IMG/VR virus record: IMGVR_UViG_3300046794_000135
Reading direction: 5' to 3' (one strand)
DNA: 64,000 bases
DNA from: an uncultured virus (IMG/VR IMGVR_UViG_3300046794_000135)
Taxonomy: Duplodnaviria > Heunggongvirae > Uroviricota > Caudoviricetes
Part shown: one piece after another, positions 1-64,000 of the stretch
Layout of the letters: every line of letters begins with the position of its first letter
How positions within the stretch are numbered: position 1 is the stretch's first letter
Notes under the pieces: model-generated
Seen by the model: the letters and a program-made list of their open reading frames with translations, nothing else
Database searches by the model: none
What the model was told of the DNA's origin: nothing
Position numbers and translations under genes: made by a program

Positions 1-108
1 GAGGCGGAGGGAGGTGATTTCGGCGGAGGCATCAACGATAGCGCAATGATATTCTCCGCCTTCACGCCTGTCGAAATACCGCCATAGGCGCTCTACGATG
101 TCCGTCAT
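1..108 (-). CDS. 5' part of hypothetical protein MTDIVERLWR..., running off the window; second copy of the gene starting at 43148
   Basis: Lies in the repeat; its ATG at 108 overlaps the stop of ORF 105-338. Confidence 0.7.
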   Translation of the reverse strand, partial: MTDIVERLWRYFDRREGGEYHCAIVDASAEITSLRL

Positions 109-127
109 AGCTCTTCCCCTCCGGTAG
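1..127. repeat. Direct repeat copy 1, identical to 43041-43167; may extend beyond the window start
   Basis: Base-by-base identity of 1-127 with 43041-43167; the copies diverge at 128 (t) versus 43168 (c). Confidence 0.97.
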
Positions 128-338
128 TGAGGGCTTCGAAGCGGCCATCTTCAAATTCTTCCCTCGGACGAACCCAAAACGATCCATCATCGACGGAGCG
201 ATAAATTGCCACTTCCCTGTCATCGACGGATGGAGCCGAGAGATTGTTATGGTCGAACCAATCCTCAGCCTGCATCTTGCCGATGCCGATCAGGGCATAC
301 GTGCTGCCGCGCTTCTTATGTCTGTGTGTGGCCTTCAT
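105..338 (-). CDS. Small phage protein, DUF1653-like
   Basis: HRHKKRGSTY and VAIYRS...WVRPREEF pattern typical of DUF1653-like proteins. Confidence 0.6.
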   Translation of the reverse strand: MKATHRHKKRGSTYALIGIGKMQAEDWFDHNNLSAPSVDDREVAIYRSVDDGSFWVRPREEFEDGRFEALTTGGEEL

Positions 339-568
339 GGCTCGTACCCCGCCTTAGAACCACCGTATGCAGCGCCAACGCGGCCATACAAGCACAGTGT
401 CCAATCCGCTCCATAGCTCTTCGCGCACTGGCGAACGAGATCATCGTCCAGATATTCTTTCGTGTCGGGGTCTTGTCCCTGACCGTAGAGGGTCAGGTCA
501 CCGAGCGGTAACTCGACCGCGCCAGTGATGTCGTTCCTTGCTACGATGATGTAATGAGCGCTGCTCAT
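335..568 (-). CDS. Hypothetical phage protein
   Basis: ATGA-coupled with neighbouring genes. Confidence 0.6.
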   Translation of the reverse strand: MSSAHYIIVARNDITGAVELPLGDLTLYGQGQDPDTKEYLDDDLVRQCAKSYGADWTLCLYGRVGAAYGGSKAGYEP

Positions 569-855
569 GGCTCGTATCCTTGTTGCTTGGCTTTGGTGAG
601 GGCTTGAATAGCACTTCGAATTGGCGGTGTGCCGCCCAGCGCCGGGAAAGATGCTGTCACTATTCCAGCAATGTCGTTCAGCGCCGCCACCAGATCGCGG
701 ATCAGAGCGTCCTTGGCTTCGTTGGCTTGCGGGGCGATGGCGAGGTAGGCGCGGATGGCGCGGTTCATGTCCTCTCGGACCTCTTTCGTCATGACGGGGT
801 TATACCCATACCAAGCTTCAACAGCCGCCTCGATTGCTTGCTCGTGCGTTGTCAT
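565..855 (-). CDS. Hypothetical phage protein
   Basis: ATGA-coupled with neighbouring genes. Confidence 0.6.
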   Translation of the reverse strand: MTTHEQAIEAAVEAWYGYNPVMTKEVREDMNRAIRAYLAIAPQANEAKDALIRDLVAALNDIAGIVTASFPALGGTPPIRSAIQALTKAKQQGYEP

Positions 856-1250
856 GCTGCTTTCTCCCCGACGATCGTCAACTGCACTCCGGCGTAGCCG
901 CCGTCGTCAAGCTTGACAGCCGCCATGACGTTGCGCTGCGCCCACTCCAGAGTGTGGAGGCAATCCGTCGTGTCGCCCTCGTCGTCAACCGGCCCGACAA
1001 GGAGCCCCTTGCCGAAAAGCAGGTGTGGGTATCCGCGCACTGCGAAGAGATCGTTCGCCTTGAAGCTGCCCTCGTCGTCAACGTAGATCGCGTGGCCGTC
1101 GTTGAGGCGCGCGGCGTCGATGCAGTCGCACTCTGTCAGCGCGTAAATCTGGTCAAGGCCGCCTGGCTGAACGTACTCGACCGCTGTCAGTGTCAGCAGC
1201 GAGGGGTCAATCAGGATGGCCTTGACCTTGCGTTGATTAACTTCTGTCAT
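852..1250 (-). CDS. DUF3846-like phage protein
   Basis: KAILIDP, IYVDDEG and GKGLLVGPVDDEG motifs; start placed at ATG 1250. Confidence 0.55.
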   Translation of the reverse strand: MTEVNQRKVKAILIDPSLLTLTAVEYVQPGGLDQIYALTECDCIDAARLNDGHAIYVDDEGSFKANDLFAVRGYPHLLFGKGLLVGPVDDEGDTTDCLHTLEWAQRNVMAAVKLDDGGYAGVQLTIVGEKAA

Positions 1251-1251
1251 G

Positions 1252-1419
1252 TCAGTTTTCCTTTTTGGGTGTGGTGATGAACTCGAAAAGCGCGGAACAG
1301 CCGAAGGCGATGACCAAGACACCGATGACGCCACCGACCGTGTTCCAGTGAAAATGGTGGGAAAGGCTGCCACCTACCCACGGGACCAAGAAGGCCCAGA
1401 AGTGCTGTTTGCTTGTCAT
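1252..1419 (-). CDS. 55-aa predicted membrane protein (not in ORF track)
   Basis: Manual translation MTSKQHFWAFLVPWVGG...GVIGVLVIAFGCSALFEF...; abuts the next gene start. Confidence 0.5.
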   Translation of the reverse strand: MTSKQHFWAFLVPWVGGSLSHHFHWNTVGGVIGVLVIAFGCSALFEFITTPKKEN

Positions 1420-1579
1420 CGCTGTCATCCTGTCAGGGGGTGTCTGCGTTTGGGTGCTGGAAGCGCGGGAGGAGGCGCTTCCAGCTTGTGTGGCTTGTCA
1501 TGTGGAAACTTAATCCAGCGGGAGCATGGGCCACACAACGTATCCGGCTTTCTGCGTCGCTAGTTCGGCACGGGGCCGA

Positions 1580-2059
1580 TCAGGCGACCTTGGAAAGCGC
1601 TGCTTCCAAGCGGAGCGTGGCGATCTTTTCAATGCACTCCTCAAAGAGCATTTCCGCCGTCTGGATCGTCTTGCGGAGCTGGTCGTGGGCGATGGCGAGC
1701 GCCATCATTTCGCCGTCGCCGATCGCTGTCAGCGTGTCAGCCAGTTCAGCAGGGCGAAGCGTTGCGAAGATGTCGCCAGCACGGGCGCGTTCAGCCAGGC
1801 GCTTCAGCGCAATGGCGCCGGGAACGGTGTCGCCGGTGGTCGGATCGGTCACAAGGATCGCCTTGTATGTGGCACCGCGGAAATGGTCGAGGACGGCCTG
1901 CCCCTCTTTGGTGAGGTTTTCACCCATGATCGCGGCTTGCTCTTCAGCAGGGATTTCCTGCCGACGCTGGGCGTACCCGGCGGAGTCTGCCACGTCGAAG
2001 CCAACTTTCGTTGCCGTTTTGAAATCCTGCGCGAACTTTTTCAGATTGATGTCGGTCAT
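1580..2059 (-). CDS. Hypothetical phage protein
   Basis: 159-aa ORF with GAGG RBS, downstream of operator-like sites. Confidence 0.7.
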   Translation of the reverse strand: MTDINLKKFAQDFKTATKVGFDVADSAGYAQRRQEIPAEEQAAIMGENLTKEGQAVLDHFRGATYKAILVTDPTTGDTVPGAIALKRLAERARAGDIFATLRPAELADTLTAIGDGEMMALAIAHDQLRKTIQTAEMLFEECIEKIATLRLEAALSKVA

Positions 2060-2199
2060 AACTGCGCTTGCCTCTTATGTTTGGGTCAGTGAGGCGGCTC
2101 GTTGTCCGCCTCTGGATGTGACTTAAACATAGGCTTGCGTTCAACACAAGAGAAAATATGCGTCTCACACAAAATATTTTTGGGCCGCTGATTTCGGCA

Positions 2200-2470
2200 C
2201 TGGGAGGGGCGTTTGTAAACGAGTGTTCAATGTGTAGAAGGGGTGTCGTTACCAGAGGCTGATTTTGTAATTCGACAAGGCCATTTGTAACGGGCTCGAC
2301 CTATAATCTACTAATTTTATGGGGTACAGCTCAAAGCCCTGAAAACGCACGGTTTTGTTTTCGATTTGTAATCGGTATCTCTGTAACTCTATATTAAAAT
2401 AATAAAGTAATATTAATAATCATTAATTATTATAGAAGGGTAAAAGGGATTTGCGTTACAGAAGGTACAC
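2200..2470. other. Candidate replication origin of phage A
   Basis: Non-coding; TGTAA at 2214, 2266, 2286, 2367, 2382 and inverted at 2456; very AT-rich stretch about 2388-2435. Confidence 0.45.
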
Positions 2471-2581
2471 CAAAATCGGGCCTCCGAACCCCGTGCCAAA
2501 ACGACCCCGCGCCGCTTTGACAGGACAGCACTTGTGTCAGTAACAATTTCCACAGCAGAAAACTTGTGGAAGGGTTATCAG

Positions 2582-3076
2582 ATGCGCGTGCTAGGGATCG
2601 ATCCCGGTGTGACCGGAGCGTGGGCGATTGTCGAGGTCGCGCCGGAGCTGGGGTCAAAGCCCGTGCTTGTCGGTGTCGGCGATCTGCCTGCCAAGTCTGT
2701 CAAGATGTCCAAGCGTGTCGCGCTCCGCCTCGATGCCCCAAGAGTCGGCGAGCTGTTCGATCGGCTGACAGATGAGCACGAGCTTGACAGGATCATTGTC
2801 GAGCGCCTGTCCGGCGGACCAGGTATCACGTCGAGCACCGCGTTCAGCCTTGGCATGACAGCCGGGATCATTGACACGCTGCTGGCAGAGCGCCGCCTGG
2901 AGTTTTCCACCGTGCCTCCGAGTTCATGGAAACGGGCGCTCCTCGCCCCCGCCGGTAAAGCCGCATCGCGGCAACACGCCGTCAAGCTCTTCGGCTCCAA
3001 CAAAGGCTGGGAGCGGGAGAAGGATCACAACCGTGCCGAGGCTGCGATGATTGCGCTATGGGGTGCGCTGAGATAG
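2582..3076 (+). CDS. RuvC-like Holliday junction resolvase
   Basis: MRVLGIDPGVTGA N-terminus, IIVE, P-xx-WK and DHNRAEAAMIA motifs. Confidence 0.85.
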   Translation: MRVLGIDPGVTGAWAIVEVAPELGSKPVLVGVGDLPAKSVKMSKRVALRLDAPRVGELFDRLTDEHELDRIIVERLSGGPGITSSTAFSLGMTAGIIDTLLAERRLEFSTVPPSSWKRALLAPAGKAASRQHAVKLFGSNKGWEREKDHNRAEAAMIALWGALR

Positions 3077-3197
3077 CCCTCCCCTCGTCGGGCCGGATTT
3101 GGATTTCTGTTATGTGCGGTTTTTTCGTCCGGTCGATGTCGTTTCGGGCGCCAGTGTCAGGCCGGAAAACCCGGTTTTGGCGCGCTTGGCGCCCGTT

Positions 3198-3234
3198 GTT
3201 CACGGCGCGTTCTCGCGTTGTTCTCCGCCCGTTC
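3198..3234. promoter_or_regulatory. Tandem alphaproteobacterial LexA-box-like array (GTTC-N7)x3-GTTC
   Basis: GTTC at 3198, 3209, 3220 and 3231, exact 11-bp period. Confidence 0.5.
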
Positions 3235-3569
3235 ACGCCCAAACGGGCGCCTTGACGCCCGTGCGGCGCTCGCCAAGGGAAAACCGCCATAAAAGCCCAC
3301 AGAACGCGTCGGGCGTGTCAGGATGATATGTGACAGCGGAGAACGTCAAACGCCTGTCAGCGGGCAACGTCGCGTCAAATAGCGCATATCAGGGTTTTCG
3401 CCATAGCTGCGCTGACAGGCGATACCGCAAGCGAACGGGCGCCCTTGCCACATAGCGCGCCGCTAGCGCGTTTCCCTGTCAGCACCCGTGCCATGACATG
3501 CCAGCAACGCGAAACGGCGCCATAGGGCGCCGCACTGGTAAAAGGAAAAGGCGCCTTGCGGCGCCTTGC

Positions 3570-4451
3570 TCATTCGTCCTCCGGCTTGCCATATTCGGCT
3601 ATCATCTTCTTGAGCCACGCTTCGGGCGCCTTAACAATATCGTCCGAGACGTACGGCGCCGCAATGAAAAGCATTTCGCCAATGCCAAGCGAACGTTGCC
3701 AATATTCCTTGCCGTGTTCGCGCTGGAAATCGACGCTGTTATATCCCCACGCCAAGCCGTGGTTGTCGCTACGCTTCCCGCCATCGCTGTCAATAAAGCC
3801 GTACGCCATTTGACGCGACACGCCCGTCGCGCAAAGCAAGTGCGCAGCGCGTGCCAAGTCGATCGGCGCGCTATCAAGTCGTGCCACAACGGCGCGCGAC
3901 GTGCGGGTGTTTTCATCACCATACGGCAAAGCCGACGCCGCAATATAGAGCGATACCGGGCGCGTTGCTGACAGTATTCTGACAAGAGCTAGAATAGCGG
4001 CGCCGCGCTTTTCAAGTGTAGTCGCGTCAATGCCACCCGATGAAACACAATCGACAACAATATTGAGCGGCGCCTTTTCACTTTCAACGCGGCGCCGTTG
4101 ACGCATATTCATTGGATTGCCAGCAAGGAAGGCGCCAACATTTGGCGCGCCACCCGTCATTGCGTTTTCAACTTGGAAGTTGCTTCCGTTATACCCTGTC
4201 AAAGCTTCAAGCTTTGACAGGAATTCGTCCGAAGCAGCAACACGCGCCAAATCACCGGTGCGGCACTTGCGCACCGTGGTTTCAAGCTTGTCGCCACCGC
4301 TCCATTTGTCGCCACCCGAATGATTAGGAAGGCTCATTGCCTGAACGGCATCGGTAAACTCGCTGACAGTATCAAAGACTGTCACAACGTCGACTTTGCC
4401 AGCGTATTTCTTGCCACCCAATGAAGGGAAAGTTTGCTCGATACGTGCCAT
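3570..4451 (-). CDS. vWA-like domain protein, partner of the AAA+ ATPase
   Basis: LNIVVDCVSSGG MIDAS-like strand, directly downstream of a MoxR/CobS-type ATPase. Confidence 0.65.
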   Translation of the reverse strand: MARIEQTFPSLGGKKYAGKVDVVTVFDTVSEFTDAVQAMSLPNHSGGDKWSGGDKLETTVRKCRTGDLARVAASDEFLSKLEALTGYNGSNFQVENAMTGGAPNVGAFLAGNPMNMRQRRRVESEKAPLNIVVDCVSSGGIDATTLEKRGAAILALVRILSATRPVSLYIAASALPYGDENTRTSRAVVARLDSAPIDLARAAHLLCATGVSRQMAYGFIDSDGGKRSDNHGLAWGYNSVDFQREHGKEYWQRSLGIGEMLFIAAPYVSDDIVKAPEAWLKKMIAEYGKPEDE

Positions 4452-4452
4452 G

Positions 4453-5613
4453 TTAGCGGCCTTCCACAATCTTGATTTGATCAACTGACAAGCCAGCAAG
4501 GTATGTCATTTCCGCTACCTCATCGGAGGACATGCCAGCGGCAAGAAGTGCGGCGCCCGCTTGGCTATGGCGCGGATCGATCACAATCTTGACACCCGCG
4601 CTTTGCGCCCGCGCCCGTGCGGCTTGCACCCGCTTGGCAAATGTCGGATTGCCGGAAATCGCCTGTTCAAGCGCGACATCATATGTCCAATGAAACTTGA
4701 CAGGGAAACGTGACAGAAACGCCGCATCGATTTTCGCGCGCCCGATAAACTCCGCCGTTGCGCCCTGTCCGAATGTGTTAGCGGCGCCAATGCAAATGAA
4801 GTCTTTGTGACGGCGCACGGGTGTCGCGCTATCAGGGAAAGAAGCAACGCCATTGGCGAGCGCGGCGTTCAGTGCGAGCAAAGCCGAATTGTCAGAAGCG
4901 TCTACCTCATCGAACAAGTAAACGCCGCCGTGCTCATATGCCTGCCGGAATGGCGTTGTGTGATACGTGCCACCCGCGTCAACAAAGCCAAGCAATTCGT
5001 GCGTCATGGAAAGCGCGCCGTTGAAGTAGAAAGGCACGCCCATTGCCGTAGCGGCTTGTTCAGCGGCGTGCGTCTTGCCGCTACCAGTCGGGCCCGCGAT
5101 CCATACGTTTGGCGCGATGCCGTTTGCCATGCGGGAGGAAAGCACGCGCAAGAGCTTTTCAAAGAGCGGGTGGCACTGGCCGTCACTCTGCCATTGCGTG
5201 CCATCAGTGCGCGTCATTTCGATGCGAACAAGAGCCGTGCCTTCAAGCGCGGCCTTAACCTTTTCCGTGACAATGGCGTCAAGCTTTTCATCATCGATCG
5301 ATGGCGAAAGCAAAGCGGAGAGCGCTGCGAGTGCATCGGCTTTGTTGCCGTCAAACTTACTTGCGGAAGGAAGGCGCCCGGCAAGTGTCGCGGGTGTCGC
5401 GCTGTCATCTTCCTTTGCAGGAACGGCGGAGATAACCGCTGTCACGTCGATGCCAAACCGTGCGGCAACTTCAAGGCAAAGCGAAGATGTCAAATCAGCG
5501 GTGCTAATGCCGCGCTCGCGACGATAGCTATCCCATTGTGCATCAGCGGCAATAGCGCGACGCAAAGCCGTGCGCTGTTCAGCGGAGAGTGAAACTTTCA
5601 TAGCAGCGGTCAT
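4453..5613 (-). CDS. MoxR/CbbQ/CobS-type AAA+ ATPase
   Basis: Walker A GPTGSGKT, Walker B YLFDEVD, AANTFG and arginine-finger DAAFLSRF. Confidence 0.9.
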   Translation of the reverse strand: MTAAMKVSLSAEQRTALRRAIAADAQWDSYRRERGISTADLTSSLCLEVAARFGIDVTAVISAVPAKEDDSATPATLAGRLPSASKFDGNKADALAALSALLSPSIDDEKLDAIVTEKVKAALEGTALVRIEMTRTDGTQWQSDGQCHPLFEKLLRVLSSRMANGIAPNVWIAGPTGSGKTHAAEQAATAMGVPFYFNGALSMTHELLGFVDAGGTYHTTPFRQAYEHGGVYLFDEVDASDNSALLALNAALANGVASFPDSATPVRRHKDFICIGAANTFGQGATAEFIGRAKIDAAFLSRFPVKFHWTYDVALEQAISGNPTFAKRVQAARARAQSAGVKIVIDPRHSQAGAALLAAGMSSDEVAEMTYLAGLSVDQIKIVEGR

Positions 5614-6035
5614 GTCTTTGTATCCTTTGTATCGGGTTAGCGGCGCGGTCTTTTGCCGTGCTCGCACTCCCTTTCTGGCATGTCAGATTATGTTCTGTCA
5701 ACAATACATTGTGTCAGCCGCACAAAGATTTTGTGTTTACCGCAAGGCGAGTTTGCGATCTCCATTGCACGCCAAAAGTGAATAGGCTCTATTTCGCCCA
5801 CAGAACGCCGCTGACAGGCGTTTCGATTTTTGACGGTGCATTTATTACCCGATAGGCCAAACGCCATTCTCTAGTTCTAGTTGTGTGAACAATCGTCCTA
5901 CACCCGTTCATTTTTGTTGAACAAACACAAGCGGCTTGCGTTCATTTGACAACTATTATGCAGCGCCCTAATGATACGTAATAACATTACATTCAGGGCA
6001 TTGTTCAATAATGAACAATAGGGATTGAAACAGAG

Positions 6036-6452
6036 ATGGTGTTTCAGAAAGGGCAAAGCGGAAATCCGGGTGGCAAACCAAAAGCCGCTGATGCGATTTT
6101 GCGGCGCCTTGGAAGTCTCGGAATGCGCGCCGTCGCACGGCTTGAAACCTTGCTCGATAGCGAGAATGAACAGATTGCCAAGGGCGCCGCTGACACAATC
6201 CTTGCCTACACGCTTGGCAAGCCGCGCCAGCAAGTGACAGCGGAAATCACCCATAATGTGGGCGCCAGCGCTGCGCACTTGATGGCGCTGGCAAGCAAGC
6301 CACACCCTGTTCTGGACCTGTCAGCCAATGCTAACACGTTGATAACATTGGATAATCCGGCATCTACATCTAAACAGCCAATTAAGACGCGCCGCATATC
6401 TGAAGCGGAAACAATAGACGCGACGCCTGTTATTGACAGCCAAACAGAATAG
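6036..6452 (+). CDS. terS: Terminase small subunit-like protein
   Basis: FQKGQSGNPGGKPK N-terminus; immediately upstream of TerL. Confidence 0.7.
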   Translation: MVFQKGQSGNPGGKPKAADAILRRLGSLGMRAVARLETLLDSENEQIAKGAADTILAYTLGKPRQQVTAEITHNVGASAAHLMALASKPHPVLDLSANANTLITLDNPASTSKQPIKTRRISEAETIDATPVIDSQTE

Positions 6453-6592
6453 CATTCCAGAAAGCAGGGGCTTGGTAGCATGTCATGCTGTCAAATCCGC
6501 CTGACAGGAATGAAATTTCGTTAGGGCGCTAATGACCCCCCGCCCCGCCTTCCCCGGCGACCGCTAGATTTAAATCAGCACGGTATTTCGCT

Positions 6593-8101
6593 ATGGTCCG
6601 AAAAAAAATACAAAAAACGGTGTGGGGCCAGAAGCCCGAACCACCCGCCCCGGACCCCGTGCTGGAAGAAGCACCCCCGCCGGAAAAAATAGAAAATCCA
6701 AAAGTTGACCCCGTTGTCGCGGCCTTCCAGCAATTCCTGGCGCGCTACAAGGACGATCCCTATGGGTTCGTTGTCAACGTCCTCGGCGCGACTCCGCTGC
6801 CGTGGCAGAAGGACTTTCTGGAAGCCGTTGCGCGCGGTGAGCGCCGCATCTCGATCCGCGCCGGTCACGGCGTAGGGAAGTCCACGGCGTGCTCGTGGGT
6901 GCTGATCTGGCACATGATCTGCCGGTTCCCGCAGAAGTCCGTTTGCACGGCGCCGACCGCCTCCCAGCTCTATGACGCCCTCTTCGCGGAAGTGAAGCAT
7001 TGGGTCAACAAGCTCCCCGACTTCATCCGCGAGACGATCGAGGTCTTCTCCGACAAGATCACCCTGAAGGCCGCCCCGGAAAGCTCGTTCCTATCGGCCC
7101 GCACCTCATCCGCTGACAGGCCGGAAGCGATGGCCGGTGTCCACTCCGAGCACGTCATCCTGATCTTTGACGAGGCCAGCGCCGTGCCGGAGCCCGTCTT
7201 CGAAAGCGCGGCAGGCTCGATGTCAGGCCACAGCGCCGTGACCATCATGATCGGGAACCCCACCCGAAACTCCGGCCTCTTCTACAAGTCGCACCACGAG
7301 CTGTCAGGCAACTGGTTCACGATGCATGTGAGCTGCCTGAACTGCGGCCTCGTATCCGACGACTTCGTGAACCAAATCCGCACGACCTACGGCGACACAT
7401 CCAACGCCTTCCGGGTGCGTGTCCTCGGCGAGTTCGCCCTCAAGGAAGATGACACGCTCATCCCCGCCGAGCTCGTTGACAGCGCGATGATCCGTGACAT
7501 CCGGCCCGACGTTGGTTCCGGGATCATTTACGGGCTCGACGTTGCGCGTTTCGGCGATGACAGAACCGTGCTGTGCAAACGCCAGGGAAACGTCGTGCTT
7601 GACATCAAGTCATGGAACGGCGCCGACCTGATGGAAACGACAGGCCGGGTGGTCGCGGAAGCGCGGCTCGACAAGCCGGAGCTGATCTGCGTTGACAGCA
7701 TCGGCCTCGGTGCCGGTGTCGCCGACCGCTTGCGCGAGCTGGGCCTCAACGTCCGCGATGTCAACGTCTCCGAGACCGCCAGCATGAACCATGCTTCCGC
7801 CGCGAAGCTGCGTGACGAGCTGTGGCTGACAGTCAAGGAATGGTTGAACAACCGTGCCTGCTACATCCCGAAGAACGATGATCTCCGTCAGGAGCTCGTC
7901 GCGCCGACCTACACCTTCCTGTCAAACGGCAAGCTGAAGGTCGAGAGCAAGGGTGAGCTCAAGAAACGCGGAATGCGAAGCCCCGACCTGGCTGACGCAC
8001 TCTGCCTGACATTCGCCGCTGACACCGCACTCGTCGGGGGCCGCGCCTCCAAGTGGGTCAGCGGGAAACCTCTCAAACGCAACATCAAGGGAATTGTCTG
8101 A
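6593..8101 (+). CDS. terL: Terminase large subunit
   Basis: RAGHGVGKS Walker A, IFDEAS Walker B, GNP, GLDVARFGDD nuclease motif, SPDLADAL. Confidence 0.95.
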   Translation: MVRKKIQKTVWGQKPEPPAPDPVLEEAPPPEKIENPKVDPVVAAFQQFLARYKDDPYGFVVNVLGATPLPWQKDFLEAVARGERRISIRAGHGVGKSTACSWVLIWHMICRFPQKSVCTAPTASQLYDALFAEVKHWVNKLPDFIRETIEVFSDKITLKAAPESSFLSARTSSADRPEAMAGVHSEHVILIFDEASAVPEPVFESAAGSMSGHSAVTIMIGNPTRNSGLFYKSHHELSGNWFTMHVSCLNCGLVSDDFVNQIRTTYGDTSNAFRVRVLGEFALKEDDTLIPAELVDSAMIRDIRPDVGSGIIYGLDVARFGDDRTVLCKRQGNVVLDIKSWNGADLMETTGRVVAEARLDKPELICVDSIGLGAGVADRLRELGLNVRDVNVSETASMNHASAAKLRDELWLTVKEWLNNRACYIPKNDDLRQELVAPTYTFLSNGKLKVESKGELKKRGMRSPDLADALCLTFAADTALVGGRASKWVSGKPLKRNIKGIV

Positions 8102-8102
8102 C

Positions 8103-8561
8103 ATGACAACACTCGCGTACCGCAACGGCGTTCTCGCCGCTGACAGCCTGGTATCCTCCGTCGGCACTCGCGTCGGTGAGATGCGCAAGGTCTGGAAGAC
8201 CAAATCCGGCGCGCTTGTCGGGTTCGCAGGCAATGCCAGCCTTTCCTACGAGATCGACCAGTGGGTCACGAACGACCTCGCGGGCGAGACTCCGGGGACC
8301 GCCGACCGTGGCACCATCCTCCTTGTCCAACCCGGCGGCGAGGTCTTCGTCATTGATGACGACGGCGGCCCCGTGCGGATCGTCGCCCCCTTCCACGCAG
8401 ACGGCTCCGGCTCTGACATCGCGATCGGTGCGATGGCAGCGGGCGCCAGCGCCGTGCAGGCTGTCGAGATTGCTTCGCTCTACGACACGGCGACCGGCGG
8501 CGCGATCCAGTACGTCGAGCTGGGCAACGTGGTGAAGCTGCTTCCGAAGAAACAGCCTTGA
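8103..8561 (+). CDS. HslV/proteasome-beta-like Ntn peptidase
   Basis: N-terminal (M)TT nucleophile, GVLAADS, K33-like MRKVW, GFAG, GSG...AIGAM, YDTATGG. Confidence 0.7.
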   Translation: MTTLAYRNGVLAADSLVSSVGTRVGEMRKVWKTKSGALVGFAGNASLSYEIDQWVTNDLAGETPGTADRGTILLVQPGGEVFVIDDDGGPVRIVAPFHADGSGSDIAIGAMAAGASAVQAVEIASLYDTATGGAIQYVELGNVVKLLPKKQP

Positions 8562-8647
8562 CAGATTGTGTCTGACACGCATGTCATTTGTGTTTTTCAC
8601 ATAAATTCTGTAAATTCTAGCGAATTTCTTGGTTATTTGGGGAACGG

Positions 8648-10888
8648 ATGGCAAAGCGTAGTCGTAGCAGAAAAGCAGCCGGTCGCCCCGGCCCCATGTC
8701 AGATGAACAGGTCAGCGGCGCCCTGCGCGCCGCGATCGACAGCGCCGCCGACTACATCGACACCTACATCGCCCCGGATCGCGAGGAAGCGACCCAGTTT
8801 TACAGGGGCGAACCCTTCGGGAACGAGGAAGACGGGCGCTCGCAGATCGTCATGAGTGAGGTGCGCGACGTGGTGCAGGCCATGATGCCGAGCCTCATGC
8901 GCGTTTTCATGTCCACGAAGCAGGCCGTCGAGTTCCTGCCGAACCGCGCCGACGCCGTAGAGCAAGCCGAACAGGCCACCGACTACATCAATCACATCTT
9001 CTACGTCGAGAACAGCGGCACGATGGTGCTGTACGACGCCCTGAAGGACGCTTTGATCCGCAAAACGGGCTTCGTGAAGTATTACGTCGAGGAAAAGGCG
9101 GTTGTCACCGAAGAAGAGTATTCCGGCCTGTCACAGGGCCAGTATGCGCTCCTGACAGAAGACAAAGACCTGGAGATCGACAAGGAAAGCGTCGAAGCCT
9201 ACATAATCCATGACCCGCTGACAGGCGTTGATGACGTGTTTTTCGAGCTTTCCGCCAAGCGGACGGTCAAGAAGAAGGTCTTCAAGGTCGTCGCGGTCCC
9301 GCCCGAAGAAATCATCATCGCCCGCAACGCCCGCAGCATCAAGACTGCGGATTTTGTCTCTCACCGGTCCAGCAAGCTCGTCTCCGAGCTCGTCGCCGAA
9401 GGCTATGACATCGAGGACGTGCTCGCGCACGGCTCCCCGGAGCCCACGATAGAGCTCAATCAGGAAGCCCAAGCCCGCAACCCGGCGATACACACCCGCC
9501 AAACTGCTGATCTGCACTACTCAGACCCCTCCATGCTCCGGGTGCCCTACTACGAGAGCTGGATTTTGATGGATCAGGACGGCGACGGGATCGCCGAGCT
9601 CCGGCGCATCTGCTCGATCGGGCCCGAAGGGTTCATTCTTGACAACGAGGTCGTGACAGAAATCCCCCTGGCGCTTTTCTGCCCGGACCCGGAGCCGCAC
9701 ACCGCGATCGGCTACTCGATCGCCGACCAGACCAAAGACCTCCAAAAAATCAAGTCCAACATCGTGCGTGGCACGCTTGACAGCCTCGCCCAGTCGATCC
9801 ACCCGCGTACAGCGGTGGTCGAAGGCCAAGCGAACATGGACGACGTGCTGAACACCGAGATCGGCGGCGTGATCCGTATGCGCCAGATCGGCGCCGTCCA
9901 GCCGCTTGAGACGCCTTTCGTGGGCGGCCAAGCGCTTCCTGTCCTTGCCTACCTTGATGATGTGCGCGCACAGCGCACCGGTATCAGCAGGGCAACGCAG
10001 GGGCTCGACGCCGACGTTCTCCAGTCCACGACGCAGGATGCTGTCAGGGCAACTGTCAGCGCCGCCGAGAGCCGCCTTGAAATGGTCGCCCGCATCTTCG
10101 CCGAAGGCGGAATGCGCCAGCTCTTCTGCGGTCTCCTCCGCCTCGTGGTGCAACATCAGGACAAGGCCCGCGTCGTGCGCCTCCGCCGGAAGTGGGTCGA
10201 AGTCGATCCGCGCGGCTGGGACGCCGAGATGGATGTCACTGTCAACGTTGGCATCGGCACGGGTGACAAGCAGGAGCGCATCGCCGTCCTGTCAGCGACA
10301 ATGGCGAAACAGCAGGAAGCCCTGACAACGCTGGGCCCGATGAACCCCCTCGTTGACATGAGTATGCTCCGCAACACGATGGCAAAAATCCTTGAGCTGT
10401 CGGGCGAGAAGGATGTCGATAGCTACTGGAAGGAAGTCACGCCGGAAAGCCTCCAGCAGTACCAGCAGCAGATGCAGCAAAACCAGAAGCCCGACCCTGC
10501 CGAAATCCTCGCGCAGATCGAGAAGAACAAGGTTGACGCTGACATCGAGATGAACCGCCGCAAGGTCGATCTCGACTACATGAAGGCGAAGATGGACGAC
10601 GATCGCCTCCGCGACCAGATGGAGGCCGACATCCTGCTCCGCGCTGCCGAGCTGGAATTCAAATACCACACCGCCGAAAACGACCAGCAGATGCAAAAGA
10701 CGATGGCCCAGATCAATCAGAGCATGGCCCGCGAGCGCACGATCATTGACACGGCTGTCAAGGTTTCGACCGCAGAAGCCCAGTCACAGGAACGCGCCGA
10801 CGCGGCACACGCCCAAGAGCAACAGCAACTAGCCGCCCAGCAGGCCGCCCAGCAGCAGCCTCCGGCGCCGGGAGCCCCCGTGCAATGA
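8648..10888 (+). CDS. Portal protein
   Basis: 746 aa after TerL; YRGEPFGNEEDGRSQ motif; Q-rich coiled C-terminus. Confidence 0.9.
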   Translation: MAKRSRSRKAAGRPGPMSDEQVSGALRAAIDSAADYIDTYIAPDREEATQFYRGEPFGNEEDGRSQIVMSEVRDVVQAMMPSLMRVFMSTKQAVEFLPNRADAVEQAEQATDYINHIFYVENSGTMVLYDALKDALIRKTGFVKYYVEEKAVVTEEEYSGLSQGQYALLTEDKDLEIDKESVEAYIIHDPLTGVDDVFFELSAKRTVKKKVFKVVAVPPEEIIIARNARSIKTADFVSHRSSKLVSELVAEGYDIEDVLAHGSPEPTIELNQEAQARNPAIHTRQTADLHYSDPSMLRVPYYESWILMDQDGDGIAELRRICSIGPEGFILDNEVVTEIPLALFCPDPEPHTAIGYSIADQTKDLQKIKSNIVRGTLDSLAQSIHPRTAVVEGQANMDDVLNTEIGGVIRMRQIGAVQPLETPFVGGQALPVLAYLDDVRAQRTGISRATQGLDADVLQSTTQDAVRATVSAAESRLEMVARIFAEGGMRQLFCGLLRLVVQHQDKARVVRLRRKWVEVDPRGWDAEMDVTVNVGIGTGDKQERIAVLSATMAKQQEALTTLGPMNPLVDMSMLRNTMAKILELSGEKDVDSYWKEVTPESLQQYQQQMQQNQKPDPAEILAQIEKNKVDADIEMNRRKVDLDYMKAKMDDDRLRDQMEADILLRAAELEFKYHTAENDQQMQKTMAQINQSMARERTIIDTAVKVSTAEAQSQERADAAHAQEQQQLAAQQAAQQQPPAPGAPVQ

Positions 10889-11124
10889 GTACCGAAGCAG
10901 ACAAGCGCTCCGCGCAAGCAAAACAGATGCTCAACGACCCACTTTTTCAGGAGGTGATGCAGACCATCGAAGACGCTTTCGTCGGGTACTGGAAGCGGGC
11001 GGATAACCCCGTTGTCCGGGAAAACTCCTGGTACGCGCTCAAGTCGATCGAGCATGTCAGGACAGAACTTCAGTCCATCGCTGACAACCAGGCGGTGACA
11101 GCTTTCAACAAGCGCTTGCGTTGA
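10885..11124 (+). CDS. Small conserved head-region protein
   Basis: ATGA-coupled to portal. Confidence 0.7.
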   Translation: MSTEADKRSAQAKQMLNDPLFQEVMQTIEDAFVGYWKRADNPVVRENSWYALKSIEHVRTELQSIADNQAVTAFNKRLR

Positions 11125-11165
11125 CATGACATGTCACTTGCGCTCAACACAATTCTGAGGTACAA

Positions 11166-12206
11166 ATGACTATCACCGACACGCCTAATGGCATCGGACT
11201 CGCAGAAGCCGCATCACGTTTCGAAGCTCTTTCCGAACAGGACAACACAGAGCTCCCCGCAGACGATCAGGCTGACGAGAACGCCGAGACCGAACAGGTC
11301 GAAGGCACTGCGGCAGACACTTCCGACGAAGAGACGCCACCTGACGACGAAGAAGAGCTCTCCGAAGAGGAAAGCGATCCTTCCGAGGAAGAGGGTGCTG
11401 ACGAAGAAGAAGCCACCGACGACGAAGATGACACGACACCCGACGAAAAGCTGTTGGAGCGTCCTTTCACCGTAAAAATTGGCGGTAAGGAAGAGACGGT
11501 CACGCTCAAGGAGGCTCTGGCTGGTTATCAGCGGACGGCGGATTACACGCGCGGCAAGATGGCCCTCGCCGATGAGCGGAGGTCTTTCGAAGGCGAGCGG
11601 CAGGCCATTCAGGTCGAGCGCTCCCAGTACGCCCAGCTCCTCCCCGTGCTTATCCAGCAGATTGAAGCTGGCATGGAGGCGGAACCCGATTGGGCCGATC
11701 TGTTGGCGAACCGCCCGGAAGAATATCTCAGGCAGGAAGTGGCTTGGCGGGAAAAAGCGGCACGTCGTGACGCAGCCCTACAAGAACAGCAACGCCTGAA
11801 CGAGCACGCACAGCAAGAACAGCACGCGGCCATCGTGGAAGCCATCCAGACTTCCGGTCGTGAATTGGCAAAGGCCATGCCCCAGTGGCAGGACTCCAAG
11901 CGCTGGGACGCAGACCGTGCGAAGCTCTTGGCCTACGGCCAGACAGTCGGCTTTGCCGAAGAGGAACTACAGCAGACCTACGATCACCGTGCGGTGCTCG
12001 CGCTCTACAAGGCGATGCGGTACGACGAGCTGATGGCTAAAAAGCCTACGCCGAACGCGCCGAACAGCCCCAAGCCTGTATCTCCCGGCAGCCCAAACAC
12101 GGCCAAAACCCGCAAAACCTCCGATTTGACCCGCGCAAAGCAGCGTCTTGGAAAGTCTGGCAGCGTCCGTGACGCAGCCTCCCTGTTTGAGCAACTCGAT
12201 CCATAA
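11166..12206 (+). CDS. Scaffolding protein
   Basis: Acidic N-terminus, TVKIGGKEETVTLKE-GYQRTADYTR motif, upstream of capsid. Confidence 0.85.
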   Translation: MTITDTPNGIGLAEAASRFEALSEQDNTELPADDQADENAETEQVEGTAADTSDEETPPDDEEELSEEESDPSEEEGADEEEATDDEDDTTPDEKLLERPFTVKIGGKEETVTLKEALAGYQRTADYTRGKMALADERRSFEGERQAIQVERSQYAQLLPVLIQQIEAGMEAEPDWADLLANRPEEYLRQEVAWREKAARRDAALQEQQRLNEHAQQEQHAAIVEAIQTSGRELAKAMPQWQDSKRWDADRAKLLAYGQTVGFAEEELQQTYDHRAVLALYKAMRYDELMAKKPTPNAPNSPKPVSPGSPNTAKTRKTSDLTRAKQRLGKSGSVRDAASLFEQLDP

Positions 12207-12220
12207 GGAAGTGACGAGAA

Positions 12221-13192
12221 ATGGCAGCGAAGCCCACCGGTACTGTTGACCGGTACGACATTAACAAGGCCGTGCGCGAAGAGCTCTCGGACATCATCTA
12301 CAACATCGCGCCGGAAGACACGCCGCTCATGTCCAACATCGGACGTGGCAGCGTTGGCAACACCTACTTCGAATGGCAGACCGACGGTCTCGCCGCTGCG
12401 AACGGTGACAACGCACAGATCGACGGTGGCGACGCCGCCAACGACACCCGTGCGCCGACGAACCGTCTCGGCAACTACACGCAGATCATGTCGAAGACCA
12501 TCCAGACCTCCGGCACTGCGGAAGCAGTGAACAAGGCTGGTTACAAGAGCGTCATGGCCTACGAAAAAGCCAAGGCGTCTTCGGAAATCAAGCGTGACAT
12601 GGAAGTCCGTCTTGCCGGTGGCAAGGCTGCTGTCGGTGGTTCCACCGGTACGGCTCGCCAGACTGCCGGTTTCGCCGCGTTCCTGACAACCAACGTTGAC
12701 AAGGCTGCCACCGGCACCGCCCCGACGCTTTCGGCAACCACGGACGGCTACCCGAACGCTGCGTACATCAACGGCACGGCCCGCGCCTTCACCGAAACCA
12801 TCCTGAAGAACGTCATCCAGCAGGTCTGGGCTTCTGGCGGCACTGTCGGGCTGGCGATGGTCGGCGCGAAGCAGAAGGGCGTTGCCTCTGGCTTCGCTGG
12901 TCTCGGCCAGAACCGCTTCAACCAGAGCAAGGCGGAACAGACCACGATCATCGGCGCCGCCGACGTGTACGTCTCCGACTTCGGCAACGTCACCTTCGTG
13001 CCGAACCGCTTCATGCCTGCTGACGCCGCGTATCTGGTGGACCCGGAATACGCTTCGGTCCAGTACCTCCGCGACTTCCGCACGAAGCCGCTGGCAGAAA
13101 ACGGTGACAGCAAGCGTGAAATGCTCCTGGTCGAGTTCGGCCTGAAGGTTCACACCGAAAAGGCCCACGGCATCGCCCGCGACCTGACCTAA
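12221..13192 (+). CDS. Major capsid protein (DUF5309/SU10-like)
   Basis: REELSDIIYNIAPEDTP, NYTQI and YVSDFG motifs. Confidence 0.88.
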   Translation: MAAKPTGTVDRYDINKAVREELSDIIYNIAPEDTPLMSNIGRGSVGNTYFEWQTDGLAAANGDNAQIDGGDAANDTRAPTNRLGNYTQIMSKTIQTSGTAEAVNKAGYKSVMAYEKAKASSEIKRDMEVRLAGGKAAVGGSTGTARQTAGFAAFLTTNVDKAATGTAPTLSATTDGYPNAAYINGTARAFTETILKNVIQQVWASGGTVGLAMVGAKQKGVASGFAGLGQNRFNQSKAEQTTIIGAADVYVSDFGNVTFVPNRFMPADAAYLVDPEYASVQYLRDFRTKPLAENGDSKREMLLVEFGLKVHTEKAHGIARDLT

Positions 13193-13203
13193 GCTACCTG
13201 ATT

Positions 13204-13232
13204 GGGCGGGGGAAACTCCGCCCTCTCACTTG
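13204..13232 (+). terminator. Hairpin downstream of capsid gene
   Basis: GGGCGGGG-GAAA-CTCCGCCC followed by a pyrimidine run. Confidence 0.55.
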
Positions 13233-13261
13233 TGTTTCAAACATATCCGGGTTGTTTGCAG

Positions 13262-13576
13262 ATGAAGAAAATCCTTGAACACGACCCGCTGACGGGCATT
13301 ACGCGCACCTTCCACTACGACGAAGGCTACGACGCGAAGAATTTCCTTATTGAGACCGTGCAGGAGACTGCCGGGATTGTCGAGCGCAACCGCAACGCCT
13401 TCAACGACGCGAAGCAGGGCTTCCACGGCGAAGAGCTGTCAAAGGTCGCTTCGATCCCGCTGACGATCTACTACGACCTCGTGAAGAAGGGGATCGACAA
13501 AGACCCCGTTGCGATGAAGCGCTGGCTCAACGACCCTGACAATGCCGCCTTCCGTGTCAAGCCCGGTGTCGTCTGA
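13262..13576 (+). CDS. Conserved structural-region protein
   Basis: VASIP and RWLNDPDNAAFR motifs; coupled to next gene. Confidence 0.7.
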   Translation: MKKILEHDPLTGITRTFHYDEGYDAKNFLIETVQETAGIVERNRNAFNDAKQGFHGEELSKVASIPLTIYYDLVKKGIDKDPVAMKRWLNDPDNAAFRVKPGVV

Positions 13577-14229
13577 TGAACCTTGACACGTATCTGGGGC
13601 TTCAGACCGAGATCGCCGAGTATCTGAACCGCGACGACCTGGCTGACAAAATCCCGACCTTCGTTCGCTTGTTCGAAGCCCGTGCCAACCGCGAGCTGCG
13701 CACCCATGACATGGTGAAGCGCGCCACCGCGATCGTTGACAAGGGCTATTTCATCGTTCCCCCCGACTGGCGCGAGACGATCGCCCTCCTCCTGCTTTCG
13801 CCGCGCCCGACAAAGATGGAGTTCGTCTCGATCGAGAACAGCTTCGACCGCCGTGCAGACTACTACGGCGCCGCCTCCCCGCCGGAAATCTACACGCAGA
13901 TGGACGGCAAGTTTTACCTCTACCCGGAGCCGACGACCGACACGACGCTTGAGCTCGTCTATCGCGCTTCGATCCCCGTGCTGACATCCGGTGTCATGGA
14001 CCCCAGCGGTAACGACATCAGCGTGACAACCAATTGGCTGCTCCAGAAGAGCCCTGACGCCTACCTGTTCGGCGCGCTCGCTGAAGCGGAGCCGTACCTC
14101 AAGAACGACGAACGCATCGCGGTTTGGCAGGGCAAAGCTGACCGCATTTTCGCGTCCATGCAGGGCGAGGCGGAACGCGCCTCCTACCCGCAAGGGGCTC
14201 TGGCAGTTAAGAGGAAGACCTTCGGATGA
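13576..14229 (+). CDS. Head-tail adaptor protein
   Basis: IPTFVRLFEARANRELR and TNWLLQKSPDAYLFGAL motifs; position after capsid. Confidence 0.75.
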   Translation: MNLDTYLGLQTEIAEYLNRDDLADKIPTFVRLFEARANRELRTHDMVKRATAIVDKGYFIVPPDWRETIALLLLSPRPTKMEFVSIENSFDRRADYYGAASPPEIYTQMDGKFYLYPEPTTDTTLELVYRASIPVLTSGVMDPSGNDISVTTNWLLQKSPDAYLFGALAEAEPYLKNDERIAVWQGKADRIFASMQGEAERASYPQGALAVKRKTFG

Positions 14230-14651
14230 ACAGCTTTACTGATTACCTTGAGCAGAAGCTTCTCCAGCACGTCTTCACGACCACTGCTTACACGGCCCCA
14301 ACTGGCCGGTATCTGGCGCTGTTCACGACCGCTCCGACCGAGACCAGCCCCGGCCTTGAAGTGACGGGCACCGCCTACGCGAGAATGGCAGCGGTATTCG
14401 ACGTTCTGACAGCTTTCGAAATCGACCCGGTTGGCAACCCCGGCGGCCTTGTCACCGCTGCTGTCAACCATGACATCATCGAGTTCCCAACTGCGGGCAA
14501 CAACTGGGGTTCCATCACCCACGTCGGCGTGTTCGACGCGGCGACCGGCGGCAACATGCTTGCTTACGCCCAGCTCGCGGTTTCCCGGAACATCACGACC
14601 GGCGACATCTTCCGGTTCCCTGCCCAGAAGTTCGCGGTCTCGCTGGATTAA
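14226..14651 (+). CDS. Tail-associated structural protein
   Basis: TDYLEQKLL, YLALFT and WGSITHVGVFDAATGGNML motifs. Confidence 0.7.
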   Translation: MNSFTDYLEQKLLQHVFTTTAYTAPTGRYLALFTTAPTETSPGLEVTGTAYARMAAVFDVLTAFEIDPVGNPGGLVTAAVNHDIIEFPTAGNNWGSITHVGVFDAATGGNMLAYAQLAVSRNITTGDIFRFPAQKFAVSLD

Positions 14652-14656
14652 TCACG

Positions 14657-15262
14657 ATGGCTGTCGGCTACGGCGCAGGGAGATATAGCTCAGGGCTCTA
14701 CGGCCAGCCCCTCTCGCTGGTTAGCGCCGACGCGGCGGTTAAAGCCGTTTCCGGCGCCAACGTTGTCAGCTCCGGCATTCTGGCTTTCCGAGCGGCGGTC
14801 AGGGCTGCGGTAGACATCAAGGTCCGGGCAACGATCGAGGGCAGCTTTGGGGCAATTACCATCCCGGCTGTCTCCAATGCGAAGGCGAGCGGCTTCCGGG
14901 TCATCTTCCCCGGCCTTGGGCCGATCGCGGCGCGCGGCTTAGTAGTCACAAGCCCCACGACGGTTGTCAGCGTGACAGCCTTGGTGGCCGCCCAGTCAGA
15001 CTTGGCGCTGGACCCGGTTATTTCCGTAGCCGCCGCCGCACTCGTGCGCGCAAGGGCAGATGTCAGAGCCAGCGGTCGCGGAAACTACGAAAATGAAGTC
15101 ATCCCCAGCGTGTCCGATTGGGCGCTGACAACTCCTCTCTGCGAGGACTACCTCGACGCAAAGCCCGCACCGTCCGTTTGGGTTGTCAAGAAACCCGCCA
15201 CCGATACCTGGAGCGTCATAACCGACGCCTCGTCAGTCTGGAAGGAAACCGCTCTTGCCTGA
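14657..15262 (+). CDS. Putative structural protein
   Basis: YGxGxY N-terminus, Ala/Val-rich, within tail cluster. Confidence 0.6.
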   Translation: MAVGYGAGRYSSGLYGQPLSLVSADAAVKAVSGANVVSSGILAFRAAVRAAVDIKVRATIEGSFGAITIPAVSNAKASGFRVIFPGLGPIAARGLVVTSPTTVVSVTALVAAQSDLALDPVISVAAAALVRARADVRASGRGNYENEVIPSVSDWALTTPLCEDYLDAKPAPSVWVVKKPATDTWSVITDASSVWKETALA

Positions 15263-16244
15263 TACTTTTACGACCCACTACAGCCTCGTCAAAGTGGAAG
15301 TCGGCGGCTCGACGGACACTTGGGGCGGCAAGCTCAACAGCAATTCCGACGCGTTGGACGCTGCGCTCTTCGCGCTGACAGACGCGGCAAGCCTTGTTTC
15401 GGGCACTATCCCTGACGCCCGGATGCCTGTGGGCCTGAAGAAGCTGGCGACGGTTGTCACAGACCTCAACGCGATCGCGGACACGGGCTACTACCAACAC
15501 ATCGCTACGGCGACTGGCGCCCCGATCGCGACCACCGGCCTCGTGCTGCACGTCGCATATGACGCCAACAACGCCATGCAGTTCTGGATGCGCGCTGACA
15601 CGAGCATCGCGCAGTACAAGCGCCAGAAGCTTGCCGGGACGTGGGGTGCGTGGGCGACCGACATGGCGGTCCAGAAGTCCGGCGACACGATGTCGGGCAA
15701 TCTGATTGTTCAGAACGCCACCCCGGCTGTCACGTTCAAGGGCAACGGAACCGTTGGCAGCGGCAAGATCGCTTTCACCGGTCCCGCCGATGAGGCCCGT
15801 GCGTCGTTGTCAACACCGCTGAACTCACAGGGCGACGCCACGCTGACTGTCGGCACCAAGGGCTTCACGTTCGCGACGAACGGTCAGTTCAAGGCAGAAG
15901 CGCAGGTGTATGCTGGGACTGCCTACCTCAACACTGACGGCAATATCGGCGGAGGCACGAGCAGCATCTGGGCCAACTGGGGCGCGGCAGATGCTTACAG
16001 CGCCATCAATGCCCGCATCGAGGCCCGTGCGCAGGCGTGGGCCAACGACCGCATATCTCAGCTTCAGTACCGCAAAGTTTCGCTTTCCTACGACGGCTCT
16101 AGCGGCGGCTTCGCCAACTACGCCGGGGCGGTGGTCGTTGGTTACGTGCGCGATGGGGGCATGAACGGGCAGGTTGCGGGCCTCTACTTCATGTACTTGC
16201 AAGTTTATGACCCGGTGCGCGGCTGGGTCGGATTTCAGGGGTAG
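15255..16244 (+). CDS. Tail fibre protein 1
   Basis: TTHYSLVKVEVGGSTDTWGGKLN anchor, knob-like DLNAIADTGYY, KSGDTMSGNL shaft motif. Confidence 0.75.
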   Translation: MPDTFTTHYSLVKVEVGGSTDTWGGKLNSNSDALDAALFALTDAASLVSGTIPDARMPVGLKKLATVVTDLNAIADTGYYQHIATATGAPIATTGLVLHVAYDANNAMQFWMRADTSIAQYKRQKLAGTWGAWATDMAVQKSGDTMSGNLIVQNATPAVTFKGNGTVGSGKIAFTGPADEARASLSTPLNSQGDATLTVGTKGFTFATNGQFKAEAQVYAGTAYLNTDGNIGGGTSSIWANWGAADAYSAINARIEARAQAWANDRISQLQYRKVSLSYDGSSGGFANYAGAVVVGYVRDGGMNGQVAGLYFMYLQVYDPVRGWVGFQG

Positions 16245-16247
16245 ACG

Positions 16248-16964
16248 ATGGCTGACACAACCACCACCAACTACGCGCTTGTCAAGCCCGGTGTCGGCGA
16301 TGTTGCCGGTGCCGACGCGTGGGGCGCCAAGCTCAATAGCAACTTCGACACGATCGATGCCGAACTCAAGTCGATTGACGGCACCACCGCTGCGGCGAAG
16401 GCAACGCCAGTCGATGCCGATTGGGTCGGTGTCTATGACAGCGCCGCTGCTGGCACGCCTGTCAAGAAAACTCTCTGGTCGCAGATCAAAGCGTTCCTGA
16501 AGACGTATTTTGACACGCTCTATCTCGGCCTTGGCGGCGGCACCATGACAGGGGCGATAACCGTCAACTATGTGAACGCCCTTACCCGTTGGATTTATCC
16601 CGGCGTTCGCGCTTGGTATATTCAGGCTTTGGGCGACGGTCGCCTTCGCTTTGTCGATGAGAGCGGCGGCGTGGAATATCTATCGTTCGCCCCCGGCCAA
16701 GCCTTGGGTGATCTGAACACGCGCATCAACAGCCAAGCGCTCGCTTATGCGAATGACCGCGTAGCAAACCTGCAATACCGCCACGTCTCACTTGGTTCAG
16801 CGGCTCTTAACGGCAACACCGGTTGGAAGTACGCCCCCGGTGGGTCGCTGTACGTCGGCCTCAACTACCTCGGCAGCAACTATCAGTATGGCAACTACGC
16901 ATGGGTTTACCCACAGGTCTATGACCCTGTTCGCGGTTGGATTGGCTTCAGTCAGGCTTATTAA
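16248..16964 (+). CDS. Tail fibre protein 2, paralogue of fibre 1
   Basis: Same N-terminal anchor and C-terminal QVYDPVRGWxGF motif as 15255-16244. Confidence 0.72.
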   Translation: MADTTTTNYALVKPGVGDVAGADAWGAKLNSNFDTIDAELKSIDGTTAAAKATPVDADWVGVYDSAAAGTPVKKTLWSQIKAFLKTYFDTLYLGLGGGTMTGAITVNYVNALTRWIYPGVRAWYIQALGDGRLRFVDESGGVEYLSFAPGQALGDLNTRINSQALAYANDRVANLQYRHVSLGSAALNGNTGWKYAPGGSLYVGLNYLGSNYQYGNYAWVYPQVYDPVRGWIGFSQAY

Positions 16965-16973
16965 GAGGCAATC

Positions 16974-17552
16974 ATGGAAATTGTAAACTTTGGGCACTTC
17001 ACCTCGTACTCGCAAGGCGACGGTATCCTCTACTTCAAGAACGAAGACGGTCAGGATTGGTACGACCTTCGCTTCGGTCTGACGACGTGGGATGACAAAG
17101 GCACCTTCATTGATGCCGTCTACGGCGCGTGGGCGATGGTCGATCCCTCGACCATGTGCGTCACCAACGTGGAGTTCGACCCCTCGCGCCTCATGCCGGG
17201 AGATCGCATCGTCCTCGGCATTGACGCCGAATGGACGACGATCGGGAAGGGCCAGCTCTACGAAGATGGTGTGCTCAAGGCCGTTCCTCCCGCCCCGGTC
17301 GTCTTCCCGAACATCTCCGGGCGCCAGCTTTGGCTCGCCGCTCGCGAAATCGACATCAAGAAGGCCGACGTGCTGGCATTGGTCGAAGCCATGCCGGATG
17401 AGGCCGAAGCTGACAGGCTGATGATCGAGCTGACAGAGCCGCCGCTCAGTGGTTACGAGCGCACTAGCCCTGCATTCACGACGCTCGCCGCCATGATGAA
17501 CATCCCCGAAAGCCAGTTCGATGCGCTCTGGCTCCACGCGGCCACCCTCTAA
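16974..17552 (+). CDS. Tail fibre assembly/chaperone-like protein
   Basis: YFKNEDGQDWY motif; follows the fibre genes. Confidence 0.6.
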   Translation: MEIVNFGHFTSYSQGDGILYFKNEDGQDWYDLRFGLTTWDDKGTFIDAVYGAWAMVDPSTMCVTNVEFDPSRLMPGDRIVLGIDAEWTTIGKGQLYEDGVLKAVPPAPVVFPNISGRQLWLAAREIDIKKADVLALVEAMPDEAEADRLMIELTEPPLSGYERTSPAFTTLAAMMNIPESQFDALWLHAATL

Positions 17553-17561
17553 GGACGATCG

Positions 17562-18317
17562 ATGAAATCCAATTACGAGACCTGTCAGGCCATCACCCTC
17601 AAGTGGGAGGGCGGTGACAGTGATAACAAGGCGGACCCCGGCGGCAAGACCCGCTGGGGCGTGACGCAAGTGCGGTACGACGAGTTCCGCAAGAGCAAGG
17701 GCTTCCCGGCCAAGTCCGTCTTCACGATGGATCACTCGGAGATGCTGGAAATCTACAAAACAGGATACTGGGATGCTGTCAGCGGTGACACGCTTCCGCT
17801 TGGCGTTGACCTGGCTGTTTGGGACTATGGTGTCAACTCTGGCCCCGCCCGTGCCAATTCTACGCTTCGCGCCGTTAAGTCCACCGACGCCGTTGCCGTG
17901 GTCAAGGAATTGTGTGCCAAACGCATGTCCTTTCTTCAGGGGCTCAAGACGTTCAAGTCTTTCGGGAAGGGATGGAGCAACCGCGTCGCGGACATCGAGG
18001 CCAAGGGCGTCGCAATGGCGCTCAAGGCGGCTTCCCCGGCGACAGCCCAAGCGGAGCTCGTGAAGCACTCCCAAGAAGCTTCTGACAAGGGTGCCAGCAC
18101 CGACACGGTTGCGCTTGGTTCGGCCCGTGCCGGGGGTGGCGCCAGCGTCGCCAGCGGCGCAGCAACTGTTTCCGGCCAAGTCGATCAGTGGGTCAGCACC
18201 GGCCTCCTCGTGGTGGGCGGCCTCGCAGTCGTCCTCGCCATCTACTTCGTTGTCAAAGCCCGCCATGACAAGGCCCGCGCCCAAGCATACCTCAACGCCG
18301 CATCGGAGATTGCATGA
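17562..18317 (+). CDS. Endolysin, glycoside hydrolase family 108, with C-terminal hydrophobic segment
   Basis: EGG...DPGGKTRWGVT, DYGVNSG and FGKGWSNRV motifs. Confidence 0.88.
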   Translation: MKSNYETCQAITLKWEGGDSDNKADPGGKTRWGVTQVRYDEFRKSKGFPAKSVFTMDHSEMLEIYKTGYWDAVSGDTLPLGVDLAVWDYGVNSGPARANSTLRAVKSTDAVAVVKELCAKRMSFLQGLKTFKSFGKGWSNRVADIEAKGVAMALKAASPATAQAELVKHSQEASDKGASTDTVALGSARAGGGASVASGAATVSGQVDQWVSTGLLVVGGLAVVLAIYFVVKARHDKARAQAYLNAASEIA

Positions 18318-18802
18318 TCCCTATTCTCGTTCCGATCCTCGCGCAGATCGGCGCCCCGATCCTGAAAAAACTCCTGGAGGACAAGATCGGCTCCGGCGTT
18401 GCTGACACGATCGTTGACACGATCGCCACGAAACTCGGCGTTGACCCGACGCCGCAGGCGATCGGTGCCAAGTATCAGGCCGACCCAGTTGCCACGGCAG
18501 AAGCTGTCAAAGCGGTGGAAGCCGAGAACGCCGACAAGTGGCTCGCGCATCTGGCCGAGCGGGATGAAATGATCGCACGGGAAGACACCCGTGAGACCTT
18601 CTTCGCGTGGGGCTGGCGCCCTGCCATGAGCTGGCTCGTCATCTTCCTCTTCGCGTGGTCGATGGTGGTTCTGCCGCTCGTGAACTCGGCCTTCAAGAGC
18701 TCGATCCCGATCCCCTCGGCTGACAGCATCCTTCAGTTCTCCGGTATCTGGCTTGTCATCTACGGCGGCGGCCACACCCTCAAATCGGTATTCGCCAAAT
18801 GA
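18314..18802 (+). CDS. Holin, 3TM-type
   Basis: GWRPAMSW motif plus hydrophobic helices; adjacent to endolysin. Confidence 0.75.
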   Translation: MIPILVPILAQIGAPILKKLLEDKIGSGVADTIVDTIATKLGVDPTPQAIGAKYQADPVATAEAVKAVEAENADKWLAHLAERDEMIAREDTRETFFAWGWRPAMSWLVIFLFAWSMVVLPLVNSAFKSSIPIPSADSILQFSGIWLVIYGGGHTLKSVFAK

Positions 18803-19056
18803 GCCCAGCCCCCAACGAAAATGTCGAGTTCGACCTGACGACCGATCTGCGCACCCGCATCCTCAATCTCGAAACGTGGCGTTCCCAGCGTGACATCGCC
18901 GACGCCCGTGCGGATGAGCAGCGCAAATACCTCGATCTCCGCTTCGGCTCGCTGGAGCGGAAGATCAACGGCGTGGCGTGGATCATCGTCAGCGGCTTTG
19001 TCGTCGCTCTCGTGACCTACGCCTTCAAGGGCGGGCTCAACCTCCCCATCAAGTAA
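18799..19056 (+). CDS. Small membrane protein
   Basis: Coiled coil plus C-terminal hydrophobic helix. Confidence 0.6.
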   Translation: MSPAPNENVEFDLTTDLRTRILNLETWRSQRDIADARADEQRKYLDLRFGSLERKINGVAWIIVSGFVVALVTYAFKGGLNLPIK

Positions 19057-19066
19057 GGAAATTAGC

Positions 19067-20572
19067 TTGGCGTTTCTCCCTGTCAGCATCCCTCCCGGCG
19101 TAGTGCGCGGCGCGTCCCCGAATGACATTCGGGGGCGTTGGTATGACACGAACCTCGTGCGCTGGAACGGCGGCGTGCTGGAACCGATCGGTGGGTGGGA
19201 GCGCGCCACGCCGACTCCGTTCCCGGATCGCATTCGGAATATGGCGGTCTGGCGTGACAACAAGCTGTCAAGATTTATCCTGGCGGCGTCCATGCGCAAA
19301 CTATACATGGAGTACGGCGAGGGCTTCGTTGACGTTACGCCAACTGATCTGGTAGGCGCCGACCCTACGGCTTATGCCTATGGCTTCGGTGTCAACAACT
19401 TTGGCAAGGAAGACTTCGGCGACGCCCGTGCGGCACCCTCTGTGAACATCGATATCCTCCCGACGTTCTGGACGTTCTCGAACTGGGGTCAGGATATGCT
19501 CGCTGTCAGCTCCGTTGACGGGCGGCTTCTGCGCTATAACCCCCTGCTCCCAACGGCTAAGTTCGCGCCGATCTCCAGTGCGCCACTCAGCAACATCTCC
19601 ACGCTGGTGACAGCCGAGCGGCACGTCGCGCTGCTCCAGATCGGTGGCAATCCGCGCCGCATCGGCTGGTGCTCCCGTGAAGATTACTCCGATTGGAACT
19701 TCGCGAGCACGACCAACACCGCAGGTTTCATCGAGCTCGAAACCCAGACCCCGCTTGTCAAGGCCGTGCGCTGCCGTAGCGGGAACTTGGTGTTCTCCAA
19801 CTCCGACGTGTTCCTGATGGACTACATCGGGCTCCCCTACGTCTATGGCTTCCCGCATCTCGGCCAGACCCGCCTTATCAACCCTGACACGCTTGTCACT
19901 GACAACGGCAATGCTTTCTGGTGGGCGACCGACGGCTTCAAGTCGTTCGACGGCGGTGCGATCCGCCCGATGCCATGCCCGGTATGGGATTACGTCATGG
20001 GCAGGGCCAACATCCCCGTCTTGCGCACCGTCGCGCACGGTGGGGCGCTGGGCACCCATCCTGAGATTTGGTGGTTCTACCCGTCGAAGAACTCGATGAC
20101 ATGCGACAGCTATGTCATGACGAACTACGAAGAGGGCTGGTGGGCGATCGGCAAGCTCGACCGCAGTGCGATGATCGCCGCAAACGCCGACCGTTACCCC
20201 TACATGGCGGGTGAAGACGGCCACATCTACAAGCATGAGAGCGGGTGGTCCGGTTCGATCGCGACCGCGCTGCGTGACGTGTGGGCGGAGACCTCCGCGC
20301 TCTCGCTGGGTGCCGGTGACAGGGCGATGGAAATCAACCAGGCGCTGATCGCCAGTGGCAGCGGATTTGACAGCGTGCAGGCCCGTTTCTACACGAACCG
20401 CTCTCCTGCGGGATCGGAGCGTGCCTTCGGCCCGTACCGCATCAGGGGCAACGGCTACATGGACACTCGCGTCTCCGGCAGGGACGTGCGTATGCGTTTC
20501 GAAAACATAAAGAATGAGGATTGGAGCATTGGCGAAACAAGGCTCGACGTTGCACCCGGAGCGGGAAGATGA
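19067..20572 (+). CDS. Tail hub/nozzle (packaged-DNA stabilisation) protein
   Basis: 501 aa, Trp-rich beta content, EIWWFYP motif, podovirus synteny. Confidence 0.7.
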   Translation: MAFLPVSIPPGVVRGASPNDIRGRWYDTNLVRWNGGVLEPIGGWERATPTPFPDRIRNMAVWRDNKLSRFILAASMRKLYMEYGEGFVDVTPTDLVGADPTAYAYGFGVNNFGKEDFGDARAAPSVNIDILPTFWTFSNWGQDMLAVSSVDGRLLRYNPLLPTAKFAPISSAPLSNISTLVTAERHVALLQIGGNPRRIGWCSREDYSDWNFASTTNTAGFIELETQTPLVKAVRCRSGNLVFSNSDVFLMDYIGLPYVYGFPHLGQTRLINPDTLVTDNGNAFWWATDGFKSFDGGAIRPMPCPVWDYVMGRANIPVLRTVAHGGALGTHPEIWWFYPSKNSMTCDSYVMTNYEEGWWAIGKLDRSAMIAANADRYPYMAGEDGHIYKHESGWSGSIATALRDVWAETSALSLGAGDRAMEINQALIASGSGFDSVQARFYTNRSPAGSERAFGPYRIRGNGYMDTRVSGRDVRMRFENIKNEDWSIGETRLDVAPGAGR

Positions 20573-20587
20573 TAGGGTGATTGTGCA

Positions 20588-20806
20588 ATGAATTTCTCGT
20601 TCCCCTCTGCTCCGCAACAGTATTCTCAGCGGTATTTGACCGACCTGATCGAGAGTATTCGGAAGGCGTTTATTCCGGGTATCAGCAAGGACGCGGCGGC
20701 TCCACGCCTCCTCCTCCAAAGCCCGAATGGCACTGTCTACGAGATCAAGGTGTCAGACGCTGGGGCGCTAAGTGTGGTGCTGAATGACGGAAACAGCAGA
20801 CCATGA
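20588..20806 (+). CDS. Small structural protein
   Basis: LLLQSPNGTVYEIKVSDAGAL motif. Confidence 0.6.
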   Translation: MNFSFPSAPQQYSQRYLTDLIESIRKAFIPGISKDAAAPRLLLQSPNGTVYEIKVSDAGALSVVLNDGNSRP

Positions 20807-21197
20807 GAAGCTGCTTGAAAAGATAAGGAAGGCGCTCGCCCTCCCCTTTTCCTCTCATAATTTCGAAGATGTTGTTGATGCCCTGAAACAGGGGCACATG
20901 CAGGCTTTCTGGAATGACGACGCGATTGTCATCACCGAAATCTGTGTCACGCCCCGGCGCCGGTTCATCAACATCTTCCTCGCTGCCGGTACGCTCGCGG
21001 GTGTGTATGCGTTGCACACACAAGTCGTAGAGCTTGCCGACAAGCACGGCATCACGGAGCCCGTGCAGGGGATCATGCGGCCCGGATGGGGCAAGCACCT
21101 GAAGAAACGTGGTTGGAAAAAGTGGGCAGAGATTTGGTGTCTGCCGAAGGAGAAATGGGATAATGGCGAGCACGCCTTCGACGCAGACCACCATTAA
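20784..21197 (+). CDS. GNAT-like virion assembly protein
   Basis: AIVITEI...FLAAG...RPGW pattern; precedes ejection genes. Confidence 0.5.
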   Translation: MTETADHEKLLEKIRKALALPFSSHNFEDVVDALKQGHMQAFWNDDAIVITEICVTPRRRFINIFLAAGTLAGVYALHTQVVELADKHGITEPVQGIMRPGWGKHLKKRGWKKWAEIWCLPKEKWDNGEHAFDADHH

Positions 21198-22299
21198 CAA
21201 GACCGAACTGCCGCAGTGGGTTCAAGACGCTGCGCAGAAGAACCTTGGTATCGCCGACCAGATCGCCGCGAAGCCGTATCAGGCGTACACGGGCGACCTG
21301 ACAGCAGGGCCGAGCGCGCTCCAGACGCAAGCCTTCAACAGTGCGGGACAGACCGCTGGGCAGTGGAACCCGGCGATGGCGGCTGCCGCGAACACGGCGA
21401 CCGCCGGGACGAACTTCAGCTACAAGCCAACGTCGTTCCTGAACGCCAATGTGAAGGACTACATGAACCCGTATGTTGACGCCGTGAAGACCGGTGCGAT
21501 CAACAACGCGAACATCGCGCTCAAGCAGAACCTCAACGCAATCGGTGACAGCGCCGTCGGCGCGGGTGCCTTTGGAGGGTCGCGCCACGGTGTCGCCGAA
21601 GGTGTCGCCTCCGCAGAGGGAGCACGTCAGATCGGCGACCTCAGTGCGCAGCTTGACAACGAAGCGTTCAACAACGCGCAGGCAGCCTGGAACACCGATG
21701 TCAACCGTGACATGACAAACGCGTACCAGCAGCAGGCGGTGCGGTCGCAGTCGGCTGACCAGCTCTCGAACATCGCGCAGGCTGGTTCGCAGATGAACAA
21801 CCAGACCAACACGCTCCTCGCGATGCTTGGTGGTCAGCAGCAGCAGCTCTCCCAGCAAGACCTCTCCGCGCAGTACGCGCAGTGGAAGGAGCAGCAGGAC
21901 TACCCGACCCAGCAGCTCAACCTCCGTCTCGCCGCACTCGGTGCAACGCCTTACGGCGGCACGCAGTCGCAGACCTCGACGGCTGCCGGTGGCGGCAATC
22001 AGGCGATGTCGATGTTTGGTGGGCTTCTCGGAGCACTGCCGTTCCTCGCCGGTCTGTCTGACAAGAATGACAAGACGGACATCGAGAAGCTGGGCAAAGA
22101 CCCGGAGACCGGCCTCGATCTCTACGCCTACCGCTACAAGGGCGACCCGAAGAGCTATCCGAAAGTTGTCGGCCCGATGGCGCAGGATTTGAAGAAGAAA
22201 GACCCGGACTCCGTGAAGAAGGTCGGCGGCCACATGGTTGTCAAGCAACTGGGGAGCCTCGGCTTTGGCGGCGGCTTGCCCATGAAGAGGGCTGCATAA
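21163..22299 (+). CDS. DNA-transfer (ejection) protein with C-terminal peptidase S74-like chaperone domain
   Basis: YMNPY and GAFGGSRHGVAE motifs; SD...KTDIEKLG...YAYRYK...GPMAQD tail. Confidence 0.7.
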   Translation: MASTPSTQTTINKTELPQWVQDAAQKNLGIADQIAAKPYQAYTGDLTAGPSALQTQAFNSAGQTAGQWNPAMAAAANTATAGTNFSYKPTSFLNANVKDYMNPYVDAVKTGAINNANIALKQNLNAIGDSAVGAGAFGGSRHGVAEGVASAEGARQIGDLSAQLDNEAFNNAQAAWNTDVNRDMTNAYQQQAVRSQSADQLSNIAQAGSQMNNQTNTLLAMLGGQQQQLSQQDLSAQYAQWKEQQDYPTQQLNLRLAALGATPYGGTQSQTSTAAGGGNQAMSMFGGLLGALPFLAGLSDKNDKTDIEKLGKDPETGLDLYAYRYKGDPKSYPKVVGPMAQDLKKKDPDSVKKVGGHMVVKQLGSLGFGGGLPMKRAA

Positions 22300-24039
22300 A
22301 TGAACGGCGCGCAGTACGCTTACGACTTCTTCCGTCAGCGGGGTTATAACGACGCCGCCGCTGCCGGGATCGTCGGCAACCTCGGTGTCGAGAGCAGCTT
22401 CAACCCTATGGCGCGCGGTGACAAGGGCACCGCCTTCGGCATCGGCCAGTGGCGCGGCGACCGTGCCCAGAACCTCTTCAACTACGCGAGAGAGAACGGG
22501 CAGGACTGGAGAAGTCTTGACACGCAGCTCGCCTTCTACGACCACGAGGGCCGCAACGGGCTCGACGCGGGTGCAGGCCGTGCGTTCAAGGCGTTGCAAG
22601 ACCCGAACATCTCTCCGGCTGATGCCGCGCACGCTGTCATGACGCACTTTGAGCGTCCGAACGCTGACCCCCGCATCAACGCAATCGCGCGTCGCCAGAA
22701 GATCGCAAACGAGGTCTTCGGCGGCAGCGGTGGCGATCTGTCAGCGTATGACACTCCGGCGTCGGTGTCAGACCCGGCGTCCCAGAGGGCGCCAAGTGGT
22801 GCTCCGATGGTTGGCGGCGGTAGCCCTATAACTGGTGGCGGCGGTAGCCCTATGGCTGGTGGCGCCGGTAGCCCGATGTCTCCGGCACTCGCTTCGCTTC
22901 TGATCCGGCAGGGGTTTTCCGGGAACGGTGGTGGGGGGATGAACCCTCTCGCCCTCTTGAGCTTGCTCAATCCAGTCACGGCGGCGCAGGCCGGGGAGAT
23001 GACCCCTGCCGCAACACCCTTCAACCCTGATGAGGGCAACATGACATACAGGCCACCGGCCAGCGTCGCGCCGCGCACCAATCCGGCGCGCGATGTTTAT
23101 ACCTCCGTCTCCAAAGCCGTGACCCCGGTACTCCAGACCAACGGCGCACAGCCATCGACCCAACAGCAGCGCGCCGATGCGGATCGCGCCGCTCTCGTTG
23201 CACGCCAGAAGGCTGCGCAGCAGGTAGCAGCCCAGCAGGCGGCAGCCCAGCAGGCGCGCGCTTCGTTCTCCGGCGCCCGTGCTGATGGTTCGGCCAGCGG
23301 CCCAGTGCAGGCAAGACCAAGGCTCGACGTTCCGTCGCTCGCGCCCGCACCGAACATGGCGTACGATCGCCCCGCCGACGACAAGCCGATCTTTGACGGC
23401 TACGTGCCTGTGTCGGCGCCACCCGCCGCACCTGCGGGGCCGCTCCTCCCCACCCCTGCGGGAATGGGGATGCCTGACATCTCTGGCCCGCGTAACCCTC
23501 CTCCCGCGCGCCCCGCCCCGGCGCCCGGAACGTTCTCGCACGCCGCTACCGCCGCTGACACCGATCTTGACACGCTGCACCTCCCCGTGCAGGCCAAACC
23601 GCACCTCGATATCCCGGCGCTGGCGCCCGCGCCTGACATGTCATACGGACCCGCGCCGGTCGTGCCAGGTAACTCTGGCCCGCACGGTGTAGTCGGTCCC
23701 GCCGCTCCTATGGTGCCGGGTAACTCTGGTCCGCGTCAGGAAGCTTACGCGCCCAAGCCGCTCGTGCCGGGTAACTCTGGACCGCACAACGAAGCGTTCC
23801 CAGTGCCGACGCCAAGACCCGACCAGATGCCAACCGGCTCGAACGTCCCAGTGCCGACGCCAAGGCCCAAGTCCGGCGCCTTCAACATGGGCAAGTTCAC
23901 GAACGTGCTCGGCGCACTCGGTTCCATCATGGCTGGCCTCGATACGGGCTCGCCGGAAGTCAAGCCGGTCGGCCTGTCAGGGTTCTCGCACAAGCCTGAT
24001 GGCAACATCCAGATCGCACTCCCGAAGGGGCTTCTCTAA
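22300..24039 (+). CDS. Virion-associated lysozyme (phage tail lysozyme domain) with long Pro-rich region
   Basis: AAGIVGNLGVES...GIGQW...FERP motifs; VPGNSGP x3 and VPTPRP x2 repeats. Confidence 0.8.
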   Translation: MNGAQYAYDFFRQRGYNDAAAAGIVGNLGVESSFNPMARGDKGTAFGIGQWRGDRAQNLFNYARENGQDWRSLDTQLAFYDHEGRNGLDAGAGRAFKALQDPNISPADAAHAVMTHFERPNADPRINAIARRQKIANEVFGGSGGDLSAYDTPASVSDPASQRAPSGAPMVGGGSPITGGGGSPMAGGAGSPMSPALASLLIRQGFSGNGGGGMNPLALLSLLNPVTAAQAGEMTPAATPFNPDEGNMTYRPPASVAPRTNPARDVYTSVSKAVTPVLQTNGAQPSTQQQRADADRAALVARQKAAQQVAAQQAAAQQARASFSGARADGSASGPVQARPRLDVPSLAPAPNMAYDRPADDKPIFDGYVPVSAPPAAPAGPLLPTPAGMGMPDISGPRNPPPARPAPAPGTFSHAATAADTDLDTLHLPVQAKPHLDIPALAPAPDMSYGPAPVVPGNSGPHGVVGPAAPMVPGNSGPRQEAYAPKPLVPGNSGPHNEAFPVPTPRPDQMPTGSNVPVPTPRPKSGAFNMGKFTNVLGALGSIMAGLDTGSPEVKPVGLSGFSHKPDGNIQIALPKGLL

Positions 24040-25217
24040 TGTCCATTCTTGACCTCTTTAAAAACGCAGCCACTGGTATCCAGAACGGCGGAGCAGACGG
24101 CGTGTCCGCCTCCCCGCTCGTCCAGCGTATGTCAGCCGCCTACGGGCAGCCCCAGCCCCCGGCTGAACAGGCGCCGGTTGACGACGGCTACGCTGACGTG
24201 CCGCAGAGCATGATCGATCAGGCCAACATGCAGAGCCTTCGCAACATGTCGGCGATGTATCTCGCAGCGGGCCAGTCCATGTCAGGCGCCGACCGTGCGC
24301 AGATCATCGCGAAGATGAGCGACGACAACGACCCGGTAAAAAACATCTACAACATGTCTCAGGCCCGGTTGATGAACACGCAGGTGGCGGACGCGATTGA
24401 CAAGCGGAAGAACCGCCTGACAGCGCTCGATAACCTCCGCAGCAAGGACTTCGGTGACACGCTGACAGACAAGGAGAAGATGGTTCTGGAGTCCTTCCTC
24501 GCAGCGGGCGATCCCGACGGTGCGAACGACTTCCTTTCGAAGATCACGGATCAGAAAAACCAGTCCATCCTCCTGCCGGACGGCACGACGACGACCAAGG
24601 GTCTGATGCAGACCGATGCGAACTCGTGGAACAAGACGTATCTGCCGAAGCTCGAAACCGCCGATGGCAAGTTGTCAGTTGTCAGCGACATGATAGACCT
24701 GCTGCAAACAGGGATGATCGCTGGTCAGAATTCTGACTGGCGCGTCGCTGCGGAAAAGTATGGCCGTATGGCAGGACGTGAAATCGACCCTGCCGCGCTC
24801 AACCGTGAAAAGTTCAACAGCCTCGCGGTCGATCTGACGCTCCAGCGTATGAAGGCACTCGGTGGTAATGACACCGAAAAGGAATACGAAAACATGTCGA
24901 GGGCGTTGGCTGGCGTCAACACCGAAACGGAAACCGTGCTGAACAACCTCCAGACCACGGCGAAGCGCACCATCATGGACGCGACGATCGCCGGAGAACA
25001 GCGCCGCCGTATCGGCTCGCCGCTTTACGGCGCTCCTGTCCAGTTCACGGCAGACCTCGTGCCAGAGCCCTACAAGCAGATGTGGGACCGCGTGGCTGGC
25101 GATAAGTCCAACGGCTTCGGGTATCAGTCCAAGGGCGGCGACGTGAAGACCGACAGCGGCACGCCAGCGCCGAAGTCTGGCACCAACTCTTCATTCAAGC
25201 ACCTCTGGGGAGGCTGA
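24039..25217 (+). CDS. Putative ejection/internal virion protein
   Basis: Synteny; helical composition. Confidence 0.6.
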   Translation: MSILDLFKNAATGIQNGGADGVSASPLVQRMSAAYGQPQPPAEQAPVDDGYADVPQSMIDQANMQSLRNMSAMYLAAGQSMSGADRAQIIAKMSDDNDPVKNIYNMSQARLMNTQVADAIDKRKNRLTALDNLRSKDFGDTLTDKEKMVLESFLAAGDPDGANDFLSKITDQKNQSILLPDGTTTTKGLMQTDANSWNKTYLPKLETADGKLSVVSDMIDLLQTGMIAGQNSDWRVAAEKYGRMAGREIDPAALNREKFNSLAVDLTLQRMKALGGNDTEKEYENMSRALAGVNTETETVLNNLQTTAKRTIMDATIAGEQRRRIGSPLYGAPVQFTADLVPEPYKQMWDRVAGDKSNGFGYQSKGGDVKTDSGTPAPKSGTNSSFKHLWGG

Positions 25218-25220
25218 TTA

Positions 25221-27218
25221 ATGCCGAAGGCATGGAAGGATGTGATCGCGTCGTCCGATTACCAGGACTTGTCAGCAACTGACAAGTTCCGGGCACGGCG
25301 CGAATACTTCAATGAGGTGGTGGCGCCGCAGGTGCCGCCGGAACAGCTCGACACTGCGCGCGACGAGTTCTACTCCGACACCAACGACAAGAGCTTTTCG
25401 ACGCTCGATGACGTGGCGATGACCGCTGACAGCGCCATTCGCCGCGTTGCTGACAGCGCGACCTTCGGTCTCGCCGACAAGGCGGTCGCCGCCGGTCGTG
25501 CGGCTTTCGACAGCAACCTCGATTACGACACCGCGCTCGCGCAGGAGCGTGCGGCTTCTGACACGGCCTCCGAAGTCCTCGGAACCCCCGGAACGATCGC
25601 GGCTGACCTGACAGGCGGCCTACTGACGGGCGGCGGTCTGGCAGCCAAGGGCGTCACGCTCATGGGCAAGGGCGCTGGTCTTGTTGGCAACGTCCTCGGC
25701 GGTGCGGCTGAAGGCGCGATCTACGGTGCCGCGAATGGCCTCGGCCATGCTGACGCAGGGCTTGACCCGACGACCAATCTGGCAGCAGCCGGTGAAGGCG
25801 CGGCCTATGGCGGCGCGGCTGGCGCTGCTGGTGGAGCACTGGCCTCTGCTTTGTCACCTGCCATGCGTGCCCTGTTCGGGCGCTCCGTGGACACCAACGC
25901 TGCACTCTCCGACGGCACTCGCCTCGGCAGCGGTGCCCAGCGTGTCATTGACAACGCGCTCGACCCGGCGATGCGTCAGCCGACGCTCGACCGTATGACC
26001 CTGATGGGTAATGACGCGATGGCCCTCAACGCGAACCGCCGCCTTGGCTCGCTTGCGCAGGGTATCGCCAGCCGTCCCGGTGAGGGCAGCGACATCGTGC
26101 GGAACGCCGTCGAAGCACAGATGGCTGGCCGCTCCAACCGGATTTTGGCCGGTGCGGATGACGCACTCGGTCCTGTCGGGCGTGACAAAAACCTCATCAT
26201 CGAGAAGGCCGACGAAGCGATCCGGGATAACAGCCCGGAATATACCAAGCTGCTGACAGGGCAGTCGGTGAAGCCCCAGGTACGCCAGAACGTCGCTGAC
26301 ACCGCGAAGACGGAGTTTGACAAGTGGGGTTCGGGCAGCCCAATCGGTTCGATCCTGTCCAAGTTCCGTGACATCAAGAACCTCCCGGCGAACGCTATCC
26401 AGCTCCGCAACATGAAGGTCATCTTCAGCAACCTCGAAAAGAAGTACCCGGAAGCCAAGTCGTCGTTCTACGCTGTCAAGCAGGCGATCGACGGCGCGCT
26501 CGATACGACTACCGGCGGCGCGTACAAAACGCTTCAGGCTGTCCATGCCAACGCACGGTCTGACATCGAGGCCGCGCAGCGTGCTGCCGGGTTCCTTGAT
26601 GGCTCCGTCCCGTCGCGCATTGTCACCGCCGATCTGACGAAGACGGGGGCGACCGGCGCCAACGGCGCAGCCCGTGCGGACATGATGCGCGAGGTCATGC
26701 GCGATAGCGTTGACCGGACCTTGACCGGACCCGGCAACGACATCTCGAACCTTCAGAAGCTGATGGGTCGTCATGGCAACGCGGGCGTGCGGGAAAACCT
26801 CGCTGCCGGTTTCGGCCAGCCCGCCGCCGACAAGATGGTGCGGCTGGTGGAGAGCGAAGCGAAGAAGACGGCGGACTATGGCCGGATCGTCGCAGGGTCG
26901 AAGACAGCGGAAACCCGCGCCTCCGACGCAGCGCTTGACGACGCGATCGGCGCCGTACCGATGCTGAACAACCATTCAGCACTCGGCATCACGGCGGAGC
27001 TCGCCGCCACGGCGATGCGCAAGCTGCTGTCCATGACGAATGGCGCAAAAGGAACAACCGCCCGTGCGGCTATCGGGAAGGTTTCAACGATGAACCGCGA
27101 ACAGCTCGTGAAGCTTTTGGGCGAGCTCGACCGCGCCAAGACGATGCGGAAGCTGAACGGAGTGCTCAAGTCCGCCGTCGTGAATGCAGGCGTGCAGGCC
27201 AGCGCGCCAAGCCGCTAA
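25221..27218 (+). CDS. Putative large ejection/internal virion protein
   Basis: Ala/Gly-rich hydrophobic segments, ATFGLAD motif, last gene of the late operon. Confidence 0.62.
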   Translation: MPKAWKDVIASSDYQDLSATDKFRARREYFNEVVAPQVPPEQLDTARDEFYSDTNDKSFSTLDDVAMTADSAIRRVADSATFGLADKAVAAGRAAFDSNLDYDTALAQERAASDTASEVLGTPGTIAADLTGGLLTGGGLAAKGVTLMGKGAGLVGNVLGGAAEGAIYGAANGLGHADAGLDPTTNLAAAGEGAAYGGAAGAAGGALASALSPAMRALFGRSVDTNAALSDGTRLGSGAQRVIDNALDPAMRQPTLDRMTLMGNDAMALNANRRLGSLAQGIASRPGEGSDIVRNAVEAQMAGRSNRILAGADDALGPVGRDKNLIIEKADEAIRDNSPEYTKLLTGQSVKPQVRQNVADTAKTEFDKWGSGSPIGSILSKFRDIKNLPANAIQLRNMKVIFSNLEKKYPEAKSSFYAVKQAIDGALDTTTGGAYKTLQAVHANARSDIEAAQRAAGFLDGSVPSRIVTADLTKTGATGANGAARADMMREVMRDSVDRTLTGPGNDISNLQKLMGRHGNAGVRENLAAGFGQPAADKMVRLVESEAKKTADYGRIVAGSKTAETRASDAALDDAIGAVPMLNNHSALGITAELAATAMRKLLSMTNGAKGTTARAAIGKVSTMNREQLVKLLGELDRAKTMRKLNGVLKSAVVNAGVQASAPSR

Positions 27219-27418
27219 AAAAGTGGGGGGCCAAATTGGTCCCCCTACCCCATTGCGCATATGCATTCCCATGCACTTTTATTGCTAATATGCATTGAAA
27301 TCATTGGGTTTTTTCGCCGGATGGTTAACCGATTGATTAATCATTTTGTGGCGTAAGCCGTTGATTTCGTTCATTCTCGTCTTAACTTTTTGGCCCAAAC
27401 TGGTCCTAGAAGTTGATT
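27219..27418. other. Candidate attP site
   Basis: AT-rich gap at the integrase 3' end; CCAAA(T/C)TGGTCC repeats at 27231 and 27395; IHF-consensus match AATCAACGGCTTA on the minus strand at 27354-27366. Confidence 0.6.
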
Positions 27419-28495
27419 TCAGCGCAAAACGTTGTTTACGACGCCAATGATATCGTCTTCGTCGGCGTCCAGCGCGTGCGCGTAAACGTCGAGCGTAATG
27501 CTCGTTCTCGAATGCCCCAAGCGACGCGACACCGCAGCCGGTGACAGCTTCGCCCGAAGCAGGTGGGTCGCGTGAGCGTGCCGCAAATCGTGGGCCGTGA
27601 GCCCAACCATGCCCGCCGCTTTCAGGACAGAGTTCATACCCGCCGAAACCGAGCACGGGTGCGACGGCTCATGATCCCCAAGGATGAAGTGCTTCGGGTT
27701 TTTGCCCTCGCGCAGCTTGTTGATCTCATCCCGCATTGTCTCCGAAACACGCACCTTGCGGCGCGAGCGCTTCGTCTTCGGCTCCTTCAAATCGATGCCC
27801 CCACCGCGTATCGGCGTGGCCGTGCGAGTGACCGAGATGGTCCCTGTGTCCGAGATGTCAGACCAGCGCAGTGCGGCGAGTTCTCCCCGGCGGAGACCGC
27901 TCTCCAGGCACAGCCGAGCGCCCAGCCCGTGCTTGTACCGGTAGGATGTCTCCCACACTGTTTTGATGTCTTCCTCGTCAAGCGTATGGTCCTTAAGCGT
28001 TTCTTGTTTGGCGGGCAAGTCCACCTGCTCCCACGGGTTGAAAGCTAGCACGCCTTCCTTAACGGCTTGTTTAAACGCTTTCTTGACTATGCTGCCGGTG
28101 TAGCGGGTCGCCTTTGCACCGTGCGCCGTGACGGTCTGAGTGACCCACTCGCGCAGCGTTGCAGCGTTGACAGCGACAAGCTGCTTGTCACCGTGAGCGT
28201 CTGTGAAGATGGGGAAAACCGATCGATAGGTCTGAGCGGAGGAGCGGCGGATTTCACCGTGCGCTTCCCGGCGATCGACCCAAGCGGCGAGATACCCGCC
28301 AACAGTGTCAGTTGACAACTGTGTGATCTGTCCGGTTCGGAACCGGTTCAGGATGGTGGCCTTCTTGGCTTCGGCCACGGCGCGCGTGCCGCGCAGCGTC
28401 TCATTGACCTCCTGCTCGATACCGCTGTCATCTCTCCAGCGGGTGCGCAGGCGGAAGGAATTTTTGCCTCGTTGAGTAACAGAAACTGACACCAT
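27419..28495 (-). CDS. int: Tyrosine integrase
   Basis: SGLRRGEL, KTK, HDLRH, RLGHS and catalytic Tyr in TLDVYAH. Confidence 0.95.
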   Translation of the reverse strand: MVSVSVTQRGKNSFRLRTRWRDDSGIEQEVNETLRGTRAVAEAKKATILNRFRTGQITQLSTDTVGGYLAAWVDRREAHGEIRRSSAQTYRSVFPIFTDAHGDKQLVAVNAATLREWVTQTVTAHGAKATRYTGSIVKKAFKQAVKEGVLAFNPWEQVDLPAKQETLKDHTLDEEDIKTVWETSYRYKHGLGARLCLESGLRRGELAALRWSDISDTGTISVTRTATPIRGGGIDLKEPKTKRSRRKVRVSETMRDEINKLREGKNPKHFILGDHEPSHPCSVSAGMNSVLKAAGMVGLTAHDLRHAHATHLLRAKLSPAAVSRRLGHSRTSITLDVYAHALDADEDDIIGVVNNVLR

Positions 28496-28531
28496 GTCGT
28501 GATCCTCCTTTTAGGTTCGACATGGTGTCAG
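28486..28531. promoter_or_regulatory. 14-bp perfect inverted repeat covering the integrase start codon
   Basis: CTGACACCATGTCG at 28486-28499 and CGACATGGTGTCAG at 28518-28531; the AGGAGG RBS lies in the loop. Confidence 0.7.
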
Positions 28532-28568
28532 GTTTAGCTTAGTTTCGTTTCACACACAAGAGATATGT

Positions 28569-31019
28569 TTAAGCCGCAAAATCGATGGCAGCCGACTTTT
28601 TGCCCCTCGTGCTCGTCTCCTCAAGATATTTCTGCTTCAGCTCCGAGGCTGGCAGCTCCGCCATCTCAGCACTGCGGACCCACACCCGCGTCGGGTTGGC
28701 GTCCTCGCGCAAGCGCACCTGCCGTGTCAGCGTCCACCCGGCAGCCTTCAGCGTTTCCGCGATCTTGGAGACCGTGCTGATCTTCGCACGCTGGCGCTGA
28801 TCCATCGGATAATTGAAGTCGCCGGTCACGCGCTCATAGAGATCGAGGGCGGTCATGACAGTCCGGCTCTTGTCAACGCCTTCGGCGAGCTGCTTCAGGA
28901 TCGCGAGCTGGTAGTCCGGGCGCTGGGCTTCCTTCATCCGCTGCTTGCCTTCGGTGTCCATCGGCGCGCTGTCAGGGCGGAACTTGGAGATGTCGCGCTG
29001 CATCAGCCAGCGGACGACTTTGCGCAGGCCCGACTGCTGGTGATAGAAGGCGTTGTTCAGCGCCTCGTAGTAGTCGTCGTTCTGCTTTTCCATGTCAGAG
29101 GTGATGACAAAGAAGCGCCGATCGTCTTCCTCCAGCCGCACCGCATCGACGTGGTTCGACAGGAAGATGAAGTTGACGTTGTTCGGCACGGCGTAGGGGT
29201 TCTTGAACTTGCGTTCAACCATGATCGTGTCGGTGGTCGAGCCGGAGATCAGTGTCTTGATGGCGTTGTAAGTCTCCGTCTTGTCAAAGCGCATCATCTC
29301 GTTGACGACGACGAGCTCGCGCTCCAGAAACTCGTTGAACGTCGCTTGCAGCTTCTCCGGCGAGACTTCCGTAGCGTTGTGCGCGAAGAACCAGACCAGC
29401 GGCTTGAGCATCATGTCCTTGCCGGTGCCCTGCTTGCCGATGATGATCGGCGCATAGCGAACCTTCCGGCCCCGTTGCTGGACGAGGAACGCGAGATAAT
29501 CGAGGAACAGCTCGCGCTCGCTGTCATTGGAGATGACAAGATTGACGTGGGTCAACCACTGATGAACGTCCGCTTCTGTCACGCTGTCAGGGAGAGCGTG
29601 GTGGATCGGGTGCCACCGGTTATAGAACGTCCCCTTGCGCCCGTCGGTCTCCCATTCGACCATCTCCGGTTTGCCAGCCAGGTATGTGACACCGCTGACA
29701 CAGCGCACGATCGAGGGCTTGGTGTTGAGGATGATGTTCGCTGCGGTCTTCACGCCGGAAGAACCGGCGGGTGCGATCTCAAGGCCGAGCCCCGGAAAGT
29801 TGTTGAACGCCGCGTGCGACAGGATCGCGCCAGTGCCGCGCACGACCCAACTGCCTTCCTCCGCCCAATAGAAAACCTTGTCAGCGATGGCCTTGATCCG
29901 GGCGGCCTCTTCACGCTGCTGAAGCTTGGCTTCGTCCATCGTAGCTTCGGCGCGCTGCCCTGCTTCGGAGCTGGTTTCCATGCCAGCGAAATCAAGCACC
30001 GCGTCGCCCCGGAAGCCGCGCCGCCGCGCCAAACCGAAGAGATGGTCCGGGCTCGTGCGCGTCGTCGGCAGGCTGTCCCAAACCTTCTGCACGTAGTCGT
30101 CGTCCGCCCAGCCGCAGTTGGTCGCCCAGTTCACGAACTCCGGGTACGCGGCTTCGGCGTCTTTGCCCAGCGCGTGCTTGAAGCTCGATGTCAGTGACAG
30201 GAACTTCTCGCGGGTCGGGAACTGGTCAACGTCGTTGCGCAGAGTGTAGAGCGCCTTCAGCACGAGCTCCTTGCTCGCGATCGGCTCCAGTGCGCTGACA
30301 AGGAAGCCGTGCCCTTCCGATCCGGCGCCGTAGCGTGGTTTCATCGAAGACACGATCTTCCAGCCGCGATCGATGATGTCCTGTTCGAGCACCGCCATGA
30401 AGTCGGCGATCTTCTCCGCTGTCACGGGTGTCAGCGCCGAGCTCTTGTAGGTGATCAGATCGCGCTTCGGGCGCCACTCGTAGGCGACGCCGGACGGGTG
30501 CATCCCGTTGATGACGTACTGCTGGCCGTAGCCGAGCACTTCAACGAGGTGCTGGATGTTCTTGTCATCGAGGAATTGCAGCCGGGTCTTGCGGATCGGT
30601 GCGTCGCCCTCGCGGCGGAAGACGTAAAGCGCACGCGGCGCGTTGCCACGTTCGCGCACCGGGGCGGCGCCGAGCATCGTGTCGATCAGGCGCTCGACAA
30701 TCTGGAGGACTTCCTTGGAGTTGACATCGATGTCGATCCCCGGCCACTCGGCAGCCCGAAGCCCGACGTTGTGCGTGGGCCAGTTGGCCGCGAAATTCTG
30801 ATCGCGCTCTGACAGGCCGAAGGTCGGCCACTGTCCTGTCAGGCCGTACCACTTGCCGCCCCCGTACCTGCCAGGAATTTTTCCGATCTGGAAATCCTGA
30901 ACGTTTGACTCCTCGGCGATCTCCGCACCGGGCGGGATCAGCGGCAGGAGGTCTTTGGCCGGGAGACCGGCGAGATTGATGAAGCTTTTGGTCGCGTCCG
31001 CGAAGCGTATTGCATTCAT
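28569..31019 (-). CDS. Bifunctional primase-polymerase fused to SF3-type helicase
   Basis: NVGL...GIDID and G-HPSG PrimPol motifs; GKQGTGKD Walker A, VVVNE, SNH and DDRRF. Confidence 0.88.
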   Translation of the reverse strand: MNAIRFADATKSFINLAGLPAKDLLPLIPPGAEIAEESNVQDFQIGKIPGRYGGGKWYGLTGQWPTFGLSERDQNFAANWPTHNVGLRAAEWPGIDIDVNSKEVLQIVERLIDTMLGAAPVRERGNAPRALYVFRREGDAPIRKTRLQFLDDKNIQHLVEVLGYGQQYVINGMHPSGVAYEWRPKRDLITYKSSALTPVTAEKIADFMAVLEQDIIDRGWKIVSSMKPRYGAGSEGHGFLVSALEPIASKELVLKALYTLRNDVDQFPTREKFLSLTSSFKHALGKDAEAAYPEFVNWATNCGWADDDYVQKVWDSLPTTRTSPDHLFGLARRRGFRGDAVLDFAGMETSSEAGQRAEATMDEAKLQQREEAARIKAIADKVFYWAEEGSWVVRGTGAILSHAAFNNFPGLGLEIAPAGSSGVKTAANIILNTKPSIVRCVSGVTYLAGKPEMVEWETDGRKGTFYNRWHPIHHALPDSVTEADVHQWLTHVNLVISNDSERELFLDYLAFLVQQRGRKVRYAPIIIGKQGTGKDMMLKPLVWFFAHNATEVSPEKLQATFNEFLERELVVVNEMMRFDKTETYNAIKTLISGSTTDTIMVERKFKNPYAVPNNVNFIFLSNHVDAVRLEEDDRRFFVITSDMEKQNDDYYEALNNAFYHQQSGLRKVVRWLMQRDISKFRPDSAPMDTEGKQRMKEAQRPDYQLAILKQLAEGVDKSRTVMTALDLYERVTGDFNYPMDQRQRAKISTVSKIAETLKAAGWTLTRQVRLREDANPTRVWVRSAEMAELPASELKQKYLEETSTRGKKSAAIDFAA

Positions 31020-31085
31020 GGGAAAACTATCCTATAGTCAATTTTGACAAGCGGAGCTGCGCTCCTTTTGTATTGGGTAAATTTA

Positions 31086-31120
31086 GGCCGCTCCGGTTTT
31101 CCGCAGCGGCCTTCTTTTTT
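31086..31120 (+). terminator. Intrinsic terminator on the plus strand, antisense to flanking genes
   Basis: GGCCGCT...AGCGGCC stem followed by TTCTTTTTT. Confidence 0.6.
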
Positions 31121-31331
31121 ACCGCTCGACCGTGATTTTCAGGCCGAGCTCAGTCGCGTAGCGGAGCAGCGTATCGAGCTTCGGCATCATGCCGCCGCGT
31201 GCCCAGCTCCAGTAGGTCGCGTGCCCCATGTTGCAATTGCGTGCCAGCCGGGACAGGGCGATGCCCTGCTCTTCGCGGGCGCTTTCCATGACAGCGAGAA
31301 GGTCGTCGGGTGTCTTGATGGTGGTCTTCAC
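31119..31331 (-). CDS. XRE-family HTH protein
   Basis: AREEQGIALSRLA...PKLDTLLRYATELGL pattern. Confidence 0.75.
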   Translation of the reverse strand: MKTTIKTPDDLLAVMESAREEQGIALSRLARNCNMGHATYWSWARGGMMPKLDTLLRYATELGLKITVER

Positions 31332-32194
31332 TTCGGTTGCTCCAGTTCGATGACTTCCAGTCCGATGTACTTTGCCAGCGCGTACTCTGTGGCGGCGCCG
31401 TGGCTGTCATACCAGTTCGGAAGCAAGGCGATTGCGTCCGCGTCCTTGCAAATCCACGCGGTGTATTCCGCGAAGGCGGCGCGGACATCAAACCCGCCGG
31501 TTTCCCGCTGGATCAGCCCGGTCTCCGCAGGGTTGAAGACGGTGTGGCCCTCGGCACGGAGCTTGGCGGCGGCTTTATTGAAGGCTGGGTAGTTGAAGTG
31601 TTCGAGCCCTGACATCGGCCCTGACAGGTAGATGCGCTTCGGTCCGGGCTTCGGGAGGCTCGCCTCGATCAGCCCAACCACCGTGTCAACGTAGCCGTAG
31701 AGGTGTTCGAACCCGCCCTTCCGCTCGTTGAACACGTTGTAGTCGCTTTCAATCTCCTGATGTTCGCTGGAATGCGCGGCACCAGAAGATTTCTCCTTCC
31801 ATGTGTTGACAACCCTGACGATGACGCCGCCCGCCGCGCGGATCGCTTCCGCTTCGTTCGGGAAGCGGCAATCCTCCACGACAACGAAAGCGTGTTGGGC
31901 CGCCTCACGCTGCCAAAGCTTCACCCAAAAATCCGGCCCGATATGCTCCCGGCCCCACTCGGTGCCGAGCGTCTGCATGGCGTGGCGCGGGGTCTTGCCG
32001 CAGAGGAGATCGGAGGGCTTTTCCTTGTTCGTGCCCTCGATCTCGTTGTCAGTCAGGCCGATCGCCGCCACCATCTTCTTGAGGCCACCGGCAAAACGCA
32101 CGGGCTCATAGTCGTAGGCGCTTTCGAGGTAGCGGGCGACGGTGGACTTCCCCGCACCGGCTTCGCCGATCAGACCGATAATAATTTTTGTCAT
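31328..32194 (-). CDS. dNMP kinase fused to a DUF4406-like domain
   Basis: GEAGAGKS, TPRHAMQTLGTEWGR, DCRFPNE; C-terminal IYLSGPMSG...FNPAE...SHGAATE. Confidence 0.85.
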   Translation of the reverse strand: MTKIIIGLIGEAGAGKSTVARYLESAYDYEPVRFAGGLKKMVAAIGLTDNEIEGTNKEKPSDLLCGKTPRHAMQTLGTEWGREHIGPDFWVKLWQREAAQHAFVVVEDCRFPNEAEAIRAAGGVIVRVVNTWKEKSSGAAHSSEHQEIESDYNVFNERKGGFEHLYGYVDTVVGLIEASLPKPGPKRIYLSGPMSGLEHFNYPAFNKAAAKLRAEGHTVFNPAETGLIQRETGGFDVRAAFAEYTAWICKDADAIALLPNWYDSHGAATEYALAKYIGLEVIELEQPK

Positions 32195-32225
32195 CTGCGC
32201 ATCTCCTTTGTGTGTTGAAAACAAG

Positions 32226-34319
32226 TCACTTGGCGTCGGAATACCGCAGGCCGAAGCCTGCTTCGGCGCCGACCGGGAAGCCGAGTGCCCAATCGGGCAC
32301 TTGCGTCATGAGCTGCTTGATAAGGCTCGTGTGAACGTCAGCGGACTTCATTTCAGTAGGCGTCAGCTCGACCACGAGCTCATCGTGAACTGTCATGACA
32401 AGCTTGTACCCGGCGGCCCGGACGCGAAGCATGGCCTCGGCCATCAGGTCGCGGCAGATCGCCTGAACCGCGTTTTCTGTCAGGCGACCGCCCCAGGTAG
32501 TTTCGCGCTGCCACTTGCGGGTGACAGAGTTGACAGTCGAGTATTCCAGCGCCTCGCGAGTGCCGAACTTGGTCGTGACCGAGATCACGCGCGGCTTGTG
32601 GTAGTAGAGGCTCCGCCCGCTGGGCAGCTTCATCATCAGGAAGTCGCCAAGATGCATGAACCGGATTGGCACGCCACCGCGTGGGCGGTAAGCGTATTCG
32701 GTGCCACGGTTGCGGGTGGCTTCGATCGCCGCCTGTTCAAGCCCACGCCACAAGGCCGGAATTTCCGGGTACTCGTTGCGGTAAGCCTGCACGGTGCTGG
32801 CGCCATCTTCCTCGCTGACAGTCTTGCCCTGCGCTTCGCACGAGCTGACAAACTTCTTGCCGCCCATCCCGTAGCCGCAGCCCAGCACGGCGGTCTTTGC
32901 CAAGAACCGCTCAATGCTGTCTTTCAGGATCGAGCTCGCCGGAACGCCGTAGACCTTGCCAGCGAACTCTTCGTAGACCTTGCCGCCGTTCGCGAAGAGC
33001 TCCACGAGCGAAGTCGCACCGGCCACCCATGCCACGCCGCGCGCTTCGACCGAGGAGAAGTCACAGGCGACAAGCCCGTGACCCGTGGGCGCGCAGATCG
33101 TGCCGCGAAGCATCTTTGATAGGACCGTCATCAGGTCTTCGCCAACGATCTCTTCGAACCGTTCGAAGGTCATGTTGCCCTTGTCAACGGCCATGATGTA
33201 GTCCTTGCACGCCTTCCAGTCCTTGACCGTCGCACGGACGAAGTTTTGGGTCTGGATGCCCGCGCCTGCCCACCGGCCAGTGCTGGCGCCGTGGTAGATG
33301 ATCGTGTCATAGACGCGGCCATTGGCGCGATCGACGCGGTTCAGCATCGACTCGTATTTGGCGACCGAGTTCTTCGCGGCAGTGCGCCGGATTGACAGGG
33401 CGGTCCTGACATCATCGGGCAGATCGTCGCGAGCGAGGAGCTGGCTGACAGCGTTCTTGTCCATCAGGAGTTTGGGGTCGCCGTCTTCGACTTCCTCCTC
33501 ATCGAGGATCATGAAGCCCTTCTTGGCGCACCACTGCTTGAGGTGGACGACCTTCGCGGCTCCTTCGACGGCGCCGTTCGTGACGACGCACATCTGCATG
33601 TCGAGATACTTCTTGTAGAGCTTGGCAACGCGAACGGCGACTTCGGCAAACTCCCAGTCGATATAGACGCCGGTCGCGTTGATCTCCTCGGTCATGAGCC
33701 AGATTTCACGCTCGGAGTCTGTCAGCGGGCGTGTCACCCGTGACAGCTCGGCGCCGACTTTCACGTCGGTCGCGCAGTAGTCCGAGAGCTTGGTGAACTT
33801 CTCCGGGCTCTCCTCCGGGGTCCACCAGACCGGCTGGTCCTCGCCGTCCTCGTCCACAGTCCAAGAGCGCGGCTTGCAGAGCTGGAGCATGATGCGCGAG
33901 CCCTCCAAATCCTTCTGGACATCGAGGCCGAGAGCCTTCCCGGCACCGTCGAGGGAGCGTGGCAATGCCAAGCGGGCAGCGCGGGCAGCGGTGTCATCCC
34001 AGCGGTCTTGGGTGATCGGCGGGATGTCATATTTTTCGACCAGGTGCGGCGCTGTCAGGATCGCGTGCTCAAACCCGGCGTTATGGGCAACGAGCCGGTA
34101 GCTGATTTCGCCGTCTCCGCAGAGAAAAGCGCGCAGATCGTTCGGCATCGGGTCGCGATAGCAAAGCCACTCCAAGACCTCATCCGGGAGGTATTCGCGG
34201 CAGTACCGGACACAGATGATGTCTGTGGACGAATCTCGTGCATACATCTTGGCGGAGGTCTTGCGGAGATCGACCGTGGACTTGGTTTCAACGTCGATGT
34301 TGATACGGACCTCTGTCAT
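32226..34319 (-). CDS. Family A DNA polymerase with 3'-5' exonuclease
   Basis: DVET and AHNAGFE exonuclease motifs; DFSSVEAR, KTAVLGCGYG (Leu at the 762-equivalent position), VHDE. Confidence 0.93.
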   Translation of the reverse strand: MTEVRINIDVETKSTVDLRKTSAKMYARDSSTDIICVRYCREYLPDEVLEWLCYRDPMPNDLRAFLCGDGEISYRLVAHNAGFEHAILTAPHLVEKYDIPPITQDRWDDTAARAARLALPRSLDGAGKALGLDVQKDLEGSRIMLQLCKPRSWTVDEDGEDQPVWWTPEESPEKFTKLSDYCATDVKVGAELSRVTRPLTDSEREIWLMTEEINATGVYIDWEFAEVAVRVAKLYKKYLDMQMCVVTNGAVEGAAKVVHLKQWCAKKGFMILDEEEVEDGDPKLLMDKNAVSQLLARDDLPDDVRTALSIRRTAAKNSVAKYESMLNRVDRANGRVYDTIIYHGASTGRWAGAGIQTQNFVRATVKDWKACKDYIMAVDKGNMTFERFEEIVGEDLMTVLSKMLRGTICAPTGHGLVACDFSSVEARGVAWVAGATSLVELFANGGKVYEEFAGKVYGVPASSILKDSIERFLAKTAVLGCGYGMGGKKFVSSCEAQGKTVSEEDGASTVQAYRNEYPEIPALWRGLEQAAIEATRNRGTEYAYRPRGGVPIRFMHLGDFLMMKLPSGRSLYYHKPRVISVTTKFGTREALEYSTVNSVTRKWQRETTWGGRLTENAVQAICRDLMAEAMLRVRAAGYKLVMTVHDELVVELTPTEMKSADVHTSLIKQLMTQVPDWALGFPVGAEAGFGLRYSDAK

Positions 34320-34320
34320 G

Positions 34321-34713
34321 TCACTTCGCCTTGACAAGCGGAATGACTTCACCAGGCTCGACTTCGCCGACGATGTGACCATTCAAATTATAGAGTTGCA
34401 CACTGCCGTTGCGTTCGACCGCGATCCGCACTGGAACGTCCGGCTTGGCTGGGCCGGTCTCAGTCTGCTTGCGAGGGTCGGGCTTCTTGGCGGTCCTTGC
34501 CAATTCGGCTTCGACCTTGACTTCCATGTCATCGGCGTCAGCGCACGGCTTGGAGCCGTGGATCAGGTGCGCGAGGCGCGTGAGCCGCGTCCACTCGGTC
34601 GTGATCAAAAGGCTCAGACCTTCGGGACGGACGTAATGCCCTGTCACATTCATGACGAGATTGGAAAGCTTTTCAGCCGGGTTTTGGTCGCGGGGGTCGT
34701 AGGGTCCACACAT
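34321..34713 (-). CDS. Hypothetical protein
   Basis: Fills the gap in a co-directional operon. Confidence 0.55.
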   Translation of the reverse strand: MCGPYDPRDQNPAEKLSNLVMNVTGHYVRPEGLSLLITTEWTRLTRLAHLIHGSKPCADADDMEVKVEAELARTAKKPDPRKQTETGPAKPDVPVRIAVERNGSVQLYNLNGHIVGEVEPGEVIPLVKAK

Positions 34714-34794
34714 GTGATTGGGTCCATATTTTGTGTTTATCGCAAGAGAGTGGGCACGGCTCCGCCCATGAAAACAAAGCCATGCCCGTTGTTG

Positions 34795-35040
34795 TTAGAG
34801 ATCGCCGGTCAGGCGCTGAGGCTGGAAGATCGAGCGGTTGATAGCCATGAAGCCCTGCTCGATGTGGGTGCGCCCGATCGCGAGCCACCGCTTGTCAACG
34901 TCTCCGAGACCGCCACCCGCGTACTCGTCAAGAAGACGGAGGACCGCTTCCTCAAGCCGCTTGTTCTCGTTGACAAGCCCGACCTTCACGTCCGACTGCG
35001 GCTGGTAGCCCGCGACGGGCAGACCTGTGTGATCAGGCAT
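34795..35040 (-). CDS. acb2: Acb2-like anti-CBASS (cyclic nucleotide sponge) protein
   Basis: 81 aa with GY...VNENK and RWLAIGRTHIEQGFMAINRSIFQP, resembling the Acb2 C-terminal motif as I recall it. Confidence 0.72.
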   Translation of the reverse strand: MPDHTGLPVAGYQPQSDVKVGLVNENKRLEEAVLRLLDEYAGGGLGDVDKRWLAIGRTHIEQGFMAINRSIFQPQRLTGDL

Positions 35041-35617
35041 CCCAGTCACCCCCCGCAGAACCGCCTTCCGACTTCGTGTTGTCCTTGAAGTCGCTTTCGG
35101 TGCCGCCCATGCTTTCGTAGTATTCCTCGAACTCGTTGCGGGCAGCGACGCGCGAGGAGAAGCCATCGTCATCCTGCCGGAGCTGGATGTTCTGGAGGCC
35201 GAGGGCGACGCCCTTTGACACGTTGTCATAGCCGTAGGTGTTGACCGAGATGATCGCCCAGCGGCCCGCATAGGCTTCCTTCGGATCAGTCACGTCGCGG
35301 AGCTGGCCGTCAACAACACCCGGCATGTCAGCGCTGGCAGCCGAAATGAAGTGCCAACCCGGCAGATAGCCTGCGAGGTGGCCCTTCTCTTCGCACGGGC
35401 GGATAACCGATTTCGGGCCGCGCATTCCCTTCGGCCACTTGGCCTGATCCGCGCCGAACTTTTCGATCGCGGCCTGCTTCAGCGCTTCCTTCAGCGGGTT
35501 AAGGTCGAAGGTCGGTGGCAGGAGGAGCGTCGTGGCGTACTTGCCGCCGAACTCCGCAGCGTTGGGCGTGAAGATTTTCGGGAAGGAGAGACGACCGGGG
35601 CCAATCTTGATTTTCAT
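35033..35617 (-). CDS. Phage ssDNA-binding protein (DUF2815/Gp2.5-like)
   Basis: RLSFPKIF, KYATTLL, YAG, KGVALGLQNIQ and an acidic tail. Confidence 0.85.
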   Translation of the reverse strand: MKIKIGPGRLSFPKIFTPNAAEFGGKYATTLLLPPTFDLNPLKEALKQAAIEKFGADQAKWPKGMRGPKSVIRPCEEKGHLAGYLPGWHFISAASADMPGVVDGQLRDVTDPKEAYAGRWAIISVNTYGYDNVSKGVALGLQNIQLRQDDDGFSSRVAARNEFEEYYESMGGTESDFKDNTKSEGGSAGGDWDA

Positions 35618-35670
35618 TTCAGATGTCTTTCTCTGTTAGAAATTGCGTCTTACACAAGAGACGCTACTTA

Positions 35671-36300
35671 TCACTTGTGTTTTACACAAGTAATGGCGTG
35701 TGAAAAAACAGGCTCTTCCTGTCTTTCAGTTTCGGTGTTCATTGCGCGCCAGTGATAGCGCAGCGTGGACGCGTCGATGCCCGTCCGCCGTGACACTTCG
35801 AACGGCTTAAGACCGAACGAAAAGTACAGCCGGGAGACCATGACACGCGCAGTGCAGGCATCGGGGAACCGTGACGAGGAGCACACCGCGTCCCATGTCA
35901 CCGCGTGCGTCTCAAGGATGTGCGAGATCGCGTCAGTGAAGTCGTGCGTGTCATGCGGGTGCGGCTTGTAGCCACCCATGCGCCGCTCCGGGTCACGCGA
36001 CGCCAGCGCGATCTCCACCCGGCGAGCTTCGTCGGCGGGATAGGCGAACCGGATACGCTCCCCGGTTTCCTTGTCTGTCAGCTTCTCCGCGAGCCAGAGA
36101 TCGTCAGCGATCTGCTTCTCAAGCTGCGCGGCCCGCTCGGCTTCGATCCGTTTGCGCTCTTCGGCTTCGGCGAGGATGCGACGGATGTGGTTTTGCGGCT
36201 TTGGACGCATGTGGAGGCGTGCCTTGACACCTTCGTAGTGTCTAGCCAGGCGGCGCTCCAGGCTGTTGTCAGACCCAATCGTCAACGCTGTCATTGTCAT
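35671..36300 (-). CDS. Protein with DnaA C-terminal-like HTH
   Basis: VTWDAVCSSSR...AR...SRRTGIDASTLRY pattern. Confidence 0.5.
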   Translation of the reverse strand: MTMTALTIGSDNSLERRLARHYEGVKARLHMRPKPQNHIRRILAEAEERKRIEAERAAQLEKQIADDLWLAEKLTDKETGERIRFAYPADEARRVEIALASRDPERRMGGYKPHPHDTHDFTDAISHILETHAVTWDAVCSSSRFPDACTARVMVSRLYFSFGLKPFEVSRRTGIDASTLRYHWRAMNTETERQEEPVFSHAITCVKHK

Positions 36301-37393
36301 CTTCCTTTTGCTTTCTTGCGAGTTTCATCCCCGAACTCTCAGCAGAGATCAGATCGGAGATATCGAGGGTGAGGTTCTTCTCCCGTGCGACCGCTTCGAC
36401 TTGTGCGGGCGACAGGATCACCTCCTTGGTGAAGTCTTTTCCTGCCAGACCTTCTGACAGGAGACGCTGGTTGACAGCACGCTCGTCTTTCCATTTGCGG
36501 ATCGCGCGCTTGGGAATAAGTTCCCATTCGCCGTTGATGTCGCCGCCTTCTGACAAGACGCGCTCGGCGTGTTGCTCGACTGATTTGATCCAGTCCTTGG
36601 CGATCTCGGCGGCTGCCAGAACTTGGTGGAGCTCGGCAGGGGTGAGGTCTGCGGGCGCCGCGTCGTCAAGCGCGAAGTCGAGCTTGGCGTTCTCGCTGAC
36701 AAAATCCCGGATGGTCGGGCATGTCGGCTTCGCCCGACAGAACCGGCAGTGCGAGCCAGCCTTGGCCGGTGGATCGTCGGACTCGGCGAGATCGCCCGCC
36801 TCGATCAGCTTGCGCTTCACTTCGTCCAGCTCTTCCCGGCTGATGGTTGTTCTCTTGGTTCCGCCGTTGCGGGGCTGAACGATGACAAGCTCGATCTCGG
36901 TTATCTTGTCAGCGATCGACGCCTTCAGGCTTTCGAGGATCGAGATCGCGTAGCTGGCGAGCTGGGCGTTGACAGCACCGTCGTCGTCTTGGACTTCAAC
37001 CGCGACCCTCCCGCACTTCAGGTCCGCGATTGTCAGGCGCGAACCGTTGATGATCACCGCGTCGGCGGTGCCGTACCAGAACTTGTGCAGGTGCGGTGCC
37101 TCGGAACGCTTCTCGACGTAGAGCCGTCCGCCTTTGACCAAGCCGCGCACGGTGCTGACATGGCTGTCAACGATCCGACGCTGGTCTTGGGTGAGGTCGG
37201 CGAGCTCGTCGGCCTCGGTTTCCGGGTGGAGGAGGATGCGCTCGGCGACACCGTGGAGCATCGTTCCCTCGATCGCGGCTTCGCTGGAGGGGCTTTCCGG
37301 CAGTCCTATCGAACGCTGGTAGTGCGCAGGGCACTTGAGCGTACGGTAGGAGGTGCTGCCGAAGAGCGGGGTATGGGACGGCTTTGCGGTCAC
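36269..37393 (-). CDS. DUF2800/Cas4-like PD-(D/E)XK exonuclease
   Basis: CP, GTMLH, GTAD, DLKCG, QLASYA and HCRFCRAKPTC. Confidence 0.85.
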   Translation of the reverse strand: MTAKPSHTPLFGSTSYRTLKCPAHYQRSIGLPESPSSEAAIEGTMLHGVAERILLHPETEADELADLTQDQRRIVDSHVSTVRGLVKGGRLYVEKRSEAPHLHKFWYGTADAVIINGSRLTIADLKCGRVAVEVQDDDGAVNAQLASYAISILESLKASIADKITEIELVIVQPRNGGTKRTTISREELDEVKRKLIEAGDLAESDDPPAKAGSHCRFCRAKPTCPTIRDFVSENAKLDFALDDAAPADLTPAELHQVLAAAEIAKDWIKSVEQHAERVLSEGGDINGEWELIPKRAIRKWKDERAVNQRLLSEGLAGKDFTKEVILSPAQVEAVAREKNLTLDISDLISAESSGMKLARKQKEDDNDSVDDWV

Positions 37394-37926
37394 GCGCGCC
37401 GGGCCTTCCATATGACGGTGCCCACGAAGGCGGTGCCGAGTATCATCAGCGCCCACATCCAGAAGCCCGCGCCTTCGTCTTTCTCCTCCGGCTGGGGCTG
37501 CGCCTGGATAACTTGCGGCGCGGGCGTGACAGGCGTGACAGGCTGGGCCTCGGTCGGCACTGGTCCCTGCACGGGTGCGGACCCCTGCGGAACGACGATG
37601 ACGGATGGCGCCGCCGCCGGGGCCGGGGCGTGGTTGTTGCTCAACATGTTCCCCCAGAGATAGCCTGACAGGAAACCGCCGCCGCCACCGAACCCGCCGA
37701 AGCCGTTGTCATAGTGGTGGTTCTGGATGACCGTGGTGTTGCCGGAATTGTAGGACCGGGGCGCCGAGTAGGACCGGGGCGCCGAGTAGGACCGGGGCGC
37801 CGAGTACGACCGGGTGGACGACCGGAAGGTGCCCGACGAACGGAAGCCGCCGCCCCCACGGTACGCGGCGTGCGCGCCGGTTGTCATGACAAGCGCCACG
37901 GCGGTTGCGAGAACAAGTTTCTTCAT
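37390..37926 (-). CDS. Exported Gly/Ser/Pro-rich membrane-anchored protein
   Basis: Signal peptide ending AHA, SYSAPR x3, C-terminal transmembrane helix. Confidence 0.75.
   Translation of the reverse strand: MKKLVLATAVALVMTTGAHAAYRGGGGFRSSGTFRSSTRSYSAPRSYSAPRSYSAPRSYNSGNTTVIQNHHYDNGFGGFGGGGGFLSGYLWGNMLSNNHAPAPAAAPSVIVVPQGSAPVQGPVPTEAQPVTPVTPAPQVIQAQPQPEEKDEGAGFWMWALMILGTAFVGTVIWKARRA
37750..37814. repeat. 18-bp tandem repeat, three full copies plus a partial
   Basis: GTAGGACCGGGGCGCCGA at 37750, 37768 and 37786. Confidence 0.92.
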
Positions 37927-39266
37927 GCTGCTTCTCCGTCAATGATGGCCGAGACAATCCGGGCCTTGCGTTCGAGGGTTTTGGTGACACGTTCGTCAAA
38001 GCTGCCAGCGATGACGACCGACGTGGCGTGGACCTGTCCGGTCTGGCCGCCGCGATGGGCACGGGAAATGATCTGGTCCTTGATGCCGGGAACCCACGGG
38101 TCTTCGGCGATGATGACGCGCTGCGCGATCTGCAAGCCGTCCGTGCCGGTGCCGCCCGCCTGTATCTGCACGACGATGACATGACAGTCGGGGTCGTTGA
38201 TGAAGGCTTCTTTGGCGTGCTGCTTCGCGCCCGCCGACATTTTGCCGTTGTAGATGACAGCGCCGTGGTCGTGGAGGTCGTTATATATGTGTGTTCCGCA
38301 AGCAGTATGTATGTAAAACACAATTATCTTGTCGTGCGAAAGCAACTCTTCCCTGACAAACTCCGCGACCTCTCCGGCCTTCTCCATCCCGATCAGCCGC
38401 CGGAGCGTTGATACCTGGGGATCGAAGTCTGTCAGCTCGCTGTCACCGAAGTCGTCTTGGCCGAGGATCGCCATGAGCTTCTGGAGGACCGGATCGAGCG
38501 AGGCGTCCACCTTGATCGGGCGCGGCGGCAGCCGGAAGCTGTCGATCAGCGGCTCCTTCAGCTCTTTGAGTACCGCGGACTTTTTGACACGGGACATGTG
38601 CGGCGCCAGCAGTTTGTTCAGGAGCTCCGGCTTGCGCGCGCCTGTCACCTTGAAGCCGTAGGGCGTGTCATACCCGGCGCACCATTCCTGCACCCACTGG
38701 GCGCGGTTCTGGATGTCGAACTGTGTCAGCAGGTGCGGGAACACCCGCGACACGACCACCCACAGATCAGAAGGATCGTTCATGATCGGCGTGCCTGTCA
38801 GCATCCAGACGCGCGCGGACTGCTTGAAAAGCGTTGCGGGGCTTTCCTTGCGGGCGCCGAAGATCGCTTTCGTCCACTTGGTGCTCGGCGACTTGCAGTA
38901 GTGCGCCTCGTCAAGTGTCAGCGCGTCCCATGTCAGCTTCATCGCCGACTTCCAGACTGTTTGGGCGATCACGCCGTGGTAGCTGACAATCACGATCTCG
39001 GCACGGGGATCGACCGAAGTTGTGGTCTTCTCGATCAGTTGTGTTTGAAACGCAAGCTCACGGGCGTGGAAATCCCATTGATACCGGACGTTGGCCGGGA
39101 CAATGACAAGCATCCTGACAGGCTTCTTTCCGCCCGCTTCCGCCTTCAATCGCCCGAAGGCTTCAAGCGTGACACGGGTCTTGCCCGTACCTGGCTCCCA
39201 TGCCAGCAGCCGGTGGCCGCTGACAAGGTGCGGGATTTCTTCAATCTGGTGTTGCCAAAGGTTCAT
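37923..39266 (-). CDS. SNF2-family helicase
   Basis: PGTGKT, LDEAH, LTGTP and QIISRAHRGGQ. Confidence 0.9.
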   Translation of the reverse strand: MNLWQHQIEEIPHLVSGHRLLAWEPGTGKTRVTLEAFGRLKAEAGGKKPVRMLVIVPANVRYQWDFHARELAFQTQLIEKTTTSVDPRAEIVIVSYHGVIAQTVWKSAMKLTWDALTLDEAHYCKSPSTKWTKAIFGARKESPATLFKQSARVWMLTGTPIMNDPSDLWVVVSRVFPHLLTQFDIQNRAQWVQEWCAGYDTPYGFKVTGARKPELLNKLLAPHMSRVKKSAVLKELKEPLIDSFRLPPRPIKVDASLDPVLQKLMAILGQDDFGDSELTDFDPQVSTLRRLIGMEKAGEVAEFVREELLSHDKIIVFYIHTACGTHIYNDLHDHGAVIYNGKMSAGAKQHAKEAFINDPDCHVIVVQIQAGGTGTDGLQIAQRVIIAEDPWVPGIKDQIISRAHRGGQTGQVHATSVVIAGSFDERVTKTLERKARIVSAIIDGEAA

Positions 39267-39478
39267 TCTATAGCCCTGTTGAAACAGTAGAGGAGGAAGA
39301 GAGCAGCGACGACGCCAAGTGCCCAATGCACCGACCAGAGCCCGTAAACGATGGCTCCTCCGATCGCGAGGACGAGGACGATCCCGATCAGCTTTCGGAT
39401 CAGGTAAACAATCCCCTTGGCAAGCCCGATGAAACCACCATCAAAGTAGCCCATCGGTGTCGTCTTCCATCTATTCAT
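39263..39478 (-). CDS. Small membrane protein
   Basis: Hydrophobic helices; overlaps neighbouring genes. Confidence 0.55.
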   Translation of the reverse strand: MNRWKTTPMGYFDGGFIGLAKGIVYLIRKLIGIVLVLAIGGAIVYGLWSVHWALGVVAALFLLYCFNRAIE

Positions 39479-39739
39479 CTTGTCGGTCCCCCAAACGGTT
39501 GAGCGCGTTGACGATCTTGACAGCGATATCGATGTCTCTCGTCCACGCAACCCTACCATTATCGACGCCGAGTTGCCGGTCAAGGATGTAAATGGTGTCA
39601 GACTTCTCCTGACGCTTGTAAGCGAACCGCTCCATGTCAGCGAACCTCCGTGACGCACTGGTAGGCAGAGTTGAGCCAGACCCCGACCGCGACGACCGCG
39701 ATGCAGATGCAGGCTGTGAGCTTTGTTGAGTCGTCCATG

Positions 39740-39955
39740 TCAGTGTCCTTTCATCTTGTTTCGAAGTTCGCTGATTGCGTTGCGTTCGGCGCGGGCGTCG
39801 GACGCCGACACCGACACCGTGCTTCGAACCGTGCCGCCATCCGGTTTTGTGAAATCCACAACCAGATGTTTGTTCTGCCGGATGATCTGGAAGCCTACGG
39901 CTCCGGCGCCGAAGCTGATGCGGGTGAGCATGGAATTGACGCGCGTCACAAGCAC
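39740..39955 (-). CDS. Hypothetical protein
   Basis: NKHL...TVSVSASD-RA-RN pattern; follows Xis. Confidence 0.55.
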   Translation of the reverse strand: MLVTRVNSMLTRISFGAGAVGFQIIRQNKHLVVDFTKPDGGTVRSTVSVSASDARAERNAISELRNKMKGH

Positions 39956-40143
39956 TCCTCCCCATTCACAAATCGCAGGAGGCTTTCCTTTGAGATGAGC
40001 CGACGCTTGCCGACTTTCACAGAACGGAGCTTGCCTTTGGCCAGTAGCTCACGGATGTAGCGCACGGAGAGCCCGATCGCCTGCGCGGCTTCATCGGCGT
40101 TATACGCGAGCTTTTCTACTCCATTTGAGGTATTCACAAGCAT
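39946..40143 (-). CDS. Excisionase/Cox-like HTH protein
   Basis: AYNADEAAQAIGLS...GKLRSVKVGKRRLI; divergent from the repressor. Confidence 0.8.
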   Translation of the reverse strand: MLVNTSNGVEKLAYNADEAAQAIGLSVRYIRELLAKGKLRSVKVGKRRLISKESLLRFVNGEECL

Positions 40144-40259
40144 ATTGTGTTCTCCACACAAGGTTATTCGTTAACGATTTTGGCTATTATGGCCGCCACA
40201 AGTCTTAACGGGTGTTGACATCTTGTTGTTTCTACGCCAACTTCTTGTGCATAAGACAA
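40125..40259. promoter_or_regulatory. Phage A immunity switch with clustered TTGYG-N5/7-CRCAA-like operators
   Basis: Sites at 40125, 40145, 40187, 40223 and 40245; TTGACA at 40215. Confidence 0.7.
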
Positions 40260-40285
40260 GTATCGAGTCGCAAGGAAAACGTAAG

Positions 40286-40693
40286 ATGAACAAGCACGAA
40301 TGGGTTAAAGATGGTCTGATGCGTCGGGGTTATCGTCAGAAGGACGTTGCGGTTGCTTGGGGCTCCCAGCAGGCTTCTGTAAGTCGATTTCTCGGCGGCG
40401 AAGAGCTTCAGGATTTACCGCTTTCGAAAGCCGTGCCACTGGCTCAGATGCTTGGCATTTCCATTGATGAGCTCGCAAAGGGTCTAGGTTTTCGGGGTCC
40501 GCCCGTGGAGCCTTCTATCGAAGCCACGACCGTTAGCGCGACGCCCTTGGGCACGCTCAACATCTCCACTCCTGCTCCAGGCATTTCCAGAATTGAGTTT
40601 CGGAAAGACCTGTCGATCGGAGCGGCTCAAGAGTTAATCAGGATTATCTCCAACGACATCCTTCCGACCCCAGCACCGGGTCTTACAACGTGA
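40286..40693 (+). CDS. Phage A repressor-like HTH protein without S24 peptidase domain
   Basis: QKDVAVAWGSQQASVSRFLGG HTH; lone plus-strand gene divergent from Xis. Confidence 0.75.
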   Translation: MNKHEWVKDGLMRRGYRQKDVAVAWGSQQASVSRFLGGEELQDLPLSKAVPLAQMLGISIDELAKGLGFRGPPVEPSIEATTVSATPLGTLNISTPAPGISRIEFRKDLSIGAAQELIRIISNDILPTPAPGLTT

Positions 40694-40909
40694 CTCGCAC
40701 CACTCTTTGAGCGGCGACCCACACCTGACATGCTCTGCTTCCAGTGTCATGTCAGTGGCATCGTCAAACATCTCGATCAGTCGCGCCGTGCTCTGCACCG
40801 TGTGGCGGATGAACGGCTTTCCGGTTGGCGCTGCGGCCATCAAAACGACATTGTTAAAACCCAACTCCGCGAGCTGGGACGCGAGTTGATTAAAAACTGT
40901 ATGTGGCAT
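40634..40909 (-). CDS. Hypothetical protein convergent with the repressor
   Basis: ORF with its own AT-rich upstream region. Confidence 0.45.
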   Translation of the reverse strand: MPHTVFNQLASQLAELGFNNVVLMAAAPTGKPFIRHTVQSTARLIEMFDDATDMTLEAEHVRCGSPLKEWCESRCKTRCWGRKDVVGDNPD

Positions 40910-41034
40910 TATTGGGGGTGAACCTTCTAAGGGCGAATTGTGTGAGTAATAGTCAGAACTTCCGTTGCACACAAGTTCTATAGTTTATCATATAGTGAAC
41001 AACGTACGTATTTTTTCGCTCAAATTGTAGCTGA

Positions 41035-41679
41035 TCAGACGTAGGCTTGAGCCAGCCGATCCAGCCGGTCCTTGAGCTTCCTGATCGCCTCCACCGACTG
41101 TCTGCGGGTGGTGGCCGTGCCCTTGCCCTCGATGTTGGCGGCGATTGCCTCCAGATCGATGACAGACATTGACAGCCCGGTGCGCACGGTCGCACGCTTC
41201 CCGTTGAGCTCGTCCAGTCGGGCTTCAAGGCTGGCGACCTCTTGCTCCAGTAGTTTTGTCTCTGATGCTGTCATGTCAGCTTCCTTTACTAGTTCGAAGC
41301 AGCGTGATGTCGCGCCGGGGTTCCCCTTGATGATGACGATGGTGCCGGGTTCCACCCCCAGCACGGTGTAAACCCCGCCAACCACGCCGTATTTGTTGTT
41401 GTAGGTGAATGAGTCATCGACGCGCCGCACTCGATCGCCGACCTGGAGCTCATTGCCGTTCTTGTCACGGGCTATCACGTTGTCAGGTTCCTTCTTGAAA
41501 GCGTGGGCCGACGCACCGGGGGCGCCGTCGATCACGACAAGGCTGCCCGCCTCATTTATATCCAGCACGGTGTAGACTTCATCGAACGCGCCGTATTGAT
41601 GGGGCCAGTCCGACGCGACCACCCGGCGCACGCGGTCGCCGACCTTGATCTCGTTGCCATGATTGTCACGGGGTGTCAT
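41035..41679 (-). CDS. Protein with an internally duplicated SH3-like domain and C-terminal coiled coil
   Basis: RDNHGNEIKVGDRVRRV and RDKNGNELQVGDRVRRV repeats. Confidence 0.65.
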   Translation of the reverse strand: MTPRDNHGNEIKVGDRVRRVVASDWPHQYGAFDEVYTVLDINEAGSLVVIDGAPGASAHAFKKEPDNVIARDKNGNELQVGDRVRRVDDSFTYNNKYGVVGGVYTVLGVEPGTIVIIKGNPGATSRCFELVKEADMTASETKLLEQEVASLEARLDELNGKRATVRTGLSMSVIDLEAIAANIEGKGTATTRRQSVEAIRKLKDRLDRLAQAYV

Positions 41680-41832
41680 GGCGGCTGATCTCTTGGTTGA
41701 TGCGGTCGGCGCGGGCGTACTGGTGCTCGGCGGCGGCGAGGCCCGCAACGATCACAACGATCGCGACCAGGAATAATGTTGTCGCCTCGATGATGTCACG
41801 CTGACAAGCGATCAGCTCGCGGAGGAGCGGGC

Positions 41833-42069
41833 TCATTCTGCCGCCCTCTTGACGATCTCGACGGCGTACCCGTCGAAGTCGCCGTAGCATGTCAACGCAT
41901 GGGCCTCGATCTCGATCAAGTCCTTGCGATCGTCGTTGTGCAGTCTGTCATGGATGTACCGGGCGACGATCTCGTCAACGGCCTTCTCGTCAAGTTCGAG
42001 CTTGGCGACGAGGATTTTCTCCGTGACCGTCACTTCGCGCTCGGACTCCTCAAATGTCATGTCTGTCAT
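41833..42069 (-). CDS. Hypothetical protein
   Basis: Co-directional, ATGA-coupled. Confidence 0.55.
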   Translation of the reverse strand: MTDMTFEESEREVTVTEKILVAKLELDEKAVDEIVARYIHDRLHNDDRKDLIEIEAHALTCYGDFDGYAVEIVKRAAE

Positions 42070-42140
42070 GGTGTCAGGTTTCCAGTGGGCGGGAGGTGGA
42101 CGGCGGGGTGAACCGCCGCCCAGGCTGTCAAGCTGACAGG

Positions 42141-42674
42141 CTAGTGGAGCGTGGCTCCGGCCTGTTTGGCGGTCGAGCCACCTTCCTGTTCGCGACGTGC
42201 CAGCTCATCTACGCAGTCGCCGCAGCCGCAGAACGACAGCGCCTCGTCAGTGACTTCGCCCCTGTCAAAGTTGTTGCTGACAGCAAGCTCCTCCAAGAAA
42301 GCCGAAACCGATTTGCCGTCCCACGCGATGCGGTCCCGGAGCTCGTCTTCGTTGATCGTGACAGAAGTGAACTCGCCGTTCTCATCCTTGGGGCCGAGGA
42401 TCAGCGCACCGCCGTCGATAATGAGCGTGCCGGGGTCGGACGCCTTGGTTTCGAGCCTCGCACCCGGTGCGGCGTCCGTGTTGACGAAGGCCCACGCCGC
42501 ACCGCCTTTTTTACCGGAGGAGATGATGACGTTGCCGCCGATGACGGGCGTCTGTTCGTTCTTGCCGGTGGCGAGATAGAGGGCTTCAAAAGCCGCCTTG
42601 CGCGGCCCGTCATACGTCACCGCGGTGATTTCCAGAGTGCTCGGAAGTACTATGTAAGCTCGTGGAGCGGTCAT
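42141..42674 (-). CDS. Hypothetical protein
   Basis: 177 aa with AAGGT RBS, downstream of operator-like sites. Confidence 0.65.
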   Translation of the reverse strand: MTAPRAYIVLPSTLEITAVTYDGPRKAAFEALYLATGKNEQTPVIGGNVIISSGKKGGAAWAFVNTDAAPGARLETKASDPGTLIIDGGALILGPKDENGEFTSVTINEDELRDRIAWDGKSVSAFLEELAVSNNFDRGEVTDEALSFCGCGDCVDELARREQEGGSTAKQAGATLH

Positions 42675-42752
42675 TTTATTACCTTTTGCTTGGGTTGTGT
42701 TATTTGCATACTACTTGCGCCACACACATATACTAGCGCAAAAAAAGGGGTG

Positions 42753-43148
42753 TCAGCCGGAGCTGACACCTGACATTTTCTTGGCACGGTCGAGGACCGC
42801 CCGAAGACGGGCGATCTCTTTGGCGTCCTCGTGCTTCTCTTGAAGGTATTTACCCTTGTATGTGGAGTTGTGTTCGTACTCCCCAATGGCCTCGTCCAGC
42901 GCCGCCACCAGTTCGCGGATCAACGCCTCGGCGTTCATCGCCCGCTGGTGCATCGAGTCGAAGCTGTCACGCCATGCGCGTGAGCTTTCGTCTCTCTCCC
43001 CCTTCAGCCTGTCGTTCTCTTCTCTGATCTCCTTGAGGGAGAGGCGGAGGGAGGTGATTTCGGCGGAGGCATCAACGATAGCGCAATGATATTCTCCGCC
43101 TTCACGCCTGTCGAAATACCGCCATAGGCGCTCTACGATGTCCGTCAT
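42753..43148 (-). CDS. Hypothetical protein spanning the shared repeat (MTDIVERL...)
   Basis: Start at 43148 coupled to the upstream stop; coiled-coil composition. Confidence 0.7.
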   Translation of the reverse strand: MTDIVERLWRYFDRREGGEYHCAIVDASAEITSLRLSLKEIREENDRLKGERDESSRAWRDSFDSMHQRAMNAEALIRELVAALDEAIGEYEHNSTYKGKYLQEKHEDAKEIARLRAVLDRAKKMSGVSSG

Positions 43149-43167
43149 AGCTCTTCCCCTCCGGTAG
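43041..43167. repeat. Direct repeat copy 2; junction between phage A and phage B
   Basis: Identical to 1-127; gene content and oligonucleotide usage change across it. Confidence 0.97.
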
Positions 43168-43999
43168 CTGCTGGCGGGGCAGGTAGAGGCATCCAATGGG
43201 TCGCTGGATTTTCATCAGTGAAGCCACCATCCCAACTAAGCCAGTATGGGTCTCTGTATTCGTATTCACGGCAATGACCTGATCCACCGCAATCCCCGAT
43301 ATCGATCTGGCATTCCTCCTCAGAGGTCCAGTGGCCGACTGTCGAGCGTGCTTGGACCGGCTTACCTTCAAAGATCTGCGGAATAGCGCCTAGAATAATG
43401 TCGGTTCCGTCCTTCGGCGCCGTCTCTATCGTCATCCACCCTCCACCCATCGCGGGCTTGGCCACAGGTTGAGGGGAGAGAGCGGAGAGGATCCGCTGCT
43501 CGTAGTCAGCTTGTGCGGCTGCTTTGGCTTCACTCGGACCGCCGAAGAGGTTCGACCCAGTCGACAATCCCGTTGCTGCCCACTGAAAATCATGCGGCAT
43601 AATCTCGTAGGGGCCTAAGATCGTCTCTGCTCTGAATGCCTGCTCGATATCGAACCACTCCAGCGGCTTCACCGACACGTTCAATTCATTCCCGCTCGTT
43701 GGCTTACCTCCTTGAAGCGCCCAACGCGCCCCTGCCTCGAACGCCTTCTCAATGATGCCGCCGCTGTGCTCGAATCCTTTTTCGGAAACGTACATCTCTG
43801 CAGCCACCGACACGTTCAATTCATTCCCGCTCATGGGGTTAGAAGGCTCTTCACTCGATTGCAGAGCGGGTGAGTTGACCTTCTTTTCCTTCCAACCCAT
43901 CAGGCCGAGGCGGTAAGGCTTGTCGGCGCAGTATTCCTGAGCGGCCTCTTTTGTCGAAAATATTTCGCCATCATATGCTTCGAAGACAGTAAAGCTCAT
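43145..43999 (-). CDS. Mosaic protein with C-terminal DUF551-like domain
   Basis: WMTIETAPKDGT...THWMPLPAPP; internal SGNELNVSV repeat. Confidence 0.7.
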   Translation of the reverse strand: MSFTVFEAYDGEIFSTKEAAQEYCADKPYRLGLMGWKEKKVNSPALQSSEEPSNPMSGNELNVSVAAEMYVSEKGFEHSGGIIEKAFEAGARWALQGGKPTSGNELNVSVKPLEWFDIEQAFRAETILGPYEIMPHDFQWAATGLSTGSNLFGGPSEAKAAAQADYEQRILSALSPQPVAKPAMGGGWMTIETAPKDGTDIILGAIPQIFEGKPVQARSTVGHWTSEEECQIDIGDCGGSGHCREYEYRDPYWLSWDGGFTDENPATHWMPLPAPPAATGGEEL

Positions 44000-44268
44000 T
44001 GCTGCGTTCCCTTCTTCTCGCGGAGGACGGACGGCGACAAGATCGATCCGTTGATTGCTCGATAAGTCAGGGATCCGTTTTCGTGATTGAGCGTCCCATC
44101 AAGGAAAAGTTCGGCTCCTTCGACCATGAACCGATCAATATTTTCGGGATTAGCTGCGAGAACAGAAACGATCTGGCCTGCAATTTCCATAGCGGGCTCA
44201 CCTGCCTGGAACCCAACAGCGACCGAAACTTGCGCTATCTTCTCAATTAGTTCCTTATTCCCGCTCAT
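43996..44268 (-). CDS. Hypothetical protein
   Basis: ATGA-coupled. Confidence 0.6.
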   Translation of the reverse strand: MSGNKELIEKIAQVSVAVGFQAGEPAMEIAGQIVSVLAANPENIDRFMVEGAELFLDGTLNHENGSLTYRAINGSILSPSVLREKKGTQQ

Positions 44269-44480
44269 GGGCTTACCTCTGGGGTTTCTGGGGAAGGGGT
44301 GGTCGTTTCGTCGGACCAGTAGAAGCCCTGTTCGTCGCCGGGATAAATGAACCCGTCGCCACTGCATTCGTCGCAAGTCTCATCACCGTATTCGCAGATG
44401 CAGTCCCCCGGCCAGCAGGCGCAACGGATGTATCCGCGCCCGGTGCACACGGGGCAGCATTTCGTGACTTTGTCGCTCAT
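44265..44480 (-). CDS. Small Cys-rich zinc-finger protein
   Basis: CPVCTGRG...CDECSGDG, DnaJ-like CxxCxGxG motifs. Confidence 0.65.
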   Translation of the reverse strand: MSDKVTKCCPVCTGRGYIRCACWPGDCICEYGDETCDECSGDGFIYPGDEQGFYWSDETTTPSPETPEVSP

Positions 44481-44761
44481 CCTTCCGTTCCCTCTGTAGA
44501 GTCGGAAACAGTTTTGAGCTTGAAGAAATCATCAGCCGCGACGGTCGCATTGCCGAGACAACTTGCAAGCGTCATGATGTTCTTGTCCGCAGATTTCCTC
44601 GAATAGATTGCCGTGAGGTGAGCCGCTGCCGTTAGAAGCATCATGACGCCCTCGGCAGGGTCTTGCCCTGTTCGCAAGCATATCTCTTTCGTCACAGCCT
44701 CTATTGCCAAGACGCGGTCGCGAGGGTCAGTGGAGATTTTTCCGGTGATCTTAATTTCCAT
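44477..44761 (-). CDS. Hypothetical protein
   Basis: Coupled operon member. Confidence 0.6.
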   Translation of the reverse strand: MEIKITGKISTDPRDRVLAIEAVTKEICLRTGQDPAEGVMMLLTAAAHLTAIYSRKSADKNIMTLASCLGNATVAADDFFKLKTVSDSTEGTEG

Positions 44762-45062
44762 TGTCCGTCCCCTCTGTAGAGGCGAGGGCGGATGGCAGGA
44801 ATGGCTTGATCGCCTCTCTGCTCTCTACTGCCAATTCTATGCCGTCCCTGAGTCCAAGAGCGTAATCGCCACGAATTGGTCTTTCAGCAAGGCAATCCAT
44901 GCCCGTCAGGAAGTCATTCATGGCGAGGCTAGACTTGAGGGCCTTGAGGCGATCAAGCAGAACGTTGCCCTGATTATGAAGTGCCGGATGTTCGGCGCAC
45001 TCTGCCTGCCAATCGCGGATCATCTTCTCCACGTCAGCTTTCATGATGGTTTCCTCGCTCAT
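44751..45062 (-). CDS. Hypothetical protein
   Basis: Coupled operon member. Confidence 0.55.
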   Translation of the reverse strand: MSEETIMKADVEKMIRDWQAECAEHPALHNQGNVLLDRLKALKSSLAMNDFLTGMDCLAERPIRGDYALGLRDGIELAVESREAIKPFLPSALASTEGTDNGN

Positions 45063-45063
45063 G

Positions 45064-45492
45064 CTATCTACCTTTCTGCTGGTGATCGAAGGCGGGGGCG
45101 TAGAGAGCCCGGTAAGGCAACGCAGGCTTTTCCGAGCGCTTTTCCTGCTTGGCGGCCTTCGCGAAGCCTTGGGACTGGATCGACTGCTTCGGACGCTTGA
45201 GGGCGTTGGCGCGGTCGTACTGCCGCTTGGCCTTGGCGATCAGCGACACGTCCTTGTTCGTCTTCCCGTCTTGGCCACGGTGGCAGCACTTCCCGAGCAA
45301 CTGCCCTTCGGCAATCGTGATCTTGCGCTGCTTGTCGGCTTCGGGGCGAAGAGCTTCGGCAATGATGTGGTCGATCTCGTAGGCTTTGGCGCCGAGACGC
45401 TGGCCACAGGATTCACAGCAGATGACGCCGCCGCGCTTCGAACGCTCGACTATCTCTTCGCGCTGGTTTCGGGTGAATTCGCGGCGGCTCAT
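45064..45492 (-). CDS. HNH endonuclease-like protein
   Basis: CESCG, EIDHII and CCH...KT motifs. Confidence 0.75.
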   Translation of the reverse strand: MSRREFTRNQREEIVERSKRGGVICCESCGQRLGAKAYEIDHIIAEALRPEADKQRKITIAEGQLLGKCCHRGQDGKTNKDVSLIAKAKRQYDRANALKRPKQSIQSQGFAKAAKQEKRSEKPALPYRALYAPAFDHQQKGR

Positions 45493-45824
45493 TCGGCTCC
45501 TCCATGCGGAACAGCGGATGCGGATTGACGGGCGATGAGCATGGCGTCGGCCATCGCGTATCGGACCTCAGCGCTTAATCGGAATCGCTCTGAATTCGGT
45601 AGGTCTCGCCACCAAACATCGAACGTCCCGATACTTGTTTTCGCGTCTCGCCAAACCTGATTACTTCCGTATGTAAGGCCCGCGCGGGTGACAATTTCCG
45701 CATATCCTGGCTGATCGGCATGGACTGCGAAGTAATCACGAAGGCTCATTCCTTTGATGAATTCTCCGGGTGGACCGTCAATTGTGGGGAACGCTGGGCC
45801 TCCGTCGTGTATCTCATCGACCAT
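45489..45824 (-). CDS. Conserved phage protein
   Basis: DGGPAFP, GMSLRDYFA and YAMADAML motifs. Confidence 0.75.
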   Translation of the reverse strand: MVDEIHDGGPAFPTIDGPPGEFIKGMSLRDYFAVHADQPGYAEIVTRAGLTYGSNQVWRDAKTSIGTFDVWWRDLPNSERFRLSAEVRYAMADAMLIARQSASAVPHGGAE

Positions 45825-46030
45825 CAGCGCACCTCCTGCCGAAGGGCCTGAAGCATATAATCGGCCTTCGCACGGCGAATCTCGTTCACGCGCCCGTGGC
45901 GATGCTTTGCCTCCCTCTCGGCTTGGTCGAGATATCGGAGTTCTGGGAGTGCTCTATAGAGGCGGCGACGCGTCTGCCATGATTGCCATGATGCGACTGC
46001 GCGGCGGATGAGTCTGTCGAGGCGGGTCAT
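45824..46030 (-). CDS. Hypothetical protein
   Basis: Coupled operon member. Confidence 0.5.
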   Translation of the reverse strand: MTRLDRLIRRAVASWQSWQTRRRLYRALPELRYLDQAEREAKHRHGRVNEIRRAKADYMLQALRQEVR

Positions 46031-46428
46031 GCGGGCACCTCCGCGAAAGTCCGGACGGTAACGACCTTCTCTTCCTCGGTGCACGTCAGATCATAGGCGT
46101 CTTCGACCCAATCGATGGATTCCGGCTCGGCGTGCTTGCCACCGCCGTACCAATATGTCCAACCAACCCACGAACCGTCAGGAAGCTGTGCCGCGACGGC
46201 TTTGGATTCATAGTGCCTGCTCCACTCGCACTTCAGGCCGGTTTCAACTTCCCCTTGGCGAACCTCGCTCTTTGCATCCCAATATTCATCTTCGTTTTCG
46301 AATGACTCGAAGTCTGCATCAATGTGAGTGCCAGACATGGACCCGAACTCTTCGGTAGCTCGCCCCGTCCATTCGTTGCCGCGGGAGAGGATGAGAAACT
46401 TGACTTTCTGAGATGCTGTAAGTGTCAT
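46027..46428 (-). CDS. Conserved phage protein
   Basis: SRHYESKAVAA...WVGWTYWYGGGKH motif. Confidence 0.7.
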   Translation of the reverse strand: MTLTASQKVKFLILSRGNEWTGRATEEFGSMSGTHIDADFESFENEDEYWDAKSEVRQGEVETGLKCEWSRHYESKAVAAQLPDGSWVGWTYWYGGGKHAEPESIDWVEDAYDLTCTEEEKVVTVRTFAEVPA

Positions 46429-46841
46429 GCCGCTACTCCCGCTTGTTCTGGGGTCACGCCAAATTCCTTGGCGATGAAGGCCAATGCCTCGTTGAGGAAG
46501 GTTGAAAACGTCTGCTCGTCCATGGCGTCGAACGCCACGCTGGACGGCACTTTGATCACGTACCCACCCATGATCACGTCATCGGTGAAGCCGGTTCGAA
46601 GCTTGACGATCTGGTGCAAAGCCTTCTCGTGAGGTGCCGCGCCAGTGGCCTTGACCACCTCCCGCAGGAACGCCCAATAAAACCGAAGTCGGCTCGGCAC
46701 TCTCCCGGTGCGCACGTCAACGCGGATGCGCTCACCTTCCTTGATTTCGGCTATGCGCTCACGGTCGGCTGCCATCTCGCCAACGAGGTTGGAGCCGTAG
46801 CGGACGCAGTAGATGGACGGGGTTTCGGATTTCTTCGACAT
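46425..46841 (-). CDS. NinB/DUF1367-like recombination accessory protein
   Basis: RFYWA...SSVAFDAMDEQTF; next to the exonuclease. Confidence 0.6.
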   Translation of the reverse strand: MSKKSETPSIYCVRYGSNLVGEMAADRERIAEIKEGERIRVDVRTGRVPSRLRFYWAFLREVVKATGAAPHEKALHQIVKLRTGFTDDVIMGGYVIKVPSSVAFDAMDEQTFSTFLNEALAFIAKEFGVTPEQAGVAA

Positions 46842-46844
46842 CAG

Positions 46845-47513
46845 CTAGCCCGCCATCAGGAGTGCGCCGCCATCATCGACCGGCTGCATGTCGGGATCGT
46901 AGATCTTGCGGAGCGTGACGATCTTGGCGCGGACCTCGTTCAAGAAGGTGATGACCTCCTTTTCAAGCTCCTCGATGATCTCAGGCACGCGATGGACGCG
47001 GACGCAGAAGAACTGCATGGCTTCGGGCATACGAGGGTCGAAGCTGACGAAGTCGCACCACTGGCGACCAGTGCAGGCCAACTGCCATTGGATTTGCGTC
47101 ACATACTTCGCCGGCACGGCCTTGCCGACGAGTGTTTCGATATGGGTGCTCGTGAGGGGCGCTTTGATCTCAATGAGACCGTCGTCGCCCACCAGCCCGT
47201 CTGGTGAGCAGCCACAGTCGCCAATGGTCGGATGCAAGACAAAGGCAACCTGCCGAACGTCCACGTCCTTGTAGAACTCGTATGCCGATCGGGCCTGCGG
47301 TTCGGTCTCGGTTCCCCACCTCATGGCGTCGTTGGTGAACCCATCGGTAGGAACACCCGTCAGCCGCTCGCAGATGAGCTGGGCGGCGTAATTGGCGCGT
47401 GAGGCGGAATAGCCGCTCTTGGTCTTGGCGACGATGTCAGCGACACGCGAGGCGGTAACCTTTCCCAGACGCAAGGCTTTCCAAGCGTCGGTTCCCTGCT
47501 GGATATCATCCAT
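46845..47513 (-). CDS. YqaJ/lambda-type exonuclease
   Basis: QGTDAW..LRLGKVTAS, SPDGLV, EIK and QIQWQL. Confidence 0.92.
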   Translation of the reverse strand: MDDIQQGTDAWKALRLGKVTASRVADIVAKTKSGYSASRANYAAQLICERLTGVPTDGFTNDAMRWGTETEPQARSAYEFYKDVDVRQVAFVLHPTIGDCGCSPDGLVGDDGLIEIKAPLTSTHIETLVGKAVPAKYVTQIQWQLACTGRQWCDFVSFDPRMPEAMQFFCVRVHRVPEIIEELEKEVITFLNEVRAKIVTLRKIYDPDMQPVDDGGALLMAG

Positions 47514-48240
47514 TGTCCTGCTCCTTGCGCTGGCTGGCGAATCGGTCGAGCGATGTCATGGCCTCAGCGAACTTCGAAGCGGGCATTTCAATGAGCGCCT
47601 CGATCTTCCAGCGATTGCAGAAGCGGGCGATATCAGCCCCGGCGTCTTCGATCTTCTGGCGAAGCTTGGTTGCCTGCTCCTGAGAAATTGGGCCATCGCC
47701 ACCGGCAGCACGGCCATCGTCGTCATTGGTGACGGCCAAGCCGAGAGCCTGGACGAGCGTGTATCTTTGCAAATACGTGAGTGTGGAGCCGATAGCCTGT
47801 ATGGCGTTCTTGCTGCCAGACGTGTCCGCAGGGCCGCCCAGCGTCGTTTCCTCGAAGTGGCCTTCCTTGTGCGACAGGACGCACGTCACGCTGATGCGGT
47901 CGGTTTGCGTCGTCTTGAAGCGGTAGGACAGGCCGAACTTAGTGATGATCGGATCGACGGCGTTCGCGATGGCTGCGAAGTCGGCATAACGCTTATCGTT
48001 ATGGCCTTTGGCGTTGCGAATAACCGGCTTGATTTCGGCCTTGGCAAGAGAGATCGCTTCATCGAAAGCCATACGGGCCTGATTTGCCTGCCAGCGCTCC
48101 TGCAGCGCCATAAGCTTCGCCAGCGTGTCGGGATCGGCGTTCGACGAGAGCGCACGGTCGAGCATTTCGAGAGGCGTGATTGTCCGCGATGCGGTACGGG
48201 CAGGAACATCGTGCTCGATGGTCTTAACGGCGGTAGACAT
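47506..48240 (-). CDS. erf: ERF-family single-strand annealing protein
   Basis: YAD, QAIGSTLTYLQRY and DDDG motifs. Confidence 0.9.
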   Translation of the reverse strand: MSTAVKTIEHDVPARTASRTITPLEMLDRALSSNADPDTLAKLMALQERWQANQARMAFDEAISLAKAEIKPVIRNAKGHNDKRYADFAAIANAVDPIITKFGLSYRFKTTQTDRISVTCVLSHKEGHFEETTLGGPADTSGSKNAIQAIGSTLTYLQRYTLVQALGLAVTNDDDGRAAGGDGPISQEQATKLRQKIEDAGADIARFCNRWKIEALIEMPASKFAEAMTSLDRFASQRKEQDNG

Positions 48241-48439
48241 GGGCATTTACCTCCTGATTGTCTTTGGCGATCCGGTGTGCTTCCGGCTGCCCGATGAAGT
48301 AGAATGAGAGGAAGACGACGACCAAGACGCCGAACAGGGTCACGGCTTGGTTGAGCCCGCTGATAAGGCGCTGGCGCTCGACCTCAACCTTGTCGTTTAG
48401 AGCCTTGGCGCGGTCGAGGTAGGATTGAGCCTCATTCAT
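48224..48439 (-). CDS. Small membrane protein
   Basis: Single hydrophobic helix. Confidence 0.55.
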   Translation of the reverse strand: MNEAQSYLDRAKALNDKVEVERQRLISGLNQAVTLFGVLVVVFLSFYFIGQPEAHRIAKDNQEVNAHVYRR

Positions 48440-48768
48440 GCCCAGTCCCTCGTCTCGCGCTGGTGGTGAGCTTCGTCGTCACGAGCCATATCGTTCTGGC
48501 TTTCGGCTTCGGACATCAGCCAGGACGTGAAGGCTTCGGAACAGGTGAAGTGGCCCTCGATCGACGAAGGAAGCTTGATCCTGTTGAGGCCGTCCAAGAA
48601 ACGGACATCGTCAACCTCGATGCTGGGTTCCTCGCCGGGCTCGGTCAGCGTCTGCTTGCAGCCGGGATGGACGGTGAAATCAACATGAACCGTCAGGAGG
48701 ATACTGGTGCCGCATTCCCACCCGAATATTTCGATTGTCTGCTTGGCGTGATACTTCTTGCTCATCAC
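48436..48768 (-). CDS. Hypothetical protein
   Basis: Coupled operon member. Confidence 0.6.
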   Translation of the reverse strand: MMSKKYHAKQTIEIFGWECGTSILLTVHVDFTVHPGCKQTLTEPGEEPSIEVDDVRFLDGLNRIKLPSSIEGHFTCSEAFTSWLMSEAESQNDMARDDEAHHQRETRDWA

Positions 48769-49160
48769 TCAGCAGCCTCCGCGAAGTGACGCTCAAGGCG
48801 AGCTGCCGGCGAATGTCCGAAGAACACGACATCATCGGTCCGCTGGTCGCTGGCGTCGTCTGGATCGCGCTCCTGAGACTGTGTGACGGCGTCTGCCCAT
48901 TCCTGAGCGCAATGGCGACCGTCAACCGTCTTGTCGTCGTAGAGCACGTCCATGATCATCCGGCAGAGCATCTGGTCGAAGGTGTTCGAGCCAGTGACGC
49001 TGGGCGTAGGAAGCGTGCGGCGTCCGTCGAGGACGATCGACGTAATGGCGAAGTCGCCGTCGCCGTTGTCCTCAAGCTTGGCCTGTCCGTAGATCAGGAC
49101 GCCTTCACCGAGACCGGGCAATTTTAGCTCATCGAAATCGTATTGGGTCTGGAATGCCAT
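48765..49160 (-). CDS. Hypothetical protein
   Basis: GAGGAG RBS before ATG 49160. Confidence 0.6.
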   Translation of the reverse strand: MAFQTQYDFDELKLPGLGEGVLIYGQAKLEDNGDGDFAITSIVLDGRRTLPTPSVTGSNTFDQMLCRMIMDVLYDDKTVDGRHCAQEWADAVTQSQERDPDDASDQRTDDVVFFGHSPAARLERHFAEAAE

Positions 49161-49267
49161 GTCTGCCGCTCCTCGGTTCATCCGTTCGCCGTCTCTCCGT
49201 GCTGTCACGCGCTGCTCATCGGCGTTCACGAGTAGGGCCGCCCCTACCGGCATCGGGGGATTGCTGC

Positions 49268-49540
49268 CTAAGCAGCAGCCCCGATCTGCGTTGCCTCGGT
49301 GATGATCGACACGATTTCAGAGGCTGGGAGGCCCCACGCAGCTTTGGCGAACAGGTCGCGAGCCTTGGTGGCGTCTGCCTCGTAGGACCGAAGCTGGTCG
49401 CCGTACTGTTCGAAGGCGTGGACGTTCTGGCGCGTCATCGACATGAACGCGAGCTTGTCGGTATTGCGCTTGACCTTCGTGGCCGAGCCGATTGCTGCCT
49501 TGTAGAGGTTGACCAGTTCGTTGCGGGTTGCGGTTTCCAT
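49268..49540 (-). CDS. First gene of the leftward early operon
   Basis: GAGGAG RBS; directly downstream of PL. Confidence 0.65.
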   Translation of the reverse strand: METATRNELVNLYKAAIGSATKVKRNTDKLAFMSMTRQNVHAFEQYGDQLRSYEADATKARDLFAKAAWGLPASEIVSIITEATQIGAAA

Positions 49541-49578
49541 TGTCGTCTCCTCAGCGGGTGTTGTTGTTTGATGAGGAG

Positions 49579-49633
49579 AGAATACCAGAATGGCATAGAC
49601 AGTCAATACCAGCTTGGTATAAAAGATTGGTAT
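49579..49633 (-). promoter_or_regulatory. Phage B PL/OL
   Basis: ATACC-N5-GG(C/T)AT operators at 49582 and 49606, weak third at 49619; TTGACT-N16-TATTCT on the minus strand. Confidence 0.75.
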
Positions 49634-49979
49634 GAGCAAAAAAGATGAAACCACCACAGATAGAATCAGGGCGCTAAAAAAGAAGTACCCTCCCGTGCAA
49701 GTCGGCCCATTCCTGGTGATGCAGAGGAGGTGGATAAGGCGCGTCAATCAGATGGCTGCGCTAACGCATGTTCAGCGATGCGCAGCGGTCTTCATCGGAG
49801 CGTTCGCGACTCCGGACCGGCCATTTTGTGCGGCAGGAATGGAATACATCTGCAGCCACGTCGGCTGCGAGAGGACCGCAGTTTTCAGAGCTGTGACGTA
49901 TTTGGAGGGTCTCGGCTACATGACGGTCGATCGTCAAAAAAGAGCCGGAAATGTCTATCGGATTCAGGTGCCAATCTGA
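49632..49979 (+). CDS. Winged-HTH protein resembling the N-terminal domain of a phage replication initiator
   Basis: EYICSHVGCERTAVFRAVTYLEGLGYM...GNVYRI pattern. Confidence 0.6.
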   Translation: MSKKDETTTDRIRALKKKYPPVQVGPFLVMQRRWIRRVNQMAALTHVQRCAAVFIGAFATPDRPFCAAGMEYICSHVGCERTAVFRAVTYLEGLGYMTVDRQKRAGNVYRIQVPI

Positions 49980-49985
49980 CAGTTT

Positions 49986-50058
49986 ATGTTGCTGTGGGGC
50001 AACCTCTTCCATGTTGCTGGGGGGCAACACAATATAGACGGGTGCTGATATAGACGGG
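49986..50058. repeat. Iteron-like direct repeats
   Basis: ATGTTGCTG(T/G)GGGGCAAC at 49986 and 50011; ATATAGACGGG at 50032 and 50048. Confidence 0.75.
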
Positions 50059-50148
50059 AGTTATCTTCTATTAGTTTGGCTTAGGATAAGGGTAATTATT
50101 AGAAGGGTGAGGGATGAAAATCGACCCCATCACCTTCAAAAGCCAAAA

Positions 50149-50829
50149 TCAGGCCACACCGGCCAGCGCGATAAAATGCACCGAGTGTACGCAATTCCCA
50201 TCGAATCGAAGCTCTTTCGGCGGATTGAATTGCTCCAAGACCAGCTCGATGCTGTTTTGCCGGACGAAACGCTTCACGTAGGCCAAAAGCGGCCCATGCT
50301 CTTCCAGCCTCACCTGGGCGATCACGTAATCGCCACGCTTCACCCGTCGCCTTGGATCGACGAAGCAAACTTCGCCATCCTCGTACCTCGGCTCCATGCT
50401 CGAACCTGAGACTGCGACACCGTAGGCCCCCGATATGTGAGAGATCACCGGAGGTGCCATCACCTCGTAAAGCACTGTTCCGTTCATCAGAAATTCCCCG
50501 TCAACGCCTCCTACGGCTTGCCCATAAACAGGGATTCGCCGCCCAAGACCTTCAACCTTATCCCCAACTGTCGCGTTCGGGGGATCAAATATAGGGGATG
50601 TTCTATCCGATTTCGGAACATCGTTAACAGCCTCCGATGTCCCATTTCCGAACATGAGGGACTCCGCGGTGATGTTCAGATGCGGGGCAATTTTTTCGGC
50701 CCATTCCTTCGTCAGCTTACGCTCACCGCTCTCCAAACGCTTGATTTGGGGCTGAGACGTGCCAACCAGCTCGGCCAATGCCGATTGGCTGATGGAAATT
50801 TTTTCGCGTAACTCTTTGATCATGTTCAT
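50149..50829 (-). CDS. cI: CI-like repressor (XRE HTH plus S24 peptidase)
   Basis: SQSALAELVGTSQPQIKRLE; VSGSSMEP catalytic Ser and VKR catalytic Lys. Confidence 0.93.
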   Translation of the reverse strand: MNMIKELREKISISQSALAELVGTSQPQIKRLESGERKLTKEWAEKIAPHLNITAESLMFGNGTSEAVNDVPKSDRTSPIFDPPNATVGDKVEGLGRRIPVYGQAVGGVDGEFLMNGTVLYEVMAPPVISHISGAYGVAVSGSSMEPRYEDGEVCFVDPRRRVKRGDYVIAQVRLEEHGPLLAYVKRFVRQNSIELVLEQFNPPKELRFDGNCVHSVHFIALAGVA

Positions 50830-50840
50830 ATACCGACATT

Positions 50841-50917
50841 ATTCCGATATGGAATTTTGTTCAAAAGCCATTTTGGTATGGAAAAACGCTTGCGTGCCGA
50901 TGCCATTTTGGTATTAT
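50841..50917 (+). promoter_or_regulatory. Phage B PR/OR
   Basis: Operators at 50841 (ATTCC-N5-GGAAT), 50865 and 50900 (A(A/T)GCC-ATTTT-GGTAT); TTGCGT-N16-TATTAT. Confidence 0.75.
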
Positions 50918-50922
50918 GCAGC

Positions 50923-51162
50923 ATGACCCTTGAAGAATATCTCGAAAAGCAAGCACCGAAGCTCTCCCACGCCGAGTTTGGCGAGCGGGTTGGCGTGACG
51001 CAGGCAGCCATCAGCAGATACCTGAATGGCACTCGCTTTCCGTCTCCAGAGCTTATCCGGAAAATCCAGTCTGCGACGAACGACGTCGTGACGGCGAACG
51101 ATCTTCTTGTCGGGTTTGAGAAAGCCAAATCGAAAAAGCAGGCACGGGAGAACGCCGCATGA
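50923..51162 (+). CDS. cro: Cro-like HTH protein
   Basis: EFGERVGVTQAAISRYLNG; divergent from cI. Confidence 0.85.
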   Translation: MTLEEYLEKQAPKLSHAEFGERVGVTQAAISRYLNGTRFPSPELIRKIQSATNDVVTANDLLVGFEKAKSKKQARENAA

Positions 51163-51503
51163 GCTGGTGGGATCAAGCAACCGCCGAGCAGAAGCTCGCA
51201 CAGATAGACGCTGGGATTTCCCTCGGCATGACCGGCAAGCAGATATCTATATGCTTGCGTGTCCCCGAGGTTGTGAACGGCAACAGTAAGGTTACGGCCT
51301 TCGCTCATTCGCATGGCCGGAGTTTCCCGACGACACGGTCAATCGCCGCGATGCGAGGCGGGGCTGCAGCCGCGAAGACGCACAGCCTTCGCATTCCAAG
51401 GCTATCCGGCACGCCTGAACACATGATCAGCGGCGCTTTCGATATTTTCGAGCGGGACGACGAGCGGGAAGAACTTTCGTTCGGTCTGGAGGCTGCGGAA
51501 TGA
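51159..51503 (+). CDS. Hypothetical protein
   Basis: ATGA-coupled to cro. Confidence 0.6.
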   Translation: MSWWDQATAEQKLAQIDAGISLGMTGKQISICLRVPEVVNGNSKVTAFAHSHGRSFPTTRSIAAMRGGAAAAKTHSLRIPRLSGTPEHMISGAFDIFERDDEREELSFGLEAAE

Positions 51504-51751
51504 CCTGGAACCACAACATCAAAGCAGCCCCTCACAGCAAGAGCCAGCGCAGGGTTATCAGCACCACCAAGGGCGAGCGAGCCTACAACGAAATTCAGCA
51601 CGAGTACCTCATTCTCGAAACGAAGTGCGGGAAGGTTCTGAAATCATACTGGATCCCCGATGAAGAGCGTTGGGCTGGTCTGGCGACAGGTGAAGAGCCG
51701 ATTGCGTGGCAGGAATGGCCCAAGCCTTCCAGAGCCCAGATCGCAGCATGA
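51500..51751 (+). CDS. Conserved phage protein
   Basis: ATGA-coupled; SYWIP...RW...PIAWQEWP motif. Confidence 0.6.
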   Translation: MTWNHNIKAAPHSKSQRRVISTTKGERAYNEIQHEYLILETKCGKVLKSYWIPDEERWAGLATGEEPIAWQEWPKPSRAQIAA

Positions 51752-51782
51752 AACCCCCACCAAACACAGAGAGGGCGGATCG

Positions 51783-52100
51783 ATGACGTTTCGAGTTGGA
51801 CAGAAAGTGTTCCTGGCCGTTGACTTCGATCCAGAAGTCAGGGCTTCGGCTCCGAGTGACGACATGATCTTACCTTCCACGGAGGTGGTCTATACGATCC
51901 GCCAGATTGGCGAGTTCGAAGGCGACCCGCTGGTTTGGCTTGAAGAGATCACCAACCGTCCGAGGTTTTATCTCGACGCTTTCGACTTCATGGAACAGGG
52001 GTTCGGAGCTTTCCGGTTCCGCCCAGTCGTTGAAGGGAAGGCCGATATCAGCCGGTTAAAAGCCATGCTCAATCCCTCGAAACAAGGTGTACCGGCATGA
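51783..52100 (+). CDS. Hypothetical protein
   Basis: FRVGQKV...VYTIR...FRFRP pattern. Confidence 0.6.
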   Translation: MTFRVGQKVFLAVDFDPEVRASAPSDDMILPSTEVVYTIRQIGEFEGDPLVWLEEITNRPRFYLDAFDFMEQGFGAFRFRPVVEGKADISRLKAMLNPSKQGVPA

Positions 52101-52285
52101 GCGACACACTCTACCTGACTTTCCTCATCGTCGGCGTACCTGCCATCGGCATTGCGGCTCTCGTCTACTGCCTCTGCGTGAAAAGCGGGCAGTGCAGCCG
52201 CGAGGAAGAATCCGAGATTGCCGGCGCTCTTGAAGGCGACCTCACTCCCTACATCAAATCCCTGAACCGTGGAGAGGTGATGTGA
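52097..52285 (+). CDS. Small membrane protein
   Basis: N-terminal hydrophobic helix. Confidence 0.55.
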   Translation: MSDTLYLTFLIVGVPAIGIAALVYCLCVKSGQCSREEESEIAGALEGDLTPYIKSLNRGEVM

Positions 52286-52563
52286 CCGAGTGGAGACCGA
52301 TCGAGACCGCGCCGAAGAACACCAAGGTTCTCGCCGCCTATCAAAACGAGCATGGCAACTGGCGCATCGTGACTGCCTGTTATCACACGCAACTCGACTG
52401 GTCCGACGAATACGGCGACCACGAGGAAGAGTTCGCGCCGGAGGATTGGTACGAGGAGAATGATAGCTCCGAAGTGATCTACCCTACCAGCCGGAAGCCC
52501 ACACACTGGATGCCTCTACCGGCTCCACCCATCCTTAGCTCTGGTCCTCCCCCATTGAGCTAG
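52282..52563 (+). CDS. DUF551-like protein
   Basis: WRPIETAPK...PTHWMPLPAPP. Confidence 0.7.
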   Translation: MTEWRPIETAPKNTKVLAAYQNEHGNWRIVTACYHTQLDWSDEYGDHEEEFAPEDWYEENDSSEVIYPTSRKPTHWMPLPAPPILSSGPPPLS

Positions 52564-52564
52564 G

Positions 52565-52770
52565 GCGCTGGCTCGGGCGGATCTCCTCTCCTGCCCGAGC
52601 CGGCACCAATTGCATACGCGGCAATTTCCATTGCGCGAACAATCTTACCGCAACCACGCCTAAAGGCTCGAAGCCCTCAAGCGCGGTTGCATCACCAGCA
52701 TCCGAGGCGGCGGCGGAAGGGTGCTGGTGAACTGAAATGACTGGTTGGCCCGAGCGGCGGACCATCGGAG
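52565..52770 (+). ncRNA. Candidate structured RNA (array of hairpins)
   Basis: Four to five consecutive GC-rich stem-loops in a non-coding gap. Confidence 0.4.
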
Positions 52771-52954
52771 ATGACTGAGACTTAATCCCTGGCAGGATCT
52801 TGTTTTGATCATCTCCGACTTTATCGCGCTTCGACATGACTGTGTGGGCTCCGTTTACAAGGGCAACTTCGCACAGGAGAACGTCAAGGTGCTGGGAAAC
52901 ACGAACACGAGCTTGTCGAACAACGACAAGGAAAAACGAAACAGGAAGAAGGGC

Positions 52955-53284
52955 ATGAGTGACGTCTGTTTGGCCCAAGGCCTATTGAGAGACGCGTTCC
53001 CACCACGGCGGTACGGGAAAGTAGAAAGTGCTTTCTATGAGGCTCACAAGTTCATCAGCCGTCGCGTTCACAAGCAATTCACGCTTCGGCGTGTTCGCTC
53101 GATCTGGGAAGGTACAGCCCGAAGGATCGATAACGAGGAAATGGAAGCCCTAAAGGCTGCGCTTATCGAGGAGCATATGCGTGAACAAAGAGAACTCCGT
53201 ACCCGTCTGGCTTCGCTGGATGAGAAGATTGCCGCTTTCGATGCGCGCATCTCTCGCGAAGCACTGGAGGAAGGTGGCCGGTGA
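52955..53284 (+). CDS. Regulatory protein in the CII position
   Basis: TLRRVRSIWEGTARRID motif plus coiled coil; start uncertain. Confidence 0.55.
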   Translation: MSDVCLAQGLLRDAFPPRRYGKVESAFYEAHKFISRRVHKQFTLRRVRSIWEGTARRIDNEEMEALKAALIEEHMREQRELRTRLASLDEKIAAFDARISREALEEGGR

Positions 53285-53335
53285 CAGGATCGACTGGGCT
53301 GATTGGATCATAGACGAGAACAAGGACGAAGATCG

Positions 53336-53602
53336 ATGACATCAGACACAGTCGCAAAAACCCAGCTTCGCGCCTTCGTGGAGCGGATCGAAAGATTGGA
53401 AGCCGAAAAGCAGACGATCACTGACGACGTCAAGGACGTCTATGGAGAGGCAAAGGGCATGGGCTTCGATACCAAGATCCTCAAGAAGGTCGTCGCCCTA
53501 CGCAAGAAAGACGAGAACCAGCGCATGGAGGAAGAAGCCATCCTCGACAGCTATCTCGTCGCCCTCGGCATGCAGCCAGACCTGTTCCCCGGCGAAGGCT
53601 AA
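53336..53602 (+). CDS. gapR: GapR (DUF2312) nucleoid-associated protein homologue
   Basis: [16 protein letters not shown]...[24 protein letters not shown]. Confidence 0.92.
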
Positions 53603-53690
53603 CCAGTTCCCCAAGGCGCGCTCGACCTCCCAAGGAGCCGCCCAACTCAAGCCGTCCTAGGCGGCTCTTTCTTTCCAAGACGAGGCAGAG

Positions 53691-55046
53691 ATGAACCTAC
53701 CGGCAAGACAAAGCACTGTCCTAGACCTCGTAGACGAATACGAGGAAAAGAATGCGGCTATCGACGTCGAGCTCAAGGGCTTCGAGGAGGCGTTCACCCG
53801 CCTGGAGATGGCGGCATCGATCCAGGGCAAATACGTCTCGCCTATCACTCGCCACCGTCCGCATATCCATGCATCCGAGCTCCGCAAGGTTCTGCTGAAA
53901 TCAGGCTGGAAGGCAATCTATGACCGCCTCCAGATCGATATGATTGCCAGCGCCAAGGATAAGAAGCTGTTCGAGCGCACGCTTGAAGAGCCACCGGAGC
54001 TCACCTTCGATAATGCCAAGGCGACGTTCGGTGATTACCTCATGCGCCCGCGTCACCACATCCTACGCGGTCTGGCTGAAGTGTTTTCGGATCTCGATCA
54101 GGCTTACAAGTCGCATTCCAAGGTCAAGATCGGCGTCAAGGGTCTGCCGAAGCGTGTCATCATCAGCAGTTACGGCGGCTACGGCAGCTATGGCCGCGAC
54201 AAGCTGCGGGACATCGTCAATGCGCTGGCAGCCTATCAAGGCAAGCCTCTGATGAACCATGACGAGCTCAGCGCCATTGCGGCCGCGCATGACGCCAGCG
54301 AAGACGCCATCCTCGATGGCAGGTCGATCGCGTGGAAGAGCCGGCACCAGGCAGGTGAATACCCAACCCTCGATCGGGGAATCACGGTCAGGAAATTCAG
54401 CAATGGCAACGCTCACGTCTTCTTCGCGCCGAGCACGCTACTCGACATCAACCGAGCTCTAGCTGAGTTCTACGGCGAGGTTTTGCCAGATGCCGAGGAA
54501 GAGGACGCAAAGCGCCAGACCAGCACGGCTGTTTCGAAAGACCTGCAGTTCTACTGGTCGCCAGCAGAGGTGATCGCCAAGGCTCTGGACGACATCGGCA
54601 TATACGGGAAAAGCTACTACAGCCGCCAGGAGCCGCCAGCCTATCGCGTGCTAGAGCCCTCCTGCGGAGATGGCCGGATCATGGACGAGCTCCGCAAGCG
54701 TGGTTGCCGGCCGTTCGGCATTGAGGTTCACGCCGGTCGTGCCGCCGAGGCGCGCGCCAAAGGTCATTCGGTAATGACTGGGAACTTCCTTGAGCAGCCC
54801 GCGCGCCCTGAGTTCGACTATGTGGTGATGAACCCGCCGTTCTACGGTCGACACTACGTCAAACACGTCAAGCACGCCCTGAAGTTCCTCAAGCCAGGCG
54901 GAACGCTCGTCTCCATCCTCCCAGCAACGGCTCACTACGACCACCAGGAGCTCCAAGGACAGTGGACAGACCTTCCAGTCGGCAGCTTCTCCGAAGCAGG
55001 CACCAACGTTCCTACGGGCATTCTGAAGATGAGGGCGCCGGCATGA
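53691..55046 (+). CDS. DUF4942-associated amino-DNA methyltransferase
   Basis: VLEPSCGDG SAM-binding motif, MNPPF catalytic motif, FSNGNAH, FSEAGTNV. Confidence 0.85.
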   Translation: MNLPARQSTVLDLVDEYEEKNAAIDVELKGFEEAFTRLEMAASIQGKYVSPITRHRPHIHASELRKVLLKSGWKAIYDRLQIDMIASAKDKKLFERTLEEPPELTFDNAKATFGDYLMRPRHHILRGLAEVFSDLDQAYKSHSKVKIGVKGLPKRVIISSYGGYGSYGRDKLRDIVNALAAYQGKPLMNHDELSAIAAAHDASEDAILDGRSIAWKSRHQAGEYPTLDRGITVRKFSNGNAHVFFAPSTLLDINRALAEFYGEVLPDAEEEDAKRQTSTAVSKDLQFYWSPAEVIAKALDDIGIYGKSYYSRQEPPAYRVLEPSCGDGRIMDELRKRGCRPFGIEVHAGRAAEARAKGHSVMTGNFLEQPARPEFDYVVMNPPFYGRHYVKHVKHALKFLKPGGTLVSILPATAHYDHQELQGQWTDLPVGSFSEAGTNVPTGILKMRAPA

Positions 55047-55237
55047 CCAGTATCCAGGAAAAGATCGATTTTGTTTCGGGGCAGATCCACAGCAAGCAGC
55101 AATGGCTCCTAGACCACGGAGAGGGAACAAAGCGCCCTTGGCCGTCGAGCGACATCGAATCCAAGCAGCAGCATCTCGTGATGCTGGAGGCGATCCTTGC
55201 CGACTATCTATCCGCTCAATCGAGGAAGGCATCATGA
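55043..55237 (+). CDS. Hypothetical protein
   Basis: ATGA-coupled. Confidence 0.55.
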   Translation: MTSIQEKIDFVSGQIHSKQQWLLDHGEGTKRPWPSSDIESKQQHLVMLEAILADYLSAQSRKAS

Positions 55238-55425
55238 GCGACAGCGCCCTCAAACTGTTCCGCGGCGGCTTTGACTATGTCGAGATCGCCAACATGCTCC
55301 GCACCACGGAGGCCGAGATAGAAAAGCGGATCCACGCCGAACGTGATGTCGAAACGAACAAGGCCCGCATGCGTGTCTGGCGCCGGGAGTACATGCGCCG
55401 GCAGAGAGCGGAGAAGCGGGCATGA
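55234..55425 (+). CDS. Small HTH-like protein
   Basis: LFRGGFDYVEIANML; ATGA-coupled. Confidence 0.5.
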   Translation: MSDSALKLFRGGFDYVEIANMLRTTEAEIEKRIHAERDVETNKARMRVWRREYMRRQRAEKRA

Positions 55426-55763
55426 ACAAGTACCGCAACCAGCCAGTAGAGATCGACGGATTTCGCTTCTCCAGCAAGAAAGAAGCCAACCGCTATTGCG
55501 AGCTGAAGCTTCTGCAGAGGGCCGGGGAGATATCGCACCTCGAGATCCAGCCACGCTTCAAGCTTCTCGTGAACGGTTCAGCGCTGAAATACGAGAGCGG
55601 ACGACAGGCGGTCTACATCGCGGACTTTGCGTACTTCGACCCGTCACGCGAGCGGCGGATTGTTGAAGACGTGAAGAGCCCCGCGACGAGAACGCCGCTC
55701 TACAAGCTCAAGAAGTGCCTTGTCGAGGCAATCTATCCCGCAGTGAAAATCATCGAGATCTGA
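55422..55763 (+). CDS. DUF1064-family endonuclease
   Basis: NKY...DGFRFSSKKEA, YIADFAY, VEDVK, YKLKK. Confidence 0.88.
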   Translation: MNKYRNQPVEIDGFRFSSKKEANRYCELKLLQRAGEISHLEIQPRFKLLVNGSALKYESGRQAVYIADFAYFDPSRERRIVEDVKSPATRTPLYKLKKCLVEAIYPAVKIIEI

Positions 55764-55772
55764 GAGGCGAGC

Positions 55773-56099
55773 ATGAACGACTTTGACGAATTTTGGTCCC
55801 TCTATCCACGGCGCATATCAAAGCGCACAGCCCAGAAGGCTTGGGACAAGGAAACGAAGCAGACGGCTCCCGCAGTCATCATCACCGGCCTCCGTCGTCA
55901 GCTTCCATACCTCACCAGCAAAGACCCTCAGTTCATCCCCCACGCCTCGACCTGGCTAAATCAAGCCCGTTGGGAAGATGAGGTTCAACCAATTCGCAGC
56001 AACACCGGACGCAGGACAATTGCAGATGCGGCAAGATCATTCCTCAGCACCAATTATAGCGGCGATGCTTTCGGGGTTCCCAGCATCGAGCGCCATTGA
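55773..56099 (+). CDS. Stand-alone C-terminal domain of a phage replication initiator
   Basis: FDEFWSLYPRR..K..A.KAW...FIPHASTWLNQARWEDE. Confidence 0.7.
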   Translation: MNDFDEFWSLYPRRISKRTAQKAWDKETKQTAPAVIITGLRRQLPYLTSKDPQFIPHASTWLNQARWEDEVQPIRSNTGRRTIADAARSFLSTNYSGDAFGVPSIERH

Positions 56100-56472
56100 T
56101 CCCGATATGCAGATTAGAGCCTACCTAATGGCAGTTGAAGGGATAGCGCAGGAGGCAATAGCCCGCGCTGCTCGTCTCTTCATCACAGGACAGGTGAAGG
56201 ACCACAACCGGGACTTCGCCCCATCGTGCGCCTCCTTTGCCGACCAATGCCGCTATCAACAGTCTGTCATCGAAGCAGCGGCCCGCCCACGCATCGAGGT
56301 GAAGCAGGAGACCACGCCCGCGCCGCAGGTATCCCCTCTCAAACTCAAGCTTCTCCATGAGGCTCTGCAAGGCAACGTCGCAGCAACAGAAGAACTCAAG
56401 AAAATGTATCCCGACCTACCGGTGTGGCGCATGGCCGATCTCCCGGTGTCTAAGCTTATGGAAAGCGAGTAA
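56026..56472 (+). CDS. Putative helicase-loader-region protein
   Basis: Follows the initiator domain; FAPSCASF motif; start uncertain. Confidence 0.5.
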   Translation: MRQDHSSAPIIAAMLSGFPASSAIDPDMQIRAYLMAVEGIAQEAIARAARLFITGQVKDHNRDFAPSCASFADQCRYQQSVIEAAARPRIEVKQETTPAPQVSPLKLKLLHEALQGNVAATEELKKMYPDLPVWRMADLPVSKLMESE

Positions 56473-56477
56473 CAGCG

Positions 56478-57068
56478 ATGAACATGCACACGACAAATGA
56501 ACTCACAGCAGAACTCACGACCCACTACAGCGATATTCGCAGGAAGCTTATGGGCATAGCGCCGAGGAAGGGTATTCCTTCCCCAGTCGCAGCCAAGAAG
56601 GCAGACGACAGCGAACTGGTCGCCAGTTTACAGCGTGACAAGGTTTCGCTTGAAGCCGAACTGAACGACGCACGTCGCAGCCTTCGCTATGTGGCTGAGA
56701 AAGAGAAGATGCATCGCGAGACGGAACGCAGGCTGGAAAAGCTTGAGCTCGACCTGTCCGATGCTCGCGCCCGCATTCTCAGCCAAGCCGAGATGATGAA
56801 GGTGCTGGATGAGAAAGAGGGATTCGGTGAAGTAACCGACAAGCGCCGGCCAGTTAAGGAGATTATCGCGGAAGTGCTGAAGGGCTATCCCGGCATCAAA
56901 TGGGAAGACATCAAGGGCATTCGCCGCACCCGCGACCTGATCGCGCCGCGCCATGCTTGCATGAAGGCCGTCTACGAAGAGCGGAAAGACCTGTCTTTGC
57001 CGAAAATTGGGGATGTATTCTCACGCGACCACACCACAATCTTGCATGCTGTAATGAAAACAACCTAA
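56478..57068 (+). CDS. Protein with DnaA C-terminal-like HTH
   Basis: RRTRDLIAPRH...LSLPKIGDVFSRDHTTILHA. Confidence 0.8.
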   Translation: MNMHTTNELTAELTTHYSDIRRKLMGIAPRKGIPSPVAAKKADDSELVASLQRDKVSLEAELNDARRSLRYVAEKEKMHRETERRLEKLELDLSDARARILSQAEMMKVLDEKEGFGEVTDKRRPVKEIIAEVLKGYPGIKWEDIKGIRRTRDLIAPRHACMKAVYEERKDLSLPKIGDVFSRDHTTILHAVMKTT

Positions 57069-57115
57069 TAGTGCATACGATAACAAAGGCATCATACATT
57101 TAGGAGCGGCACTAA

Positions 57116-57748
57116 ATGGCATCACGTGCAGAAAAACTCAGGTCAAAGCGTGCATCACGAAGCGTAGGGCGTCCTCGTAAAGAGGGCGTCGATCGGTATC
57201 CAAGCGGGGATATCAAGCGTCATGAGACAGAAAAGGACGTTCTCAGCGTGGCATTGGAAGCGAGACAGCGGATACACGGTCTATCGGAAAACAACGCCCT
57301 GGCTGGCTATACGCTGGGACGCATGTTTCTCGACGGCGCTATCAACGAAGAGCAGCGCAAGGCCGGTGACGACTACGCGGAAATCATCAGCCGCTATCAT
57401 CGCCTCGTTGGAATCCCATATCCAAGCGCACGTGCGCAATCGCTGTTCACGGTGAAGGGTCACGACGGGGAAGTGACGGAAAGCCTCGCCAAGCGTGCCA
57501 GAGACGCCAGCAATCGCATGATGGAGGTGGAGGGTATTCTGCTTCGCTGCGTCGACGGCCCACAGGTCAAGGGAACGGTCTATAACCTATGCGTTATGGA
57601 TTACGACCACCTGCGGGGGATGGCTCCTCAACAATTGTTGTGGCTGAAGCGGGGATTGAACGCGTTGCTCAAAAGCAAGGAGTTGCGTGAGAAAGGCAAA
57701 TCAGTTATGAGTTGGGATATTCCATTCTCAGAACTGTCACCAGTTTAA
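57116..57748 (+). CDS. Putative late transcription regulator
   Basis: GRPRK AT-hook-like motif; last early gene before the packaging module. Confidence 0.5.
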   Translation: MASRAEKLRSKRASRSVGRPRKEGVDRYPSGDIKRHETEKDVLSVALEARQRIHGLSENNALAGYTLGRMFLDGAINEEQRKAGDDYAEIISRYHRLVGIPYPSARAQSLFTVKGHDGEVTESLAKRARDASNRMMEVEGILLRCVDGPQVKGTVYNLCVMDYDHLRGMAPQQLLWLKRGLNALLKSKELREKGKSVMSWDIPFSELSPV

Positions 57749-57749
57749 A

Positions 57750-57960
57750 GGGTCGGCTTCGGCCTCTAGAGCACGTCTCCCCTGAAGAGGGGTTTCGCTA
57801 AGCCGGGGGCCGACACTCAAATCCTTGTTCGCAAGGTCGGCAGGATGGCCTCTGCCGCTTCAATTCGAGGCAATGCCTCAACGCCATCGGGAAGGCCAGT
57901 CCAATTGGGCGTAGTCGGACACGATAAAGAGCAACGCCAAGCTCTGCCTTCCCGACAATC
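57750..57960 (+). ncRNA. Candidate structured RNA including a three-way junction with complementary loops
   Basis: Five short hairpins, then a 10-bp closing helix 57887-57896/57946-57955 enclosing two hairpins with loops GGCGT and ACGCC. Confidence 0.5.
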
Positions 57961-57978
57961 ATCCTTTCAGGGATTGAG

Positions 57979-58167
57979 ATGAGCGACACAGACGCATTCT
58001 CCCCTCTCGATGACTACTGCTACATCCTCGAAGCTTCCACAGACGACGGTATTCAAGGCTGGGCGCTCATAGACAGCGACGGCGAGCTTGAAGTCTTCGC
58101 AGAGAGCCGCAGAGACGTGCTCTACTACGCCGCAGCGCATGAAATCCAGATCGTCAAGCCGAATTAG
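57979..58167 (+). CDS. Small acidic hypothetical protein
   Basis: 62-aa ORF with a purine-rich upstream sequence. Confidence 0.5.
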   Translation: MSDTDAFSPLDDYCYILEASTDDGIQGWALIDSDGELEVFAESRRDVLYYAAAHEIQIVKPN

Positions 58168-58271
58168 GGCTCTTGGACGGTCGCGAATACAACCTAGCAG
58201 GTTGTGCAAACTCCCAAAAATGACACCCACTCCCACGGCCAGTACCAACGCCAAGTTGATTAGGCCGTAAA

Positions 58272-58571
58272 ATGAGGCCCAAAATGCCTAAAGTAGGCTT
58301 AGATAGATCCAAAACGGGCAGGGCGAAGGGAACCCCGAACAAGACGACCGCGCTCTTGAAAGATGCGATCCTTCAGGCGGCAGAACTCGCCGGCGACAAG
58401 GTCGGCAATGATGGCCTTGTCTCTTACCTCACAGCCCAGGCGATCGATAACCCGGGCCCGTTCCTATCTCTCCTCGGCAAGGTTCTGCCAATCCAAATGG
58501 TTGGCGACCCAAATAACCCGATCGTCACCATAACCAAGATCGAGCTTGTTGCTCCTGATGGCAACAGCTAG
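58272..58571 (+). CDS. terS: Terminase small subunit
   Basis: GRAKGTPNKTT...FLSLLGKVLP; overlaps TerL. Confidence 0.8.
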   Translation: MRPKMPKVGLDRSKTGRAKGTPNKTTALLKDAILQAAELAGDKVGNDGLVSYLTAQAIDNPGPFLSLLGKVLPIQMVGDPNNPIVTITKIELVAPDGNS

Positions 58572-59859
58572 GCTCGAGCTGCCTCCGAAGCTTATCCCTG
58601 TTTTCATGGGTGAGGCTCGCTACAGAGGTGCATACGGCGGCAGAGGGTCAGGCAAGACACGAACTTTTGCCAAGATGGCGGCGGTCAAAGGATACCAGCT
58701 TTCGCAGGCTGGTCAGACAGGGGTTATCGTCTGCGGTCGTGAGTTCATGAACTCGCTTGATGAAAGCTCGATGGCCGAGGTGAAGGCGGCGATTGCTTCC
58801 GAGCCGTGGCTCGCTGCTCATTACGACGTTGGCGAGAAATACATCCGCACCTTGGATGGCCGCATCTCGTTTGCGTTCATTGGGTTGCGGCACAATCTCG
58901 ATAGCATCAAGTCGAAATCGCAGATCCATTTGCTATGGGTTGATGAGGCCGAGCCGGTATCGGACGCGGCATGGATCAAGATCACGCCAACAGTTCGTGA
59001 GCATAATTCAGAAATCTGGGTCACATGGAACCCAGAGCGAAAGAACAGCGCCACCCACAAACGCTTTAGGGAAGACCCTCCAGAGGGGTCGAAGATTGTC
59101 GAGATCAACTACACCGACAATCCCTGGTTCCCTCATGTGCTTGAGATTGAGCGCCTGAACGACTTCCACAAGCGGCCCGATCAATACCCCCACATATGGG
59201 AGGGTGATTTTGTCACTGTTGTCGAAGGCGCGTATTTTGCCAAGGCTTTGGCGGTCGCTCGTCAGGAGAAGCGCATCGGTGCCGTTGCCCAAGACCCGCT
59301 CATGCCGAAGAAGGCATATTGGGACATAGGCGTTAGTGACGCCACAACGATCTGGGTCGTGCAGTTCATCGGCCATCAGATCAGGGTCATCGATTATTAC
59401 GAGGTTGAGAACCAACCTCTGTCGGCTCACCTCGAATGGATGCGGGCCAAAGGGCATGGAAGCGCCGAATGTGTTCTGCCGCATGACGGCGAGCATCGGG
59501 ATGCGGTGACAGCCATCCGGTTTGAGGATCACATCCGATCGGCAGGGTTTGAGGTCCGCACTGTTGCCAACCAAGGCAAGGGCGCGGCGATGAAGCGCGT
59601 TGAAGCTGCCCGTCGCCTGTTCCCGAACATGTGGTTCGATCAAGAGAAATGCTCGGCAGGCTTGGATGCGCTGGGCTGGTATCACGAAAAGAGAGACGAA
59701 GAGCGCGGCGTTGGTCTCGGTCCAATGCACGACTGGGCATCTCACGGGGCCGACAGCTTTGGCCTCATGGCTGTGGATCATGAAGAGCCATACACGCCCG
59801 CCTCTCGCAAAAGATATTCCTCACGCGGCGGTTCTTCCGCATCTTGGATGGCTGGCTGA
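58558..59859 (+). CDS. terL: Terminase large subunit (PBSX-type)
   Basis: YGGRGSGKT, WVDEAE, TWNP, WDIG and HDWASHGADSF. Confidence 0.95.
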   Translation: MATARLELPPKLIPVFMGEARYRGAYGGRGSGKTRTFAKMAAVKGYQLSQAGQTGVIVCGREFMNSLDESSMAEVKAAIASEPWLAAHYDVGEKYIRTLDGRISFAFIGLRHNLDSIKSKSQIHLLWVDEAEPVSDAAWIKITPTVREHNSEIWVTWNPERKNSATHKRFREDPPEGSKIVEINYTDNPWFPHVLEIERLNDFHKRPDQYPHIWEGDFVTVVEGAYFAKALAVARQEKRIGAVAQDPLMPKKAYWDIGVSDATTIWVVQFIGHQIRVIDYYEVENQPLSAHLEWMRAKGHGSAECVLPHDGEHRDAVTAIRFEDHIRSAGFEVRTVANQGKGAAMKRVEAARRLFPNMWFDQEKCSAGLDALGWYHEKRDEERGVGLGPMHDWASHGADSFGLMAVDHEEPYTPASRKRYSSRGGSSASWMAG

Positions 59860-61904
59860 TGGCTGATTACAACGACACAGCAGATGATGCGCCGCGCGGC
59901 AAAAACGCCGAACTGACGCGCACGCTGAAGTCCTGGTATGCTGAAGACATCAAGCATGTGGCCGAATGGCGCCGTATTGCCCGTGAAGACTACGAGTTCT
60001 ATAACGGTGACCAGTGGTCGCAGGACGACATGAACACCCTGCGCGATCAAAAGCGCCCAGCACTCACGTTCAATCGCATCGGCCCGCTGGTTAACGCTGT
60101 CGTCGGGTCTGAGATCAACAATCGCCGTGAGGTGCAGTACATCCCGCGTGAGCAGGGTGACGCCATTGCCAACGAAATCCTGACATCAGCCGGTGAATGG
60201 TTCCGCGACCAGACCGGCGCCGAGGACGAAGAGTCGGACGCCTTCGAAGATGCCACGATTTGCGGTATGGGCTGGACAGACACCCGGCTTGATTTCGAGG
60301 ACGACCCTGACGGCGCACCGCAGATCCGCCGCCTCGACCCGCTGAAGATGGTTTGGGACTGCAACGCCTCAAAGCCTAACCTGGAAGACGCCCAGCGCCT
60401 TTGGTACGTGGACGAGAAGCCATATTCCGAAGTCAAGCAGATGTTTCCTGATGTTGCCAGGGAATTGCTCAATGCAGGTTGGGCCAAGACGCTCGGCAAT
60501 GACCAAGCAAAGCCACATGATCAGGACCAAGCTGACCTGTATTCCGGCGATCAGAATGAGTTTTCCAGCGGATATTCGCGCAAGATGTGCACGCTGGTGG
60601 AATGCCGGTGGTTTGAGAAGGTGCCTTACTATCGCGGTCCCGATATGCAGACGATGCAGCCACGGGAGTACAGCGAGGAGCAGGTAAAGCTCATCCGCAA
60701 GGATTTGCCCAACTTCCCGGCTGTCCGTCAATATCGGAAGGTAGTCAAGCGGGCGTTCATCGGTGCTGAAGTGCTGGCCGATCCGGATCAGCCGCTCGTC
60801 CCTCCTGGAATGTTCGGTTGGGAATGCATCACCGGCTACCGGGATAAGCTGAAGCGCACGTTCTACGGCATTGTTCGGCCTGCCAAAGACCCACAGCGCT
60901 GGTCAAACAAGTTCTTCAGCCAGACGCAGTTCTTGCTCAACAGCCAGTCCAAGGGCGGCATCATTGCTGAACATGGGTTGGCGGAAGACCCGCGCCAGTT
61001 CGAAGAGAGCTGGGCCAAGACAGACGCGATTTCATGGGCAAAGCAGGGTGCGCTCTCTGGGCAGAACCCGAAGTTCATGCCGAAGCCCGTTGCACAGTTC
61101 CCAAGCGGCTTCTTCACGCTGTTCAATGAGAGCAAGGAAGCCATCAGCCAGGTCACCGGCCTTTCGCCTGAATTCATCGGAACACGCGAAGTCGATCAGG
61201 CTGGCGTGCTGGAATATCAGCGCCGGCAATCATCCCTCAACCTGCTTGCGTCATTGTTCAATAGCCTGCGCCGGTATCGTAAGCGTCAGGGCAAGACAAT
61301 GCTTTACCTCATCCAGAACCACCTCAGTGATGGTCGCCTCGTTCGCATCGTCGGGGATGACAAGGCTCAGTATGTGCCGCTCACCAAGGAAGCGGTGGCA
61401 AGCTCTCAGTACGACATTATCGTTGACGACGCGCCGACCAGCCCGAACGAGAAGGACCGCACATGGCAGATCATCTCCCAGATGCTGCCTATGCTGAAGG
61501 ACTACATGACGCCGGAAGTCGGGCTCGAAATACTGAAATGGTCGCCTCTCCCCGCCTCTATGGTTAGCAAGCTGGAGCGCAAGGCCAAGGAAGCAGCCGA
61601 AGAGGCAGCACAGCAGCCGCCGCCGCCGACGCCCGAAGAACAGAAGATGATGCTTGAACAGCAGAAGGCGCAATTGTCTATGCAGGGCATGCAGGCCGAT
61701 CTCGCGGCGCAGCAGCAGAAAAATCAGATGGATGTCCAGATGAAGGGGATCGATCTGATGGCAAAGCAGCGTGAGGCTGAGATTGACGGTGCGGTTAGTG
61801 CGGCGAAGCTTCAGCAGGACGCCCAGCGCCTCGCCATTCAGGAGCAGCAGAACGCTATCCAAGCCCAGAACGCTAATTCCCGCCGGATATCATCGGCAGA
61901 CTGA
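59859..61904 (+). CDS. Portal protein (P22-like)
   Basis: FYNGDQW, RPALTFNRI and KDPQRWSNK motifs; follows TerL. Confidence 0.9.
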   Translation: MADYNDTADDAPRGKNAELTRTLKSWYAEDIKHVAEWRRIAREDYEFYNGDQWSQDDMNTLRDQKRPALTFNRIGPLVNAVVGSEINNRREVQYIPREQGDAIANEILTSAGEWFRDQTGAEDEESDAFEDATICGMGWTDTRLDFEDDPDGAPQIRRLDPLKMVWDCNASKPNLEDAQRLWYVDEKPYSEVKQMFPDVARELLNAGWAKTLGNDQAKPHDQDQADLYSGDQNEFSSGYSRKMCTLVECRWFEKVPYYRGPDMQTMQPREYSEEQVKLIRKDLPNFPAVRQYRKVVKRAFIGAEVLADPDQPLVPPGMFGWECITGYRDKLKRTFYGIVRPAKDPQRWSNKFFSQTQFLLNSQSKGGIIAEHGLAEDPRQFEESWAKTDAISWAKQGALSGQNPKFMPKPVAQFPSGFFTLFNESKEAISQVTGLSPEFIGTREVDQAGVLEYQRRQSSLNLLASLFNSLRRYRKRQGKTMLYLIQNHLSDGRLVRIVGDDKAQYVPLTKEAVASSQYDIIVDDAPTSPNEKDRTWQIISQMLPMLKDYMTPEVGLEILKWSPLPASMVSKLERKAKEAAEEAAQQPPPPTPEEQKMMLEQQKAQLSMQGMQADLAAQQQKNQMDVQMKGIDLMAKQREAEIDGAVSAAKLQQDAQRLAIQEQQNAIQAQNANSRRISSAD

Positions 61905-61984
61905 ACACCATCCACCCAGGATGGTTTCGCCCGCGTTGAGCGCATCACGCTTCGTAAGCCCACGTCACGGGCAGGAAGAAAACC

Positions 61985-62182
61985 ATGACCGAGAAAGAAA
62001 TACTGGCCCTCTGCCACAAGGCGGGGTTCAAAACCGCGTCCGTTGAATTCTCTACGGAAAGCCCCGACTACAAGGTCAACGTGGGCGCCGATGGCGTTGA
62101 ATACGGCTCCAAGTTCTCCGAAGGCACGACGGCAGACAACCTTAAGATATGGCTCGACGGCCTCAAAGGGGAGGCTGCCTAA
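61985..62182 (+). CDS. Hypothetical protein
   Basis: AGGA RBS; coupled to the scaffold gene. Confidence 0.55.
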   Translation: MTEKEILALCHKAGFKTASVEFSTESPDYKVNVGADGVEYGSKFSEGTTADNLKIWLDGLKGEAA

Positions 62183-63102
62183 TGGAGAGCGTAGAACTTT
62201 CACCATCGGAACAGGCGTTCTTTGAGTCTGGTGGTCAGACCGAGATTGTCGAAACACCAGCAGAAACGTCCAGCGAGCCAGCGCAGATCGAACAGACCGG
62301 CGTCGTTCAGGAAGTATCCAGCGAACGCGATGAAAAGGGACGCTTTGTCCCGCACCAAGCGCTCCATGCAGAGCGTGAGGAACACAAGAAGACCAAATCG
62401 GAGCTTGAGCAGATCCGGCAACGTCAGGCAGTGCTTGACGATCGGTGGAACACGCTTCTGAAGGCAAACCAGCCCGCCGAGGCCCAGCAGCCAGCCGCCC
62501 CGCCGAATCCTGAAGAGGATATCTTCGCCTATTCGAAGTGGCAGGCCGATCAGCTCAAGGCCCTTCAGGACAAGGTTGACGGTCGCGAACAACAGGAACA
62601 GCAGTCAAGGCAGGAAGTCGAGCAGGAGCAGGCCCTGTGGGGCGAATGGAGCCAGTCGGCGCAATCTTATGCGGCAACGCAGACGGATTTCGGTGATGCG
62701 GTCAAGTTCCTCTCAGACGCCCGTGACCGGCAGCTTCAGGCACTCTCGATCGCCAACCCCGGCTTTGCCAACGAGCAGGGCAGGGTGCAGCAGATCAACA
62801 CGGAACTGAAGTCGATCGTTATTGCGGCCAAGCAGCAGGGCATGAGCCCTGCCGAGGCCGTCTACAAGATTGCGCAGGGGTATGGTTATGCGGCGGCTCC
62901 GCCCTCGCTGAAGCTCCCTGACAGCCTCGCCAAGATCGACGCTGCTCAGAATGCATCCCGCACGCTTGCGGCCTCTCCTGGTCGTGATGCGGGCGATCCA
63001 ATGTCGGCGGAAGCAATCGCCAGCATGTCAAACACCGAATTCGACACCTGGTATCGCGATCCAGCGAATGCCAAGCGGTTCGATGCACTGATGAGAGGGT
63101 GA
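62182..63102 (+). CDS. Scaffolding protein
   Basis: RDEKGRFVPHQALHAER coiled coil; upstream of capsid. Confidence 0.8.
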   Translation: MESVELSPSEQAFFESGGQTEIVETPAETSSEPAQIEQTGVVQEVSSERDEKGRFVPHQALHAEREEHKKTKSELEQIRQRQAVLDDRWNTLLKANQPAEAQQPAAPPNPEEDIFAYSKWQADQLKALQDKVDGREQQEQQSRQEVEQEQALWGEWSQSAQSYAATQTDFGDAVKFLSDARDRQLQALSIANPGFANEQGRVQQINTELKSIVIAAKQQGMSPAEAVYKIAQGYGYAAAPPSLKLPDSLAKIDAAQNASRTLAASPGRDAGDPMSAEAIASMSNTEFDTWYRDPANAKRFDALMRG

Positions 63103-63270
63103 TTGTTGCAAGGCTTTCACTCTGATGAGGCCACAAGGCGGGGCCATATCCGCCTTTTCGTCTACACAGACGTTACTCGTGTCCCTTCCCAGTGGGGTTC
63201 TCTGGCTTCGCAAGCTCGCAGCGTCACCGCGACATCACACCCCCAAAAGATCATCAAAACATAGGAGCCT

Positions 63271-64000
63271 ATGATGGCTGCAACTACCTATGGTGTAAAC
63301 GATGCGCTCGCGGTGAAGCTGTGGAGCAAGAAGCTTGCTGTTGAAGTAAGCAAAGCCACGGCAATCGCCCCGCTCATCGGCACCTCTTCCAACTCTATCA
63401 TCCAGCTCAAGGACGAGACTCAGAAGGGCAGCGGTGACAAGGTCACTTTCGGCCTTCGCACGCAGCTTGTCGGTGACGGTGTTACCGAAAACCAGATCCT
63501 TGAAGGCAACGAAGAAGCGCTGTCCACCTACTCGGATGCGATCCTCATCAACGAACTCGCTCATGCCGTTCGTGTGAAGAACGACCAGACGATCGACGCC
63601 CAGCGCATCCCGTTCTCGCTTCGTGACGAAGCCAACGCGGGCCTGACCGACTGGTATGCAGACCGTATGTCTCTCGCTGCGTTCATGCAGTGGGGCGGCT
63701 ACACTGCTCCTACGATGTCGTTCGAAGGCCGTACGCTGACCATCAAGCCGGTGCATTACCTCTTCAATGCCCCGACTGCCCCGACCCGCGTCGTTCGCCC
63801 GAACGCCCGCGCCAACGACCAGTCGCTTATCTCAACCGATCTGTTCACCCTGAACTTGATCGATGCGGCTGTTGAACAGGCCAAGCTTGCCAACCCTCGT
63901 ATTCGCCCCGTGCGCATCGACGGTGAAAACAAGTATGTCATGTATCTGCACCCAACGCAGGTCACCGACATTCGCACTTCAACAGCTGCCGGCCAGTGGC
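63271..64000 (+). CDS. Major capsid protein, N4-gp56 family (partial, runs off the window)
   Basis: Manual translation MMAATTYGVNDALAVKLWSKKL...GDKVTFGL...LEGNEEAL; AGGAG RBS. Confidence 0.88.
   Translation, partial: MMAATTYGVNDALAVKLWSKKLAVEVSKATAIAPLIGTSSNSIIQLKDETQKGSGDKVTFGLRTQLVGDGVTENQILEGNEEALSTYSDAILINELAHAVRVKNDQTIDAQRIPFSLRDEANAGLTDWYADRMSLAAFMQWGGYTAPTMSFEGRTLTIKPVHYLFNAPTAPTRVVRPNARANDQSLISTDLFTLNLIDAAVEQAKLANPRIRPVRIDGENKYVMYLHPTQVTDIRTSTAAGQW

Follow-up and report, generated by a model that had tools for sequence, protein, structure and literature searches.

The window, the whole 64,000-nt stretch of DNA that was analysed, is two contigs. The first, phage A (128..43040), belongs to the phiM5-like temperate podoviruses, its gene content having been assigned with PHROGs and Pfam. 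The second, phage B (43168..64000), is a separate temperate-phage contig with genes for a RecE-like exonuclease, Erf, a CI-type repressor, a DNA methyltransferase, a terminase and a portal protein, and serves as an internal negative control. An exact repeat with an identical run of exactly 127 nt is found at 1..127, where it contains no TGWCA, and again at 43041..43167, the end of the phage A contig. We read this repeat as a k=127 assembly overlap and phage A as a circular contig.

Several minus-strand genes of phage A bear on the word. They encode a PrimPol fused to a D5/VapE-type helicase (28569..31019, minus strand; PHROGs and Pfam), a 209-aa protein with a C-terminal DNA-binding domain like DnaA domain IV (35671..36300, minus strand), a Cas4/PD-(D/E)XK-type exonuclease of the replication-recombination module (36269..37456, minus strand; phrog_69, E 9e-68) and an SNF2-type DNA helicase (37923..39326, minus strand), which contains the densest stretch of TGWCA named in the preliminary description. 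A RuvC-like Holliday-junction resolvase is encoded at 2534..3076 on the plus strand (phrog_1770, E 1.2e-24). The PrimPol and the 209-aa protein are both candidate readers of the word, the resolvase is counted with them since RuvC-family resolvases cut at short words, and the exonuclease together with the SNF2-type helicase is a candidate for Chi-like reading.

Two further minus-strand genes encode an AAA_5 (CobS/MoxR/NorQ-type) ATPase (4453..5667) and its partner, a DUF7192 protein (3570..4499). Among close relatives only the genomes enriched in TGWCA have the ATPase, at 67-80% identity, and it was set aside as a reader because homologs (41-46% identity) occur in two non-enriched rhizobiophages. 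The predicted model of the DUF7192 protein resembles von Willebrand A adaptor domains (NorD); its top Foldseek matches are vWA-type and weak, the best being 9qhd_G of the NorQD complex (E 5e-3), and the protein is unlikely to be a DNA reader.

Abundance and form of TGWCA in phage A

TGACA and TGTCA, each being the opposite strand of the other, form a single double-stranded quasi-palindromic site, TGWCA. Phage A contains 196 TGACA and 176 TGTCA, together 372 sites at 8.7/kb or about one per 115 bp, where Markov models of order 1, 2 and 3 predict 75.0, 105.7 and 208.0 respectively, and the word is the rank-1 pentamer at all three orders. Phage B holds only 11 TGACA and 10 TGTCA, that is 21 sites, 1.0/kb and 0.58 times expectation. 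Across the whole window 393 sites compare with 111.6 +/- 9.8 in dinucleotide shuffles, and none of 100 shuffles reached 393. The preliminary description had the pentamer and its complement saturating phage A, and with 372 sites against 75 expected the effect is stronger than it claimed. Its counts by stretch were all exact, namely 8 at 38761-39240, 3 at 1414-1435 and 6 at 901-1260, as were those by which it judged phage B near background (1 at 53691-55046 and 2 at 58558-59859).

The enrichment persists when codons are shuffled within the 47 phage A genes so as to keep both protein and codon usage: 328 sites were observed against 74.3 +/- 7.6, the highest of 1000 shuffles giving 100. A dicodon-preserving null would keep TGWCA itself, since the word spans the codon junction. 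Sites are spread across nearly all phage A genes and the intergenic DNA. In the enriched genomes the density is 9.3-11.5/kb in non-coding and 8.3-9.3/kb in coding sequence. Survival of the synonymous shuffle, together with a non-coding density that matches the genes, bears out the early suggestion that selection is on the DNA and not on the protein. The accompanying claim that the word is made from uncommon codons needs correction. GAC, GTC and CTG are not rare (GAC provides 72% of Asp and GTC 46% of Val), and the costly codons are ACA, TCA and those of the NNT type; ACA makes up 16% of Thr, with 68 of its 131 occurrences inside TGWCA, and TCA 10% of Ser, with 42 of 82 inside it.

No flanking consensus was found, no preferred spacing or orientation between sites was seen, and there was no dependence on gene strand, strand polarity being no greater than codon preference explains. 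The commonest hexamers in phage A are CTGACA (150) and CTGTCA (145). They recall the Sinorhizobium meliloti PhoB half-site, which the excerpted text of PMC2573895 writes as TGWCAM, with PhoB-box queries CTGTCAT(N4)CTGTCAT and TGWCAM(N4)CYKTCAK. A role of the sites as decoys, one of the initial suggestions, or as a means of recruiting a host DNA-binding protein such as PhoB is nevertheless highly improbable: the 11-bp direct repeats that define a PHO box number only 2, 2 and 1 in phage A, phiM5 and G001, the base 3' of the word is more often G (145/372) than A or C, and other rhizobiophages are not enriched. Neither is the dyad arrangement TGACA-N4-TGTCA preferred (4, 2 and 7 cases in the same three genomes). 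The Cluster O mycobacteriophage 17-bp dyad resembles TGWCA in being written in many copies into phage genes, but dispersed phage dyads are 14-17 bp long and present in tens of copies, whereas the unit here is a single pentamer present in hundreds.

Confinement to one clade and turnover of sites

TGWCA is enriched 4.6-6.8x in all seven records nearest phage A by capsid or portal protein, the capsid protein being at least 66% identical to that of phage A where the record includes the gene. This clade contains the cultured rhizobial phage phiM5, and four of its genomes are complete (phage A, phiM5, G001 and G002). Some 160 relatives at greater distance show no enrichment; only 1 of 81 loci from the portal search and 5 of 83 from the capsid search exceeded 2x, the rest reaching at most 1.38 and 1.44. 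The nearest non-enriched relative, MW202496, lacks any exceptional pentamer (best about 2.1x) even though it carries orthologs of the PrimPol (45% identity) and the polymerase. Since every replication gene of the enriched clade has an ortholog in MW202496, gene presence or absence singles none out. Three other rhizobiophages are not enriched, nor is host-type DNA, for which 150 kb of S. meliloti gave 0.59-0.92x, about 1 site/kb (53, 65 and 32 sites in three 50-kb slices of pSymA and pSymB), so that the phage density is about nine times higher. The absence from phage B agrees with what the sequence first suggested. The enrichment is a DNA-level effect limited to one clade.

Occupancy, the share of synonymously accessible positions (those where the protein permits the word) that carry TGWCA, is about 35-41% in the enriched genomes (phage A 322/883, phiM5 383/934, G001 335/964, G002 351/925) and 3-9% in controls (MW202496 53/653, MW202711 52/584, MJing1 15/548, phage B 19/317). 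The log-odds against control are 1.8-2.1 in all four enriched genomes, and the fold-enrichment of about 6-7x is alike at synonymous gene positions and in non-coding DNA. In 14 matched orthologs accessible positions number 21-23/kb in enriched genomes against 15-18/kb, and therefore the protein sequences have shifted too, allowing about 25-35% more sites. Single sites are gained and lost at a maintained density, phage A and phiM5 having 45 occupied positions in common against 36 expected if independent. Among 40 listed population variants of 207, 3 destroy a site against about 1.7 expected, so the variants listed give no hint that individual sites are strongly constrained.

Copies are fewer in the genes with the highest expression and in some lysogeny or swapped genes. 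Pooled occupancy is low in the capsid (17/73), scaffold (2/32) and integrase (24/112) genes and high in the PrimPol (94/197) and polymerase (77/177) genes. The scaffold gene of phage A (11166..12206, plus strand), which overlaps the largest gap in the word (11429-12406), uses 1 of 13 accessible positions and its G001 ortholog 1 of 19; the phage A allele has no BLAST match in phiM5 or G002.

Several of these observations would be expected if there were no reader and TGWCA built up because the lineage's replication machinery mutates or repairs DNA with a context-specific bias. The equal fold-enrichment in coding and non-coding DNA, the continuous turnover, the poverty of swapped-in genes, as slow amelioration predicts, and the want of a recognisable reader gene all fit, and in Escherichia coli very-short-patch repair shapes CCWGG-related words, likewise raising a W-centred pentamer genome-wide at no fixed positions. 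We nonetheless consider such a bias quite improbable. No one-mismatch neighbour of TGWCA is strongly depleted (0.31-1.47x, much like controls), the Pfam scan of phage A found no methylase or Vsr-type gene, and the effect is several-fold larger than that of very-short-patch repair in E. coli. We know of no precedent for a bias that depends on every one of the five positions in a word. It would also leave the shift of the proteins towards more sites to be accounted for, and the resistance of highly expressed genes to the word fits a trade-off between two selective forces.

Candidate readers and the possible selective value of the word

A random pentamer has a 1 in 16 chance of being a quasi-palindrome. 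Such symmetry is easier to explain by a symmetric enzyme-type reader of the restriction-modification kind than by a primase, a Chi reader or a monomeric helix-turn-helix protein. TGWCA may be the target of a sequence-specific modification or nicking activity of restriction-modification type, from an unrecognised phage gene or the host, with denser sites giving more protection or marking. The word shares the architecture of ambiguous-centre type II sites (CCWGG, GGWCC, GAWTC), admitting W but not S at the centre (TGSCA reaches only 1.2-1.3x), and is the sole enriched member of the 16 W-centred quasi-palindromes. Local protection would suit an additive benefit per copy, and LUZ24-type relatives are reported to have sequence-specific nicks. 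GAWTC is avoided in the four enriched genomes (1, 0, 0 and 0 copies against about 100 expected), and selection on such words is therefore efficient in the lineage, although avoidance is opposite in sign to the enrichment of TGWCA. No enzyme cognate to TGWCA was recognised in phage A: scans of 58 ORFs against PHROGs and of 20 plus 84 ORFs against Pfam gave no match to methyltransferase, transglycosylase, HNH, GIY-YIG or other nuclease families. A host enzyme would mark host sites as well, giving no reason for enrichment. We regard this explanation as unlikely.

A start word for the clade PrimPol, as in the preliminary description, with TGWCA or one of its strands as the template and more copies meaning more lagging-strand priming, seems to us rather unlikely. 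Primases select template words of 3-5 nt, read singly and genome-wide by a replication enzyme, and TGTCA includes the GTC of the T7 primase site. All four complete enriched genomes encode the PrimPol, whose gene has the highest occupancy among large genes (23/56 accessible positions in phage A), and each site gives a readable copy on both strands. The density is, however, roughly ten times what Okazaki-fragment spacing needs, and we know of no priming or origin function that requires nearly one site per 115 bp. Strand polarity is absent beyond codon preference, a quasi-palindrome is unexpected of a single-strand reader, and primase words, which are asymmetric and read on a single strand, are not to our knowledge enriched. 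The orthologous PrimPol of MW202496 comes without any enrichment; a changed PrimPol specificity would reconcile the two.

Short words are also read by recombination enzymes. The Bacillus Chi has 5 nt, RuvC-family enzymes cut at 4-nt words spaced some 50-100 bp apart, and Chi-enriched phages were reportedly treated by Bobay et al. in 2013. TGWCA could be Chi-like, attenuating a helicase-nuclease of the phage (Cas4-type), the host or a defence system, or could be the junction-cutting word of the phage RuvC, dense copies then protecting replicating phage DNA or speeding its resolution. In the excerpts of PMC12315714, Chi-rich phages (lambdoid LLS, P1) are the only described case of a short word positively selected genome-wide in phages; the Chi word, too, is commoner than any other of its length, is not explained by codon usage and turns over. 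An additive benefit per copy fits, and a two-ended linear genome would need both orientations. Yet Chi is the host's own word and is enriched in the host, unlike TGWCA, which is enriched neither in the S. meliloti DNA nor in the three other rhizobiophages. As those excerpts describe it, Chi is oriented and terminally clustered (in LLS, 20/23 sites in the same direction and half within 22% of the genome), whereas TGWCA shows no orientation bias (196 vs 176) and is not significantly clustered at the termini: the terminal repeat of phiM5 has 6 sites, a number equalled or exceeded in 11% of windows of that size. Chi sites in LLS number one per 1.86 kb, against one TGWCA per 0.115 kb. Recombination genes, which phage A has, are missing from Chi-rich phages, and phages with such genes of their own mostly lack Chi sites (PMC12315714, same excerpts). 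Such a role appears comparably doubtful to PrimPol priming.

In the major groove DnaA recognises roughly five bases, TGTGG, a word similar to TGTCA, and the protein encoded at 35671..36300 is predicted to have the same DNA-binding fold (PDB 1j1v, 3pvp). It has a long N-terminal helix and is found in all four complete enriched genomes, with homologs in phiM5 (gp40, 25% identity, E 2e-6), G001 (58%) and G002 (29%). The protein itself has no Bac_DnaA_C match at E <= 0.01, but 21 of 32 family members match this Pfam domain and the family profile finds PDB DnaA chains at E 1.7e-12 to 3.9e-10. Its AF2 model (pLDDT 89.6) aligns by Foldseek with 3pvp_A (TM 0.76 by target, rmsd 2.5 over 92 columns). 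The family evolves fast (25-58% identity inside the clade), and the residues aligned to the DnaA DHTTV...H motif vary by member (DASTLRY, DGSTARY, HSTVSY, DESTIRT). A DnaA_C-like protein is also encoded by MW202496, at another place in the genome. A DnaA box has 9 bp, and such boxes cluster at origins and at a small number of promoters, while TGWCA is a bare pentamer scattered randomly. From sequence and structural model, this coiled-coil protein is the leading single candidate reader, though a doubtful one; it would contact the pentamer through the major groove and help bring the nearby PrimPol-helicase and polymerase onto phage DNA by recruiting or guiding them.

Our literature searches found no description in print of such genome-wide TGWCA enrichment, in agreement with the initial statement that no described system explains the pattern. 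Since the enrichment survives the synonymous shuffle and is absent from phage B and host-type DNA, a dense genome-wide recognition word, as first proposed, is the most economical reading. We tentatively favour, at somewhat less than an even chance, a word under selection as a mark of self, whose reader is a replication or recombination protein encoded by the phage. This protein would act all along the phage chromosome, reading single copies of the word, and would most likely come from the phage's own replication-recombination module. In our reading TGWCA is a lineage-private word whose level of about 9 copies/kb is maintained because each copy is under weak positive selection, with roughly additive effects, and every extra copy may bring a small gain, either through more loading or initiation points or through better discrimination of phage from host DNA.

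The word TGWCA and its distribution

Since TGACA and TGTCA are mutually reverse-complementary, both words represent a single double-stranded, quasi-palindromic site, TGWCA. The preliminary description held that this site saturates phage A (128-43040) and is near background in phage B (43168-64000), and its five local counts were all recovered exactly on recount. Phage A contains 196 + 176 = 372 copies (8.7/kb) compared with 75.0, 105.7 and 208.0 expected under Markov orders 1, 2 and 3, and TGWCA ranks first among the pentamers of phage A under all three. Phage B contains 21 copies (1.0/kb; observed/expected ratio 0.58). The whole window has 393 copies against 111.6 +/- 9.8 in dinucleotide shuffles, none of 100 shuffles reaching 393. 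It had also been proposed that the selection acts on the DNA rather than on the protein, and the excess indeed persisted when synonymous codons were shuffled inside each of 47 phage A genes with the proteins and codon usage kept. The genes contain 328 copies against 74.3 +/- 7.6 after shuffling, the highest count in 1000 shuffles being 100, and by this measure enrichment is present in nearly every phage A gene.

Enrichment is limited to TGWCA among the 16 quasi-palindromic pentamers with W at the centre; TGSCA is at 1.2-1.3x, and the enriched hexamers and heptamers are merely TGWCA extended by codon context. There was no sign of an interspersed repeat of the REP or MITE type, as no conserved sequence was found outside the core (at most 0.12 bit at each of 20 flanking positions).

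Positions 1-127 of the window are identical to 43041-43167 over exactly 127 nt. A circular contig assembled at k=127 leaves exactly such a repeat, and phage B is therefore a separate contig; a tandem prophage pair is ruled out, since the repeat shows two concatenated contigs. An ORF at 43145-43999 (-) spans the contig joint by chance. Phage A is a temperate podovirus of the phiM5-like type and encodes a terminase, portal, scaffold, capsid and ejection proteins, together with a replication set of PrimPol-helicase, family A polymerase, gp2.5-like SSB, PD-(D/E)XK exonuclease and SNF2-type helicase. It also encodes an integrase, a repressor-like HTH protein, RuvC and an AAA_5 ATPase with a DUF7192 partner. 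A small HTH_17 ORF of excisionase/Cro type lies in the immunity region (39946-40161, -), and a DUF5681 ORF just upstream of the terminase gene (6036-6452, +) is possibly the small terminase subunit. A fusion of dNMP kinase and DUF4406 (nucleoside 2-deoxyribosyltransferase-like) at 31328-32224 (-) is also found in the relative G001, and phiM5 encodes an NT5C-type 5'-nucleotidase there instead, so nucleotide metabolism varies within the clade. Phage B is a temperate phage unrelated to phage A, and one of its proteins (53691-55046, +) has a DNA methyltransferase-like C-terminal part matching several PHROG methyltransferase families (best E 2e-24).

The enrichment (5.0x in phage A) is common to five IMG/VR records and to the cultured Sinorhizobium phage phiM5, which in a DNA search was 77% identical to phage A with only part of the terminase region matched. 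The 44.0 kb of phiM5 contain 423 copies where 62 are expected (6.8x). G001 (43.5 kb, 376 copies) and the provirus G002 (42.9 kb, 391 copies) are both at 5.6x, and the fragments G003, G004 and G005 are at 5.9x, 4.6x and 5.4x. In all enriched records with a homologous capsid gene the capsid protein is at least 66% identical to that of phage A; the capsid gene of G002 has no BLAST match, and its portal is 57% identical. Beyond this group the word is not enriched at 80 of the 81 loci found by portal search (maximum 1.38) or at 78 of the 83 found by capsid search (median 0.74, maximum 1.44). The same holds for MW202711 (0.78), MJing1 (0.52), LUZ24 (0.63x) and the rhizobiophages RHEph21 (0.73), P106B (1.42) and RHph_X2_24 (1.17). 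The key control is MW202496, which shares portal (50%), PrimPol (45%) and polymerase (45%) with phage A and stands at 0.83.

An equally strong enrichment in host DNA or phage B would have spoken against a phage-specific word, and none was seen in phage B or in the host replicons sampled. The host samples, three slices of 50 kb each from pSymA and pSymB of S. meliloti, gave observed/expected counts of 53/62.5, 65/70.4 and 32/54.6 (0.59-0.92x), so that TGWCA is approximately nine times denser in phiM5 than in these host replicons. The 90% protein cluster of P0046, a DnaA-domain-like protein, includes an NCBI hypothetical protein on a 4.2-Mb contig of Rhizobium favelukesii, which suggests that the chromosome of a cultured Rhizobium harbours a provirus of the clade.

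Placement, occupancy and turnover

Within the phage A genes, TGWCA occurs in codon phase 2 (xxT GAC/GTC Axx) 213 times, in phase 1 (xTG ACA/TCA) 110 times and in phase 0 only 5 times. About half of the ACA and TCA codons of phage A fall within the word, and 52% of Leu-Thr dipeptides are written with it when phage A, phiM5 and G001 are pooled. Where synonymous codons could spell TGWCA (accessible positions), they do so at 322/883 positions in phage A, 383/934 in phiM5, 335/964 in G001 and 351/925 in G002, an occupancy of 35-41% compared with 3-9% in control genomes. The corresponding odds ratios of 6.0-7.9 (ln 1.8-2.1) in all four complete genomes correspond to roughly the fold seen in non-coding DNA, where the density of 9.3-11.5 per kb is near that of coding DNA (8.3-9.3). 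Across 14 matched orthologs there are 21-23 accessible positions per kb in the enriched genomes against 15-18 in the others, which means that the protein sequences have also shifted.

The strand skew and spacing periodicity that the preliminary description had put forward for examination did not appear: occupancy is independent of gene strand, TGACA and TGTCA number 196 and 176 on the + strand, no spacing is favoured, and neither is any relative orientation, pair or dyad. Placement among the accessible positions is approximately random, phiM5 alone being more even than simulated (variance/mean 0.93 vs 1.45, P 0.002). The terminal repeat of phiM5 is not significantly richer, with 6 copies, a number reached by 11% of equal-sized windows.

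Phage A and phiM5 have 45 positions occupied in both genomes where independence would predict 36 (odds ratio 2, P 0.017), and the closer pair of phage A and G001 has 119 against 65. Since positions private to one genome are occupied as often as shared ones, it is the density of TGWCA that is conserved and not its position. Occupancy is high in the PrimPol (94/197) and polymerase (77/177) genes and low in those for the scaffold (2/32), capsid (17/73) and integrase (24/112), and also in the AAA_5/DUF7192 pair. We read the low values partly as the outcome of opposing translational selection where expression is highest and partly as incomplete amelioration of exchanged modules; for the scaffold allele of phage A, BLAST gave no match in either phiM5 or G002. 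Depletion in the repressor gene was considered and dropped as inconsistent (0/8, 6/10, 4/8 and 1/9 positions occupied).

The word could also have arisen by pure mutation or repair bias. Directed repair of the VSP type is counted against by the finding that no single one-mismatch neighbour word is strongly depleted. Public data comprised 16 rhizosphere-metagenome runs, all in the form of contigs. Among 40 of the 207 strain variants in contigs of four rhizosphere runs, 3 destroy a TGWCA and none creates one, in a low-power test where approximately 1.7 of the 40 would be expected to fall in the word.

Comparison with known and avoided words

The nearest described precedent is Chi, and Chi-rich phages are treated in PMC12315714. 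The hallmarks of Chi are enrichment in the host, a bias in orientation and a concentration of sites near the entry end, whereas TGWCA is not over-represented in the sampled pSymA and pSymB DNA and shows neither of the latter two. According to PMC12315714, Chi-rich phages are mostly those without a recombination module of their own; phage A, unlike them, has an exonuclease, a gp2.5-like annealing/SSB protein and RuvC. TGWCA is also ten to twenty times denser than Chi is in Chi-rich phages.

Two binding motifs were likewise rejected. Direct half-sites 11 bp apart, as in the PHO box bound by PhoB, number only 2, 2 and 1 in phage A, phiM5 and G001. For the sigma-70 -35 element (TTGACA), the base preceding TGWCA is T in 83/372 cases and C in 150/372, and the location of 328 of the 372 phage A sites inside genes, in two codon phases, counts against it as well.

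The enriched clade strongly avoids GANTC, the CcrM/HinfI-type site. GAWTC occurs 1, 0, 0 and 0 times in phage A, phiM5, G001 and G002 against approximately 100 expected, and GACTC/GAGTC is absent from phiM5 and G001, with 19 copies in phage A. In MW202496 GAWTC occurs 49 times against 87. That phage (MW202496.1) has no CACTG/CAGTG where 80 are expected and one CCWGG where 77 are expected, pointing to TspRI-like and EcoRII/Dcm-like systems in its host. Four IMG/VR relatives (L038, L039, L015 and L174) carry a genome-wide excess of CGCCA/TGGCG of approximately 1.9-3x. This excess is biased 2:1 between the strands, lacks any flanking consensus and may stem from codon-pair effects or be a weaker counterpart of the TGWCA enrichment. 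An excess of CCACC/GGTGG in L005, L007 and L043 (z up to 17) falls within only a few bins of 1 kb and resembles local coding of glycine repeats; it was rejected as a genome-wide word.

Candidate readers and significance

Since only 1/16 of pentamers are quasi-palindromic, the form of TGWCA points to a symmetric reader of double-stranded DNA, as in restriction-modification systems. This is the main argument for the alternative that the word is the target of a modification or nicking activity. Against it, phage A has no recognisable gene for a cognate enzyme: comparison of 58 ORFs with PHROGs and 104 with Pfam gave no methyltransferase, transglycosylase or nuclease other than the exonuclease and RuvC. 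The reader could still be an enzyme of an unrecognised family. Given the lack of such a gene and the presence of a conserved DnaA-domain protein, PrimPol, RuvC and exonuclease, the replication-recombination module still ranks first as the probable source of the reader.

Present in all four complete enriched genomes and confined to them among the relatives compared are the AAA_5 ATPase, DUF7192, a Gp80-like fibre protein, parts of the tail fibre and one internal virion protein. The ATPase (ORF 4453-5667, AAA_5 match E 5.4e-10) and the adjoining DUF7192 protein (ORF 3570-4499) are the only non-structural genes with that distribution in the comparison of close relatives. The DUF7192 model (pLDDT 82.5) gave weak structural matches (best E 5e-3), the top ones being von Willebrand A-type domains led by NorD of the NorQ-NorD complex, and from the model the pair looks like a MoxR-type remodeller. 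We have set this pair aside as reader because the partner resembles a vWA adaptor and homologs of the ATPase occur in phages without enrichment, namely P106B and RHph_X2_24 (41-46%). One DUF7192 homolog, L178 (G003:C1:15081-15989), is reported with a single in-frame TAG, for which an error in sequencing, a pseudogene or read-through may be the explanation.

A better candidate for a sequence reader is the 209-aa DnaA-domain-like protein encoded at 35671-36300, flanked by the genes for SSB and the exonuclease. Homologs occur in G001 (58%), G002 (29%) and phiM5 (gp40, 25%, E 2e-6), and a profile search found 70 relatives. By itself the window protein has no match to Pfam Bac_DnaA_C (PF08299) at E <= 0.01; 21 of 32 aligned family members match it, and the family profile matches DnaA chains in the PDB at E 1.7e-12 to 3.9e-10. 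In its model (pLDDT 89.6) the N-terminus forms a long helix, and the C-terminal domain can be superposed on DNA-bound DnaA domain IV (3pvp_A, TM 0.76; 1j1v_A, TM 0.72; Foldseek, by target length). Profile and model together thus predict a DnaA domain IV fold, and we propose the protein as the putative reader of TGWCA. The residues aligned with the DNA-contact motif of DnaA differ among clade members of the family, and the non-enriched MW202496 has its own DnaA_C-like protein elsewhere in its genome.

Weak positive selection that acts additively on every copy of TGWCA, a word private to the lineage and separating phage from host DNA, fits the data; the copies are presumably read singly by a protein working along the whole chromosome. 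Chi, uptake sequences and KOPS, all words under selection across a genome, have each led to machinery that reads an entire chromosome. We count TGWCA among such words, with a real chance of its representing a new kind of self-marking. Literature searches, the phiM5 genome paper apart, found no description of a genome-wide over-representation of TGACA or TGWCA. Only one phage lineage carries this enrichment, which is absent from the host replicons sampled and strong enough to fix rare codons and to shift protein sequences. The density of the word provides a simple signature for spotting members of the lineage in metagenomes and prophage regions, and codon-optimising or recoding such phages could erase a functional signal. 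Since a cultured temperate member exists in phiM5 of Sinorhizobium meliloti, the reader can be sought at the bench.

We consider it possible, with considerable doubt, that the approximately 400 scattered copies form a private 5-bp self code, through whose density a phage protein directs replication, protection or processing to phage DNA alone. The density of the word would then make the phage chromosome chemically distinguishable from host DNA, and the reader would be either the protein resembling the DnaA DNA-binding domain or an unrecognised symmetric enzyme. If true, this would be self/non-self discrimination by motif density and not by base modification.
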